Below are positions 1 through 64,000 of a stretch of DNA of 64,000 nt, piece by piece. Numbering within the stretch: position 1 is the stretch's first letter; every line of letters begins with the position of its first letter. Origin of the DNA: Gnetum montanum (lineage: Eukaryota > Plantae > Gnetophyta); assembly GCA_015680685.1 (NCBI GenBank), contig MNCI01002109.1, positions 66,370 to 130,369 of the forward strand, read 5' to 3'. The translations under genes and the position numbers were made by a program. The notes beneath the pieces are model-generated. The model was not told the DNA's origin. It made no database searches and was given only the letters and a program-made list of their open reading frames with translations.

Positions 1-3000
1 CATGATCAAGTCATACAAGCTTAATGTTATGTTCTTCTATTTGAGTGCTTACTTAACCTAGGCTAATGCATCCATGAATTCTTTGCCATCGGTTGTGTTT
101 TTACTAGCTTTGACTTCTTCCATACACCCTAAGAGACAAATTTGGCAGAGAAGTGACTTGGGCTTTATTAACTTGGCCTACACAAGGGCCTCAGTGCTTG
201 GTTGTGAGTTTCTAGTGGTGGCCTTCTCAAAAATTTTGGCCATAGGAATCAAAGATATAAGGATCAACTTTGGAAAACCCAACACCCTTTTCTCTTGACA
301 TTACTTAATCATTCTATCTATGAGACACTCATTGGACCTCTAGGGTTTCCACCTAAAGGGTCTATTAATGTTGCTAGTAGGAATGGCCCTTGGATGGAAA
401 GGGACCAATATGTTTCCCACTACTAGACTCCAAGTAAGTAAGGAGTCAGCATGTTGTGGCACCTTGACGAAAAAGGGTGGCTAAACTGTCATTGTTATGA
501 CATGTTGTGAGATCCTAATCACAAAGGGAGTTGTAGGTGCTTGAGGTGGCATTCTAATGATGAAAGGAGGCCTCAAACCCATGGGGGCTATAGATGCCCT
601 TGTGCTACCAAAGGGCACATGGACCACTAATGGTTGTTGCACTAGTTCCAAGTTGTCATCAATGTTGATAGCATTTATAACACCATATATATTTAGAGGG
701 TCCTTGTACACCCTCGTGGATTGATTTTGAGGTCTAACCAGGTTAGTAGCATCAAGTACCAGCTCACCTTATCAATCATTCTTTGGAAGTCATCTTGTAG
801 TGCTATGCAAAAATCAGTGTTGTGACCATGCAACTAGTGGTAGTGGCAAAACTGGTTCATTCTAAAGTGTTTCAGGACCAAAGGCTCATTTGGTGCTACC
901 GAAGTAGAATTCTTTAGGAGCTCGCAATATCTATTGTATCTTTTGCAAGCATCTTTGGACATCTACTTGTACTGGATACATCTAGCCTTCAACTATTGGT
1001 CCAATAGTTTTGAAAGTTTTAATGGTAGTGGGGTGTACTTGGAGTGATCAATGTGCTCAAAGTTAGGCCTTGGAGAAGCTTCTGGTATGGCCACTAGTGA
1101 CATGGACTAGTTAGTTTCTATAATGCTAGGGTTGGTGATTTTGTTGCTGCCTGTTATCCTCAAGTGGCCTACCCATTGGCCTCAAGTTGGTTTTTTAGGC
1201 CTCTTTGGCCATAGTCACCATGGTTGCATTCTACTTTCCTTTATCCTTGTCCTTCCTTGCATGCAAGTTGTGTAGGGCATGTAGGCCTAGCCTTTATTGG
1301 CTTCAGTAGCATCCTATATGCTCTTAGTCTGGTCAAAGGCTTGGCTTAAAGACTACAGGCCCAAGTAGTACAGTTTTAACTTTATGAAGTCATTAATTGC
1401 ACCCTTAAATATGGCTAGGAGGTGTGTTTTGGCTATTGGCTCTCGTATTTCATTTAACAAGGCACTCTAGTGTTGGATGAATTTTTGTACAGGCTCTAGG
1501 TGGCCCTGCTTGATTTACATATGTTGATCCAGGGTGGTTTCTGACTTCAAGTTGTACTTGAAGTACATCATGAATTAGCTCACGAGATCCTCTAAAGAGA
1601 AGCTAGAGCTTCTTGGTAATGTGTAGTACCAATCTAGCACCTTGCTAGTTAGTGACATGGTAAACACTCACATGATGACATGTAGTCATGCCTACAACAG
1701 CAAACACTCTAACCTAAATATAACTAGATGTGTGTTGGGGTTTCCCTCACCATTGTACTTTGTGAACTAAGGCAATGAGACCTTGACTAGGAGAGTTAGC
1801 AATGGAACCATAGGACTGATAGGGTCATCCTAGTAAAATTCCAAAACTTTGATGGTTTTGAAGGAGGAAAACTTGAGTTTCTTCACCTCTCCCATTAGGT
1901 TTTGAATCAACTGGAATGCTTGGTCTAAGTTGTGAGATGTTCAAGCTAGCTATGCTAGTTGTGCGACTTGTTGTTAGACTAACTATGTGGTTCATGGCCT
2001 TGTTGTGGGTTGTGGAATCATCAAATGGGGTCGATGTGTGGGTCATGCTATAGGGACAATGATCAAGGCAAGTGATGCATACATGGGTTGGGTTGATGCC
2101 AGGGGCATTGATGAGATAGGTAGGATGTAGGATGCTTGAGTCACGTGAGGCCTGGAGATGGGCCTATGTGGAAGTGTGGTTGAGTTGATGTGATTACGCT
2201 GGGTAGCAATGGTTGGATGAGTGGCAGTGATGCCACAAAGGGCAAGCTTAAGGAAGCTAGCACATTAGGATGTGTCTAGTGTGTTGCTATAATAGGCATT
2301 GATCTAGATGGTGACGCTGGTGCTATGACCATCTCAACAAGAACGAGTGAACGGAACTATGCAAGAGCTAGTCCAGGGGTCACTCACTGGAAGATGGTAT
2401 GAAAGGAACCCTATGCTCAAATCAAGCTTTGAAATCATCTTGTTCTTCCTGCAGGGGTTCTTCGTAGTCTATCCCTACTTCATGCTCACTTATTTGGATG
2501 AGCTAGGCTAGCATCCACCAGTAGGGCACTATGAGTGGGATGATGTCAAGTGAGGAGGGGATGTAGTCCTATTTTTTCCAATGGATAAGTTCATAGCCTT
2601 ACTTTTCTTCCATGTCTAAGTGATCTATGAATAGCCTTGCTTGAATCTTTTCACAAATGAAGTTGTATTATTCATCACTTAGTTAGTGCGTTGTACTTCA
2701 GATCTTGCCCATGTAGCCTAAGGGATTATCTTGGTTCTACCATTATAGGATTCCCAAGGTTGTCAATCCTCATCTCTTGTTGAAAATTCAAGATGATGAG
2801 TGTGCTTAGGATTGACATTGAAGGCTATTCAGAATTCATAAATGTAGATCAAATTGCAAGAGGGAAGGACAAGAGTTGTTGAGTGCAAAAATGACCAACT
2901 CTAGTGACTATGTTATCTACGTTGAGAGTTGACTATGCACTCTACACTAAGGACCAACTACACTCTCATTGATAGTGTCAAGAATTTGATTAACTATGGG

Positions 3001-3674
3001 AATGTGTGCTCTGGGGTTGCTATGTGGGGTTTCAAGAGAATCAATGATAGGGTCCAATCTACACCAACCAATTAGTAGATAATGCTTACATTGGTCTAAG
3101 ATCCAACTACTACCATGCATGTAGCAAGTCCACATGGGTGCTATGGTCTATGCTAGCCCAAAGCTAACAGCAGTGATGTAGAAAGCATGCAAGACAACCA
3201 CCAATGGAGTCTAAAAGAAAAACTAGTTATAGCCCTCCTTCTAGCACTAGAAACTATTGCAATTAAAAAAGTCAATGACTAGAACACTGAGGTCAATGGG
3301 AATATAAACTAACCTTAATTTCTCATGAGGGCCTACTAGAGGTGGAGACAAGGTGTCCTAAATAGTCTTGTCAATCAAAAAAGAACTTACTGGATGCAAC
3401 CAGGGTGTAACATGGTTAGCTACAAGGCTAATGTGAAATGGTGCTAAGTGTTCAAGTGGTGTCAACGGTGTCAATGGGGTCAAGTGTAGTTAAGTTTTTC
3501 ACAAAAATGAGGATTCCAACATGCGGGGCTTGCAACATAAGAGTATTTTGAGGCATGGCTCTGCGATGAAATAACAAAAAATGCAAAGAAAGAGAGACAG
3601 AGAAATAGAACACCACCCCAAATGGGGTTGAGTGTAGTTAACACCGAAAGGGATTAGAAGGTACATGGTGTACA
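1..3674 (-). mobile_element. Degraded Ty3/gypsy (Tat/Ogre-like) element: gag plus upstream region, apparently inserted into accessory-ORF copy 1
   Basis: Minus-strand translation around 1800-1550 gives P*FTKYNGEGNPNTHL..F..VFTMSLTSKVLDWYYTLPRSS (retrotransposon gag core). Around 850-800 it gives FCHYH*LHGHNTDFC, a Tat/Ogre-type CxYHxxxGHxTxxC knuckle. Many stops. The right end TGTACACC (reverse complement, at 3674) coincides with the start of accessory-ORF homology. Confidence 0.7.
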
Positions 3675-6012
3675 ACAAGGGGGAAGATGCAAAAGTAAAC
3701 ATCGAAGGAGTCTCAATCTCCTATTCTGTTAAGGTGATAGTTGAAGCCCTTAATGTACCTAATGAAGGGGCAAAAGTAGCACAACTTTTCACTAGATTAG
3801 ATGCAAAAACAAGAAAGTTGTGGTTGCAAAGAGCATATGACAAAGAGTACAATGATCTAACTCTTGAAGAAATAATCTACTTCAAAATTGGCACATATCA
3901 CCTATTTCCCACAAAAATATTAAATAGACTATCAACATATGTTGCTAGGATAAGTGCAATCTTAATGGGAAAACTTAAGATAAACATTACACACCTCTAT
4001 TCTCTTGAGATCCAATGATGGTTTGAACAAAAAAGGTAGGAAAGTTGATACTTCCATTCCCTTACCTCATCAAGAAGCTGTGCAAATGTGTTGGAATCCT
4101 AGGGCACACCAATGACGTCCCTAGGAAAGCTTAGAATACTTCTTATGTTGAAATGCTTAAGCCAGCAACACCAAAAAAGGACTAGATGGAAGAATAAACA
4201 CACACTAGGGAAACCACCCAAACTACTATGCAAAATTAACAAGTAAGATCCAGTGAGCAATAGCAAGAACAATAGAAGTAGCAAGTTCCACCATTACCAT
4301 CATAAGATTATAGGCCATTAATAAGTCATCTGTAACAAATTGCAGAGGCCATTAATTGGGGAATCCATGAGGAGGCTAATTTGTATAAAGTCATTGATAG
4401 TGCCATTCAACCAACAATCTCCATAGACCCTGCTAGTGGACAAATCTCATTATAGTTAGGATGAGTGAAGCAATGGTCACAATAGATTTATGAAAATGCT
4501 ACATCATTCTAAGTGGTGCTAGAAATAGGAGAAGGAGCCACGTTGTGGTTATGCAACACTAGGAGGTAGCAGGAGCTACGAAAGTGATCACAAATCATAT
4601 AAAAGAATCCTTCAATGTACTTTTTGTACTGCCAGATGATCTTTTTGAAGCTAGAGATGCTCAAATGCTAGCTGGTATCTCAATGACTCCTACTAATCAT
4701 GAAGATGTGCTAGACCAACTACTGTAGACAAGGCAAGTCATGACAAACCTTTTTGACAGCCAAATCGATGTCACTGTAGTGAAATTAGAACTCATTACAA
4801 CTAAGGGTAAATTGGTCATGGTAGAGACTAGGGAAGAGCATGCAAAAAATGAAGTTCATAGATTATAGGAAGAGCTCATAATCCTAAGGGCAGAATAGAG
4901 AGATTCTACTCAATTCATTATGCATGACTAGCTAAAGCAATTTAAAACAAAGAAAATTAATTACCTCATGGAGCATAATAAGCAAATGGAGAATGAGAAG
5001 GAGAAAGTAGTGTGGAATGCCTTAATAGAAAAATCATAGACATATGCACATGCTAAGGCACTCACCGCAATATAAGAAGAAAATAAACAACTTGCTACAA
5101 ATAATGCTAGGTTGATCAATGTAGAGAAGAAAAAGAATGTCCTTGAAGAAAGCATCCATCAATTAAGAGAACAACTGATGAAGGTCAACTAGGATATGAG
5201 CCACCTTACATGAGAAAATAAAATCCTCTCAATGGAGGAGGTACACGCCATCTGATAAAAATCAACCATTGAAATAAGTGTGTGGTAAAATAAAGCAAAG
5301 AGGCATGAAAGGCTCAAAGAGCATTTCCGTGATCAAGTGGACATATACAAATAAATTAATAAGAAGGAAATCCATATGGAAAAGGCCTAGATCAACTCCA
5401 TTTTCTCACAGAATCCAAATCGGTAGCCCATCCTAGATAGCTATGCTCATGTCCACCAATCAGAGATTAAAAACAAAGACCTGCAAATAGAATATTTATA
5501 GAATACATGGGGTTAGAAAACCTATGATATGTTAACTTGGCCATGTTAACACTAGGTAAGCCTAGAAATGAGCTAGAATAGCAAGTAGCAGCCATGTATG
5601 CATTATACGAGAAGGAATTTGCTAATCGTAAGAATGTTTTAAAGAAGCTTCAAGTGGAAAATTTTGAGCTAGAAATAGTGAAGGTTGGCTAACAAGGGTA
5701 GAAAGATGTTATAGAAAACCTAGCTAAAAGAATGTCTAATTATTAGAAGTTATGCAAGATGGCCATGACATTCAAAGAAGTGAGGAGGCAGTTTGTGGCA
5801 TGGTACATTAAGGCCAATAAGATGTTTTTGTTATTGTCATGCCCATGGGATGTACTAGCTCCATCACAGATTACACAATCAACATGGATGGTACATGATC
5901 CCAAATTGGAGTAAGAGAAACTTCAAGTGCTACTCAACAGATATAAATTTAGAAGCCTAATGACAAGGGGAAGTAACCAAAGGAGGAGCCACCACCACCT
6001 AGCACTACGTAG
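3675..6012 (+). pseudogene. Athila-type accessory ('env-like') ORF, copy 1, 5'-truncated
   Basis: Collinear protein homology with 7079-9851 and 61368-64000: YFKIGTYHLFP, L.FP.LI.KL, SFQV.L..GEG, HIKESFNV and a long coiled coil, ending in EEPPPPSTT*. Followed by a PPT and an LTR. Confidence 0.8.
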
Positions 6013-6193
6013 GCTACATAGAGCTTCATCAGCTTGTTTTGTTTTGGTTAAATTTCTTTTTTCATAACTTGTGTCAATTTTATAAACACTACTATGACAT
6101 TTAGTGTCATGTAAGTCTACCTTCCAATTTTGTAAAGGACTTTATCCTCATTTTTTAAACTCAAGGATGAGTTTCCAATTAGTTGTGGGGGTA

Positions 6194-6990
6194 TGATAAA
6201 GTCAATTTGTCTTTAGATATAATATCATATATCGAATATCACAAAATCTGTGTAGCCTATAAATAAAACACTTAGGTTCATGGGTCCACATAGTTTTTCA
6301 TCCCAAAGTAACATAACTCTTTCAATTTTTTTGCATAATCTAGTACTCAGAAGTGTGAATGCTCATAGTGTAGTGTGACTTAGTGAACGAAGTCTTTATT
6401 CGAACATCTTGTACTTGGGCACAAATGTGACTGGCAATAAAGATTGAGCTATTTCATACTATTACAACATTCTCCTAGTTTTCTATTTTACTTAGCATAA
6501 TGATTACTATTTTCCTATTTAATGTTTTACTATTCCATGCACTTTACTATTATTATTGTTATTAAGTGGAATAAGTATAATTTCTTAGTAATCCATTAGT
6601 GCTATCACTTGGTACACCTAGTAGTAGTAAACTTGATATCCCAATGGTAGTTACACAAGGTCTAAGGTGTGTACAAAAGATCAGGAATGTATGCTCATTG
6701 TCATAGGCTAGAATAGATTTTTTTAATTGTTTTACTTAGAGTTAGAAACTACTTTCATTCTCATTATGTTTGCTAGGAGTAACAATGGCCTACCAACATC
6801 AAATATCATGTACCTCACTATGAGCTAAACCATACATAGACTTCACTAACTTCATGTGGGAAGACAATGGTCTCAAACTTCAACTAATTGCTAGCATAAT
6901 TACATTGGCTCATCCATGAATTATGATCTGGTCGTGTGTGAACATTTGTGACTTGTATGGTTGGATGTTTGATTACTCCTCTGCTCATCA
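6194..6990 (+). repeat. Athila-like LTR (3' LTR of accessory-ORF copy 1)
   Basis: Preceded by CTCAAGGATGAGTTT..AGTTGTGGGGGTA (PPT). Starts TGATAAAG, TATAAAT near 6258, CTTTATT..AATAAAG hairpin near 6394-6442, ends GCTCATCA. Confidence 0.8.
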
Positions 6991-7078
6991 AGATCTAAGA
7001 TCCTGAGAGAGGATTATGAACTATTATGAACCTATTTGAAATCCTTAGGTAATCATAGATGTATTCTTTATGATAAAA

Positions 7079-9851
7079 ATGGCTATTAAGGGACCTGCAG
7101 TTGAAGGACCCTCATAACGAAGGGGTAAGCAACCCAAAGGTAGAGGATAAGCTAGAGAGTAAACTCTACAAGCTAACCAAGAGGCTCAGTCCTTTAGCAT
7201 TCATCAGTCTACACTTGCAATGGAGAAATCTACATAGGTTGAAGCTAAAGCACCACCTACTCAAGAGCAAGGACAAGGCCTCATATTGTCAAATGAGTGC
7301 CTCCAAGCTATCTAGGAAAAGTCTATCATGTCCACAGTCATTGTGGAACTCAACTTTAGACCATTCATGAAATTCACACTTGCTAATATCTAAGAGCAAC
7401 TCCAAGCCTCTCCTCTTTGGCCAATACTATCATGTAATGGTGAATGGTACCTAGGGAAAGTCTATCAATTTTGGAAGAATAAGTAAGATGATTCCATAGT
7501 CAAGATTGAGGGAATCATAGTAACCTACTTAGTTGAAGCAATTATCAAGGCACTACATCTTCCTAATATTGGAGCCAACATTGCAAAAAATATCTATAAG
7601 GTTTGACACTTATGCAAAGAAATTGTAGCTATAAAAGGCTTATGGAACAATAGATAAGGAATATAGTGAACTGTCCACAGAAGAAAATATTTACTTCAAG
7701 ATCAAGGCCTATCAAATTTTTCCCACCAAGAGACTAACTAGAATTTCCACTTATGCTACAAGAGGAAGTGTCATCCTCATGGAGAAATTCTAAGAAAATA
7801 TGACTTGTGTGCTATTTTTTAAAATCCAAAGGAGGTTTGAAGAAAAGAGGGCATGAAAACTCACTTTTCCATTCCCTTGTCTCATCAGAAGACTATGCAA
7901 GCATGCAAGAATTCAAGGCTATTCTAATGATGTTTTTTATAAAGTCAAGAATTCATTGTATACTAAGATCTCAAAGCTAGTGTCTTCCAAGAAAGATCAA
8001 CTAGAAAAGCTAGTAGGCACTAAAGGAGTTGTAGGATATACACCAGTAAGAAATGTTCCAGCTGTGGAACAAGAGCAAGTGGAACCTAGTGAGTCAACAG
8101 CAGCTGGTGATAGACTAAGATCAAGAAATGCACTAGCACAGTAGGATTATAAACCATTCATGAGCCATTTGTACAAAATGACTAAAATCATAATTTGGGG
8201 AAACAGAGAGGTCTCAAGCATGTACATAGTAAGGGACAACCCAAGTATACCTACAACATCAACAAGATGCATCAATGGTCAAGTCTTATTGCAAGAAAAA
8301 GGAGATGAGGATTGGACACAAAAAATATCTAGGAATGCTACATCATTTCAGGTTATGCTTGAAATAGGAGAAGGAGTCACAGTCAGGGTCATGCAACATT
8401 AAAATACAATAGGAGCAACTAAAGTAATTACATGTCATATTAAAGAATTCTTTAATGTTCCTATCCTACCATTGACTAATATAATTGGAGCTAGCGATGT
8501 TGAAACAATAGCCAAAATCTCCATGATCCTACAAGAGCATGAATATATCTTAGATTGATTACTGTAGACTAGATAAGTGATGCAGAACCTTTTTGATATC
8601 CCTAGTGATATCATTGTAGTATAGTTAGAACTTATTTCAACTAAGGGCAAGATAATAATGATAGAGACTAGATTTGAACATGTAGAGAATGAAGTGTAGA
8701 GGTTACAAGTAGAGTTAGCTATACTAAGAGTAGAAAAACAAGACCTTGCATGATACATTGTGTCAAACTAGCTAGAAAAATTCTAAACTAAAAAAATAAC
8801 CCAATTGGTGGCCAAAAATATTTAAGTTGAGATGAAAAAAGAAAAGTCAACATTAAATGCCTCAACGGCTAAAGCCCAAACATATGCTTATGTCAAAGTC
8901 CTAACTACCATAGAAGGGAAGAACAAAAAGATTGTCATGGAAAATATGAGGTTGATGAATATTGAGAAACAAAAGAATGTTCTAGAAGAAAACATCCATT
9001 AACTAAGAGAGTAGTTTGCTAAAGTTAACCTCGACATGTGAAAAATAGTTAGAGAAAATAGAGTCTTATTAATGGAAGAGGTTCATGCAATCTAACAAAA
9101 GTTAGCCATCGAAATTAGTGCATGGAAAAATGAGGCCAAGAAGCATGAAAGGCTAAAAGTGCACTTCAAAGATCAAGTGGGCATGTACAAGAAGATAAAT
9201 AAGAAAGAAATCTAGGTGGCCAAAGCTAAAATCAACTCCATCACAACACAAATACCTAATTGGCAGTCAATCCTAGATGGTCTTGTCCACATACATTAAG
9301 CAAAAATTAAGAATAAATACCTACAAATAGAGGATATAACTTCATACATGGGATGAGCAATCCTTTAGTATGCTAATCTAGCCATGATTATAGTAGGCAA
9401 GCTTGAAAATGAACTAGACTAGCAAGTGGCCTCAGTATATGCACTATATGAAAAGGAGTTTGTAGACAGGAAGGATGCACAACAAAAGCTACATACTGCA
9501 AACTTCAAGCTCCAAGTGATCAAGGCTAGCTATGAGAATCTAATGGACATAGCAACAAATCTAGCTTGTAGGATGATAGACTATTAAGAATTGAGGAAGA
9601 TAGCTAGAGCATTTAAGGAAGAAAGAAGGCAGTCCATAGCCCAGTACATCAAAGTGAACAAAATGTTTCTACAATTGCAATGTTCATGGGAAGTACTAAT
9701 TCCAGCAAGTATTGCTGAATTTGCTTGGATGGCATTTGATTCAAGATCAGAGGAAGCAAAAATTTGGGTGTTACTTAACATATACCAATTTCAAAAGCCC
9801 AATGACAAAGGAAAGAGATAGATGAAGGAGCCATCATCACCTGGAACATGA
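7079..9851 (+). pseudogene. Athila-type accessory ('env-like') ORF, copy 2, about 920 codons with stops and frameshifts
   Basis: ATG at 7079 (MAIKGPAVEG...), ends KEPSSPGT* at 9851. Homologous along its length to copies 1 and 3. PPT at about 10050-10083. Confidence 0.8.
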
Positions 9852-11240
9852 GGCTACATCGAGATTTGAAGTTTTATTTTTCTTTTTGCCTTGTCATATG
9901 CGTTGATCATGCAATGCATGATAATTTTGTAAACATCACTCAAACCACAATGCAACATTCATAGTAGAGTCAATAATGTATATAAGTCATGATGTCAAAT
10001 TATGTAAACAACCACATAATTTTGTAACTCTATCCTCCTTTTGTTTTAACTCAAGGAAGAGTTTCTAGTTAGTTGTGGAGGTATGATAAAAACAATAGTG
10101 TTAATAACTACAATATCATAGCCTTGCTTACATCATCATATATGTGATGTAGTGGGTCCTAGTCTCCATTATAAATACCAACCTATTGTTTTATCAAACA
10201 AAGAATCTTTCATAAACATTTAGGCCAATTATTGTAGTTTTTTTTCATGATTTAGACTTGGCAATAGAGTGAATGCTAGCATGTGATGTGAAATAGTTGT
10301 ACCGAATCTTTATTCAAGTGGATTATTCTTAGGCATAATTCATGATCAGAAATAAAGATCAAGATTTTTTTCCACCATTGCAACATTCTACTTAGCTCAA
10401 TTTTACTTCACTTTTACTTAGTTTAAGTTTACCTATTGATGGGATGTGATATAGCATGGGTCGCAATATCACGTATGCGATATTGCGTCTTCCCCTGCAA
10501 TATCGCATACACGATATTGCAATGCACCATCATATCTATAAATAAGAGGCAACTCTCCCTTGTTTCATCATCCTAGGCTAGACAGTAGGGAACCTCTGGC
10601 AGATTGATCACTCCAGAGATAGAATATTTTCCATGTGCCTGCAGTAAGAGTCCTAAAGTGAACAGATCTTTATTCAAGCAAACATTGTACCTGAACACAA
10701 GTTTGTGTGCGGCAATAAAGAGGAGCTTCTTGGATAAACCTTGTAGTACATGGAATAGGCTAATTAGGATTTTCTTTATTGTTATTTAATTATTTTATTA
10801 TCTCTCGCAACCCTTCTCTCCTAGTTAAGTGCCTCAGTACAACCACTTCGAGCACATGCGTTACGCTTGGTGATCCTAGCAATGATTAGCGTTTGGTAGC
10901 CAAGGTTGCATCGGTTCAAGATGTGTACGGTAAGTGGGAATGGATGCTGATGCTAGGTTAATTTAGACTTAGTTCATTAGTTAGAGTTAGTAATTAGTTT
11001 CTCTACCCTTCACCTTATTAGCATAGGAGACAAAAACATAAAAACTATAAAAATGATATACCTCAGACTTGCTTAACCATACACCGTGACAACTACAAGT
11101 AAGTCTGGGAAAACAACAAATGATTAACCCTAAGTGTTCCACGAGGCATGTAGGCATTTAGTCTATGGAGTTCGACCGGATCGTGTGTGCTACGCTCATA
11201 TTCATATGGTTGAGTGTAGGGGTATCTTGCCACTCAACAT

Positions 11241-11258
11241 TGGCGTCGTTGCCGGGGA
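11241..11258 (+). promoter_or_regulatory. Primer binding site, tRNA-Asp type (Athila)
   Basis: TGGCGTCGTTGCCGGGGA 1 nt after the LTR end. Matches the Athila PBS TGGCGCCGTTGCCGGGGA with one mismatch. Confidence 0.85.
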
Positions 11259-11316
11259 CTAAGTGTTTGTGAGTCAAGTAGAACATAGGATATCACTCAC
11301 ATCGTTGGGAGCCTAA

Positions 11317-14300
11317 ATGAACCTTCAGGTTAATTAACAGAAAAATTTATATAACGGTGAGATAGCACACTGATAAATAACAATTTCTTCTTCTAACAAA
11401 AGCAACTCACCACCTAGGGATAATACAAGAAACAGTCAGTAATCAAAAACACATAACCAAAATCAACCAAGTCCTCAACAATACCAAATAGTCTATACTC
11501 ATCCCGATGAGTATATTCCATACTTTACCTTTATCCTCCATCAAGACGAATAGCTGTGATGGAGAGATTTGCAAGGTAACATTGTGTTACCCTCAAATCG
11601 ATCAGTTCCAAACATGCTTCTTCGTGCTTTGGCACAGATAGGCATGATAGAATTATATGCTGAATATGTTGTAGAAGAATTTGACATGAGGGATTATCAT
11701 CCCACAGAAGCACAACGTATCAGGGACTCATAGCAGGAGAGCCAACATACACTGTTGAAGGGTAAAGGTCTGCACGTCCTTGGTGAAATAGGAGATGGTG
11801 AACCCATTATAACGGGTTCTCTATCAAATGATGTTTCCCCTCCTAATGATCGTGAGGAGGTGGGGTATCAGAACTTAAGCTCAACGATACATAACACTGG
11901 TTCTGATCCCCGTGAACACCAACTATTCACAGAGGGAACAACAACTCATGATAAGGATGGGCACTTAGATCATCATCATGATCAGGGCCATAGCAGCCGA
12001 AGAGAAGGTAAGAAGCACCATCATGGCGATGGTTCCCCTTCTTCTTCTCCTTCATCTCATCACTCACCCTCTCCTTCCAGATCTGGGCACAGCCATCATG
12101 AACATAACGGTGAGGATACAGGTAGAAAAAATGAGAGACCTCAATAGGAAAGTCGAGAGAGAGGACAAGGGCATGCATGAAGGGAAAGTAGGAAGCAACG
12201 AAGACATCACAGGCATCATGAAAGAAATAATCATGACGAGCCCCTACTCGCAACCTGAAGTATGCTCGATATCACAGAGGTAGTAAGAATTCCAACAAGG
12301 CATCAAAAGGATAGTCAAATCAAATGCTTAGACATTAACAATATTCCATGCTTTGAGGGGGAATATAACTCAGATCCACAACATCATTTACAAGCATTCC
12401 ATGATGCCTGTGCCTTGCAGAACATAGAAAATGAGTGGCAAAAACTTAAGTTGTTTCCCAGGACACTCACCAAAGAAGTAGAGAGTTGGTACTGGTCCTT
12501 AGAACCAGAAACCATCAAGAGGTGGAGTACGATGTTAGAACTCTTCAATGATAAGTATCAAACATACTCCAGAGTGTCTAATTTGCGTAAGCAGATCCAA
12601 ATATGAAAGCAAGGTACTTATGAACCCTTGGATGTTGCCATGGGCCGCTACTACGCATTGTTACATCATTGCCCAGGCCATGGATATGCTCAACGGGACC
12701 AACTTTTCCACATCGTAGATGGGCTCAGACATGAAACTAGGAGAATCCTTGGGACTTATGCCCAAGTGAAACTATCAGAACTTAGAGCCCATGAAGTACA
12801 TCGCTTGTTGGAGCAAGTAGCAAAAGAAGAAGGTGAGCTACGCAAAAGGGAAAGTGCGGAAGAATACAATTGTGATCCCTCCCTTCAGAAGAAGGGAGTA
12901 AGATTTTGTGATGAGGAGGATGATTCATCACTCGAAGAGTTGGTGAACCAAAAAACCTTGCCAATTCAAAAACTAACAATAGAAGTATCGGCTAAGGTAG
13001 ACCAACTATGGGATTCCTTAGACTCTAGACTTAAAACAGTCTTGAAAATCGTAGAAGAGTCTAAGGTGGAACGAAGTAGTGACAAAGGTAAGACAAAGTG
13101 GAGATATTTAGGCCCTACACATAACAAGGGTAAGCGGTAAATTACTATCTCTGATGAAGTTGTGGACTCAAACACAGACGATGACGGTGGATGTGAGATC
13201 TTCCAATATGATCATCCTAAGGGATGTTGTCCAATCATCTCACATCTACAGGAGTCTGGGGTGTATGCACTTAATCCAAGACTTAACCAATGGAAGACAC
13301 CCCAAAGGTTACCCTATCCACAAGGTAACCCAAGGTAGTTCCACCAATCCTTAACATACTATCCAAGTGGAACTCCACCACAACCCATCGAACAGAATCA
13401 ATAGTGGCAATACCCACAGTCATGGGGGATGCCACCGTTGGCACAACAGTACCCTTACTGGCAGCCAGACCCATATGGATATTATGTGCAGCAGCTGGTT
13501 TCTCCAAGTGACTCTATGGGTCACACAACTCCCCAATGTCACTACCAAGTTCGAGAGTACTTTAGGAGGACCCCTTCTCCTTCAGGAGACATTCCACATT
13601 CATCCCATCCTCCAAATCCATCTGCACCTCTTCCACCTATAGTTCCCATACCTCCTACTTCAACAATGCAAGGGGAACTCCCTACTCAACCACAGCAACG
13701 AAACGCTACGAGAGCAGTAAACATTCAACCCACTACTAGTTCTGACAACTGTAAAAAGAGAAGATCTTTCTTTAGAACCAGAAGCCTAGACAAGCTCTCA
13801 TAACAAGTGGTTGAGTCCACAAACACTCCTCCACCAAACAAAACTTCGAAGCACCCTTCAGTCCAACAACAAAGCTGTAGGCATATGGTTATGTTAACGT
13901 ATACCATAACCAACTGGATCAAGGTAGGCCACCTTCCCAGGAAACTATCTGACCCTAGGAGTCCCCTAATTTATTTAAAAATCACCAGGAACAAACATCA
14001 TAAGGCTCTTCTTGACTCAAGTTCCGGAGTCAACTTAATTTCACAAGAAATGTATCAAGCCTGGAACCTTCCCTAACTTAAGAAGAGCAACATTCAACTA
14101 GAGCTAGTTGACCAGTCCATCACCATTCCCTTGGGATTGGTGGAGGACATAGTTACCACTGTGTGTGGTTGGTCATACCTAGTCGATTTCTTGGTGATTG
14201 AAGTTAACAACAACGAAGGGGACTTTCCAATCATAATGGGAGGGCCATGGCTAAGTATAGTAGATGTGTACCTAGGGATCCATGATCTTTCCTTGTAGAT

Positions 14301-14715
14301 ATCTAAGATAAACATATATGGAAAGATCAAGAAGAAGAGATTTTTATGCATCACATACGGTGACTCAGAGGGTGATGACATGGAAGAATGTTCAGCATCT
14401 CTTCCATGTAATCAGTGTGCCCAGGAAATACAAATTCAAAGGTGCCTGTATGTAGCAACCACACCAGTAGTAGACACCCCGTGGTTGATAGCTACTAGGA
14501 AGAGCAAACCAATATGCACTGAACGAATTGAGGAAACTCATGCTAACAATGAAGGCATAGATACATTGGAATATGAGCATCGCCAACTTCCACCCCTTAA
14601 CCTAAAAACATCAATCAGGAGAAGTTGGGCACTGTTACAAAATTCAAAAAAGCGCTCATTATTATGGATCTCTCCCTTTCCATTTAGTCATGGGGGAGAT
14701 GGCCACCTATGCTGA
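11317..14715 (+). pseudogene. gag: Gag-aspartic protease polyprotein, 1133 codons in one frame, interrupted only by in-frame stops
   Basis: ORF-track pieces at 11755, 12262, 12628, 13429, 13807 and 14380 are all in frame with ATG 11317. Gag core IPCFEG..DPQHHL..F..LKLFPRTL...WYWSL; protease ALLDSSSGVNLI...DFLVIE..FPIIMGGPWL. Confidence 0.88.
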
Positions 14716-14739
14716 TCATTGGAGGTCCTCAGTTCTTTT

Positions 14740-14925
14740 TAGTTTTTATTTTACACATTTTTGTTTTACATGTTTTTGTTTTACACATTTTTGTTTTACA
14801 AGTTTTTGTTTTACACGTTTTTGTCTTACACATTTTTGTCTTACATGTTTTTGTTTTATAGTTTTTTGTTTTACACGTTTTTTTTTTTACAAATTTCTTT
14901 AACTTTTCTTGTTTTTGTTTTACAA
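14740..14925 (+). repeat. T-rich minisatellite, about 15-bp unit TTTTTGTTTTACACA, just after the Gag-PR stop
   Basis: Roughly ten visible tandem units. A shorter array sits at the same position in element B (~52190-52265). Confidence 0.85.
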
Positions 14926-17614
14926 CAACGTTATACTTTTCCATTTTTTATGTGTGTTTGTGTGTGTGTTACCATCTTGTAAGTTCGTCACCCAATAAGT
15001 GTTCTTCACAATGGTATGAACTGCTTTCTTATTGATTGCTAATGTTTGGATTTTACCTTAAAGTGATGATGTTGATACTAAGGTATGTTCTTTTGATATG
15101 GCAGGAAATGAGTCCACTTCATCCATTCATCCACCAGTTTCTATGGTCTCTCTTGGCTTGGAAATGTACAATCCCTTTCAAATAAGAACTTTAACAAATT
15201 GGTGATTAGGTACTTCTCAAACCAAGGAAGAACTCAAGGATTGAAAAGGGTGTGACTTCAAGGGAACTTGATGCATTTGTGTTGGCCATTCTCTTGGGTG
15301 CTTGGATGTTTTCTTCTTGAGTTTTCTTGCCATTCTGATGTTACCTAATCATTGGGAAGCTAAGCAAATAAAAATAAGAATTCTTTGCATGGTGTGGTTC
15401 TCACACATAAAAACACAAAAAAAAAAAGAAAAAAAAATTGAGAATTCAAAGCACACCTTAGACGAAATAATCACTTGGGCTACAAGCACTAGTTATGGAA
15501 CTAAAAATGTTCCCTCTAACTAAGGCCCTTCTCGCTTCCCATTCTCTCCTCATTCATTTCATCGGAATGGTGGTGGCTCTTGGAGGAGGCATTCTTATTA
15601 TTCAAGTGGATGGTTTGGCCAAGTGCGTTGATGCGAAGTCACTGGATGTGGTTTGTTTGAGGCTGGAGTTGAAATGAGATTTTCCAAGTCACGTTAATCA
15701 TGCTACACACAAGGGGCTGTACACCACCTTGTTCTTGGGATTCCATTCCATTCTCTTCTCTCCACCCTTCTCTCCATTGTTCACCTCATTTTCGGTTGTA
15801 TCATTAGTGTATATTTTAGTTGACACATTTTTTTCTTTTTGGTAAACTCTTCCAGTTAAGACTTTAACTCTTATTCCAAAGGACATTCCTAGAGCCTACA
15901 AACTCTTTGAATGTGGATTTGTTAGGGCATTAAGGGCATGAGCCTGCTTTGGAGAGGACCCACTGACATTCCTATTTGGTGCACCAGTTAAACTCTTTTC
16001 CCTAACATTTTGCAATTAATTATATTTTGTTCATTTCCATCTTGACATCCATTTCATCGATGTCTTAGTTGTCTCTTTTTATCCATCTTCTTGTTCTTAT
16101 TCTTTCTCCATTCTATTGCTACCAAAGGTTCGCAACATGGGGATACGGGGCCCAATTTTTTCGATTTTCTCCTAACCCTTACACCTTCAGTAGTCATCCT
16201 TATTATATCTCCATATCTGTATCAGCCATACCACAACCTAGCCAATGGAACTTACATCGAAGCAAGGTATCAATTACATGATAATTCATCTTCCCTTGCT
16301 AATACAAGACTGTGTTTTGTGTGTAGATGATGATCATACAACAATGGATTGGATCTGGAGAGAACGCTTGGAATGGAGCAATGCTGGAAGTAGCTATGCC
16401 AGGAGCAAGATCGATGGCGCACTTACGGATGGACAATGAAAGACGCAATCTTGGCATTGGCAGCAGCAACACTTCTTTCTCTCTCTCTTTCTCAGCTGCC
16501 AACTAAGGCCTAATGTCAATGTAATAAGGTGTTCACCCTTGTTATCATGAACACCAGTTGTTAAGTCTTGTAATGATGATACGTTCACATGTCATCCCAT
16601 TAGATCCATTTGAGTCAATAATCCCATACCTTCCTGATATTATTGTAAGGAACTCAAGGACGAGTTTTCATTTAGTCATGGGGGTATGATGGGACGCGAT
16701 GTCGCGTCTTCCCTGTGATATCACATTTTTATTATCTCTTGCAACCCTTCTCCCCTAGTTAAGTGCCTCAGTACAACCACTTTGAGCACATGCGTTATGC
16801 TTGGTGATCCCAGCAACGATTAGTGTTTGGTAGCCAAGGTTGCATCGGTTCAGGGTGTGTATGGTAAGTGAGAATAGATGCTGACGCTAGGTTAATTTAG
16901 ACTTAGTTCATTAGTTAGAGTTAGTAATTAGTTTCTCTATCCTTCACCTTGTTAGCATAGAAGACAAAAACATAAAAACTATAAAAATCATATACCTTAG
17001 ACTTGCTTAATCATACACTGTGACAACTACAAGTAAGTCTAGGAAAACAACGAATGATTAACCCTAAGTGTTCCATGAGGTATGTAGGCACTTAGTCTGC
17101 GGAGTTCGACCAGATCATGTGTGCTACGCTCGTATTTGTATGTTTGAGTGTAGGGGTATCTCACCACTCATCACCTATCAACATGTTTACCATACTTAAG
17201 TACTTTACTTTTTCTTATATCTTTTAGTAAGGTGATATAAGTACGATTGGTTTTGAGCATGTAGTATAATTGTTTGGTAACCCAATGGTGAGTTTACTTG
17301 ATTTGCTCAGTAGTGGATTTTCTTGGTAATTTGAGTGACAATTACATGAGCCCTTAACATGTATGATAAGCCAAGAGCATATTCTTATCACCATAGGCTA
17401 GCATAGATTTACATTTTTTTATACTTAGTGATGAGTAGCAAGTAGTCCCTTTGCTCAACCATATGAATCACATGCATTTACTAGCAATCCAGTCAAATTT
17501 TGTGGACTTAGCCCCTAAGTGTACTGATAGACAAAGATAATACCATGAGAGTTATGGTTGTTGTCTTATTGGCTTTCAATTGTGTAAGATCATTTGTATG
17601 GGTAAGTATAAACA

Positions 17615-18295
17615 AAGGCACATGATATTTTTTTATATTTATTATATTTTATTTATTTAATCTAAGTATGAAATAAAGATAATTAATGGAAATTTAACTA
17701 TTTAACCATCTAATGATCCTTAATCTAACTAGCCTAACATAAGCATCTAGGCCTACTTTTCATTCACATCCTAGACTCATCTTAACACTACTAGGTTACC
17801 AAGGATCTATCATTGGGTAGACCAAATAGCCACTGCTGGGATTACCAAGCATTAAACAGTATGTTCGAAGTCATTGTACTTATGTGTTGTTATTAAGTGC
17901 ATTAATTAACTAAATACATGAATGCAAATTACATGAATAATAAAGTGCATAGAAATAAACATTAATCTATTTTAAGTGTTATAAAGAGTTCGAAGAATCA
18001 TGTCTTTATTGTCATCACATCAAAGTGTCCAAGTATAATGATGCTTGAATACAGATTCATACAATTTTTAAAGTCCTACTGCAAGCACTTAGAAAATATT
18101 CTAACTCTAAGCCAAGAAAACTGCAAGACCTCAACTATGCTATTGACTTAATGTGCCATAAATATGATGCATACACACATTTATATAGGCATGACATGGT
18201 ACTACGTCGATGCATCTACATCGATGCATCAAACCATGCGTTGACAAGGCTATGTCGATGATGTCCATCAATGTAGCCAGTCAAATGATTTATCA
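17615..18295 (-). repeat. Truncated Athila-like LTR, minus strand
   Basis: Reverse complement starts TGATAAATC at 18295. TATA near 18180-18188, poly(A) hairpin near 18003-18056, GGGATTACCAAG motifs. Last ~180 bp missing. Confidence 0.7.
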
Positions 18296-18448
18296 CTTAG
18301 ACTTAGACTTCATTTTAATTTTCATTAAGTTGACATTTAGGACAATTAAAGTCTAACATCAATGTATCATATGCCTCATCAAGAGTTAAACAATACAACT
18401 TGAACTTCATTAACTTAACATGAGAAGAGAACAATCACAAATTGAATC
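18274..18448. repeat. ~175-bp direct repeat, copy 1 (copy 2 at 28551-28728), flanking the endogenous virus
   Basis: Near-identical by eye, with scattered substitutions and one 3-bp indel. Confidence 0.92.
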
Positions 18449-18687
18449 TCTAAAATCTGCAACACTTTCTTCAAATCATCATGGAATTCTCGTAGCATCC
18501 TAAAACCCATGGTGCACTTAGATGAAAAATACAATGAATATGTAGAAGCAACACAATAGAAACTTGGCAAGTTGCCTTGCACAACGATCGTTTTCTCAAC
18601 TCACACCTCACACTCTCACTCTTTCTTCATGATGCGTTAAATAGAAGAGAAAGACAGAATCAAAGGATAAACCTTCTTAACCAATCC

Positions 18688-19067
18688 TTTATTGCATCAA
18701 CTTCTACACAGACATAGCTTCTAGCTGGTACATTGTAGATCTCAAGACAACAACAAGACCTATTTAAACAAACTGCTAAAAGATCAAGCAGATTCACATA
18801 GCAAGGACTCTAACCATCATCCAAATAGCAAGAATCAAGAAGATGACTAAAGAAATCACACCAGCAATATAAACTTTATCAGGCATAATCAGACTTCTAA
18901 TTCTGACTCAAACTCTAATTATAACTCATCCAAGAGATTAAGCTCCAACCAGTGAAGGACTTCGTAACAAATTAAGACTACTAGGTTGAGGAGTAGACAA
19001 CCCTAATGCATGATTTGGTAATGCCTCTTACTTGCCCTTTACAAGAGGGGATACATGGGTATATATA
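18688..19067 (-). promoter_or_regulatory. Putative 35S-like pregenomic promoter TATA (19060-19067) and downstream AATAAA (18688-18693)
   Basis: Minus strand reads CCTATATATACCC after the last viral ORF, then AATAAA about 370 nt later. This is the usual caulimovirid intergenic order. Confidence 0.45.
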
Positions 19068-19789
19068 GGATAGACTGACTCTATTTGCATGACTTGCATG
19101 CCAAGTAATTGGATCCTTATCTTCAGCTATTGACATCTTATCGTTATCTACTCATCGCCTTTAATATCGCTTTATGGACAAAGTAGATCTTGTAACATGT
19201 TCATGTGCAGTCGGTGTAGTTTTTAATCAGCTTTGAAAGATCTTCAAGAATATTTGATGGAGATGTTGATGATGTGGCCTCATTTGGTGGTGCTTTCTTA
19301 GGAACTATAGTTTCACTCTTGTATCATGTGACTTCTTAGTACAAGTTGATTTGTTGAAAAGACTTGCAAATCTTGTTTTCCCATTCATTACTCTGAATAA
19401 GCTCTTGGAATAAGTTTTTGGCTAACTAATTAGTGAATAATGGACTTCTAATTAGCATGATGTTGTCTAGAACTTCCATTGTTGATAAGTGTTGAAGTAT
19501 CTTAGGTTCCAACCGACTCCATTTTAAATTTTTTATTATGCAATCTATTCTTCCTGCCATATTTACATTGAAATCTAGTGTAGCATAGTGTTTGGATATG
19601 CTCATGGTAGATTCTTGAGGAAACATCTCATGAATCCTTCTACACCATTTTACTCTATCTTCCAATGTTTGAACCGGTCAAGAATGCCAATCTCCATTAT
19701 CCTGCATTGGATTTTGAGAGTATTCACCTTCTAGAGAACTTTCTTCTAAATGTGTTGGCTACATCATCTTTGCTTACTACATTTTTAAT

Positions 19790-20308
19790 TCTCTAGTCAA
19801 TACATCTAGTAAATGATTTACTACTCCAGAGATTCTTTCAATAGTAAACTTGTATTAGGCCAAGAGAAATTGCCACCAGGAAAATCTTTGCAATTTTAGT
19901 GATGGCTGAATCTTTATTTTTAACAATGGTGCCAAATTTGCTGAATCTATTTGTAGAATGAATGGTTCTTCAACCAAATAGATGTAAAAATTTTCTATTC
20001 CCTTGATTGCTGCAAAAATATTTTTTTCAATAGGCCAGTAGTTTAGCTCATTCTTCTGGAATGCTCCTGAAGCATAGGCACAAATTTCTTCTTCTTCTCT
20101 TTTCTTTCCCATTCTTAGCAACACAGTGGCCAATGCATCATAGCTATCATCTGTATTTAGAATGAATGGTCCATGTAGGATGAGAGATAATGGAGGAAGA
20201 TTTTGACATTCTTTCTTCAACTATTAAACTTTCTTGGTAGCTTGATGTGTTCACTGAAATGGAGTTTGATTTTTGCATCTTTGAATCTCAGTGGTTTTGT
20301 CTAATAGG
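19790..20308 (-). pseudogene. Caulimovirid RNase H (continuation of RT beyond the insertion)
   Basis: PFILNTDDS, ICAYASGAF, ELNYWPIEK, FILQIDS and RFSWWQ motifs. Confidence 0.88.
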
Positions 20309-23300
20309 TGTTGGCAATCGTTTGGGACGCGACCACCAACAAGTGTCCTCAAATAGGATTTCGATGCTTGCTGGTCTCTGGCAACACCAAGGCCCATATA
20401 CCTCCAAATAGACTTAGTAGTTAATGTGAGTATGTGTGTGTGTTGTTGTGAAAAATAAAACGATTAGGTTGTGTGTAAAACTATAAATGACTTATCTTAA
20501 AGAGATTCAGCCAACTTTGCAAAGTACTGTGAGTTGTTGAGAGTTCCTATTTTGTTCAATTGCCTAGTCTATGCAGTCCTTATAAAGCCTACTTGTAACA
20601 AATAAAGTTTTGCAAAAACATTTGAGCACAACTCTGCGAATCTACTTCTAATTTTCCCCAGAGAAAGAGATAGTTCCACAAGAAAACTAGAAATAGAGCG
20701 AGATTCAATGGAAATAGAAAGAAGAGAAAAAGAAAGCAGATTTGTGTAAAGATCTCAAATGTTTAAACAAGGTAAAATGATACGAGTAAACACTTCGCAA
20801 TAAAGCTATCCCAAATTCAATAACTACGAATTGTTCAAACTTCCAAGGCTCAAATAAGCAATTTCTTCAAGACAATCCTACTATGCTACCAAAAAAAATT
20901 GCTGCGTAAACTATCACGTACCAGACTCTATTTTGGCTAGATAATGGATGTCAACAATTGCATTCAACAGAACCTTCAAAAGACTTGACAATTTATGATT
21001 GAAATACCATGGAGATTCACTTTAAAGATAAAAGAAGCTATTCTGGTCCTATCAAAATACCAAAGATTTTCTGAACCCTCTTGACTATTGAATCGTTCAA
21101 CGGCTTGACTACATGCAGAGGCTCTCTTACAACAATCTCAATAGCGGTTCTTATACATTGCACAATAATAAAATTCACTACTAAAATGCTCTTAAGGCTT
21201 TCAAACACAAGCTCTTCTATGGCAAAATTTTAATAGAAATTTTCTATCATGCAACAAGAACAATAAGAGCAATCTAAAAATCCCAAAATTATTTGCCAAG
21301 CATGATACTATCTAAACCACTAGCTAAACAATTTAAACAAAATAAAAAATAAACATAACTCACAAGACTATAATAAAGAGGCTAAAATGTTGTCTTTAGC
21401 AAGCCATCTTCAATATATTTCTTCTATCAATTCTTTACAAAATACTCTTCTAATAGACTCCTTCCTTTCTCCCAAGGCCTCCTTCTCTCTTAAGACTTCT
21501 TTTTTTTTTTTTTTTTTAGCTAGACTAGACCCTTTCTCCCTTTTATTCTAAGGCCTTGAAGCCTTTTTATAGGGTCTCATAGGTAGTTAGAAATTACAAA
21601 ATATCTTAGGTAACTTACTCCCCAAGTAAAGAAGTTACAACTTGCCCAACAAGTTAGGAGAAAACTATGCCTACGTTGACATGTGTTTTTTTAAATAACC
21701 ATCTCATGAATTCCTTTTCTTCTTGAAAAATAATAATTTTCTTTAAATATGTTACTTTCATGTATCATTTTACAGATTATTTGATTTGAATTTTGAAGCT
21801 ATTACTTGGACAATAGAAAAACTATCATTGCTATGAATGTTTTAAATGGCAGCAGATGAGCTGGGATTGGGCGTGAACAGGTACTTGCCACCGTACTTAG
21901 CACCATGGACGAAAGGAAGGACCATTCTACATGACTTCAACTAGGCCTCCGATGGTAGCAGCATCTTCAACTCCACCAACAACATTTTCGTTTACACTGA
22001 TACGTTTGAATCAAAATAGTGCCTCCACCATTCTGTATCTGGATTAATCATGCTCTGGACCAATGATTTCTACAGAAACCTTGCTGATGTGTGCGGTGAG
22101 ACCTCCATCTATGCCACGTGTTCGTTGAACTGATGTCACCTAAGTCTCAGCATGATGCCCTTGCTTGCCATGTTTGCGGTTACTGCCAACTACGGTCGTG
22201 CATTGCTTCTTTTCTTGGAGTTTATCTCTCTGTCGTGCCTTGGTGCTCTATCAAATACGAGCCAAAAACCCTACTGCGTTTTTCTTTCTAAAATCATTTT
22301 TATTCAATTTGTGAATCAGGGACAGCTGTTGTATGATTTGGGTGCTAATATTAGCAAGATTTGATATATTCTTGATGCTTGTCTTGCTGTTTTTCTTCTA
22401 AAACTGTTGCTCATAACATGTTCTTGTTATTGCTGATTCAAATGCAGAGTATATAAAAAGTGTTTGACAAATTGTTTTTTACCAATTTCTCTACTTTGGC
22501 TGTTTTTTTCTTTTACAAAAATCAATAGTCATTACTCTGGTGTCCAATTCTCAATTCTTGTATATACTGCTAACTGCATTTTAACTCTTATTCTTTCTCT
22601 TTTCTTCTTTTTGTTCTGCACTTCATATACAGGGCACATGAACAAATTGCTTCATGAAGAATACTGTAATTTCCAATGACCAGTTTACCATCAATTGTAG
22701 TTACTTTGATTCTTCATTTCTTTCTTCTTTAAATTTAGATGCTATTTCTCTTTATCCACAAGCTGAAATTTTGTTTATTCTAACAAAGTACAACAGCCTT
22801 TCCTCCAATCTTTCATCATCTAAAATTGCTTTGCAATGGATTTTTAAAATCTCCCTTATGAATTTAGTGAGAAAACATAGTTAATAGTTTGTGGAATTCT
22901 TGCCACTTCTCCAACTAACAATAAGAGAGTACTGAAAACTGCAAAAACCTTTAATCAATTTTATCATGCCAACCTGTTCCATGAAATGGCCAAAATGTGC
23001 CAACATTTCTTCCCCTTTTAAAAGGCTTAAAGAAATTTATGCAAGCCCCATTTTAAAACTGAACTGTACTTGAAGCTTTTATTGAACTTTTTACAACTGA
23101 AAAGATAAATCTTTTTGGAGAAAAATTCCCATCAAACATAAGGTTTGGTAGTATAAAAACCTCATTTTTAAAAAACTAAACAAATTATATTCTATCAAGT
23201 CTTTTATTTATGGACTATTCGTGAGATGGGAAGAGAATGGTGAGGGTTACTCTGGTAGGAATCCTCATATCTTTAACCTTCTCATAAGTAATCTCTAAAT

Positions 23301-24336
23301 TGATGAATGTTGTTTTATTATTTTTTGGCTTGCTGGAGCTTTCAACTTGATCTTCTTGAGCCTTTTCTTTAGCAATCCTCTTATCTTCTTTCTCATATGA
23401 ACTCTTATTTTCTTCCTAATTGGGTCCTTCTTTTTCTTCTTGGGACACAAAGGCTTCTTCCCATGAATCTTCATTGATTAGTTCTTTCTTCTTTTCCTCT
23501 TTTTGGGTGCAATTTTGATACTATCCCCAAACATTTGATTCTATTTCTAAACCTCCTATGAGGAATGAGAATTCATCAGCCAACCAAGCCATAAAAGGAC
23601 ATTCTTTAGGTGCTCCACATGCTCTAGCTTTCAAACAAGACGTTAACACATGTTCTGGGCAACATCCCATCACATAAGGAATGAAAGGCTTCCTCATTAT
23701 TCTCCCAAAATCCATCTTCTTTTTCAAATTATCTCTATTCTCACTTACTCTACTCAACTTGAATTGGAAAATGAGGAAATCCTAGGCTAAATTTTTAGCC
23801 CTCCTTCTAGCGCCAAAAGAACTGTTGGCAACCATTTGGGACGCAACTGCCAATGAGTGTCCTCGAACAGGATTTAAGTGCTTACTGGTCTCTGGCAACA
23901 CCAAGGCCCATATACCTCCAAATAGACTCAGTAGTTAATATGAGTATGTGTGTGTGTTGTTGTGAAAAAATGAAACGATTGGGTTGTGTGTAAAACTATA
24001 AATGACTTATCTTAAAGAGATTTAGCCAACTTTGTAAAGTACTATGATTTGTTAAGAGTTCCTATTTTGTTCAATTGCCTAGTCTATGTGGTCTTTATAA
24101 TACCTACTTGTAACAAATAAAGTTTTGCAAAAACATTTGAGCAAAACTCTGCGAATCTACTTCTAATTTTCCACTCTGTAGAATTCTGCAAAACTGTGCA
24201 AAAACATTTGAGCAAAACTCTGTAGAATTCTTGCCACTTCTCCAACTAACAATAAGAGAGTACTAAAAACTGGAAAAAACTTTAATCAATTTTATCATGC
24301 CAACCTATTCCATGAAATTGCCAAAATGTGCCAACA
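20309..24336 (-). mobile_element. Non-autonomous Tat/Ogre-like LTR element (LARD-like) inserted between viral RT and RNase H
   Basis: LTRs TGTTGGCA..TGCCAACA at 20309-23005 (2.7 kb) and 23823-24336 (internally deleted). TSD ATAGG/ACAGG. PBS-like TGGCGCTAGAAGGAGGG (reverse complement, ~23798-23814). PPT (reverse complement AAAAGGGGAAGAAA) at ~23006-23019. Confidence 0.88.
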
Positions 24337-25778
24337 ACAGGTTAGTTATATATTTGGCCACATAATTAAGATATCTAAGAAATCTTAAACATTGTTCTTT
24401 GTTTTCTAGCTGATTTGGAAACAATGAGATCTTCTATAGAACATGTGGTTGCATATGAATTTTTTCATCTTTCAATGTTACTCCAAGAAATTCAATTCCT
24501 CTTCTTCCTATTTGAAACTTCTTTGGATCTTCAGATAACCCTATTCCATGTTGCTTGCATAGATGAGCAAATACCTTCAAATGTTCAACATGTTCTGATA
24601 CTGAATTAGAGTATATTAGAAAATCATCTTTATAATTTGCAACAAAATCAAAAACTTTTCCAAAAATAGCATCCATTCTTTTTTGAAATTATGATGGGGA
24701 ATTCTTCAATCCAAATGGCATAACAAGCTGTTCATATAATCCTTGCGATGTGTTGAATGTTGTTTTATGAATATCTTGCTTAGTGATTTTTATCTGATGA
24801 TACCCACTCTTACAATCAAATTTGTTGAAGATCTTCTTTCCTGCTACCTTTTGGATAATTGCATCTTGATTTGGTAATAGCTATTTTATCTCAATGGTTA
24901 CTGCATTAAGCAGAATATAATTGATAATGATTTTGGGCTTTTCCTTTTTTTATTTTTGCATGATTGCAGACAATGAAACTTGAGCAAACATAATTTGATT
25001 GAGATTCTCTAATCAATCCCTTTTTCTGAAACTCCTCTACCTATAATCATAGCTCTTCTACATCTACTAGATTGAGGACTATTGCCTTACTTTGTACTAG
25101 AATGTCATGTACTGTAGGGATGAAGGCTTTTGGATTGTCTTTGTCCCAAAATTGCAGAGGATGTTTGCAATAGCATGATAATAATTCTTCTTGCACTTGC
25201 ATAAGTAAAGATGTTGCTTGTTCATCAAGCCCTTGAATACAAGCTTTCATCAATTTTTGCCAATGCCTGTATTTTGCTCTAGCAATATCTTCTATCTAAT
25301 GTTGAGTAATAATTTCTGAAATTGATGGATTGGCAGACATGAAGACACTTCTGATCTATTGATGTTTGTTTTTGTGCAACTCTGGTGGAATCTTGGAAAT
25401 TGCTACTTTCTAACTAGATTCATCATTAGAATTGAAACATATAAGCAAATCTAGCCCAATTGTATAAGGAGAGAGTGCATCCAATGAAATGTGCTTTAAG
25501 GCCCACATCAAAACCACTATAAAAAATTTGGACAAAATTTGTCTTCCCAATATAAAATTCCCTAATTGGATAGGAATATTGAATGAAAAATGAGTTAGAC
25601 TTCTTACTCTATTCATGGTATCAAGCTTTACTAGGTTTGGATGAGACACCCAGTTCTTAAGCACATCTTTGTGATAGAAATTTAGGGTTGTTCCAGTGTC
25701 AACAAAAGCTTGATATTTCTTCCAGTTTAGCTCACCATTGACTACCAGCTTGATTGGTATGATGATTACACTATGCAA
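24337..25778 (-). pseudogene. Caulimovirid aspartic protease and reverse transcriptase
   Basis: DTG protease motif and RT motifs including YxDD. Multiple stops and frameshifts. Confidence 0.9.
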
Positions 25779-26389
25779 AGATAAAAGATGCTTGATTTGA
25801 TGTTGCTGTTCAGCTGGAATGGTAGGTTTTGATAAACTTCAAGCTTTTTCAAGTTCTGTAACAATAGGAAATCTCTTTTCATATGGTGTAATTAGGAATT
25901 TTAGGGGTACCTTTTGAAGGATTGTCATTGGCTTTGTGCCTAACTGAGATGCGCTAGGTACATTTAATAATTCTTCATTGCAATGTAGGTCATCATCCCA
26001 ATCTTATAGAGATTACTGGGACATATGCTGTGTTAACTGTTCAATGTCATCTTTTGATATAGAATACATTTCCTGATCATTCAACCAAGTATCAATTTCA
26101 ACATAGTCATCTATTGAGAGTTGTTGTATCTAGTCTTCAGCTAAATCTATGTTGTTCCAATCTAAAAATTAGGTTTGCTTTATCATTCCTCTCGGTGGCT
26201 CTTGATTATTTTCATCTTCCTCTAGATTTGATTATACTTCTTCTTCAGATTCCCCTTCACTTCTTGAATCATCATTAGAGAGTAACTGAATCTGGTAAAT
26301 TTGCTTAGTTGGTTCTTCTTGCTCTAGATCATTAACTAGTTTCCATTCTTCTAAGTAATTGTTGAAGAATGCTTTGATCCTTGGATTTG

Positions 26390-27240
26390 ACTTTCACTGT
26401 GGGCATTCATGAGCATAATGTCCAAATTGCTTACAATGATAACAACATACCTTTTTGTGATTGACAAGATATCTTCTTTTCTTGGCAAACATAATCGTCC
26501 TCCTTGTTCATCGTGGTCTTGAACCCCTATACCATCTTCATCTTGTGAATATCGAATATCTCTAGATATTAGTTGCCTTTGTCACCTTCCTTCTTCTTGG
26601 TCTTCTAGGTGGTCTACCAAAAACATCTCCTCCATCTAAATTAGCATAAACTTACACTAATGGGAGCAATTTTGTTAAACTCACATTGTAACATGCAAAT
26701 TGAAGCTCTTGTTTGGCCATATGGACAATATCAGCAAAATAGGTGAGAGATAGGTCCATATTGTTTTCAATGGCTTTGTAAAGTGCCATATGCCCATGCT
26801 TAGCTGGAAAACTTTCTAAATATAGGAAGGAAATCATAGGGTCTCGATGCAATGCTAATCTATAAACTTCTTTACTATATTTAGCACTGAACTGCTCAAA
26901 GTATTTCAAATTGGTAAGCTTCTTTTAACTCAAAAGCACTTTATCTAATAGTCGTAGATTGGCAGACAAATCAATAGTGAATTCAGTTACTAAGGCTACA
27001 AATACTTCTTGTAATCCTTGTTGCAATATTTGCTCCTGTTGTTCAAGCGTTGAACTTTCCCACCAATGACGGATTTTCCTGATGGCTCTAGTAAATGCTC
27101 CTATAATAATTATTCTTTCATCTAATTGCAATACTATGATTGCCATTCACAATTGATCTATCCATAATCAGATAGCATGCAACACTTCTTTTGGTGGTAA
27201 GTAATCGATGTCTATAACAGGAATTATTGTTGTTTGCCAT
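26390..27240 (-). pseudogene. Caulimovirid capsid protein with CCHC zinc knuckle
   Basis: KIRHWW helix region, a basic tract, then CX2CX4HX4C. Confidence 0.75.
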
Positions 27241-28148
27241 TATTGAAATTCTAAGAAGGCTAGCAGTTGCTGATACTGTCTCCAAGGTGGATCTGATCTT
27301 CTCACCATCATTAGTCTAGTTTGACAACCATTATTTTCAAGTTCATCAATATGTTCAACCTTGTGTTGTGCTTCCTTTTCAAAACTTGCCTGGCTCTTAG
27401 GAGATTTATCCTCTTCTTCTTCATGCCTTTCCTTTGTTGGACACTTTCCTACCTTTTCTTTTCTCAATCTTTGGATTTTTTCAAGCAATTTTTCTATTGG
27501 ATCTTGGTGTTGTACTAATGGCTTTGGTGGAGGCTTTGCTATAACTAGCAGTAACTTCATTTTTTTGTCTAATGTATGGGCTTCCTTTAAGAATTTTGCA
27601 ATCCTCTTTTTCTTTTGTTGTTGTCGATCCTCCTTTGCTTATTATCACTGTTTGATGGCATTGTCATAAGCTCTAAGATGCTACTCCATTTCAATTACTT
27701 TTGTTTGGACATCACTAACTAGTGAGTAAATATTACTTATATCTCCTTCTAATAAATTCCAATGTTGACTAACATAGGAGGTCCAATTCACCAGATAATT
27801 CAACTGTTTTACCTCATCTTTTTGCTGATTTGAAGAATCAATTGAATGTTTGAGAAGAAAACTACAATCTACCCTTGTTGTTGGTGAATCATCTTTTGAT
27901 GTCCTTGTATAATAGGAGGCCCTTAGTGGCCATTTTTCTCCATAAATTAGTCATCTTCCTGACACTGTTTTGCTAGTCTGTAGTATGAATAATGTACCTC
28001 TAGTGTCATAATTAGGTGATTTTGCCTTGGTTGAAGTAGATGCTTCTTCTTTAAACTTGGTTGGTGGCAGGGTTGGCAGAATTACTTCCATAGTAATTGT
28101 TGTTGATCGACCGAATTGTTGAAGTGGATAGCAACTCCACTTTGGAGT

Positions 28149-28545
28149 TCATTTTTCATAGGTTGTGAATTCCTGGTCTTTTAGCAATGACTGAATTTGT
28201 GGAAAACCTTGAACATATCCTAATATTGAAATACTTCTACCACATGTTGATATATGTTTTCTCCCTTGTGGAAATTGCACTCCCCATTTGAGCTTATGAT
28301 TCATTAGAATAGTATTTGATAATTGAAACGTGCCGCGAGCTCCTATGGCTACATAGACTGATCTTGGTAATAAATGCACACCATGAATTTCAATACAGAT
28401 AAGTAAGGTAGATGTAATAAAATCATCTTCTAATGCTAATTGGAAATTAGGTTGCACTATACACAAAGCATCCGAATCTAGTACACCATGAAATTGACAA
28501 ATCTTGGCTACTTCCCAAGCATCATTAGCATATTGACTAGATCCC
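28149..28545 (-). pseudogene. Caulimovirid 30K-type movement protein, 3' half
   Basis: VQPNFQLALEDDFITSTLLICIEIHG...GTFQLSNT fits the caulimovirid MP pattern and lies upstream of the capsid. Confidence 0.65.
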
Positions 28546-28550
28546 AGAAT

Positions 28551-28728
28551 TAGCCAATCAAATGATTCATCACTTAGACTTCGACTTCATTTTAACTTTC
28601 ATTATGTTGGCATTTAGGACAATTAAAGTCTAACAACATCAATGTATCATATGCCTCATCAAGAGTTAAACCATACAACTTGAACTTCATTAACTTAACA
28701 TGAGAAGAGAACAATCATGAATTGAATC
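28551..28728. repeat. ~178-bp direct repeat, copy 2
   Basis: Matches 18274-18448. Confidence 0.92.
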
Positions 28729-29918
28729 GCAACTACTAGTGAATCTACATTGGCCATCCATGGATTACAATCAAGTCACACATGAATACTTGCGACTTGT
28801 ACAGTAGAGTGTTGGAATACCCAATTGCTCATCAAACTTCATGCCTTTTCATCTATTTTGTGGTTACTATGTCCTTAGCATATGTGGTAGCATCTCCTAC
28901 AATTGGCTTAACCTGTATAGCTCAACCCAATCTAACCAACCTATCCACACTGAATCTACTTTTGGTTGGATTGGTTAGCTTATTGTTAGTGGTTGCTGAC
29001 CAAGACATTAGCAAAGGATCACTCAAGGGTTTCAATTATTTGAGAGGCCCCAACATGAAATCTCTTGTGGTTCAAATAGTTAGCTCATTGTTTTGTTAAG
29101 TAAGAGGTTGCTAGTTGAGTCACACTTTAGGCATTGTTATATTTCCTTATAATTCTTCTTAAAACAATATTATGTTGGCTACATGTCTTAGGGTGTACTT
29201 ATAGTCATTCTTTCAGGTTCATCATCAACAACCCCTTATTTCCCCTTTAAAAAAAGTTTTGGGTTCCTATTTTTTTTGAAGTTTGTTAAAGGTTTTCTTT
29301 TTGGCTAATAACTAATACCCCCTTTTTCGAAAGTGGTGTAAAGGTCTTTTCCACTAATGCATAGAGTAGTTTCAAGAAATCCTTTTTACATAATTTTTTA
29401 AAAATCCATAACTAAGTGTTCCCATTGGAATTAGGATCGTTTCGTCTCAAACTATGTGAGTGCATTATGTAGCATAAATTTCCAACTTTTTCATTTGCCC
29501 AAACTTGTTACCTCTAGAGATGTACTTAAATGGTTAGGAGTTGGTTCATGTGGTTACCTCATTGAGAGGTTGTAAATTCAAATCATACCTAAAGCAACAT
29601 TGTAGTGCTTTATAAATTTTTTAATGTTAACGCAAAAAGTGTTTTATCTTATTTACTAATTCAATCAAGGAGGGGTAAAAAAGAGAATTTTGTTTGGATT
29701 AAAAAAAAAATTCTTTTCTTCGTCATCTCCTATCGGGATTAAATTATCCCATTGGAACGACAGGGAAATTATCATTAATAGCCGAATCTTGAATATATTT
29801 CCCTTTTGCGGCAAACCAAGTATATTTGGTATATCTGGAATGTCTGACTACCTCTATTTTCAAATATGCGAACACGGCAGCTGTTTTGGCTTCTGCTGTT
29901 GTTGCAAGCTGAAACAGA

Positions 29919-32900
29919 ATGAAACGAGGATGCCCTGCGCCTGAGGATAGCCAGCAAAATATGCTTCTGCAGTCATCCACTGATGCAGTCTCTCTCTCCT
30001 CATCCAGTCCAATTAATAATTCAAATATCGGGTACCAGGTATTGTATGGTATTCCATGTTTCCAGTTTTTTTCCCCCAAAATTAATTAATTTCACGCCGT
30101 CGTTGCTAAAAAAATATGACTCACAAGGGTGTTTTTGAACAAACAGTTGCTTAAAAAGTGTGGCTGGAAAGAAGGCACTGGTCTAGGAATTGCAGAGCAG
30201 GTATTTCCGTGTGTCCTTTAAGTTTTTGTGTAGTGATTTACATTTGATTACATTACAGGCATTTTATTTCCTGAATTTGTAGCCTAAGATTTGGCAATTT
30301 TTGTGGGAAATTTGGAGCGGGACATTAAAATTTGCAGTCATCGATTGATTACACAACCCTATGGAAATCTTACAGAATGCCTAACATAAATAGGGTGCCC
30401 TGCTCTGCAGTCGGCTTACAGTAACAGGAAAGTTTCAAGAATTTATTAATTTCTTTTTAATTAGTGTAGTGAAAACAAGCACAAAGAACTGATTTCTTTG
30501 AATGGTATTATAATGTGATTAATGAAGCAAGAGCTTGCAATACATTATTTGAATAATTCATGTGGAAGAAGGGAAGAACCCTCTATATTCGCAACAGATA
30601 ACACTTTGCCACACAAATTCTGATCTGTATTTCCCGGCCCTGGGGTACATATTGTCCAACAAGAGTTAATATTAACGCTTTTGATCTCAGCAAATCTCTT
30701 AGAGTATATTTTAATTTGCAAAATATTTTGCATTTCAGCTTTGAGAATTAGTTGATCTTCTTTTCTTTTTTATTTCTATGAAGTTGGATTCAAAGAAAAA
30801 TCTCAGTATCTGTTGTGGCCAAGTCACAGGAATATGATCAGTTATACTCTTATTTAAAAAGAAAAAGGATACCATGATTAGAAACAGAGCTATGTTCTTC
30901 CAAAGAAACAGAGCTGAGTTTTCTAGAACATGCAAAAACTTGAGTTTTTTTTCTGTCCAAATAGATTACAGAATTCAGTGGAGGACAACTGATCAAATCT
31001 TTCTTTTTGTGCAATCGTTAATTTTTGATCCCCAGCTACAGACCAAACAAAGAATATCGTTAGGTAGGGGAATTGCTGACAATGCTGATTTAAATGATTT
31101 CTTAATTACAGATGCATATGAGTAGTGCAAAGAGAGATTACCTCAATCCTCCTATACATTATTATATATTGAGCAGTCATCATAAATCTGAAAAATCCTA
31201 TCCGAGAGTAAATAGCTTAAGATATTGTGTGAGGATATCCTTTCTCAGATGAGAAAAATCAGAAAGTTCAATTCTTGAATAAGTTCAGTTTTTGTATAAG
31301 CTGAAACCAAAAATTTTATTATGTTGATAGACCAAAAAATTAGACAGATAGTACATTTATTTCATGGAAGAAAAATACAGATTCAACAAAGTCGCTAAGC
31401 ACCACTAGATGCAACAAAAATACTGCATACACATTTTTTGTTGCAATATTATATTTTTGTTGTAGATATTTTATCTATGGACAATAAAGAAAAGCATGCT
31501 GCTCATCCTCAACAGCTCCTGACTTACTTGGATGCTATGTGTGATTTTTCTAGGGAGGTTAATCCATCTTTCACTTTCTATTCTGAGTCTGTGTGAACTC
31601 AATCAAAGCGTGCTAATTAAGCTGTAAGATCTGCCTGGGATTTTAGTTGTAAAAAAAGAAACTTCTGAATCTAGTTAATCACCTCAATGTGCCCCAAGTA
31701 AAATGCTTTCTTGCCTTACACATCTGACTGTAACTTTTCTATTACTTTCTGATTAACTAACTTGCATATGTGCTTAGGATTTCTTTGCACTGCTTCCAAT
31801 GAGATCTTCCATATCTTCAGCCATTGTATCCCTCGGAAATACCATCCTTGTTCTTTTGTGTCTTCAATAACTGCTTTGGATAATTTGATTTACTCAATTT
31901 TTGTCAGATTTTGAATATAGCTAATGAATTGACAAAGAGCTTCAGCTTCTAAGGGAAGTAAGTCACATTCCAGAAGTAACATAGGATAAGGTATTTGTGC
32001 CTTCACCTTCAATGTATCTAATAATTTCCTTTTTTTGGCATCCTTTTGATAGCTTGCCAGTGTTTTAGACTAAGGCTTGAGCCCCATACAACACTGTATG
32101 GTAAATGATAACTGGAAAACTTTGTTTTCTAACCTTTCAAGCCCATAATCCTAATGTTTTGCATTTGTTTTTAACTGCATATAGATATTCTTTCAAAAGT
32201 GCATCTTTTTATTGATTAATATAGTTCAAGATCTGGAGTGTGAGTGTCAAATCTAAAAATTAGACATTAATTTTAGATTGCATGCATATCACAACTGGAA
32301 TTCATATATAGTGAGGGAGAGAACTGAAACATTTTTTCAAGTTGGAAAAAAACATATAGATAGTGAAATATATGTTTTCATTGAATGGATGATCTGGCTG
32401 TGACTTATGGCTTGAAATCAAAAGTGTATGTGTTTTTTCTTGTTATGCATACATATTTTTGAAAGTTGAGAAATTAACTTTGAATAAAAATATAAATAAG
32501 ACTATTGATCTTAGGATGTCTGAACTACCACATCAATACAGGTATAATTGATGCATCTGCGATAATCCCACTAATATGACAGGTTTTTGGAATGACAGGG
32601 TAGATTGGATCCCATAGAGACGTACATAAAACAAGATAAGAGAGGTGTTGGTGCAGAGAAAAGACAGAGAAAATTGGTTCAAAAATCATCAATATCATCC
32701 AAAGTTCATACTCCGGTACATGTTTCAATTATTATTTATTTTTGTGTTACCAATGTTTTTATTCTTATATATCTTATTAAATAATTCCACTTTTAATTTT
32801 CAGGTGGAAGCAAAGGAATCTAACAAGAAAACTAGAAAGTTGTCTAAGAGAATGAGAAACTTGCAAGAAGAGGAAAAACGTTTCAGAGAAAAGCAATTTG

Positions 32901-32941
32901 AAGTAGAATTTTCTAGATTATTTTGGCCTGACAATGTTTAA
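29919..32941 (+). CDS. G-patch domain protein (plant GPANK1-like / D111-G-patch family), 4 exons, 142 aa
   Basis: Exons 29919-30038, 30147-30200, 32599-32715 and 32804-32941, all GT-AG phase 0. Spliced protein ..INNSNIGYQ|LLKKCGWKEGTGLGIAEQ|GRLDPIETYIKQDKRGVGAEK..|..LSKRMRNLQEEEKRFREKQFEVEFSRLFWPDNV*. No stops. Confidence 0.92.
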
Positions 32942-34939
32942 GTGTACATTGATTGTTTTGGGGTGCATGGTACATTGTTTTGTTTTGTGAGTGTCATATT
33001 TCATGGTAGTATGAAGAATTACCAAAGACGGAAGGGTAAAATACATGCAGGCTAGCTCAGGAAGGCAGCTGGCTGTAGAATATCACCAACTCTTAAGTGA
33101 AAAGCCAGCGCCAAATTGATGGCTAATGTTTAGAAGAATTACTTTTAAATATTTTAGAGAATAATTTTTTGTTCCAGAGTTGAAAGTACACATGGTTATA
33201 CAAGGAATGAAAGAATTTCTTTAATTTAGGTCTAACTACTGGGGGTATGGCTATCAATTAAATTATCAGTAAAATATATTTGACTTGTGTACTTTAGTTG
33301 ACTGCATGTTAGTTTCTATGATGTGCTTTGCTGAGATTAAGAAGTTTTAACAATATATTAAGTAAATGATGTCATAACTTAATGATAATTCATTAGCGTA
33401 TTAATCAAGGACGTGTGGCTTGTTTGCTGAGGCATATCCTTGCATCCTACAAGTCATAGTGAGTTATGCTGATACAAAGGCAAGAGTTGAACCAGGATTG
33501 TACTAAAAAACAGTTCAGTTTATATACCTGAATTAAATGTGTTGGACTTTATTATGGTAACTCTTTTTAACAATGTATTTCCCTAACCTGAAATATGGAG
33601 TTCTATTTTTACATGATTAATGTTTTCTTATTAACAGTGCAAAGGTTTCTATCCAACGGCAACGGTAACTGTTAAATCTGAAGGACTTAAAAAAGATATA
33701 CGCTTTGAATGAAACACACTTCTTATGTGTATAGATTTTATTAAAAGGTTCATGATGAGGGCGGGAGAAGTATGAAACAGTTCTTCCGTATGCAGACTTT
33801 TGAAAGGCCTTGTACAGACTTAATAAAGTGTATTGCGGTGATGGCAAAAGCTTCATGGAGCCTTATAATGGATCCTGGAGGTATTTTTTTTTCAAGTGGA
33901 AAGGCCTGGGTTTAAGCATTGGTACAGCTTTTTGAAAGAGTTTATGTTTTTGCTCATCTATTTTGGCAGGATGAGCATTGAACCCCTAAATGATGATCCT
34001 TATTTAATTGTAGATTGTAATTGCAGCTTGAAAAGAATTTCCAATTGGAAAGAAAAACCTTGTTATTACTATTTTCAAGTTGGCGATGGTCTTGCCCTTG
34101 AGATTGAGGTTGATTTAATGATCTGGTTTCTAAATATATAAAGATCTTTTACTGTCATTCGATGGATTATAGCACCTCAGATCACAGTTTGTCTAGTTCT
34201 CTCCATTACAGTTCCAGTGAACTTTGTCATTACTATCATTCCCGCAGAGTCCCGTCTTTTGGAGTTCTTAAATAATATTTGGTTGAACGGGGAATATTGA
34301 GCGATATGAAGGTTCTTGCGTGTAGCCTTCATGATCCCAGTTAAAAGTAATTCCATTACTTCAAAGGATTATTTGCACTTCTGTGACATGATTAAAAATA
34401 ATATTTGCACATTTTTCCAGTAAGGTGCTGAAACAGTTAATCATCTCTTCTTCCATTTGCTAAGCACGTTTAGCAATTTAATCACAACCAAGCTCAGCAG
34501 TTGGGGTTCATAGGGGAGACAATTATGGCTTCTTGGTGTAAGTGGAAACAAACTCTGGAAGCTCTTTATATCACTCTTTAAAAGAAAAGGTGTAGAGCAC
34601 ATTTCCTCTTTGTATTTAGTATAAAATATGGTCCCAACAAAACTACTGTTAGTTTTATTTACACAAGGGTGTGGAGCACACTCCCTATTTATGCCTGGTA
34701 TAAAATTTGGTCCAACAGAAACCAATGTACTTTTACTTACAAAAGTTGTCTTCCTGAATATACCTCGTTTGCAGCTCTCAATCTATCTGGTTTGCAGAGG
34801 GATGGACACATTTTAAAAAGAGCTTCAGTGAAATCATTCAAGTCCTTGATAATGGAAAGAATGCTCTACGATTAGCAGGAGCCGTATGAAATGTGATTTG
34901 CAAGCTCACCCTTTGTCAATATACTCTGGCTAAGCCACA

Positions 34940-36250
34940 ATTTTTTCTAACTTTGTCTTTTCATTTTGTTGCAGTGATGCTTTCCAAGCTTTGTATCCTT
35001 GATAGTTCTTCTTCATGTGACCAAATTTGTGGCAAAACCAATATTTAATCTTACTTTTAAAAGTTCCTCTACTTTTACTGCTTCCCTGTCTTGATTAGGT
35101 CCCTTACTTTGATCACACTTATTAGATCTACCTCTATTTGAAACTGTAAAAGCATTACCTGATGATTGACCCTATTCTTTAGGCAATCTTTTTTCTACAT
35201 CCTAAAGAGTAAAAACTACACCATCAAAAAAAATATTGCTCGTACTCATAGAGGTAGTAATAGCTGTAATAATTAGATTCCAAGATTCAGGTAAAGAATT
35301 TAAAACAACATAACACTTCATTGGCTCTAGAATCATCACTTTATATTCTTTAAATTTAACAAAAGCAACCATCATATCATTTAGATGTTTTTGCAAAGAA
35401 ATGCCTTCTTTTATCTTTGCATTAAAAACTTTTTGATAAATATGAAACTAATTCAAACTTCAAACTTTATCAAACTTGTTTTTCAACTTTACTCAAGGAG
35501 CATGATGATCTATTTTGTTAAAAAGAGGTGCCAAAATTTCGTTGCTCAAATATGGATGGATCAACATTAGTGCTTTTGCTTGCAACTTTTTTCAATAATC
35601 ATCTAACATCTTTGCATGTTTTGAAAGTTGAAACGTCTCATCACACTCTTTTTATGCCAAAGTATCTTTCATCAACACATTCAATATGTTTCGATTCTAA
35701 CGAACAAGCTTGTCTATTGTTTGTAAATGCTTCATTAACCTGCTTCGATACCATTTGTTATGAAATTAATTAAATCTATAAATCAAAACAACAAAGAAAA
35801 CAAGGAAAACACAAAAATTTACATGAAAACCCCCAAAGTAGGGAAAACCCCATGGGAACCAATGCAAAGCTCTGCCATTCTTTTATTTGGAGAAAGTAAC
35901 CTAAGGATACAAGTCGTCCGTGTTACTATCACCACACCCTTAAGCCATTCCTGTCACACTTTTTGTTATTGTACTTAACACACTTTTCCACCTTTAATTT
36001 ATGGCAAAAAACAAGTCTTTTTTCTATCACAATTTTTAGAAATTGCTAATTATATTTGAAGAAGAGATTACAAAGTTAAAAGTTATGAAAGACATAACTT
36101 AGATGTATAAAAACAGGGGAAGAGTTTTCTTCACATTAATTGACAGTTAACAATTCTTCCATTTGAAGAAAAATCTGACAAATCTTCAAGTTAGAGCTGT
36201 GCTGGTTCCAAGGTGCATTCTTATGTCTTCCCTATTTCAAGTTGTTTTCT

Positions 36251-36283
<33 letters not shown>

Positions 36284-39200
36284 ACACCATGCACATCCCA
36301 TACTACCACTTTTGTCAATGCATTACAATATTTTTCTTTTTGTTAATTTTCTGCAAATTAATTAAACATTCTTCAACAATATCTCTAATAGAATGGTATT
36401 TAAGATCATTATGTTTTGTTTTGTCATGATAAGTTGAATTTCTTGCTAGATAAAATTTGATAATTGTCTTGCTTTACAAAAAGAAACAGTAAAAATCTTT
36501 GCAACCATAACATCTCCGTACATGCTTTTGTTAATGCCACATATTTAGATTCCGTAGCAAACAAAGTTACTAGAGATTGAAGTTTTGACACCTAGCTTAT
36601 TGTAGCACCTCCTAAAACAAAAGCATAACCTATAGTTGAATGTTTGGTATCTAAATCATTCAAATTATTATTTCCAAAACATAAACAAGCATTCTAAGTT
36701 CCCTTTAAGTATCTAAGAATCCATTTCCCAGCAAGCCAATGGTTTTAACCATAATTATTCATATATCTACTAACGACACCAACTGCATATGTTATGTTTG
36801 GACGAGTGCATACCATAGCATACATTAAAGAGCCAACAACGAAAGTATATGGAATATCCTTGACTTTGGCAAATTTTTTTTTTGTACTAGGAAAATCTTT
36901 CTTAAATAATTGAAAATGAGAAGCCAAAGAGTGTTTACAAGCTCTACTTTTGACATATTAAAACATCCAACACTTTTCCAATATACTTACATTATAGCTA
37001 AGCCACAATTTTTTCTACTTTCTATCTTTGTCAATATGCATTCCAAGAGTTCATTTGGCTTGTCCCAAATCCTTCATAGCAAATTGTTTACTCATCTCTA
37101 TTTTAAGTTGTTTTATCTGTGATATATCATTCCTTGCAGTCACCATATCATCTACATATAAAAACAAAATTACAAATTTGTTTTTATCACTTGAGAAATA
37201 AACACAATGATCAAGATCTCTCCAATAATAACTTATTTTGTGCATAAAAGAATCAAAATTTCTCTACCATTACCTAGGAGCTTATTTTAAACCATATAAG
37301 TTTATCCTCAAGCAACACACATAATGGTTATTTTGATCAACAAATCCTTCTAGCTGATGCATATAGATTTTTTTCATTTAAATCCTTCTAACTGTTCTAA
37401 CTCTAAATCTAAACAAGCAACCAATGAAAGAATAATCCGAATAGAAGAATGCTTAACAATGGAAGAACATATTTTTGTAAAATCAATTCCTGATAATAAC
37501 CTTTAGCTACTAGCCTAGCCTTATAAATACCCCCATTTACCTCATTCTTTAAAGTAAAAATCCATCTATTTTGAAGTGCTTTATGTCCCTTGGGTAATTC
37601 CACCAATTCCCAAGTTCTATTCTATTGAAGTGAATTCTATTCCCTTTTCATAACTTCCTTCCATTTTACTGCATTTGGACTTGCAAGAGCTTCTTTCACT
37701 ATTTCAGGTTCACCACGATTTGTATAAAGAATATAATCTTTAAATCTAGTAGGATGACGTGTTATTCTACTTGAATGTCTTACCTCATGTGATGTATTTT
37801 TAAGAAGATTTTCCTCCTCATCAGTTTCTTTTTCCTCATCTTCATTCTAAAATTCTAGGTGTTTTGATTTGTCACTTGCTCTTGTATTATAGCTTCTTGA
37901 GGTTACAAAACAAATCTAGAAACTTGTTGTGTAACAGAATCATAAACATTTTTCTTTTGAAAATCATGAAACATCACATTTTTTTTAAGATTTTACATCT
38001 CATAATTTTATAAATTGTTTTGCCTCAAGATCTCATGATCTAAAACCCAATTCATCACTACCATAATGTATACAAATACATCTTTTTGATTTATCACCAA
38101 ATTTAAATTTATTTTCCTTTTGCATATGCATGTAAGCAACACATCCAAAAACTTTTAAATGACTATAACAAACATGTCTTCCACTCCACAAAGACTTTGG
38201 TACTTCATTATTTAAAGAAAAATGTGGTGATCTATTAATTAAATAAGCACTAGTCATAATAGTCTTAGCCAAAAAAATTTTAGGCAAGCCTGCACTAAAA
38301 ATAATGGATCTTGCACATTCAACCAATGTTCTATTACATCTTTCTGCTACTCCATTTTCTTGTGGAGTTCTAGGAGGAGGATGTATATGCCGAATTTCTT
38401 GAAGTATTTAAAAATTTCTCTTGGAACTCATTGAATTCTAAACTTGTTTATGTCTCTATTTTAGCAAAAAATAACTTAAAAATCTTGAGAATAGCATCCT
38501 TGAACTTTATTGGAAATACCCAAACTTTTCACGTATGATCATCAATGAAAGTAACAAAATATAGTGAACAATTATTAAAATAAACAAGCTCCAATTTATT
38601 AGCTCATCTATGTTCCATATTTCTAAGAATAGTCACCCTTTTTGATTTACCAACACCACAATCTTTGCAAAATTCTATGGAGCTTACTACAAATTTGGGA
38701 ATGCAAGAATGAGATTAAAGTACCTTCAAATTAGAATAACTCATAAGGCCCAACCGTTTATGTCATAAATCTATATCCTCTCTTATAGCAATTGCAACTA
38801 CAAAATCGTCCTATAAACATATATAAACTCCTAGAGTATACATTGTGCCTATCTTTTTACCTTTAAGAATTGTTAAAATGCCCTTGGTAAATTTCCACTA
38901 ATTATTTCTACATGAAAAGTTCACACTTAAAGCATCAACTTGAGAAATAGAATTCAGCTTTATAGAAAGCTCAAGAACATGCCTAATATTATTAAGAATG
39001 ATTTTAGGCAAATCAAGTTGTTGTCGAATAACACTTCCTATACTAGCGATTTTTAAAGGAACACCATTAGCAACATAAACAACACTTGATGAAATTGGCT
39101 GATATGAAGTAAAAATAGACCAATCAAGACAAGTATGAAATTAGGCTCTTGTGTCTACAATCCAAATATCTTTTACTATGTTAAAGAAAATACTGTAGAT

Positions 39201-40505
39201 GATTTAGATTCAAAAATATTAAAAAGCAAGCTCACCCTCTATGATTTATTTGTGAACTTGCATTACTTTTTGATTTTTCTCACTCTGTCTTTTCCTTTTG
39301 TTGCAGTGATGCTTTCCAAGCTTTTCAACCATGATAGTCCCTCTTCATGTCACCAAATTTGTGGCAAAACCAACATTTAATCTTACTTTTAAAAGTTCCT
39401 CTACTTTTACTGCTTCCCTGCTTTGATTAGGTCCCTACTTTGATCACACTTATTAGATCTACCTCTATTTGAAACTGTAAAAGCATTACTTGATGATTCC
39501 TGTCCTTTAGGCAATCTTTTTTCTACATCCTAAAGAGTAGAAACTACACCATCAAAACAAATATTACTGGTACTCATGAAGGTAATAATAGTTGTAATAA
39601 TTAGATTCCAAGATTCAGGTAAAGAATTTTAAACAACATAACACTTCGTGGCCCTAGAATTATCACTTTATATTCTTTAAATTTAACAAAAGTAGCCATC
39701 ATATCATCTAGATGATCTTACAAAGAAATGCCTTCTTTCATCTTTGTATTAAAAACATTTTGATAAATATGAAACTAATTCAAACCTGAAGCTTTATCAC
39801 ACTTGTTTTTCAACTTTACTTAAAGAGCATGAGGATCTATTTCATTAGAAAGAGATGCCAAAATTTTGTCACTCAAAAAGGGATGGGTCAGCATTAGTGC
39901 TTTTGCTTGCAACTTTTTCCAATAATCATCTAACATCTTGCAAGTTTTGAAGGTTGAAGAGCCCCATCATACTCCTTTTATGCCAAGATATATTTCATCA
40001 GCACACTCCATATGTTTCAATTCTAATGAACAAACCTATCTATTGTCTATAACCACTCCATTAACCTACTTTGATACCACTTGTTATGAAATTAATTAAA
40101 TCTATAAATAGAAAAAACAAAGAAAATAAGAGAAATACACCCAAAAATTTACATGGAAAACCCCAAGTGGGGGAAAAACCATGGGAACTAGTGCAGAGCT
40201 CTTCCTTTATTTGGAGAAAGTAACCCAAGGACACAAGCTATCCTTGATAGCTCTCACAGCTTGTTGCTATCACCACACCCTTAAGCCCTTCCTCTCATAC
40301 TTTTTGTTGTTGTACTTAGCACACCTTCCCACCTTTAATTTATAGGAGAAAACAAAAGTCTTTTTTCTATTTCATTCTTTAGATGATTTTAGAAACTACT
40401 AATTATATCTCAAGAAGAGATTACAAAGTTGGAAGTTATGAAAGACATAACTTAGATTGATAAAAACATAGGAAGAGTTTTGTTCACATTAACTAATAGT
40501 TAACA
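34940..40505 (-). mobile_element. Degraded Ty1/copia element with a tandem partial second unit
   Basis: LTRs at 40082-40505 and 35756-36152 (TGTTA..TAACA), each followed on the minus strand by a tRNA-Met PBS (TGGTATC). Gag, integrase (VECARSII..SAYLINRSP), RT (YKARLVAKGY, LYVDDM) and RNase H in copia order. Gag is repeated at 34940-35750. Confidence 0.9.
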
Positions 40506-43500
40506 CATTCCAAGTAAGTATATTCAAACATTGTGGAGGAATGAATGTGATGTTTCAAAATGTTTTTGATGAAATAATCTCTTTTAGATAAAAATTTTAG
40601 TAACTAGATGTGTATTTTTGCTTCTCATGGCAACAATGTTTAAAATTTTTAACATTTTGATGTAAGTACTTGGTGAAAAAAGGATACTTTTATGTATCTT
40701 TTTGTTTAGCCATTGAGAGGATAGTTGTTGCAATTTATTAATTATTTTAATTATTGGTAATAAATTTGAAAAAAGAGTTAGCAAGAATCAATTTATTTCT
40801 TTAGTATTATGTAAGCAAAGGATTTCTAGTTGCTATTTTGAGTTATTCTTAAAGCTCTTTTATGATCTACTAAAGTATAGTGTTGGTTATATTTGATGGG
40901 GTAAATATTGTCAACAAATTTGGTGCCATCACCGAACAAAGTTTTGGGTCATTCTCCATCTAATTTCAAGGAGACATCATTTTTGGGTCATCCCCTAGCT
41001 AATATTCTTCCTTTGGTTAAGATGACATCATTTAATAGCTTTTTCTTTAATTCTATCCTTCAACATATCCCTCATTAGGTTTTTGCTATTTTCTTTATAG
41101 GAAATGCTTAGTAGGAAGTAAAAATTTGAGAGGGCACTTCTAAAAGACAATAAGGTCTAATTTTCTCTTACCTTAGATGGGAGGATTTTGAGGATTAGTT
41201 GTAACAATGAAAAATTTAAAATATGTATTTAAAATCACTGGGCCATTACTTTTATGTTATGTTAGAGTTTCACCTATGTTTGATGGTCCTCTATCGCTAT
41301 ATTCTAAATTATTTTTATAATACATTTTATTTTTAGAGTCCAACATCTCCTAACAAATGCTTAATATACTTTTAAGAAGAATCATTGATGGATGATCTAT
41401 GGATATAAGGTGATATTCTTATAAGATCCAATTTTTAAAAAGTCTAGTTTATAACCATTCTTGGCTAGGTTGTCAAATTTGAGGTGTTAAACTTCTTTGT
41501 AGTTTATTTTCTTTAGATTGCTTAAATTGAAAATATTTTCCAATTTTTGTAGTGCATCACTAGTGGAGCATGAAAAAGAGTCACTATGTAATGAGAAATT
41601 AAGAAAAAGGCCTACTAAGCATCTATCATTGCACAACAAATCCCCTTAGTTTTCGTACTAATAATTGTACTCATGCTTAGTAATGTTAAGCATGATGAAA
41701 GTATTATGTTGAATGTAAAACAAGTATCCCAACATCATTATAGATATAAGCATAAATGTCGTTACATGATTCAAATAAATCTTTTAAAAAAAAGCACTAC
41801 AATGTAAGTTCACAATCTATTCTTAAAATACTTAGAAAGAACAAATACAATATAATCCATCTTTATATGGGTTGAACATCTAAACATCATATAAAAATAT
41901 CATAATCTACATCCTAAGAATAGTACCATAGATAGCATTAAAGGAATTTTAGGCAATGCAAAGAATTTCTTGGTTATCTTAGCTTCACAATGAATTAGCT
42001 AATAAAATTTATATTTTTGGAAAGCTTAATAATTTCTCTACAATTTAGAAAATGAAGTACTACAATAGATATTTGGAAGCTAAGGTTATGTTATATTCTT
42101 TCAGATCTATCAAAAATCATTATAACTCAGATAGTGAAATTTTGTGAGATGATAACTCAAAAGTTAAGTTTTTGAAGCTGAAATTTTAAGTAAACCTTCC
42201 CATAGATATTATCTTTCAAATAAATCTAGTTTCACATCAAATTATTGTGTGATGATGGATAAATGAGCTAATCATTGATCATCATTCATTCTGTTAAAAA
42301 TTTAGGATTCAGAAAATATGCTAAATTGCAAAGTGAATTCCTTCCAAACTGCAATAGATTTTGACCTGAAATTTTCACTAATAAATCTAGAATCCCTAAA
42401 AAATGTTATGAAATGATTGAGATATGATGGAAACAATAAATATCCCCACTTCTAATTATTCAACTTCCAAGATTAAGTAAATAATGATGAATGATGTTGA
42501 TGAATTGATGACTTTATGAAAGATCGATGAATTGATGATAAAACATTCAAATTCTTGTTGAAATTATCTTCATGATTCTATAATAAAAATATCCAAAAAA
42601 TTCCTGAGATATATATATATATAACAATTAGGGTAAAGTTTACTAAAAATAATACAATGTAGCCCTAATAATAAGATAACCCTAAAATTTAAATATATGT
42701 ATGGATTGGGGCCAAAATAACATTACAACTACCCCATTAATTCAAAAATTTCCTATATTTTATTAAAATAAACTCTTATAAAAATAATAAATTACTATCT
42801 TCTACTCTAAAAAACCAACAAGCATAAGCATCATAGTGCAGTTGCTAAGCCCATGGCCCTCCTACTCTACACACCTTATGACTTGAAAATAAAAGTGAGT
42901 TAGTATACACTGTTAGATCCCTTGGCATCTTTTCCAATCAATCAAGGACAAGGATCATGGATGAGGGTTAAAGCAAGGGCACTTCAACTTGGAAAGATAT
43001 GTCAGCATATAGTACATAAGCAAATCATATTAGGGAAAATTTGATCATACATCACAACAATCGTATGGAATATACATGATGTAAAACAATTTGGTGCTAG
43101 AGGTCTTGAACAACCCCTCTAATGTTTTGGAGGAAAATAAAAATCGACAAAGGCTGTACAATTCCTCTTTTTCATAGGATGAGGTCTACAACAAGATATT
43201 CATTGATGCATCACAATGACGTCTAGAATCATGATGATAACATGTGGTGAACTTGTAGTCATTGCATGTGCATCCTTTCAGCCCATTTCAAATTCCAAAA
43301 GGTATAAGGATGCTCTCAAATTACTTAGTAACAATGACATTATCTCGATGGGAATGTAATGGCCATTTATGCATCACTTGACTAATAGGAAACACTCAAA
43401 ATGAAGAATGACCAAAATGAGATTATTGACAATTGTAAAACCATACTGAGATGTTAAAAGGAATGCAAAACCAAGATACAACATGACCACAAAAACTCAT

Positions 43501-45889
43501 AAATCTATAACCCATAATAGTATCCATAGTTAGTTAGGGAATGATTGAAGGTCTACACAAGCTCACATAGCAACATGTGGCCTCAAAAGCATAAATGATA
43601 AAAATCACTTGAATAATTAAAAGTAAAATAAAAAGACAAAAAATCCCACATGAACAATCACCACATAGAAACCCAAAGAAAAGATACATGCACATCGCAA
43701 CCCAACTAAGCTTTGTACATGTGCAATCAAACCAACAATCTTCTTTCCACCAATCTCTAACCTAGTAGAGCTTTTATGTCTAAACAAGGAGATTTCAACT
43801 ATGATCTTTCAAGATTGAGAGTGGGGTTTATATAGAAAAAATTATTAAAATTATGCCAACCTAAGCCTAGCTCTAACTCTCATAAAGCTAGTCTTATCAA
43901 TAGTCCCATCTCTTACATAGACTTTTAATAAAATACATAAATAACACAACTTACCTAAACAACGTGTATAGAAGCACTACATAGTAAACGCTTTCTACAA
44001 CGGATCTTTTTATTCATCATTTTCATCAATATTTTCAAATTATTTTTTATGTATTCCTTTAATTTGAACATTGGCTAGTGTTTTGTTCTTTTTAAAGATA
44101 TTTTTAACAATTTCATAATGTAATATTTTTTTCATCATTTAGGATTTCAAATCTTAATCTTTTAGATGCTATTGTTATCTTTTGAAAAGTCCTTTATTTC
44201 TTACTATGTTTTTGTTATCTTTTTTTTCTTTTGGAATAGGTATACTTCCTTCTCTAGCAATCTACTAATCCTTTAGTTGAACAATCATTTTTTTATTTCT
44301 TCATGGTACCTATTATTAAGTATTCATTCTCTTTCTGAGTTATGCTTATTTCATTAGGGATATTAGAATCTTTCTTTTTAGTGTTCTAAATTTTGCTTAG
44401 GCTTATCTCTCCTTGCTTTTTTTCGTAAGTATTCTTGCTTATGTATTTGACAATAATTTGTAAGCAATATATGACAATAATTTGTCATAGAAAAAGAATG
44501 GTCACTTAACCTTTTAATTTAGATACTTGTCCTGTTATTCTTCTATATTTTCAACATCTTCCATTCTCATGATAAAGTAATTTTATTTGTTTTCTCTATA
44601 CCATAAATATAATTTATGAAGAGTTTGACCATTTTTTAGTAGAACTTTGCTAATTCCTTAATTTATACCCAATTTCTTATCTTTCCCACTCTAAACAATG
44701 TTGGGATTTGTAAAAATCACATTAAGATCTTGATCTCAAACGTTTTGGATGGGAACATTTTTGTATGATGGTCATGAAATGCATAACTTATAGTTTCTTC
44801 ATCTAGTTCCAAGACAATTTCTTTGTTATCAATTTGTATCATAAAGATTCCATTTTTTCTACTTCATGAGCATTTTGTTGATTTTTTTTGGTTGGGATAA
44901 CTTCATGTTTGTTCAATTATATCTTTTGATATCCTTCCATGTCTAATTATTTGAATTCTGAAAGATTCTCCTTTATTAAAATTTCCATAAAACTATTCTC
45001 CTTTTACTTTCTTGTCACAACTCTCTCGAAAGCTTCCACTGTTCTAGAAATTTGATCTCTTTTGAGGAATTTATTTTGTACACTCAATTTCAGGACTCTA
45101 TTCTATTGTATATATCTCAACTTATGTATTATTATTTTTATTTTACCATGAATTCCTTAGGATTTTTTCCCTCTTTACCTTGTTATTATAGGATTGACAT
45201 GTCATCTCTAATTAAAAGTGTATAATATTTGTATTATTTACTTTTCCTATTTTCCAATCCTCTTATCATATCAATTTACTATTTAGATTTACTTTAGATG
45301 GGGTTCATCATTTCATACTACTATCTTTACGTTATTCTTCCATGTTTTGTTTAATCATTGCTCTACGAACCTTGGGCTTTAGTACCATGTTGATTGGTTA
45401 TAGGCACATGAGATATTATTACTACTAAGATTGCATTTTTGTTTTCTCATTGGATTCAATAATACAACATAGATTTTATTTGCTATGTACTAATAAATCA
45501 CATTTACTTCATACAATTACAATAGGTTTAATTAGTGTTCCTAAAGACTTGTTGTTGATTATTTCATTAAGTCTATGACTATTATATCTCCTATAGAGTC
45601 TTATGTGACTTCTATAATTTCTTCATGTTCTTCATAACTAGTTCTCTATCTAAAACTATTCATCTCATCTCCATGAATTGGATGACATTATATGTTTTTC
45701 TATGTAAGGACTCATGCTATCCCCTTTAACTCTTCTAGTTAGGGCTCTTAAACTTTTAGGTGTTCTTCCATAAAAATGGATTGTTACTATAGTCATCCTT
45801 CTATTTAAGTTAGTTTAACCATGTGACTCTTTTGGTGATATGTCTTTTCATATTTCTATATTTCACACATATATCTTTATTAATTTTAA

Positions 45890-46558
45890 TAATAACAAAA
45901 ATAGTGGTGAAATAGAAGTGACAATTCAAGGCAAAAAAATCCCTCACTACAAATAGTTATGCTACCTAGGCTCAATCCTCTAATTAGATGGTGAAATAGA
46001 TACAGATACAAGACATAAAATTGAGGCAAGATGGTCAAAATGGAGACAAGCTAGTGGTGTTCTATGTGATAAAAGAATACCAATAAAATTGAAGGGGAAA
46101 TTTTACAAGATAGTAATTAGGTCACTATCTTATATGGTGCTAAATGTTAGGTAGTACCAAATAGAAATGAACAATAAATTAGTGTGGCAAAAATGTGAAT
46201 GCTTCAATAGATGTTAAATGTTACTAGAAGAGATAAACTACATAATACAAACATTAGAGGAAGATTTGGAGGAACTTATATTTCAAATAAGCTACAATTA
46301 TGGTGGCTTAGATGGTTTAGACATGTGCAAAGAGGACCAGATAATGAGCCTATAAACAAAGGTTGCTACATCACTATTCCAAGAAAGCTACCAAAAGGAA
46401 AACCAAAGGAAACATGGAAAAAAAAATGATTGAAGATGATTTGAAAAAATTACAAATAAACAAAGATCTAGCTCTTCATAGAGGAAAATGGCAAAAAAGA
46501 ACTCTTGTAGTCAACCTCGTTTCATTAGGACAAGGCTAGGATGATGATGCTGATGATA
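45890..46558 (+). mobile_element. RTE-clade LINE, 5'-truncated 3' fragment
   Basis: YLGS...DGEID...[26 protein letters not shown] and LRWFRHVQR, ending in a (GAT)n tail. Confidence 0.88.
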
Positions 46559-48815
46559 CATATAGTTCTTCATCTTTATTACTCCATCTTTTCTACATGC
46601 CTTGTTCTTTTGTCATTCCTTCATTCTCTTTATGGACTAACCTTTGTTCATTTATTTCTTCATGGACTAAATTCTATGAGACTTTTCAATATTATGAAGT
46701 TAACTTGGTTTCTTTTTATTTATTTCCATGAGCCTCCTTGGTTGAGGACTTCTTTCCTATGGTTGTTTTATTGATATTGTTGTGTGTGTCCCTCCAACAT
46801 GAAGCTCACGTCACATTAATATAAATAAATAAAGAGGGGAAGGAGGGTTTCTTGTTAAGCCAACCAAAATTAGTTGCCCAACTTGGCTGCTAAGTTAGGT
46901 AGCATTCAAAAAAGGCTACCTAAGTTAGACAGCATAGGGCATTTTTCTTGGCTATAAATCCAAGGGAAATGACAAATGGGAGCAAGGGCAGAAGAGAAGC
47001 CAATGGCCAAAGTGAGAAAGAGAGGCCAAAGGAAGAGACACATAAATAAGCCTTATAAGATTGGGTTTCTAGGAATTTTTCATAAAGTGCTATGAGATTT
47101 CTCCTTGTTATTCCAAGAATATTTTTTCTTGAGGGTGTGTGTTAATTTTGTATACCTCTAGTAATTAACTAGAGAGAAATTTTTGTATTCCTACTATTTA
47201 TTAGTGGAAGAAGAGTTTTTTGGAGTTCACCCCAGGAAGGATTAACCACACGAGCCCTTGTGTTATTAGGTGTTATTATTTTGTACTTTACTTTCATTGT
47301 TCACTCTATTAGTTTATATCTTGCTTTAACACACAAGTGGTAAAATACTACACATACTAGTTCATGGTGTTGTGCTCTCGTTTTTCCAAAAATTGGTATT
47401 AGAGAAAGGTTGAAGATCATAAACAGAAAAATGGCACTATAGTAGCCTGACACTGTAGCAGAGTGGGTTCATGTACTAGTCTATGGTACTGTATCTCGTG
47501 GAATTTGCTGCAAAATTTGTGAGTATTTCTATGTGTTGTTATGGAAAACACTAGCAAAAATAGTGAAGTTAATAACATGGATATCAATACTAGTAGAATG
47601 GTTTATTTGAATTCTAAAAAATATCAATTATGGAAGGGGAAAATGGAAGACCTTCTATACTATAAAAAAGTGTCATGCTCCTATCATTGGTAAAAAGCTA
47701 GCAGTAATGGATGATGAGGAGTGGCAAATGTTGGATAGGTGATGAGACGCAATATCGCATGGGCTACAATATCGCGTCGTCCCCTGCAATATCGTGTACG
47801 TGATATCGCGGTCCGCTGCCAAATCTATAAATAAGAGGTGGCACTCCCTTATTTCCCATCCTGGCTAGAAGTAGCGAAGCTCTGGCAGTTTGATCACTCC
47901 AGAAATAAATTAATTTCCCATGTGCCCGCAGTAGGAGTCCTAGAGTGAACAGATCTTTATTCGAGCAACATTGTACCTGAACATAAGTTGTGTACGGCAA
48001 TAAAGATGAACTTGATTGGATAAACCTTGCAGTGCATGGATAGGATTTTATTTATTGTTATTTATTGCTTTCCTAGAATGCGGTACGAGTACGACTTGAT
48101 TATGAGCATCTAAGGATGTGTACGGCTAGTTAAGGAATTGGCTGCTCGTCACATGCGGTATGAATACGACTTGATTACGAGCATTGTGACTACTTGGTAA
48201 CCCAGTGGCGCATTCCAGGATCTATGCTTGGTAATCCCAGTGGTAGTCCTAGTGTGTACGGTTAGTCAAGGAATCAGCTGCTCATCGCACTTAGGCTAGT
48301 TAGGCTCTCTCAACCCTTTCCTCCTAGTTAGGTGCCTCAGTACGACCACTTCGAGCACGTGCATTACGTGTGGTGATCCCAGTAACGATTAGTGTTTGGT
48401 AGCCACAGTTGCATAGTTCAGTGTGTGTACAATAAGTGTGAATGGATGCTAACGCTAGTTAATTTAGACTTAGGTCCTTAGTTAGAGTTTGTTAGTTCTC
48501 TCAACCCTTCACCTCATAGCATAGGAGAAAAACCATAAAAGACCATAAAAATCATATACCTTGGACTTACTTAACCATACACCGTGACAACAACAAGTAA
48601 GTCTAGGAAGACAACGAATGATTAACCCAAAGTTTTCCATGGGGCGTTTAGACATTTAGTCTACGGAGTTTGACTGGATCGTGCATGCTACGCTCGTTTC
48701 GTATGGTTGAGTGTAGGGGTACCTTGCCACTCATCATTAGCGCCGTTGCTGGGGACTAAGTGTTTGTGCACTGAATAGAACATAAGGGATATTACTCACA
48801 TCGTTGTGAGCCTTA

Positions 48816-51800
48816 ATGAACCTTTAGGTTAATCAACAAAAAAATTTATATAACAGTAAAATTAGCACATCGATAAAAATGCCTTCTTCTCATAAGAGCA
48901 ACTCACCACCTAAGGACCATACACGAGACAATCGGCAACATAAAACACATAACCAAAATCAGCCAAGTCCTAAACAATATAAGATGACATATACTCATCC
49001 TGATGAGTATATCCTCAACTTTACTTTTATTCTCCATCAAGACGAACAACTACGATGGAGAGATTTTCAAGGTAACATCGTGTTACCCCCAGATCGATCG
49101 ATCCCTAACATGCTCTTCCGTGCCTTGGCACAGATTAGCATGCAAGAGCATTTTGCGGAATACGTTGCAGAAGATTTTGATATGAGGGATTAATATCCCA
49201 TAGATGCCCAACGTATGAGGGATTTAAGATAGGAGAGTCAACATACTTTTTTGAAGGGCAAAGCCCCGCATGTCCTTAGCGAAATAGGAGATGAGGAACC
49301 CCTTATCACGGGTTCTTTAACAAACGATGTTCCCCCTCCTAACGATGGTGAGGAGGAAGGATATCAGAATTTATGATCAATGATCCATATCCCTAGTTCT
49401 GATGCCTGTGAACACCAACTATTCAAAGAGGGAACAACCACTTATGCTAAGGATGGGCACTTAGATCGTCACCACGATCGGGGCCATAGCAGCCAAAGAG
49501 AAGGCAAGAAACATCGTCATGGCGTTGGTTCCCCTTCTTCTTCCAATTCTTCACATTGCTCACCCTCTCCTTCCACGTCTGGGCATAGCCACCATGAACA
49601 AAAAGGTGAGGATAAAAGTAAAAAGGATGAAAGACCTTAACGGGAAAGTTGAGAGAGAGGACAAGGGCAAGGGCATAGGGAGAGTAGGGAACAACACAGA
49701 CATCACAAGCGTCATGAAAGAGATGATCATGACGAGCCCCTACTCGCAACCCAAAGTATGCTTGACATAACGGAGGCAGTTAGGATTCCCACAAGGCATT
49801 TAAAGGATAGTCAGATCAAATGATTAGACATGAACAATATCCCACGATTTGAAGGGGGATACAATGCTGATCCGAAAAATCATTTACAAGCATTCCACGA
49901 TGCCTATGCCTTGCAGAATATAGACAATGAGTAGCAAAAACTTAAGCTATTCCCAAGGACACTCACCAAAGAAGCAGAGAGCTGGTACCGGTCCTTAGAA
50001 TCGGAAATCATCAGGAGGTGGAGTATGATGCTAGAACTGTTCAACGAAAAGTATCAGACATACTCCAGAGTGTCTAATTTGCGTAAGTAGATCCAAGGCT
50101 AGAAGCAAGGTCATCACGAACCCTTGGATGCTGCCATGGCCCACTATTACACATTGTTACATCGTTGCTTGGGCCATGGGTACGCTCAACGGGATCAACT
50201 TCGCCACATCGTGGATGGGCTAAGGAATGAAACGAGGAGAACCCTTGGGACTTACGCCCAAGGGAGACTCTCACAACTTAGAGCCCATGAAGTACAAGGC
50301 CTGTTGGAGTAAGTAGCAAACGAAGAAGGTGAGCTACGCAAAAGGGAAAGTGTGGAAGAGTACAATTGCAATCCCTCCCTTCGAAAGAAGAGAGTGAAAT
50401 TTTGTGATGAAGAGGATGAGTCACCACTCGAAGAGTTGGTGAACCAGAAAACCTTGCTGATCCAAAAAATCACAAAAGAAATAGCGGCTAAGGTAGACGA
50501 TGTATGGAGTTCCTTATACTCTAAAATTGAAATTGTCTTAAAAATTGTAGAAGAATCTAAGGTAGAACAAAGTAGTGACAAAGGTAAGCAAAAGTCAAGA
50601 GATTTAGGCCCTGCACATAACAAGTGTAAGGAAAAAATCACTAACTCCGATGTGGTGTGGATTCTAACATAGACGATGATAGTGGATGTGGGGTCTGCTA
50701 CTATGAACATCCTAAGGAATGTTGCCTAGTTATCTCACATCTACAGGAGTCTGGGGTGTATGCGCTTAATCCAAGACTCAACCAATGGCAAACACCCTGA
50801 AGGTTACCTTATCCACAAGGTAACCCAAGGTAGTTCCACCANNNNNNNNNNNNNNNNNNNNNNNNNNNNNNNNNNNNNNNNNNNNNNNNNNNNNNNNNNN
50901 NNNNNNNNNNNNNNNNNNNNNNNNNNNNNNNNNNNNNNNNNNNNNNNNNNNNNNNNNNNNNNNNNNNNNNNNNNNNNNNNNNNNNNNNNNNNNNNNNNNN
51001 NNNNNNNNNNNNNNNNNNNNNNNNNNNNNNNNNNNNNNNNNNNNNNNNNNNNNNNNNNNNNNNNNNNNNNNNNNNNNNNNNNNNNNNNNNNNNNNNNNNN
51101 NNNNNNNNNNNNNNNNNNNNNNNNNNNNNNNNNNNNNNNNNNNNNNNNNNNNNNNNNNNNNNNNNNNNNNNNNNNNNNNNNNNNNNNNNNNNNNNNNNNN
51201 NNNNNNNNNNNNNNNNNNNNNNNNNNNNNNNNNNNNNNNNNNNNNNNNNNNNNNNNNNNNNNNNNNNNNNNNNNNNNNNNNNNNNNNNNNNNNNNNNNNN
51301 NNNNNNNNNNNNNNNNNNNNNNNNNNNNNNNNNNNNNNNNNNNNNNNNNNNNNNNNNNNNNNNNNNNNNNNNNNNNNNNNNNNNNNNNNNNNNNNNNNNN
51401 NNNNNNNNNNNNNNNNNNNNNNNNNNNNNNNNNNNNNNNNNNNNNNNNNNNNNNNNNNNNNNNNNNNNNNNNNNNNNNNNNNNNNNNNNNNNNNNNNNNN
51501 NNNNNNNNNNNNNNNNNNNNNNNNNNNNNNNNNNNNNNNNNNNNNNNNNNNNNNNNNNNNNNNNNNNNNNNNNNNNNNNNNNNNTTGGTGGAGGACGTTA
51601 TTACCACTGTATGTGGTTGGTCCTACCCAGCTGATTTTTTGGTGATCGAAGTTAACAACAATGAAGGGGACTTCCCAATTATAATGGGAAGGGCATGGCT
51701 TAGTATAGTAGACGCATGCCTTAGGATCCGCAATCTTTCCTTGGAAATATCTAAGATAAACATATGTGGAAAGATCGAGAAGAGGAAAGTTCCATGCATC

Positions 51801-52163
51801 ACATACAGTGATTCATCAGGTGATGACATGGAGGGATGTTCATCTCCTCCATGTGGTAGGTGTGCCGTTGAAACTGTGCAACAAAGATGCCTGTATGTAG
51901 CAACCACACAAGAAGTAGTAGACACCCAGTGGTTGACAACTACTAGAAAGAGCAACCAAGTATGCATGGAATGAACTGAGGAAAACCATGCCAACAACGA
52001 AGGCATAGACACATTGAAATATGAGTATCGCCAACTTCCACCCATTAATTTAAGATCATCAATTGGGAGAAGTTGGGCACTTCTTAGAAATTCCAACAGG
52101 CACTCATCATTTCGGATCTCTCCCTTACAACTCAGTCATGGGGGAGATGGTCAACTATGCTAA
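48816..52163 (+). pseudogene. gag: Gag-protease polyprotein of element B (assembly gap 50842-51585)
   Basis: Homologous to 11317-14715, with the same start (MNL.VN) and the same end (HGGDG.LC*). Confidence 0.85.
50842..51585. other. Assembly gap (Ns)
   Basis: Run of N. Confidence 0.98.
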
Positions 52164-55100
52164 TCATATGGGGCCCTCAGTTCTTTTAATTTTTTTGTTT
52201 TACATGCTTTTGTTTTACACGTTTTTGTTTTACAACATTTTTTTTTACACATTTTTGTTTTACAAATTTCTTTAACTTTTTCAATTTTTGTTTTACAAAG
52301 TTATTTAAATTTTCTAAGTTTTTGTTTTTCAAATTTCTTTAATTTTTCTAGTTTTTGTTTTACATCATCATTATACTCTTCCACTTTGTGTGTGTGTGTG
52401 TGTGTGTGATCCACCCTGTAAGTTTGTCCCATAATAAGTGTTCGGAATGATGGTATGAACTATTTTCATATTGATTGCTAATGTTTGATTTTTACCTTTA
52501 AGTTACAATGTTGAGGCTAAGGTATGTTTCTTTTGATATGGCAGGCTTGATTACGAGCATCTAAGGATGTGTACAGCTAGTTAAGGAATTAGTTGCTCGT
52601 CGCATGCGGTATGAGTACGACTTGATTACGAGCATTGTGACTACTTGGTAACCCAGTGGAGTATTCCAGGATCTACACTTGGTAATCCCAGTGGTAGTCC
52701 CAGTGTGTATGGTTAGTCAAGGAATCGGCTGCTCATCGCACNGTTTAGGGTGTGTATGGTAAGTGGGAATGGATGCTGACACTAGTTAATTTAGACTTAG
52801 GTCCTTAGTTAGAGTTAGTTAGTTCTCTCAACCTTTCACCTCATAGCATAGGAGAAAAACCATAAAAGACCATAAAAATCATATACCTCAGACTTACTTA
52901 ACCATACACCATGACAACAACAAGTAAGTCTAGGAAGACAACAAATGATTAACCCAAAGTGTTCCATGGGGCGTTTAGGCATTTAGTCTACGGAGTTTGA
53001 CTGGATCGCGCGTGCTACGCTCGTTTTGTATGGTTGAGTGTAGGGGTACCTCGGCACTCATCAATAGGCAAGTTGTAGGGTATATTTGCCATTACATGGA
53101 TGAAAATGTTTATCATCTTGTCTCCATAGAAAAATTTGCCAAAAGTCTATGGGATAAGTTAGAGGAGATGTATGCTAGAAATACGAAAGGAAATAAAATG
53201 TACTTGATAACAAAATTGATGAATACCTAGTACAAAGAAGTTACTCCCATATCTAACCACCTCAATGAGATGCAGGGCATTATGAATCAACTTGTATATT
53301 TGAAGATCAACTTTGATGAAGAATTATAGGGTCTAATAATTTTTGGTTCCTTGCCATGAAGTTGGAAGATACTCAAAATATCGATAACAAACTCATCCCT
53401 AAATGGAGTTGTATCATTCAACTAAATCTAGAGCAATCTCTTGAATGAAGAAATAAGGAGAAAGAAATTGGGCTTCACAAGTTCCTTTTTTGAGGCATTG
53501 GTTATAGAAAACTAGGGGAGGAGCCAAAGTAAAGATCCACAAAAGTGTGAAAATGATAGAAGCAAGTCCAAATCCAAAAAGAAGATTGAGTGTTATCACT
53601 GTGGCAAGAAGGAACATATAAATAGGAATTGCAAAAAGTTGAAGTGAGAGCAATAGTAGCAACATCAACCAAATGAGAATGGTGGAGATCAGGCTTCAGT
53701 TGTCAATCAGGAGGCTTACATTCTCAAAGACATGAGTGACACTGATATTGTCAATTTGGCAACCCAAGAAACGAATGGGTAATTGATAGTGGTGCTTCTA
53801 TTCATGTGACATCCAAAAGAGACTTCTTCTCATCCTACACTCAAGGATACTATGGTGAAGTAAAGATGGGAAATGATTATTCAAGCAAAGCGATTGGAAT
53901 TGGAAATGTTTGTTTGAGGACAAATATTGGTTGTAGACTAATATTGAGAAATGTCAAACATGTTCCAAATATTAGAGTAAACTTAGTATCTATGATGAAA
54001 CTGGATAATGAAGGCTATGAGAACAACTTCAAAGAAGGACATTGGAAACTCTCCTTGGTGGTAGCTAGAGGAAAGAAGTAGCATTATTTGTACATGATGC
54101 AAGCATATGTCATCAGAGACACCATTAATGTGGTGGAGGATGAAGTGACAATGGAGTTATGGCATAAAAGGCTTGGCCACATTAGCCGAAAGGGGCTAGA
54201 TATCCTAGCCAAGAAGAATATACTTTCGAAGTTGAAAGGAATACATTTGAAGAGCTGTGTAGATTGTTTAGCTGGAAAGTGGCATAGAGTTACCTTCAAG
54301 AGCTCACTTTGACATAGAAGTAAGCATGTTTTAGATTTTGTACATTTTGATATTTGTCATCCTATGCCAATAAGATCACTTGGTGGGGCATACTACTTTG
54401 TCATATTTATTGATGATCACTCTAGAAAGGTGTGGTTATACACCTTAACAAAAAAAGACTAGGTGGTAGATGTGTTCAAGAAATTCCATTCAAGTGTAGA
54501 AAGAGAGACTAGCAAGATGTTGAAGTGTATCAAAATAGACAATAGAGGTGAATACTTGGGAGAATTCTTTGAGTATTGCAAGAGTCATGGTATTCAACAC
54601 CAGAAGACTCCTCTAAAGACTCCTTAGCTACATGGTCTAGTTGAAAGGATGAATTGGACTATTGTAAAAAAGTCTAGGAGCATGTTATCACTTGCAATGT
54701 TACCCAAAACCTTTTGGGAAGAAGTGGTGAAGATAGCTTCTAATTTGATCAATATTTCTCCCTTAGTTACTCTGTATGGAGATATTCCAGAGAGAGTATG
54801 GCATAATAAAGATGTCTCCTATGATCATCTAAAAGTGTTCAGTTGTAGAGCATTTGTGCACATCTTAGAGGATGAGAGATCCAAGCTGGATGGAAAAACA
54901 AGGGAATGCATCTTTCTGGGATATGGCAATGATGAGTTTGGCTATAGACTATTTGATCCTATTACAAAGAAAATAGTCAAAAGCCAGGATATTGTATTCT
55001 TTGAAGATTAGTTTATCAGAGACATTAACAAGGAGATCTAGAAACTAGAGCAAAGTGATAAGGTGAATCATGATCCTGTCCTTCCATCTAAATCATAGAA

Positions 55101-57561
55101 TCAAGGTGAAAATAAACAAGAAGCTACTCAGGCTCCCACAGATGATGGTCAACAACAAAGTCAAGATGCAGTTGAAGTACCATTGAGGAGATCAACAAGA
55201 AGTCACTAGCCTTCTAGAAAGTATCCTCCTAATGAGTATGTGGTGTTGACTAAAGGGGGAGAACCTAAAAGTTATGATGAGGCTCTAGTAAATAAATACA
55301 AGGAGGATTGGATCAAAGCCAGTAATTAGAAATGTAGTCATTAAAGAAGAATGACACATATGAGTTGGTGGAATTACCAAAAGGGAGAAAATCATTAAAG
55401 AATAAGTGGGTGTACTAGCTAAAGGCTAATGGAGATGAAATAAGGTATAAGATGAGGTTGGTTGTGAAAGGCTTTAATCAAAAGTAAGGCATTGACTTTA
55501 AAGAAACCTTTTCACTACTAGTGACATCCATCAAAATGATTTTGAGTTTAGCTACAAGTATAAACTTGGAGGTTGAGCAAATGGATATGAAAACTATCTT
55601 TCTCCATGGTGATTTGGAGGAAGAGATCTATATGGAGCAACTGGATGGGTTCAAGGTCAAAGAAAAAGAAAACATGGTGTGCAGATTGAAAAAAGAGTCT
55701 ATACAGATTAAAGTAAGCACCTCAACAATGGTACAGGAAGTTTGAGTCTTTTATGATAGTGCATGACTACAAAAAGACTACTACAGATCATTGTGTGTTT
55801 ATGAAGAAATTTATAGATGGAAACTTCCTTATCCTCCTACTTTATATAGAAGATATGTGAATTGTTGGTAAGGATGTCTAAAAGATCAACAATTTGAAGA
55901 AGGATCTTAGCAAATGTTTTGCTATGAAAGATTTGGATCCAGCTAAGCAGATCCTTGGTATGAGCATTTACCATGATAGAAGTTCTATGAAAGTATGAAT
56001 GTCATAAGAGAAATACATTGAGAAAGTGTTGGAGAGGTTCCACATGAACCAAGATAAACCAGTAATTTCACTACTTGCTAATCACTTCAAGTTGAGCAAG
56101 GAGTAGTGCCCATCCACATAAAAGGAGAAGGAAGAAATGATCAAGATTACATATGATTTAGTAGTAGGAAGTTTGATGTATGCTATGGTTTTCACAAGAC
56201 TAGACATTGCTTACACAGTTGTTGTTGTGAGTAGATTTCTCTTCAATCTAAGAGGAGAACATTGAACTATAATTAAATGGATTCTCAAGTACCTTTGAGG
56301 AACTTCCAAAATCTCACTTTGTTTTGGAAGTGGAAAGCTTGAACTAGAGATGTCGATATGGCTAGAGATGTAGACTCTAGAAAATCCATCTCAGGTTATC
56401 TAATAACCTTTACAAGGGGAGCTATGTCTTGGTAATCAAAGCTATAGAAATGTTTTGTGCTTTCAACAGCAAAAGCAAAGTTCATTGCAACTACTAAAGC
56501 TAACAAGGAATTACTGTGGATGAAGAAATTCCTATAGGATCTCAGATGTAAGAAAGATAGGTATATCTTGTACTGTGATAGTCAAAGCGCTATACATCTT
56601 AGTAAAAATGCTTCTTTTCATTCAAGGTCAAAGCATATTTATGTGAGGTATCATTGGATATGAGATGTATTAAATTACAAGAAATTGGAACTAGAGAAGA
56701 TTCACACAAGTGAAAATGATTCGGATAGGATGACAAAAATCATATCCAAGGATAAGATTGAGATCTATTGAGAAATTTCTAGAATCGTTATGCCCTTCAT
56801 GTAGTCAGTAAGGGGATATTGATGCATGTGGATCCCTCCAACATGAAGCCTATGTTACGTTAATATAAATAAATAAAAAGGAGGGGAAGGAAGGCTGCTT
56901 GCTAAGCCAACCAAAATTATCCACCCATGTTGGCTACTAAATTAGGCAGCCAAAATTAGCTACCCAGGTTGGTTGCTAAGTTAGGAAACCAAAATTAGCT
57001 GCCTAGGTTGGTTGCTAAGTTAGGTAGCATTAAACAAAGGCTACCTAAGTTAGGCATCACAGGGCATTTCCATTGGCTATAAATCCAAGGAAAATGGCAA
57101 ATGGGAGTAGGGACAGAAGATAAGCTAATGAAAAAAGTGAGAAAAAGAGGCTAAAGGGAGAGACACACAAGTAGGCCTTGTGAGCTTGGGTTTCTAGGAA
57201 TTTTTCCTAAAGTGCTATGAGATTTCTCCTTGTTATTTCAAGAATATTTTTTCTTGAGGATGTGTGCCAATTTTGTATACCTTTAGTAATTAACTATAGA
57301 GTCATTTTTGTACTCCTACTATTTATTAGTGGAAGAAGATTTTTTTGGAGTTTTCCCAAGGAAGGGTGAACCATACGAGCCCTTGTGTTATTAGGTTTTA
57401 TTTTGCACTTTACTTCTACTATCTACTCTATTAGTTTATATCCTACTTTTAACACACAGGTGGAAAAGTACTGCACAAGTGGGAAAATATATGTTTGCTT
57501 ATTTATTACTTCATATTGTTTTATATGTTATAACTTGTATTATTTGTTTATGTTACCCATC

Positions 57562-60354
57562 TGATGAGCGGCGAGGTACCCCTACACTCAACCATACGAA
57601 TACGAGCGTTTCACGCACGATCTGGTCGAATTCCAAGGACTACGTGCTTATGCGCCCTTGTGGAACAAGGACGGGTTGGTTGATCGTTGTCTTCCCAAGC
57701 TTACCTATATGTCATGATTGTATGGTTAAGTAAGCTTGAGGCATATGATTTTTATAGATTTTATGTTTTTATGTCCTACGCTAGTAGGGAAGGAGAGAGG
57801 TAACTAAGTGACTAATTTAACTTAACTACTCATTAACTAAGTTCTAACTAATCCTAACACTAACATCTATTTCCACTTGCCATACACATTCTAAACCATT
57901 GCAACACTACTGGGATTACCAAATGCTAATCGTTATTGGGTTACCAAGTATTACATGCATGCTCGAAGTGGTCGTGCTTGTGTAATTTAACGATTTGCTC
58001 AATTGATCAAAATGAATTGCTGTGCTAATAATAAAATGTAAAGTGCATAAAATAAAATAAATGCATAAGAAAATAAAATAAAAGAAATGTGTAAGAAAAC
58101 AAATATCAAGTGTTGCAAGGATGAATCAAAGAGCTTGGCTTTATTGTTGTACACAAGGTTTGCTTAGGTACATAATGCTTGAATAAAGATCCATCCACAC
58201 TTAGACCTCCTGCTTCAGGCACTTGGAAAATACTCTAACTTTTCAAATAGACTACAAGAGTTTCACTACTTGATTGCTAAAAGAATTCCATTCCAATTGT
58301 GCACCTGGGCATTGTATTTATAGGCTTAGGAGCAACTATTCTAATAATTAGAGTAACCGCTCTAATAATTAGAATAACTACTAAAGTAACCACTAGAGTA
58401 ACCTCTCTAATAATTAGAATAACTGCTAGAGTAACCGCTAGAGTAACCACTCTAATAATTAGAATAACTGCTAGAGTAACCACTAGAGTAACCACTCTAA
58501 TAATTAGAGTAACTGCTCTCATCATACCCCCATGACTGAATAAAAACTCGTCCTTGAGAATAGAAGAAAAGAAACAAGTTCTTTACAAAATATTAGGAAG
58601 GTATGGGATTATTGACTAACTGACAACTAACGGTGGAATGGGATGACAGACTCAATGTGCCTAGTGAATAGATCAATAAGAATATTACAACATTAGTGTT
58701 CATAACCATTGTGGTAAACACTCGTACATAAATGACATCCAAACCTTTATTTGGCAGCTTGTAGAGAAAGAGAGAGAAAGAAAATGAAGCATGTTGCTGC
58801 CAATGCTAAAATTGCACTTCCGTTGTTTATCCATAGCCACGCCACCAAACTTGCTCCTTTTGTAAATGCTTTAGTTCTGGTCCATCCTGAGTGCTTACTC
58901 CAAGACCAATCCATTGTTTGTATGATTGGAATCTACACACACAACACAGTCACAAATGAGCAAGGATAGATAAACCACAATGCAGTTGATACCTTGCCTC
59001 AATATGAAGTGCATTGGATAAGTTGTGATTATGGCAGAAACTGGTTTAGAGATTTATCATAGGTGACTACCCAAGGTGTAGGGGTTAGGTAAATAGTAAA
59101 ATGGAGAATATTGAAAAATTTATGCTAAAGCCCCCACGACTAAGAGTGAACCTTTGGTAGCTATAAGATGGAAAAATATGAGGAACAAGAAAGATGGAAA
59201 AAAATAACAACAGCAATGCTAATAAAATGGATGTCATGGATGGGGATGAAACAAGAGATGATTGATTGCAGAAAATGTTTAAGGAAAAGAACTTGATAAT
59301 TGCACCAAAAAGGAATGCTAGTGGGTCCTCCCCAAAGTAGGCTCATGCCTTTTATGCCCTAACAACAAACCAAAGAGTCCGTAGGCTCTAGGAATGTCAT
59401 TCGGAAGCAAGAGTTAAAAACTTATCCACAAGAATTCACTAAAAAAAAGAATGCATCAACCTAGAATGGACTAATGATAAAATCGACAATGAGGTGGAAA
59501 ATGGGAAGAAAGATGGAGAGGAGAGAATGGAATGGAATCCCAAGAACAAGGTTGTGTAAAGCCCCTTGTGTATTTCATGGTTAAGATAACTGAGTAGAAC
59601 TCATCCTAAATCCAGACTCAAACCAACCACATTCAGTGACCTCACATCAATACACTTGGCCAATTCATCCTCTTGAGGCAACAAGAATGCTTCCACAAAG
59701 AGGACCATCATCCCGAGAAGAGCAAGATGAAGATGTAGAAAGTGAGAAAGGGTCTTAGTTAGAGGGAACCTTCAGGCATGGGAAACATGTCTTTTTAGTT
59801 TCATAACTAGAGCTTGTAGCCCATATTACTTTATTATGTCTAAGGGGTGTGCTTTGAATTCTCACTTTTCTCCTTTTTTTTTACGTGAGAACCAGACCAT
59901 GCAAAGACTTATTTTTATTCACTTGGCTTCTTGATTTTTGAACAATGTGAGAATGGCAGAAAAGCCAAGAAAAAAGAATCCAAGCACCCAAGAGAATGAC
60001 CAGCAAAAATGCATCGAATCCCCTTGAAGTCATACCCTTTTCATCCTTTAAGTATTTTCTTGGTTTGAAAAGTACCCAGCCACCAATTCATTAATAAATT
60101 TACTTAGAAAAAGGGGATTGTATAGTTCCAAGCCAAAGGAGACCATAGAGTTGTATGGATGAGTGGACGACGTGGACTCATTGCTTGTTTTACCAAAAGA
60201 ACCATACCTTAATATCAACATCTTAATTCAAAGGTAAAAACCAAACATTAGCAATCAATATGATATAATGCAATCCACCATCATGAGTACTTATTGGATG
60301 ACAAATAAAAGTAAATCAAGCAAACAAAGAAATAGTAAAAAAATTAACAATGGT
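57562..60354 (-). mobile_element. Element C: 3' part of a third element related to A/B (3' LTR 57562-58524, PPT, ~1.8 kb region homologous to 15000-16686)
   Basis: The LTR ends with the family terminus. PPT reverse complement CTCAAGGACGAGTTTTTATTCAGTCATGGGGGTA. Collinear homology to the 3' region of A. Interrupted by element D. Confidence 0.85.
58335..58520. repeat. Minisatellite of 21-bp (CTCTAATAATTAGAATAACTG) and 12-bp (CTAGAGTAACCA) units in U3 of LTR C
   Basis: Directly visible. Explains the repetitive ORFs at 58277-58535. Confidence 0.9.
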
Positions 60355-63300
60355 TGATGAGTGGCAAGGTACCCCTACACTCAACCATATGAATATGAGC
60401 ATTTTCACGTGCAATTCAGTCGAACTCTGCAGACGAACTAGTTGTGGCACCTAGACAGTTATCCTTAGGTCGCAGTTTGCTATCTTCCCACTTGGACTAG
60501 TATTAGCTTTGTCATGTATGGTTTAGTCCAGAGTGAGGTGTATGATTTATTCTAATCTAATGTTACTCTTGAAGGCAGTGGAAAATAATATTAACTAAGT
60601 TAAGCTAGGAGGGAAAGGGTAAGAGAATCTAATCTAGCCTAAGTGCAATGAGCATCTGTTCCTTGATTATCCATACACATCTTGGACTTTGTGCATGACT
60701 ACCACTGGGATTACCAAGCGTGGATTCTATGTATGCTACTGGGTTACCAAGTAGTCACACTTAAATGCTCGTAATCAAGCCATAATCATTCCGCGTTTCT
60801 AGGAGATAAGGGTGAGAGAGATTAACTAAGAAAGTAGTAAATAACAAACAAACAAATAAATAAATAACAAAGTGAATTCTGCAATGATGAAGTAATCTTG
60901 ATCTTTATTTCCGATCATGTGTATGTCCAAGTACGTCACACTTGAATAAAGGATGCCGTACAATTACATTCACCACACTTCGGGCATACACGGGAAAAAT
61001 AATCTATCTCTGGAGGGATCAAACTACCAGGGCTTCACTACTGTCTAAACTAAGTTGTGAAATGAGGGACAGCTACCTCTTATTTATAGAACTAGCGACG
61101 GGCTGCGATATACATGATATCATAGGGAAAGATGCAATATCTTGTACGTGATATCGCAGCCCATGCAATATCACGGCAGATGCGATATTGCGTCCTATCA
61201 TACCCCCACAACTGAATAAAAACTTGTCCTTGAGTTACAGTGATTACATAGTGGATAGGTATGGAATTATTAGATGGAAAAAGAAATGGGATGATGCCAC
61301 AGTGTGGGAAGAAAACAAAATAAAGACACAACACACAGAATATGCTATAACTACAAAAATTTGAAACTCATGTAGTTCCTGGTGGCGATGGCTCCTCCAT
61401 TAGTGCCTTCCCTTTGTCTTGTGCTCCAGGTTTTGACATTTGATGATGCTGAAGTATGGCTTGGAGCTTCTCCTCTTTAGTCCAAGGGTCTTGTGTCATC
61501 CATGCTAATGTTCTAATGTTTGACAGAGTCAGCACTTTCCACAGGTAGGGTAGTTGCAGGAACATCTGGTTGGCCTTGACATACCAAGCTGCGAACATTC
61601 ATTGTTCCTCCTCATAGGCTCTAGCTTTGTTCTTGTATTCGTGAAGGTCTGTTAGCCATCAAGCCAAGTCAGTTGCAACATCTTTCTATCCCTGGTAGCT
61701 GGCTTTTACCACCTCAAGTTCAGAATTTGCAACATCCAGTTTCTCTACCAGCTTCTTGCGCTCTGCAAATTCTTCTTTGTATTTGATGTGGGTGGAAGCT
61801 ACCTGCTGCTCGAGCTCTGTTCTCGGGCACCCTAATATTAACATAGCAAGGTTGGCATATCTAAGGTTTTCCAACTCCATGTACTCTGTCAAGTCTTGAA
61901 TCTGCAAGTCTTGGTTCTTAATTTCCGCTTGGCGAGCAAAGGCATATGTGTCCAATACGGCCCACCAGTCAGTGTGGTCGGCATTGATAACGTTGATCTG
62001 GGCCTTGGCCATATGGATTTCCTTCTCTAGGATTTTTTTGTACATCCACACATGATCCTAGAAGTGCTCCTTCAGCTTCTCATGTCATTTAGCCTTATTC
62101 TGCCATGCGCTTATCTCAATCATTGATTTTTTACGAATGGTGCATACCTCCTCCATCGAGAGGGTTCAATTTTCTTTGGCTAAATGGCTCACATCTCGGT
62201 TGACCTAGATGAATTGTTCTCGTAATTGATGAAAGTGTTCATCGAGAACATTCTTTTGCTTTTCTACAGTAGTCAACCGAAGATTGTCTACAACCAACTT
62301 CTTGTTTTCTTCTTGTAAGGCCTTGAGTGCCTTAAGATGCACATGGGTTTGTGCCTGTGATGCAGAGGAATCCCAAATAGCCTTCTCTTTTTCTTCATCC
62401 ACCTTTTTATTCTCTACGATTAATTTGGTTAGCTATTTGGTTCTAAATTTTTTAGCTGGTTTGCGGGAACAAATTGCAAAGGGTCTCGCTATGCTGCTTG
62501 TAAGGCCACGAGTTGCTCTTATAGTTTCTGCATTTCAACTTCAGCATGCTCGACCCTTACCTCTATTAAGAACAGCTTCCCCATTGTGGAAATGAGGTCT
62601 GATTGAATTGTCATAACATCCTGAGGGATGTCAAACAGGGACGTCATTACTTGTCCTATTTGAAGCAATCGATCAAGTGTATCCTCATGTTCCGCATGAG
62701 TCATTGAGGTTCCGGCTAAGGTTTGAGCATTCCGTGCTCCTGTGAGATCTGCTGGTGGCACAACAGGTACATTGAAAGATTCTTTGATGTGATCAGTGAC
62801 CACTTTTACAGCTCTCGTGGAATTTTGGTGTTGCATGACCATCACAGTGGCCCCTTCACTAGTCTTTAACTGCACCTGGAAAGATGTTGCATTTCCTGAG
62901 ATCTGTTGTGACAATAGGCTTTTCCCTCCTCCTATTTGAATGGATACTTCTCCCCTTGTGCGATCTAAAAAAATCGTAGGCTGAATGGCATCATCGATGA
63001 TGCGGAAGAGATTTGCATCATCACGACTTCCCCAACTGACCATCTCAGCGATGGCCCTAAGATGGCTTATCAACGATCTGTAGTCTTGCAGTAGCAGTGG
63101 CTGATCCTGGACTATGCTAGGCCCTGCTTCTTGTTGTTGGTTGAAACCCATGGCTGGAGGTTGACTGGGTCCAGCCATATGTTCTTCTTCTTGTTCTAGT
63201 CCTAGCTCTTCACCAATGCTTTTTCTTGGAGCTGGTGCCTTTAGTAATTCTGCATATGAAGCAATCTGGGCTTTTTGGAGGACGTCATTGGTGTATTCCC

Positions 63301-64000
63301 GAATACCAGCACGTCGGAAAAGCTTTCTGATAAGACAAGGAAAATGCAATGCCATTTTCCCCGTCTTTCATTCCTCAAACTGCCTCAGGATCTCTATCAA
63401 ATATAGATGGGGTAGGTCAACGTTAACCTTTCCCATCAACACTGTACATCCTCTAGCCGCATATGTCGATATTCTTTTTAAGCCCTTTATGGGGAAGAGG
63501 TGATAAGTTCCAATTTTGAAGTAAACCCTCTCTTCCGTCGTCAATTCACCAAATGGTTTATCTCTGCCATAAGCCTTCTCCAACCAATCCTTTCGCATGT
63601 TGGGGTCTGAACGAGTGGATAACCAAGAAACCTGGGGCCTTGTATTTAGAAGGTTTAGCACTTCCAAAATGTCTTGTGCAGAGAAGTCAACTGTCACACC
63701 ACAAATATTAACAGTGGTGCCTTGCTCCCTATTGTGCCAAAATTGGTACGTCTCTCCTAGGTACCAGGCATCGCTTTCAGAGAGGATAGGCCATAATGGG
63801 GATCCTTTGAGGTGATCCCTAAGGACTTCAGGAGAGAAATCTACCAATGATTCAAATTTTAACTCCACAATCACCACAGAGAATGTGGACTTCTCATGGA
63901 TGGCCTGAATGCAATCTTGGGGCAACGTGAGTTATTATCCTGGTTCAGACGCTGCAGCAGCTCCTCCTTCTGCCTGCCTGGACCGTCTGATAGGAGGTTC
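60355..64000 (-). mobile_element. Element D: Athila-like element carrying the accessory ORF, nested in element C and continuing beyond the window
   Basis: 3' LTR 60355-61200 with termini nearly identical to those of A/B. PPT at ~61201-61235. ORF upstream. Confidence 0.88.
61368..64000 (-). pseudogene. Accessory ('env-like') ORF, copy 3 (best preserved)
   Basis: ORF pieces starting at 63925, 63355, 62402, 62051 and 61598 join with one frameshift. N-domain VNICGVTVDFSAQDILEVLNL...LHFPCLIRKLFRRAGI resembles Athila/Tat accessory proteins. C-terminal ~350 aa is heptad-rich. Confidence 0.85.

What the first reader, a model, noticed from the sequence alone, without database searches (positions are those of the whole stretch)
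3675..64000. Possible divided (multipartite) Athila-like retrotransposon system: one LTR/PPT chassis, separate cargos, no pol
Seen: elements A and B carry only Gag-PR plus a non-coding tail, and C shares that tail. Three other copies place a ~900-codon accessory ORF directly before the PPT. Both types share the PPT block CTCAAGGAYGAGTTT..AGTYRTGGGGGTA and the hairpin. LTR D (accessory type) also shares with A/B the start TGAT..GACGCAATATCGC, the TATA context CTATAAATAAGAGG and the terminus GTATGGTTGAGTGTAGGGGTACCTTGCCACTCATCA. No Athila RT, RNase H or integrase appears in 64 kb despite six copies. Established: canonical Athila carries gag-pol and the env-like ORF in one unit, and pol-less TR-GAG elements exist. 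Inference: functions may be split over co-evolving LTR units that complement in trans, like a segmented virus.
Basis: partly seen in the sequence, partly recalled or inferred. Interest (0 to 1): 0.85.

Follow-up and report, generated by a model that had tools for sequence, protein, structure and literature searches.

The report
Pol-less Athila retrotransposons in nested cluster
Two plant retrotransposon copies here lack their copying enzymes and likely borrow them from relatives, a well-known arrangement, while the three 'accessory-gene-only' copies are cut off on their front side and are likely ordinary longer elements rather than segments of a divided virus-like system.

Summary
The anatomy is mostly real; the 'divided system' is not shown. 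A (10437-17173, TSD CCTAT) and B (47740-53063, TSD ATAGG) are LTR-bounded elements with an Athila-type PBS, a Gag-protease ORF and no pol. Their gag evolved under purifying selection (dN/dS 0.27), and the family is extremely abundant in sequencing runs. They are therefore a real non-autonomous family, not dead deletions. That type is the commonest Athila form in Brassicaceae (934 of 2,322 elements).

The other four copies cannot show whether they have pol. D is cut by the window end, C by D, E by a nested element, and F begins right after E's LTR. Only 1.8-3.1 kb is visible before each 3' LTR. 'No pol in six copies' thus rests on two copies of one family.

The 'one chassis' is overstated: D's LTR is 59-63% like A/B, E and F about 44-55%; only D shares the termini. 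The accessory ORF is PF20167-like, a domain reported in a full-domain sunflower Athila. Most likely this is an ordinary helper/parasite Athila pair. Accessory-ORF-only units are not excluded (about 8%). No host genome was available to settle it.

The parts
10437..11239 (+). Element A 5' LTR (TG...CA), inserted in F's 3' LTR; TSD CCTAT at 10432-10436 and 17174-17178
11241..11258 (+). Element A PBS, Athila type (tRNA-Asp/Asn), one mismatch to the published 13-mer
11401..14712 (+). Element A Gag-protease frame, 1,104 codons, 14 stops, no frameshift; PF03732 at residues 350-444; protease called from motifs only (no Pfam or PDB hit)
14681..14697 (+). Internal copy of the PPT at the end of the A ORF (also at 52134 in B)
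14713..16686 (+). Element A tail ending in the PPT block; no codon periodicity, many 1-2 bp indels against C; unrelated to the accessory ORF except the last ~100 bp
16687..17173 (+). Element A 3' LTR with an internal deletion; K2P distance to the 5' LTR 0.087
47740..53063 (+). Element B: 5' LTR 47740-48736, PBS 48738, Gag-PR 48897-52160 with N gap 50842-51584, tail cut at 52545, partial 3' LTR; TSD ATAGG; inserted in a copia element; LTR distance 0.07
57562..60354 (-). Element C: tail, PPT and 3' LTR (58524-57562) only; 5' part cut off by D
60355..61200 (-). Element D 3' LTR; shares start, TATA context and last 46 bp with A/B
61370..64000 (-). Element D accessory ORF, cut by the window end; PF20167-like N-terminal domain (E 4e-10, 40.2 bits, below the 45-bit cut-off); charged, partly heptad-like C-terminal half; one frameshift near 62450
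3643..6990 (+). Element E: accessory ORF (5' end interrupted at 3642 by another element), PPT, 3' LTR 6194-6990; no PBS follows
6991..10436 (+). Element F: 88 bp leader, accessory ORF 7079-9869, PPT, first part of the 3' LTR (10084-10436)
17179..28834 (+). Rest of F's 3' LTR in pieces (17179-17428, 18301-18448, about 28578-28834), split by solo LTR G and a caulimovirid-like insert
17429..18295 (-).

Best explanation
A and B are pol-less Gag-protease LTR retrotransposons of a very abundant family that likely borrows reverse transcriptase and integrase from autonomous Athila-lineage relatives, and D, E and F are the 3' ends of longer elements that likely carry gag-pol ahead of their accessory ORF, outside the window.

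Shown: LTRs, TSDs, PBS, PPT, Gag-PR without pol, purifying selection on gag, nesting and truncation.

Inferred mechanism: A/B-type RNA is transcribed from the 5' LTR and makes its own Gag and protease. It is co-packaged with a helper's Pol, primed at the shared tRNA PBS and PPT, and integrated through the conserved LTR ends. Selection or template switching keeps these ends matched to the contemporary helper lineage. D is the best candidate for that lineage; E and F are an older branch. The accessory protein is predicted to be a soluble, non-envelope regulator (no transmembrane segment), not a separately encoded segment.
For: - Visible 5' extents of C, D, E and F are 1.8-3.1 kb and each ends at a nested insertion or the window edge.
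- A has no room for pol (internal region 5,447 bp). B's N gap (743 bp) matches the collinear A stretch (about 790 bp).
- dN/dS A vs B: gag 0.27 (CI 0.21-0.36), protease half 0.26 (0.11-0.61); D vs F accessory ORF about 0.14 with saturated dS.
- Summed contig depth in run X1: 0.47-1.05 million over gag, 0.87 million over the protease end and 0.46-0.83 million over the tail, against 1.3-1.8 thousand over the neighbouring copia. Run X6 is alike. Gag, protease and tail are amplified together.
- E-type LTR ends are followed by PBS-like letters in 115, 94 and 116 contigs of three runs, so the accessory type uses the same primer.
- Precedents: 7 of 11 Arabidopsis Athila families lack pol and keep ORFs under purifying selection (PMC2410132). 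Gag-protease-only is 934 of 2,322 ATHILA (bioRxiv 10.64898/2026.03.20.713144). A sunflower Athila not listed among those with domain losses carries a PF20167 3' ORF (PMC11728184). An extra internal PPT is known in Athila4 and Calypso (PMC2829016).
Against: - No pol linked to the accessory ORF was seen anywhere. No host genome was held.
- No 607-1,932 aa relative of A's Gag was found among 1,080 candidates.
- Metagenome scans were empty.
- Athila membership cannot be tested by RT phylogeny, and the PBS lies 1 nt from the LTR rather than 3-6 nt as in Brassicaceae.
- D's LTR is only 59-63% like A/B overall, so D need not be the helper.
- The depth sums are not copy numbers, and the tool left part of the joints and loose ends uncounted.
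- The dN/dS signal could partly predate the loss of pol.
Confidence: 0.6

Rival explanations
1. The accessory-ORF elements are themselves non-autonomous (Gag-PR plus accessory ORF, no pol), and a rarer third lineage supplies Pol to both types, as in Arabidopsis gag+env families.
For: Gag+env pol-less families II, IIIa, IVc, Va and VI exist in Arabidopsis (PMC2410132). Only 19% of Brassicaceae ATHILA carry all five domains. Nothing here links the ORF to pol.
Against: No direct evidence either way. The accessory ORF is 4-6 times less deep than Gag-PR/tail in the laid runs, which fits a minority helper but does not require one.
Confidence: 0.25
2. One reading: functions are divided over separate LTR units (Gag-PR only, accessory ORF only, pol elsewhere) that complement one another like a segmented virus.
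For: D shares the first 330 bp of its LTR with A/B at 67-70% against 46-56% with the other LTRs, and the last 46 bp at 83-96% with A5, A3, B5 and C. Both cargos show purifying selection. A/B lack the accessory ORF altogether. Mutually complementing defective pararetroviruses with homogenised non-coding regions are described (PMC5491270).
Against: No complete accessory-ORF element is in the window. No PBS precedes any accessory ORF (2 PBS-like sites in 64 kb, both before gag). No listed joint links an LTR end to the ORF leader (15 of 137 joints shown, contigs short). E and F do not share the termini (52-63%). LTR trees do not resolve by cargo (supports 33/0 and 55/41 on the 3' part, open forks on the 5' part). 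Shared ends are also what an ordinary helper/parasite pair predicts.
Confidence: 0.08
3. A and B are independent dead deletion derivatives of a full-length element and never spread in this form.
For: Both are decayed (13 stops in 1,074 codons; 10 in 556). The post-protease 121 codons are near neutral (dN/dS 0.61, CI 0.37-1.02).
Against: A and B are 16% apart yet share the same protease-to-tail junction, each with its own TSD. C shares the tail at 72%. Gag, protease and tail are equally and hugely deep, and no loose-end cluster after the protease is among those listed (24 of about 17,700 shown).
Confidence: 0.05

Closest known systems
Non-autonomous Athila families of Arabidopsis (Marco and Marin 2008, PMC2410132; parts 1-3 of 6 read)
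   Same: Whole families without pol, with gag only or gag plus env, ORFs under purifying selection (omega 0.19-0.38), LTRs only partly alignable between families, mobilised in trans.
   Different: Here the host is a plant lineage poorly represented in protein databases. The copies are older (LTR distance 0.07-0.09). The gag-type copies carry no trace of the accessory ORF.
Gag-protease-only ATHILA of Brassicaceae (ATHILAfinder, bioRxiv 10.64898/2026.03.20.713144; passages and one section read, supplements closed)
   Same: Same domain content and same PBS 13-mer (1-2 mismatches); commonest form of the lineage.
   Different: LTR ends in CATCA/CAACA with a 1-nt spacer instead of TATCA with 3-6 nt. 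The elements are shorter (A 6.7 kb against a mean of 8.8 kb).
TR-GAG / GAG-PROT non-autonomous elements (PMC13570524, passages; the original Coffea paper not read)
   Same: LTRs, PBS, PPT, Gag and protease, no RT/RH/INT; helper often not traceable.
   Different: A long tail between two PPT copies and Athila-type priming.
Sunflower Athila 14 with a PF20167 3' accessory ORF (PMC11728184; passages and section 2.2 read)
   Same: Sense accessory ORF with a Transposase_32-like domain before the 3' LTR.
   Different: 487 aa there against about 900 codons with a long charged C-terminal half here. Its pol is seen there and unseen here.
Complementing non-autonomous grass pararetroviruses ePVCVL/ePVCVL2 (PMC5491270; abstract and one section read)
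   Different: There both partners were seen whole and share 97-99% identity in the shared region; here the second partner is never seen whole and LTR identity is about 60%.

Membership tests
Athila clade (Ty3/gypsy, OTA) | RT/RH/INT phylogeny inside the Athila clade, no archaeal RNase H | not testable with these tools
   No pol of this lineage in the window or in the searches
Athila clade (Ty3/gypsy, OTA) | PBS for tRNA-Asp/Asn, TGGCGCCGTTGCC | tested here: met
   A has 1 and B has 2 mismatches to the 13-mer; PBS-like loose ends follow E-type LTR ends
Athila clade (Ty3/gypsy, OTA) | TG...CA LTRs with 5-bp TSD | tested here: met
   A CCTAT, B ATAGG, G CTTAG; not checkable for C, D, E, F
Athila clade (Ty3/gypsy, OTA) | TATCA terminus and 3-6 nt AT-rich spacer before the PBS (Brassicaceae pattern) | tested here: inconclusive
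   CATCA/CAACA and a 1-nt spacer; the pattern is published for Brassicaceae only
Athila clade (Ty3/gypsy, OTA) | Sense accessory ORF before the 3' LTR related to PF03078/PF20167 | tested here: inconclusive
   PF20167 E 4.3e-10 but 40.2 bits, under the 45-bit cut-off, in D; E 6e-4 in F. What lies upstream is unseen.
Athila clade (Ty3/gypsy, OTA) | Extra internal PPT | tested here: met
   16 of 16 bp match between 14681-14696 and the terminal PPT; also at 52134; known for Athila4/Calypso
Envelope-like protein | Transmembrane helix | tested here: not met
   Highest 19-residue hydropathy 1.14 and 0.68 in D's two frames, 1.52 in F; the usual threshold of about 1.6 is recalled
TR-GAG / Gag-protease non-autonomous element | Paired LTRs, PBS, PPT, Gag (and protease), no RT/RH/INT | tested here: met
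   Element A complete; B the same apart from its gap and 3' deletion; protease called from recalled motifs only (searches gave no hit)
TR-GAG / Gag-protease non-autonomous element | Amplified as a family, coding region under selection | tested here: met
   Two TSD-bounded copies, shared junction, dN/dS 0.27, very high depth
Multipartite (segmented) system | A complete TSD-bounded unit that carries only the accessory ORF | not testable with these tools
   All three copies are cut on the 5' side; no genome held; one search gave no supporting joint
Multipartite (segmented) system | Near-identical shared LTR across cargo classes | tested here: not met
   D vs A/B 59-63%, E and F vs A/B 44-55%; only the ends match, and only for D

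The most novel reading that the evidence does not exclude
D-type elements are LTR units that carry only a ~900-codon accessory gene, with no gag and no pol. They co-evolve their LTR ends with a Gag-protease-only family while a hidden third lineage supplies Pol: a three-part retrotransposon. The paper searches here found no description of an accessory-ORF-only LTR family, but the library lacks most subscription papers.
Probability: 0.08. Interest if true: 0.75.

Novelty: new member of a known kind. Interest (0 to 1): 0.2.

Why it matters
As it stands, it extends the Gag-protease-only Athila type to a plant lineage with almost no relatives in protein databases (2 hits for the accessory ORF among 1.84 billion representatives; 5 for Gag), where it is one of the dominant repeats. 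It also adds a long, conserved accessory protein of unknown function. That is useful for repeat annotation and for the open question of what Athila's extra ORF does. If accessory-only units existed, they would prove that the accessory protein is useful in trans and would give LTR retrotransposons a segmented life cycle.

Tried and rejected
- Host genome: none held, so the genome-wide census could not be run.
- Metagenome scans with the accessory ORF (67 pattern matches, none confirmed) and with the LTR terminus (0 matches) found nothing.
- No long Gag-Pol relative of A's Gag: 0 of 1,080 candidates of 607-1,932 aa.
- A host exon search to place the plant lineage found nothing (0 of 6 candidates).
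- The AlphaFold2 model of the accessory ORF had mean pLDDT 35; no fold search was run on it. The protein has no language-model look-alike result.
- An antisense or sense ORF in the tail was rejected: no codon periodicity, many frameshifting indels.
- The tail as a relic of the accessory ORF was rejected.
- The RT/RH at 25.8-19.8 kb as the missing Athila pol was rejected: opposite strand, nested in F's LTR, best PDB match 8r0s at 136 bits against Ty3 RT at 95 (that 8r0s is a caulimovirus enzyme is recalled). No integrase match follows it.
- E's LTR as F's 5' LTR was rejected: no PBS, 61-67% identity.
- No listed holder of the stretch is on record as RNA. RNA reads laid from two same-species runs were mostly under 90% alike, so they say nothing about these copies.
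- A hand count of codon positions among the differences listed was uninformative (10/6/6 of 22 inside the known ORF).
- Heptad periodicity was significant in 1 of 4 segments tested (p 0.04), so 'coiled coil' stays weak.
- Earlier scan findings: none returned.

Full report
1. The observation. Self-comparison and reading of the window give a nested cluster of seven related LTR elements. A (10437-17173, TSD CCTAT) and B (47740-53063, TSD ATAGG) are bounded on both sides. C, D, E and F show only a 3' LTR and 1.8-3.1 kb before it. D's ORF runs off the window at 64000. D sits in C's tail. E's ORF is interrupted at 3642 by another element on the minus strand. E's LTR ends 88 bp before F's start codon with no PBS after it (only 2 PBS-like sites in the window, both before gag). 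That E inserted into F is inferred; its TSD cannot be checked. F's 3' LTR is split by A, G and a caulimovirid-like insert.

2. No pol. The window's own RT, RNase H and copia integrase, used as probes on all six frames, found no further Ty3-type pol (motif scan). The RT/RH at 25.8-19.8 kb (PF00078, PF17917) matches PDB 8r0s better than Ty3 RT (136 against 95 bits) and is not the missing Athila pol. So the statement is true, but it bears on only two copies, A and B, which are one family (84%). B has a 743-N gap whose size fits the collinear stretch of A, and it has lost the PPT and most of its tail.

3. A and B. A reads as one frame of 1,104 codons with 14 stops and PF03732 (E 1e-5; B 1e-8). The protease is called from recalled motifs; Pfam and PDB gave no hit. 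The ORF ends on an internal copy of the PPT, followed by a 2-kb tail without coding signal. An extra PPT is known in Athila4 and Calypso (PMC2829016, passages). Between A and B, mismatches fall 71/67/133 on codon positions over 569 codons, dN/dS 0.27 (CI 0.21-0.36). The protease half gives 0.26 and the last 121 codons 0.61 (CI reaches 1.02). LTR pairs differ by 0.087 (A) and about 0.07 (B).

4. Abundance. Contigs of two DNA runs laid at 80% likeness cover gag, protease end and tail alike, at 0.46-1.05 million summed depth in X1, against 1.3-1.8 thousand on the neighbouring copia and 0.11-0.19 million on D's accessory ORF. The tool warns that these sums are not copy numbers and that not all joints were counted. 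The contrast is still some 500-fold. The pol-less form is an amplified family.

5. The accessory ORF. D, E and F are 63-70% alike in DNA. D vs F gives 152/116/220 mismatches by codon position, dN/dS about 0.14 with saturated dS. The N-terminal part matches PF20167 below its cut-off. There is no transmembrane segment, so 'env-like' is a label of position only. It has 2 short unnamed relatives among 1.84 billion representatives. The fold model was unusable. A sunflower Athila that is not listed among elements with domain losses carries a PF20167 3' ORF with a predicted nuclear signal (PMC11728184).

6. What precedes the accessory ORF. The second lay (6700-7700) showed PBS-like loose ends behind the E-type LTR end in 115, 94 and 116 contigs of three runs (agreement 0.44-0.52, as expected from a mix of PBS and flanks). 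The accessory type therefore primes like A/B. None of the 15 joints shown (of 137) links the LTR end to the ORF leader. The 70 bp before F's start codon are covered more deeply (1,500-3,200) than the first 200 bp of the ORF (110-1,800), so a conserved element lies there; what it is was not resolved. Contigs in repeats are short, so this test is weak in both directions.

7. One chassis? Whole-LTR identity is 84% for A/B, 59-63% for D against A/B and 44-55% for E or F against A/B. D does share the first 330 bp (67-70%) and last 46 bp (83-96% with A5, A3, B5, C; 76% with B3), while E and F do not. Trees do not resolve the LTRs by cargo (all 9 and 7 rows used). The start hairpin beats shuffles in 3 of 7 LTRs (A, D, G).

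8. Mechanism. Shown: structure, selection, abundance, truncation. Inferred: A/B-type RNA supplies Gag and protease and is copied and integrated by Pol from an autonomous relative that recognises the same PBS, PPT and LTR ends. D's lineage is the best candidate helper. Whether D carries pol (0.6), only gag (0.25) or neither (0.08) cannot be read from this window.

9. Known systems. Marco and Marin (PMC2410132; parts 1-3 of 6 read) report that 7 of 11 Arabidopsis Athila families lack pol, as gag or gag+env, under purifying selection and possibly acting in trans; they describe no env-only class in the parts read. ATHILAfinder (passages, section 6; supplements closed, and its Table S2 of domain combinations may bear on accessory-only elements) counts 934 gag-protease-only and 440 complete among 2,322, with the ATHILA ORF in 673. 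Sugar beet has 28 GAG/PROT-only families (PMC13570524, passages). REXdb notes that extra ORFs are heterogeneous and clades are defined by pol (PMC6317226, passages). Passages were also read in PMC1142308 (tRNA-Asp PBS), PMC7264820, PMC11963269, PMC2633040 and PMC6894440 (the soybean LTR-swapping paper appears there only as a reference). Mutual complementation of defective partners is published for pararetroviruses (PMC5491270). Searches for a bipartite or accessory-only LTR retrotransposon returned no such paper.

10. Verdict. A new, abundant family of a known kind: it works like Gag-protease-only non-autonomous Athila and meets the non-coding membership features, while the defining RT test is not possible. 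The divided-system reading arises mainly from counting four 5'-truncated copies as pol-less. Interest 0.2; the accessory-only reading keeps about 8% and would deserve 0.75.

Noticed in passing
window 18449-28550 (- strand): Caulimovirid-like insert with protease-, RT- and RNase H-like remains, decayed and itself rearranged; flanked by a 175-bp direct repeat (18274-18448 and 28551-28728, 93%) that duplicates the junction of solo LTR G and F's LTR.
   Followed up: partly
window 20309-20657 and 23823-24172; 22890-23005 and 24221-24336: Two repeated blocks (92% and 95%) lie between the RT and RNase H parts of the caulimovirid-like insert, suggesting a further insertion or rearrangement.
   Followed up: no
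window 1-3642 (- strand): Another decayed element that begins TGTTAAC at 3642 and interrupts E's ORF; gag-like text by eye, no Pfam hit at E 0.01.
   Followed up: partly
window about 30100-32941 (+): Host gene with short exons that looks like a small G-patch protein (label by eye, recalled); its last exon found no relative.
   Followed up: partly
window about 46773-57477 (+) and 34942-40510 (-): Two copia elements; the first hosts B (LTR distance 0.14; rve, RVT_2 hits), the second has a 1.2-kb internal duplication (34942-36156 and 39274-40510, 86%).
   Followed up: partly
window 7006-7073: The 70 bp before F's start codon are more widely shared among relatives than the ORF's own first 200 bp: a regulatory motif or the end of an upstream ORF.
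   Followed up: partly
window 62876-64000: In RNA run X21 first mates lie mostly on the + strand (53-65 against 8-11), which would mean sense transcripts of accessory-ORF relatives if the library is of the usual stranded type; 75 of 85 molecules begin at 63375. Most reads are under 90% alike.
   Followed up: no
window 58330-58525 (- strand): C's LTR starts with an array of short, partly palindromic repeats in place of the repeat motif that starts A, B and D.
   Followed up: no
window about 45900-46500 (+): Decayed LINE-like coding text (by eye) just before the copia LTR.
   Followed up: no
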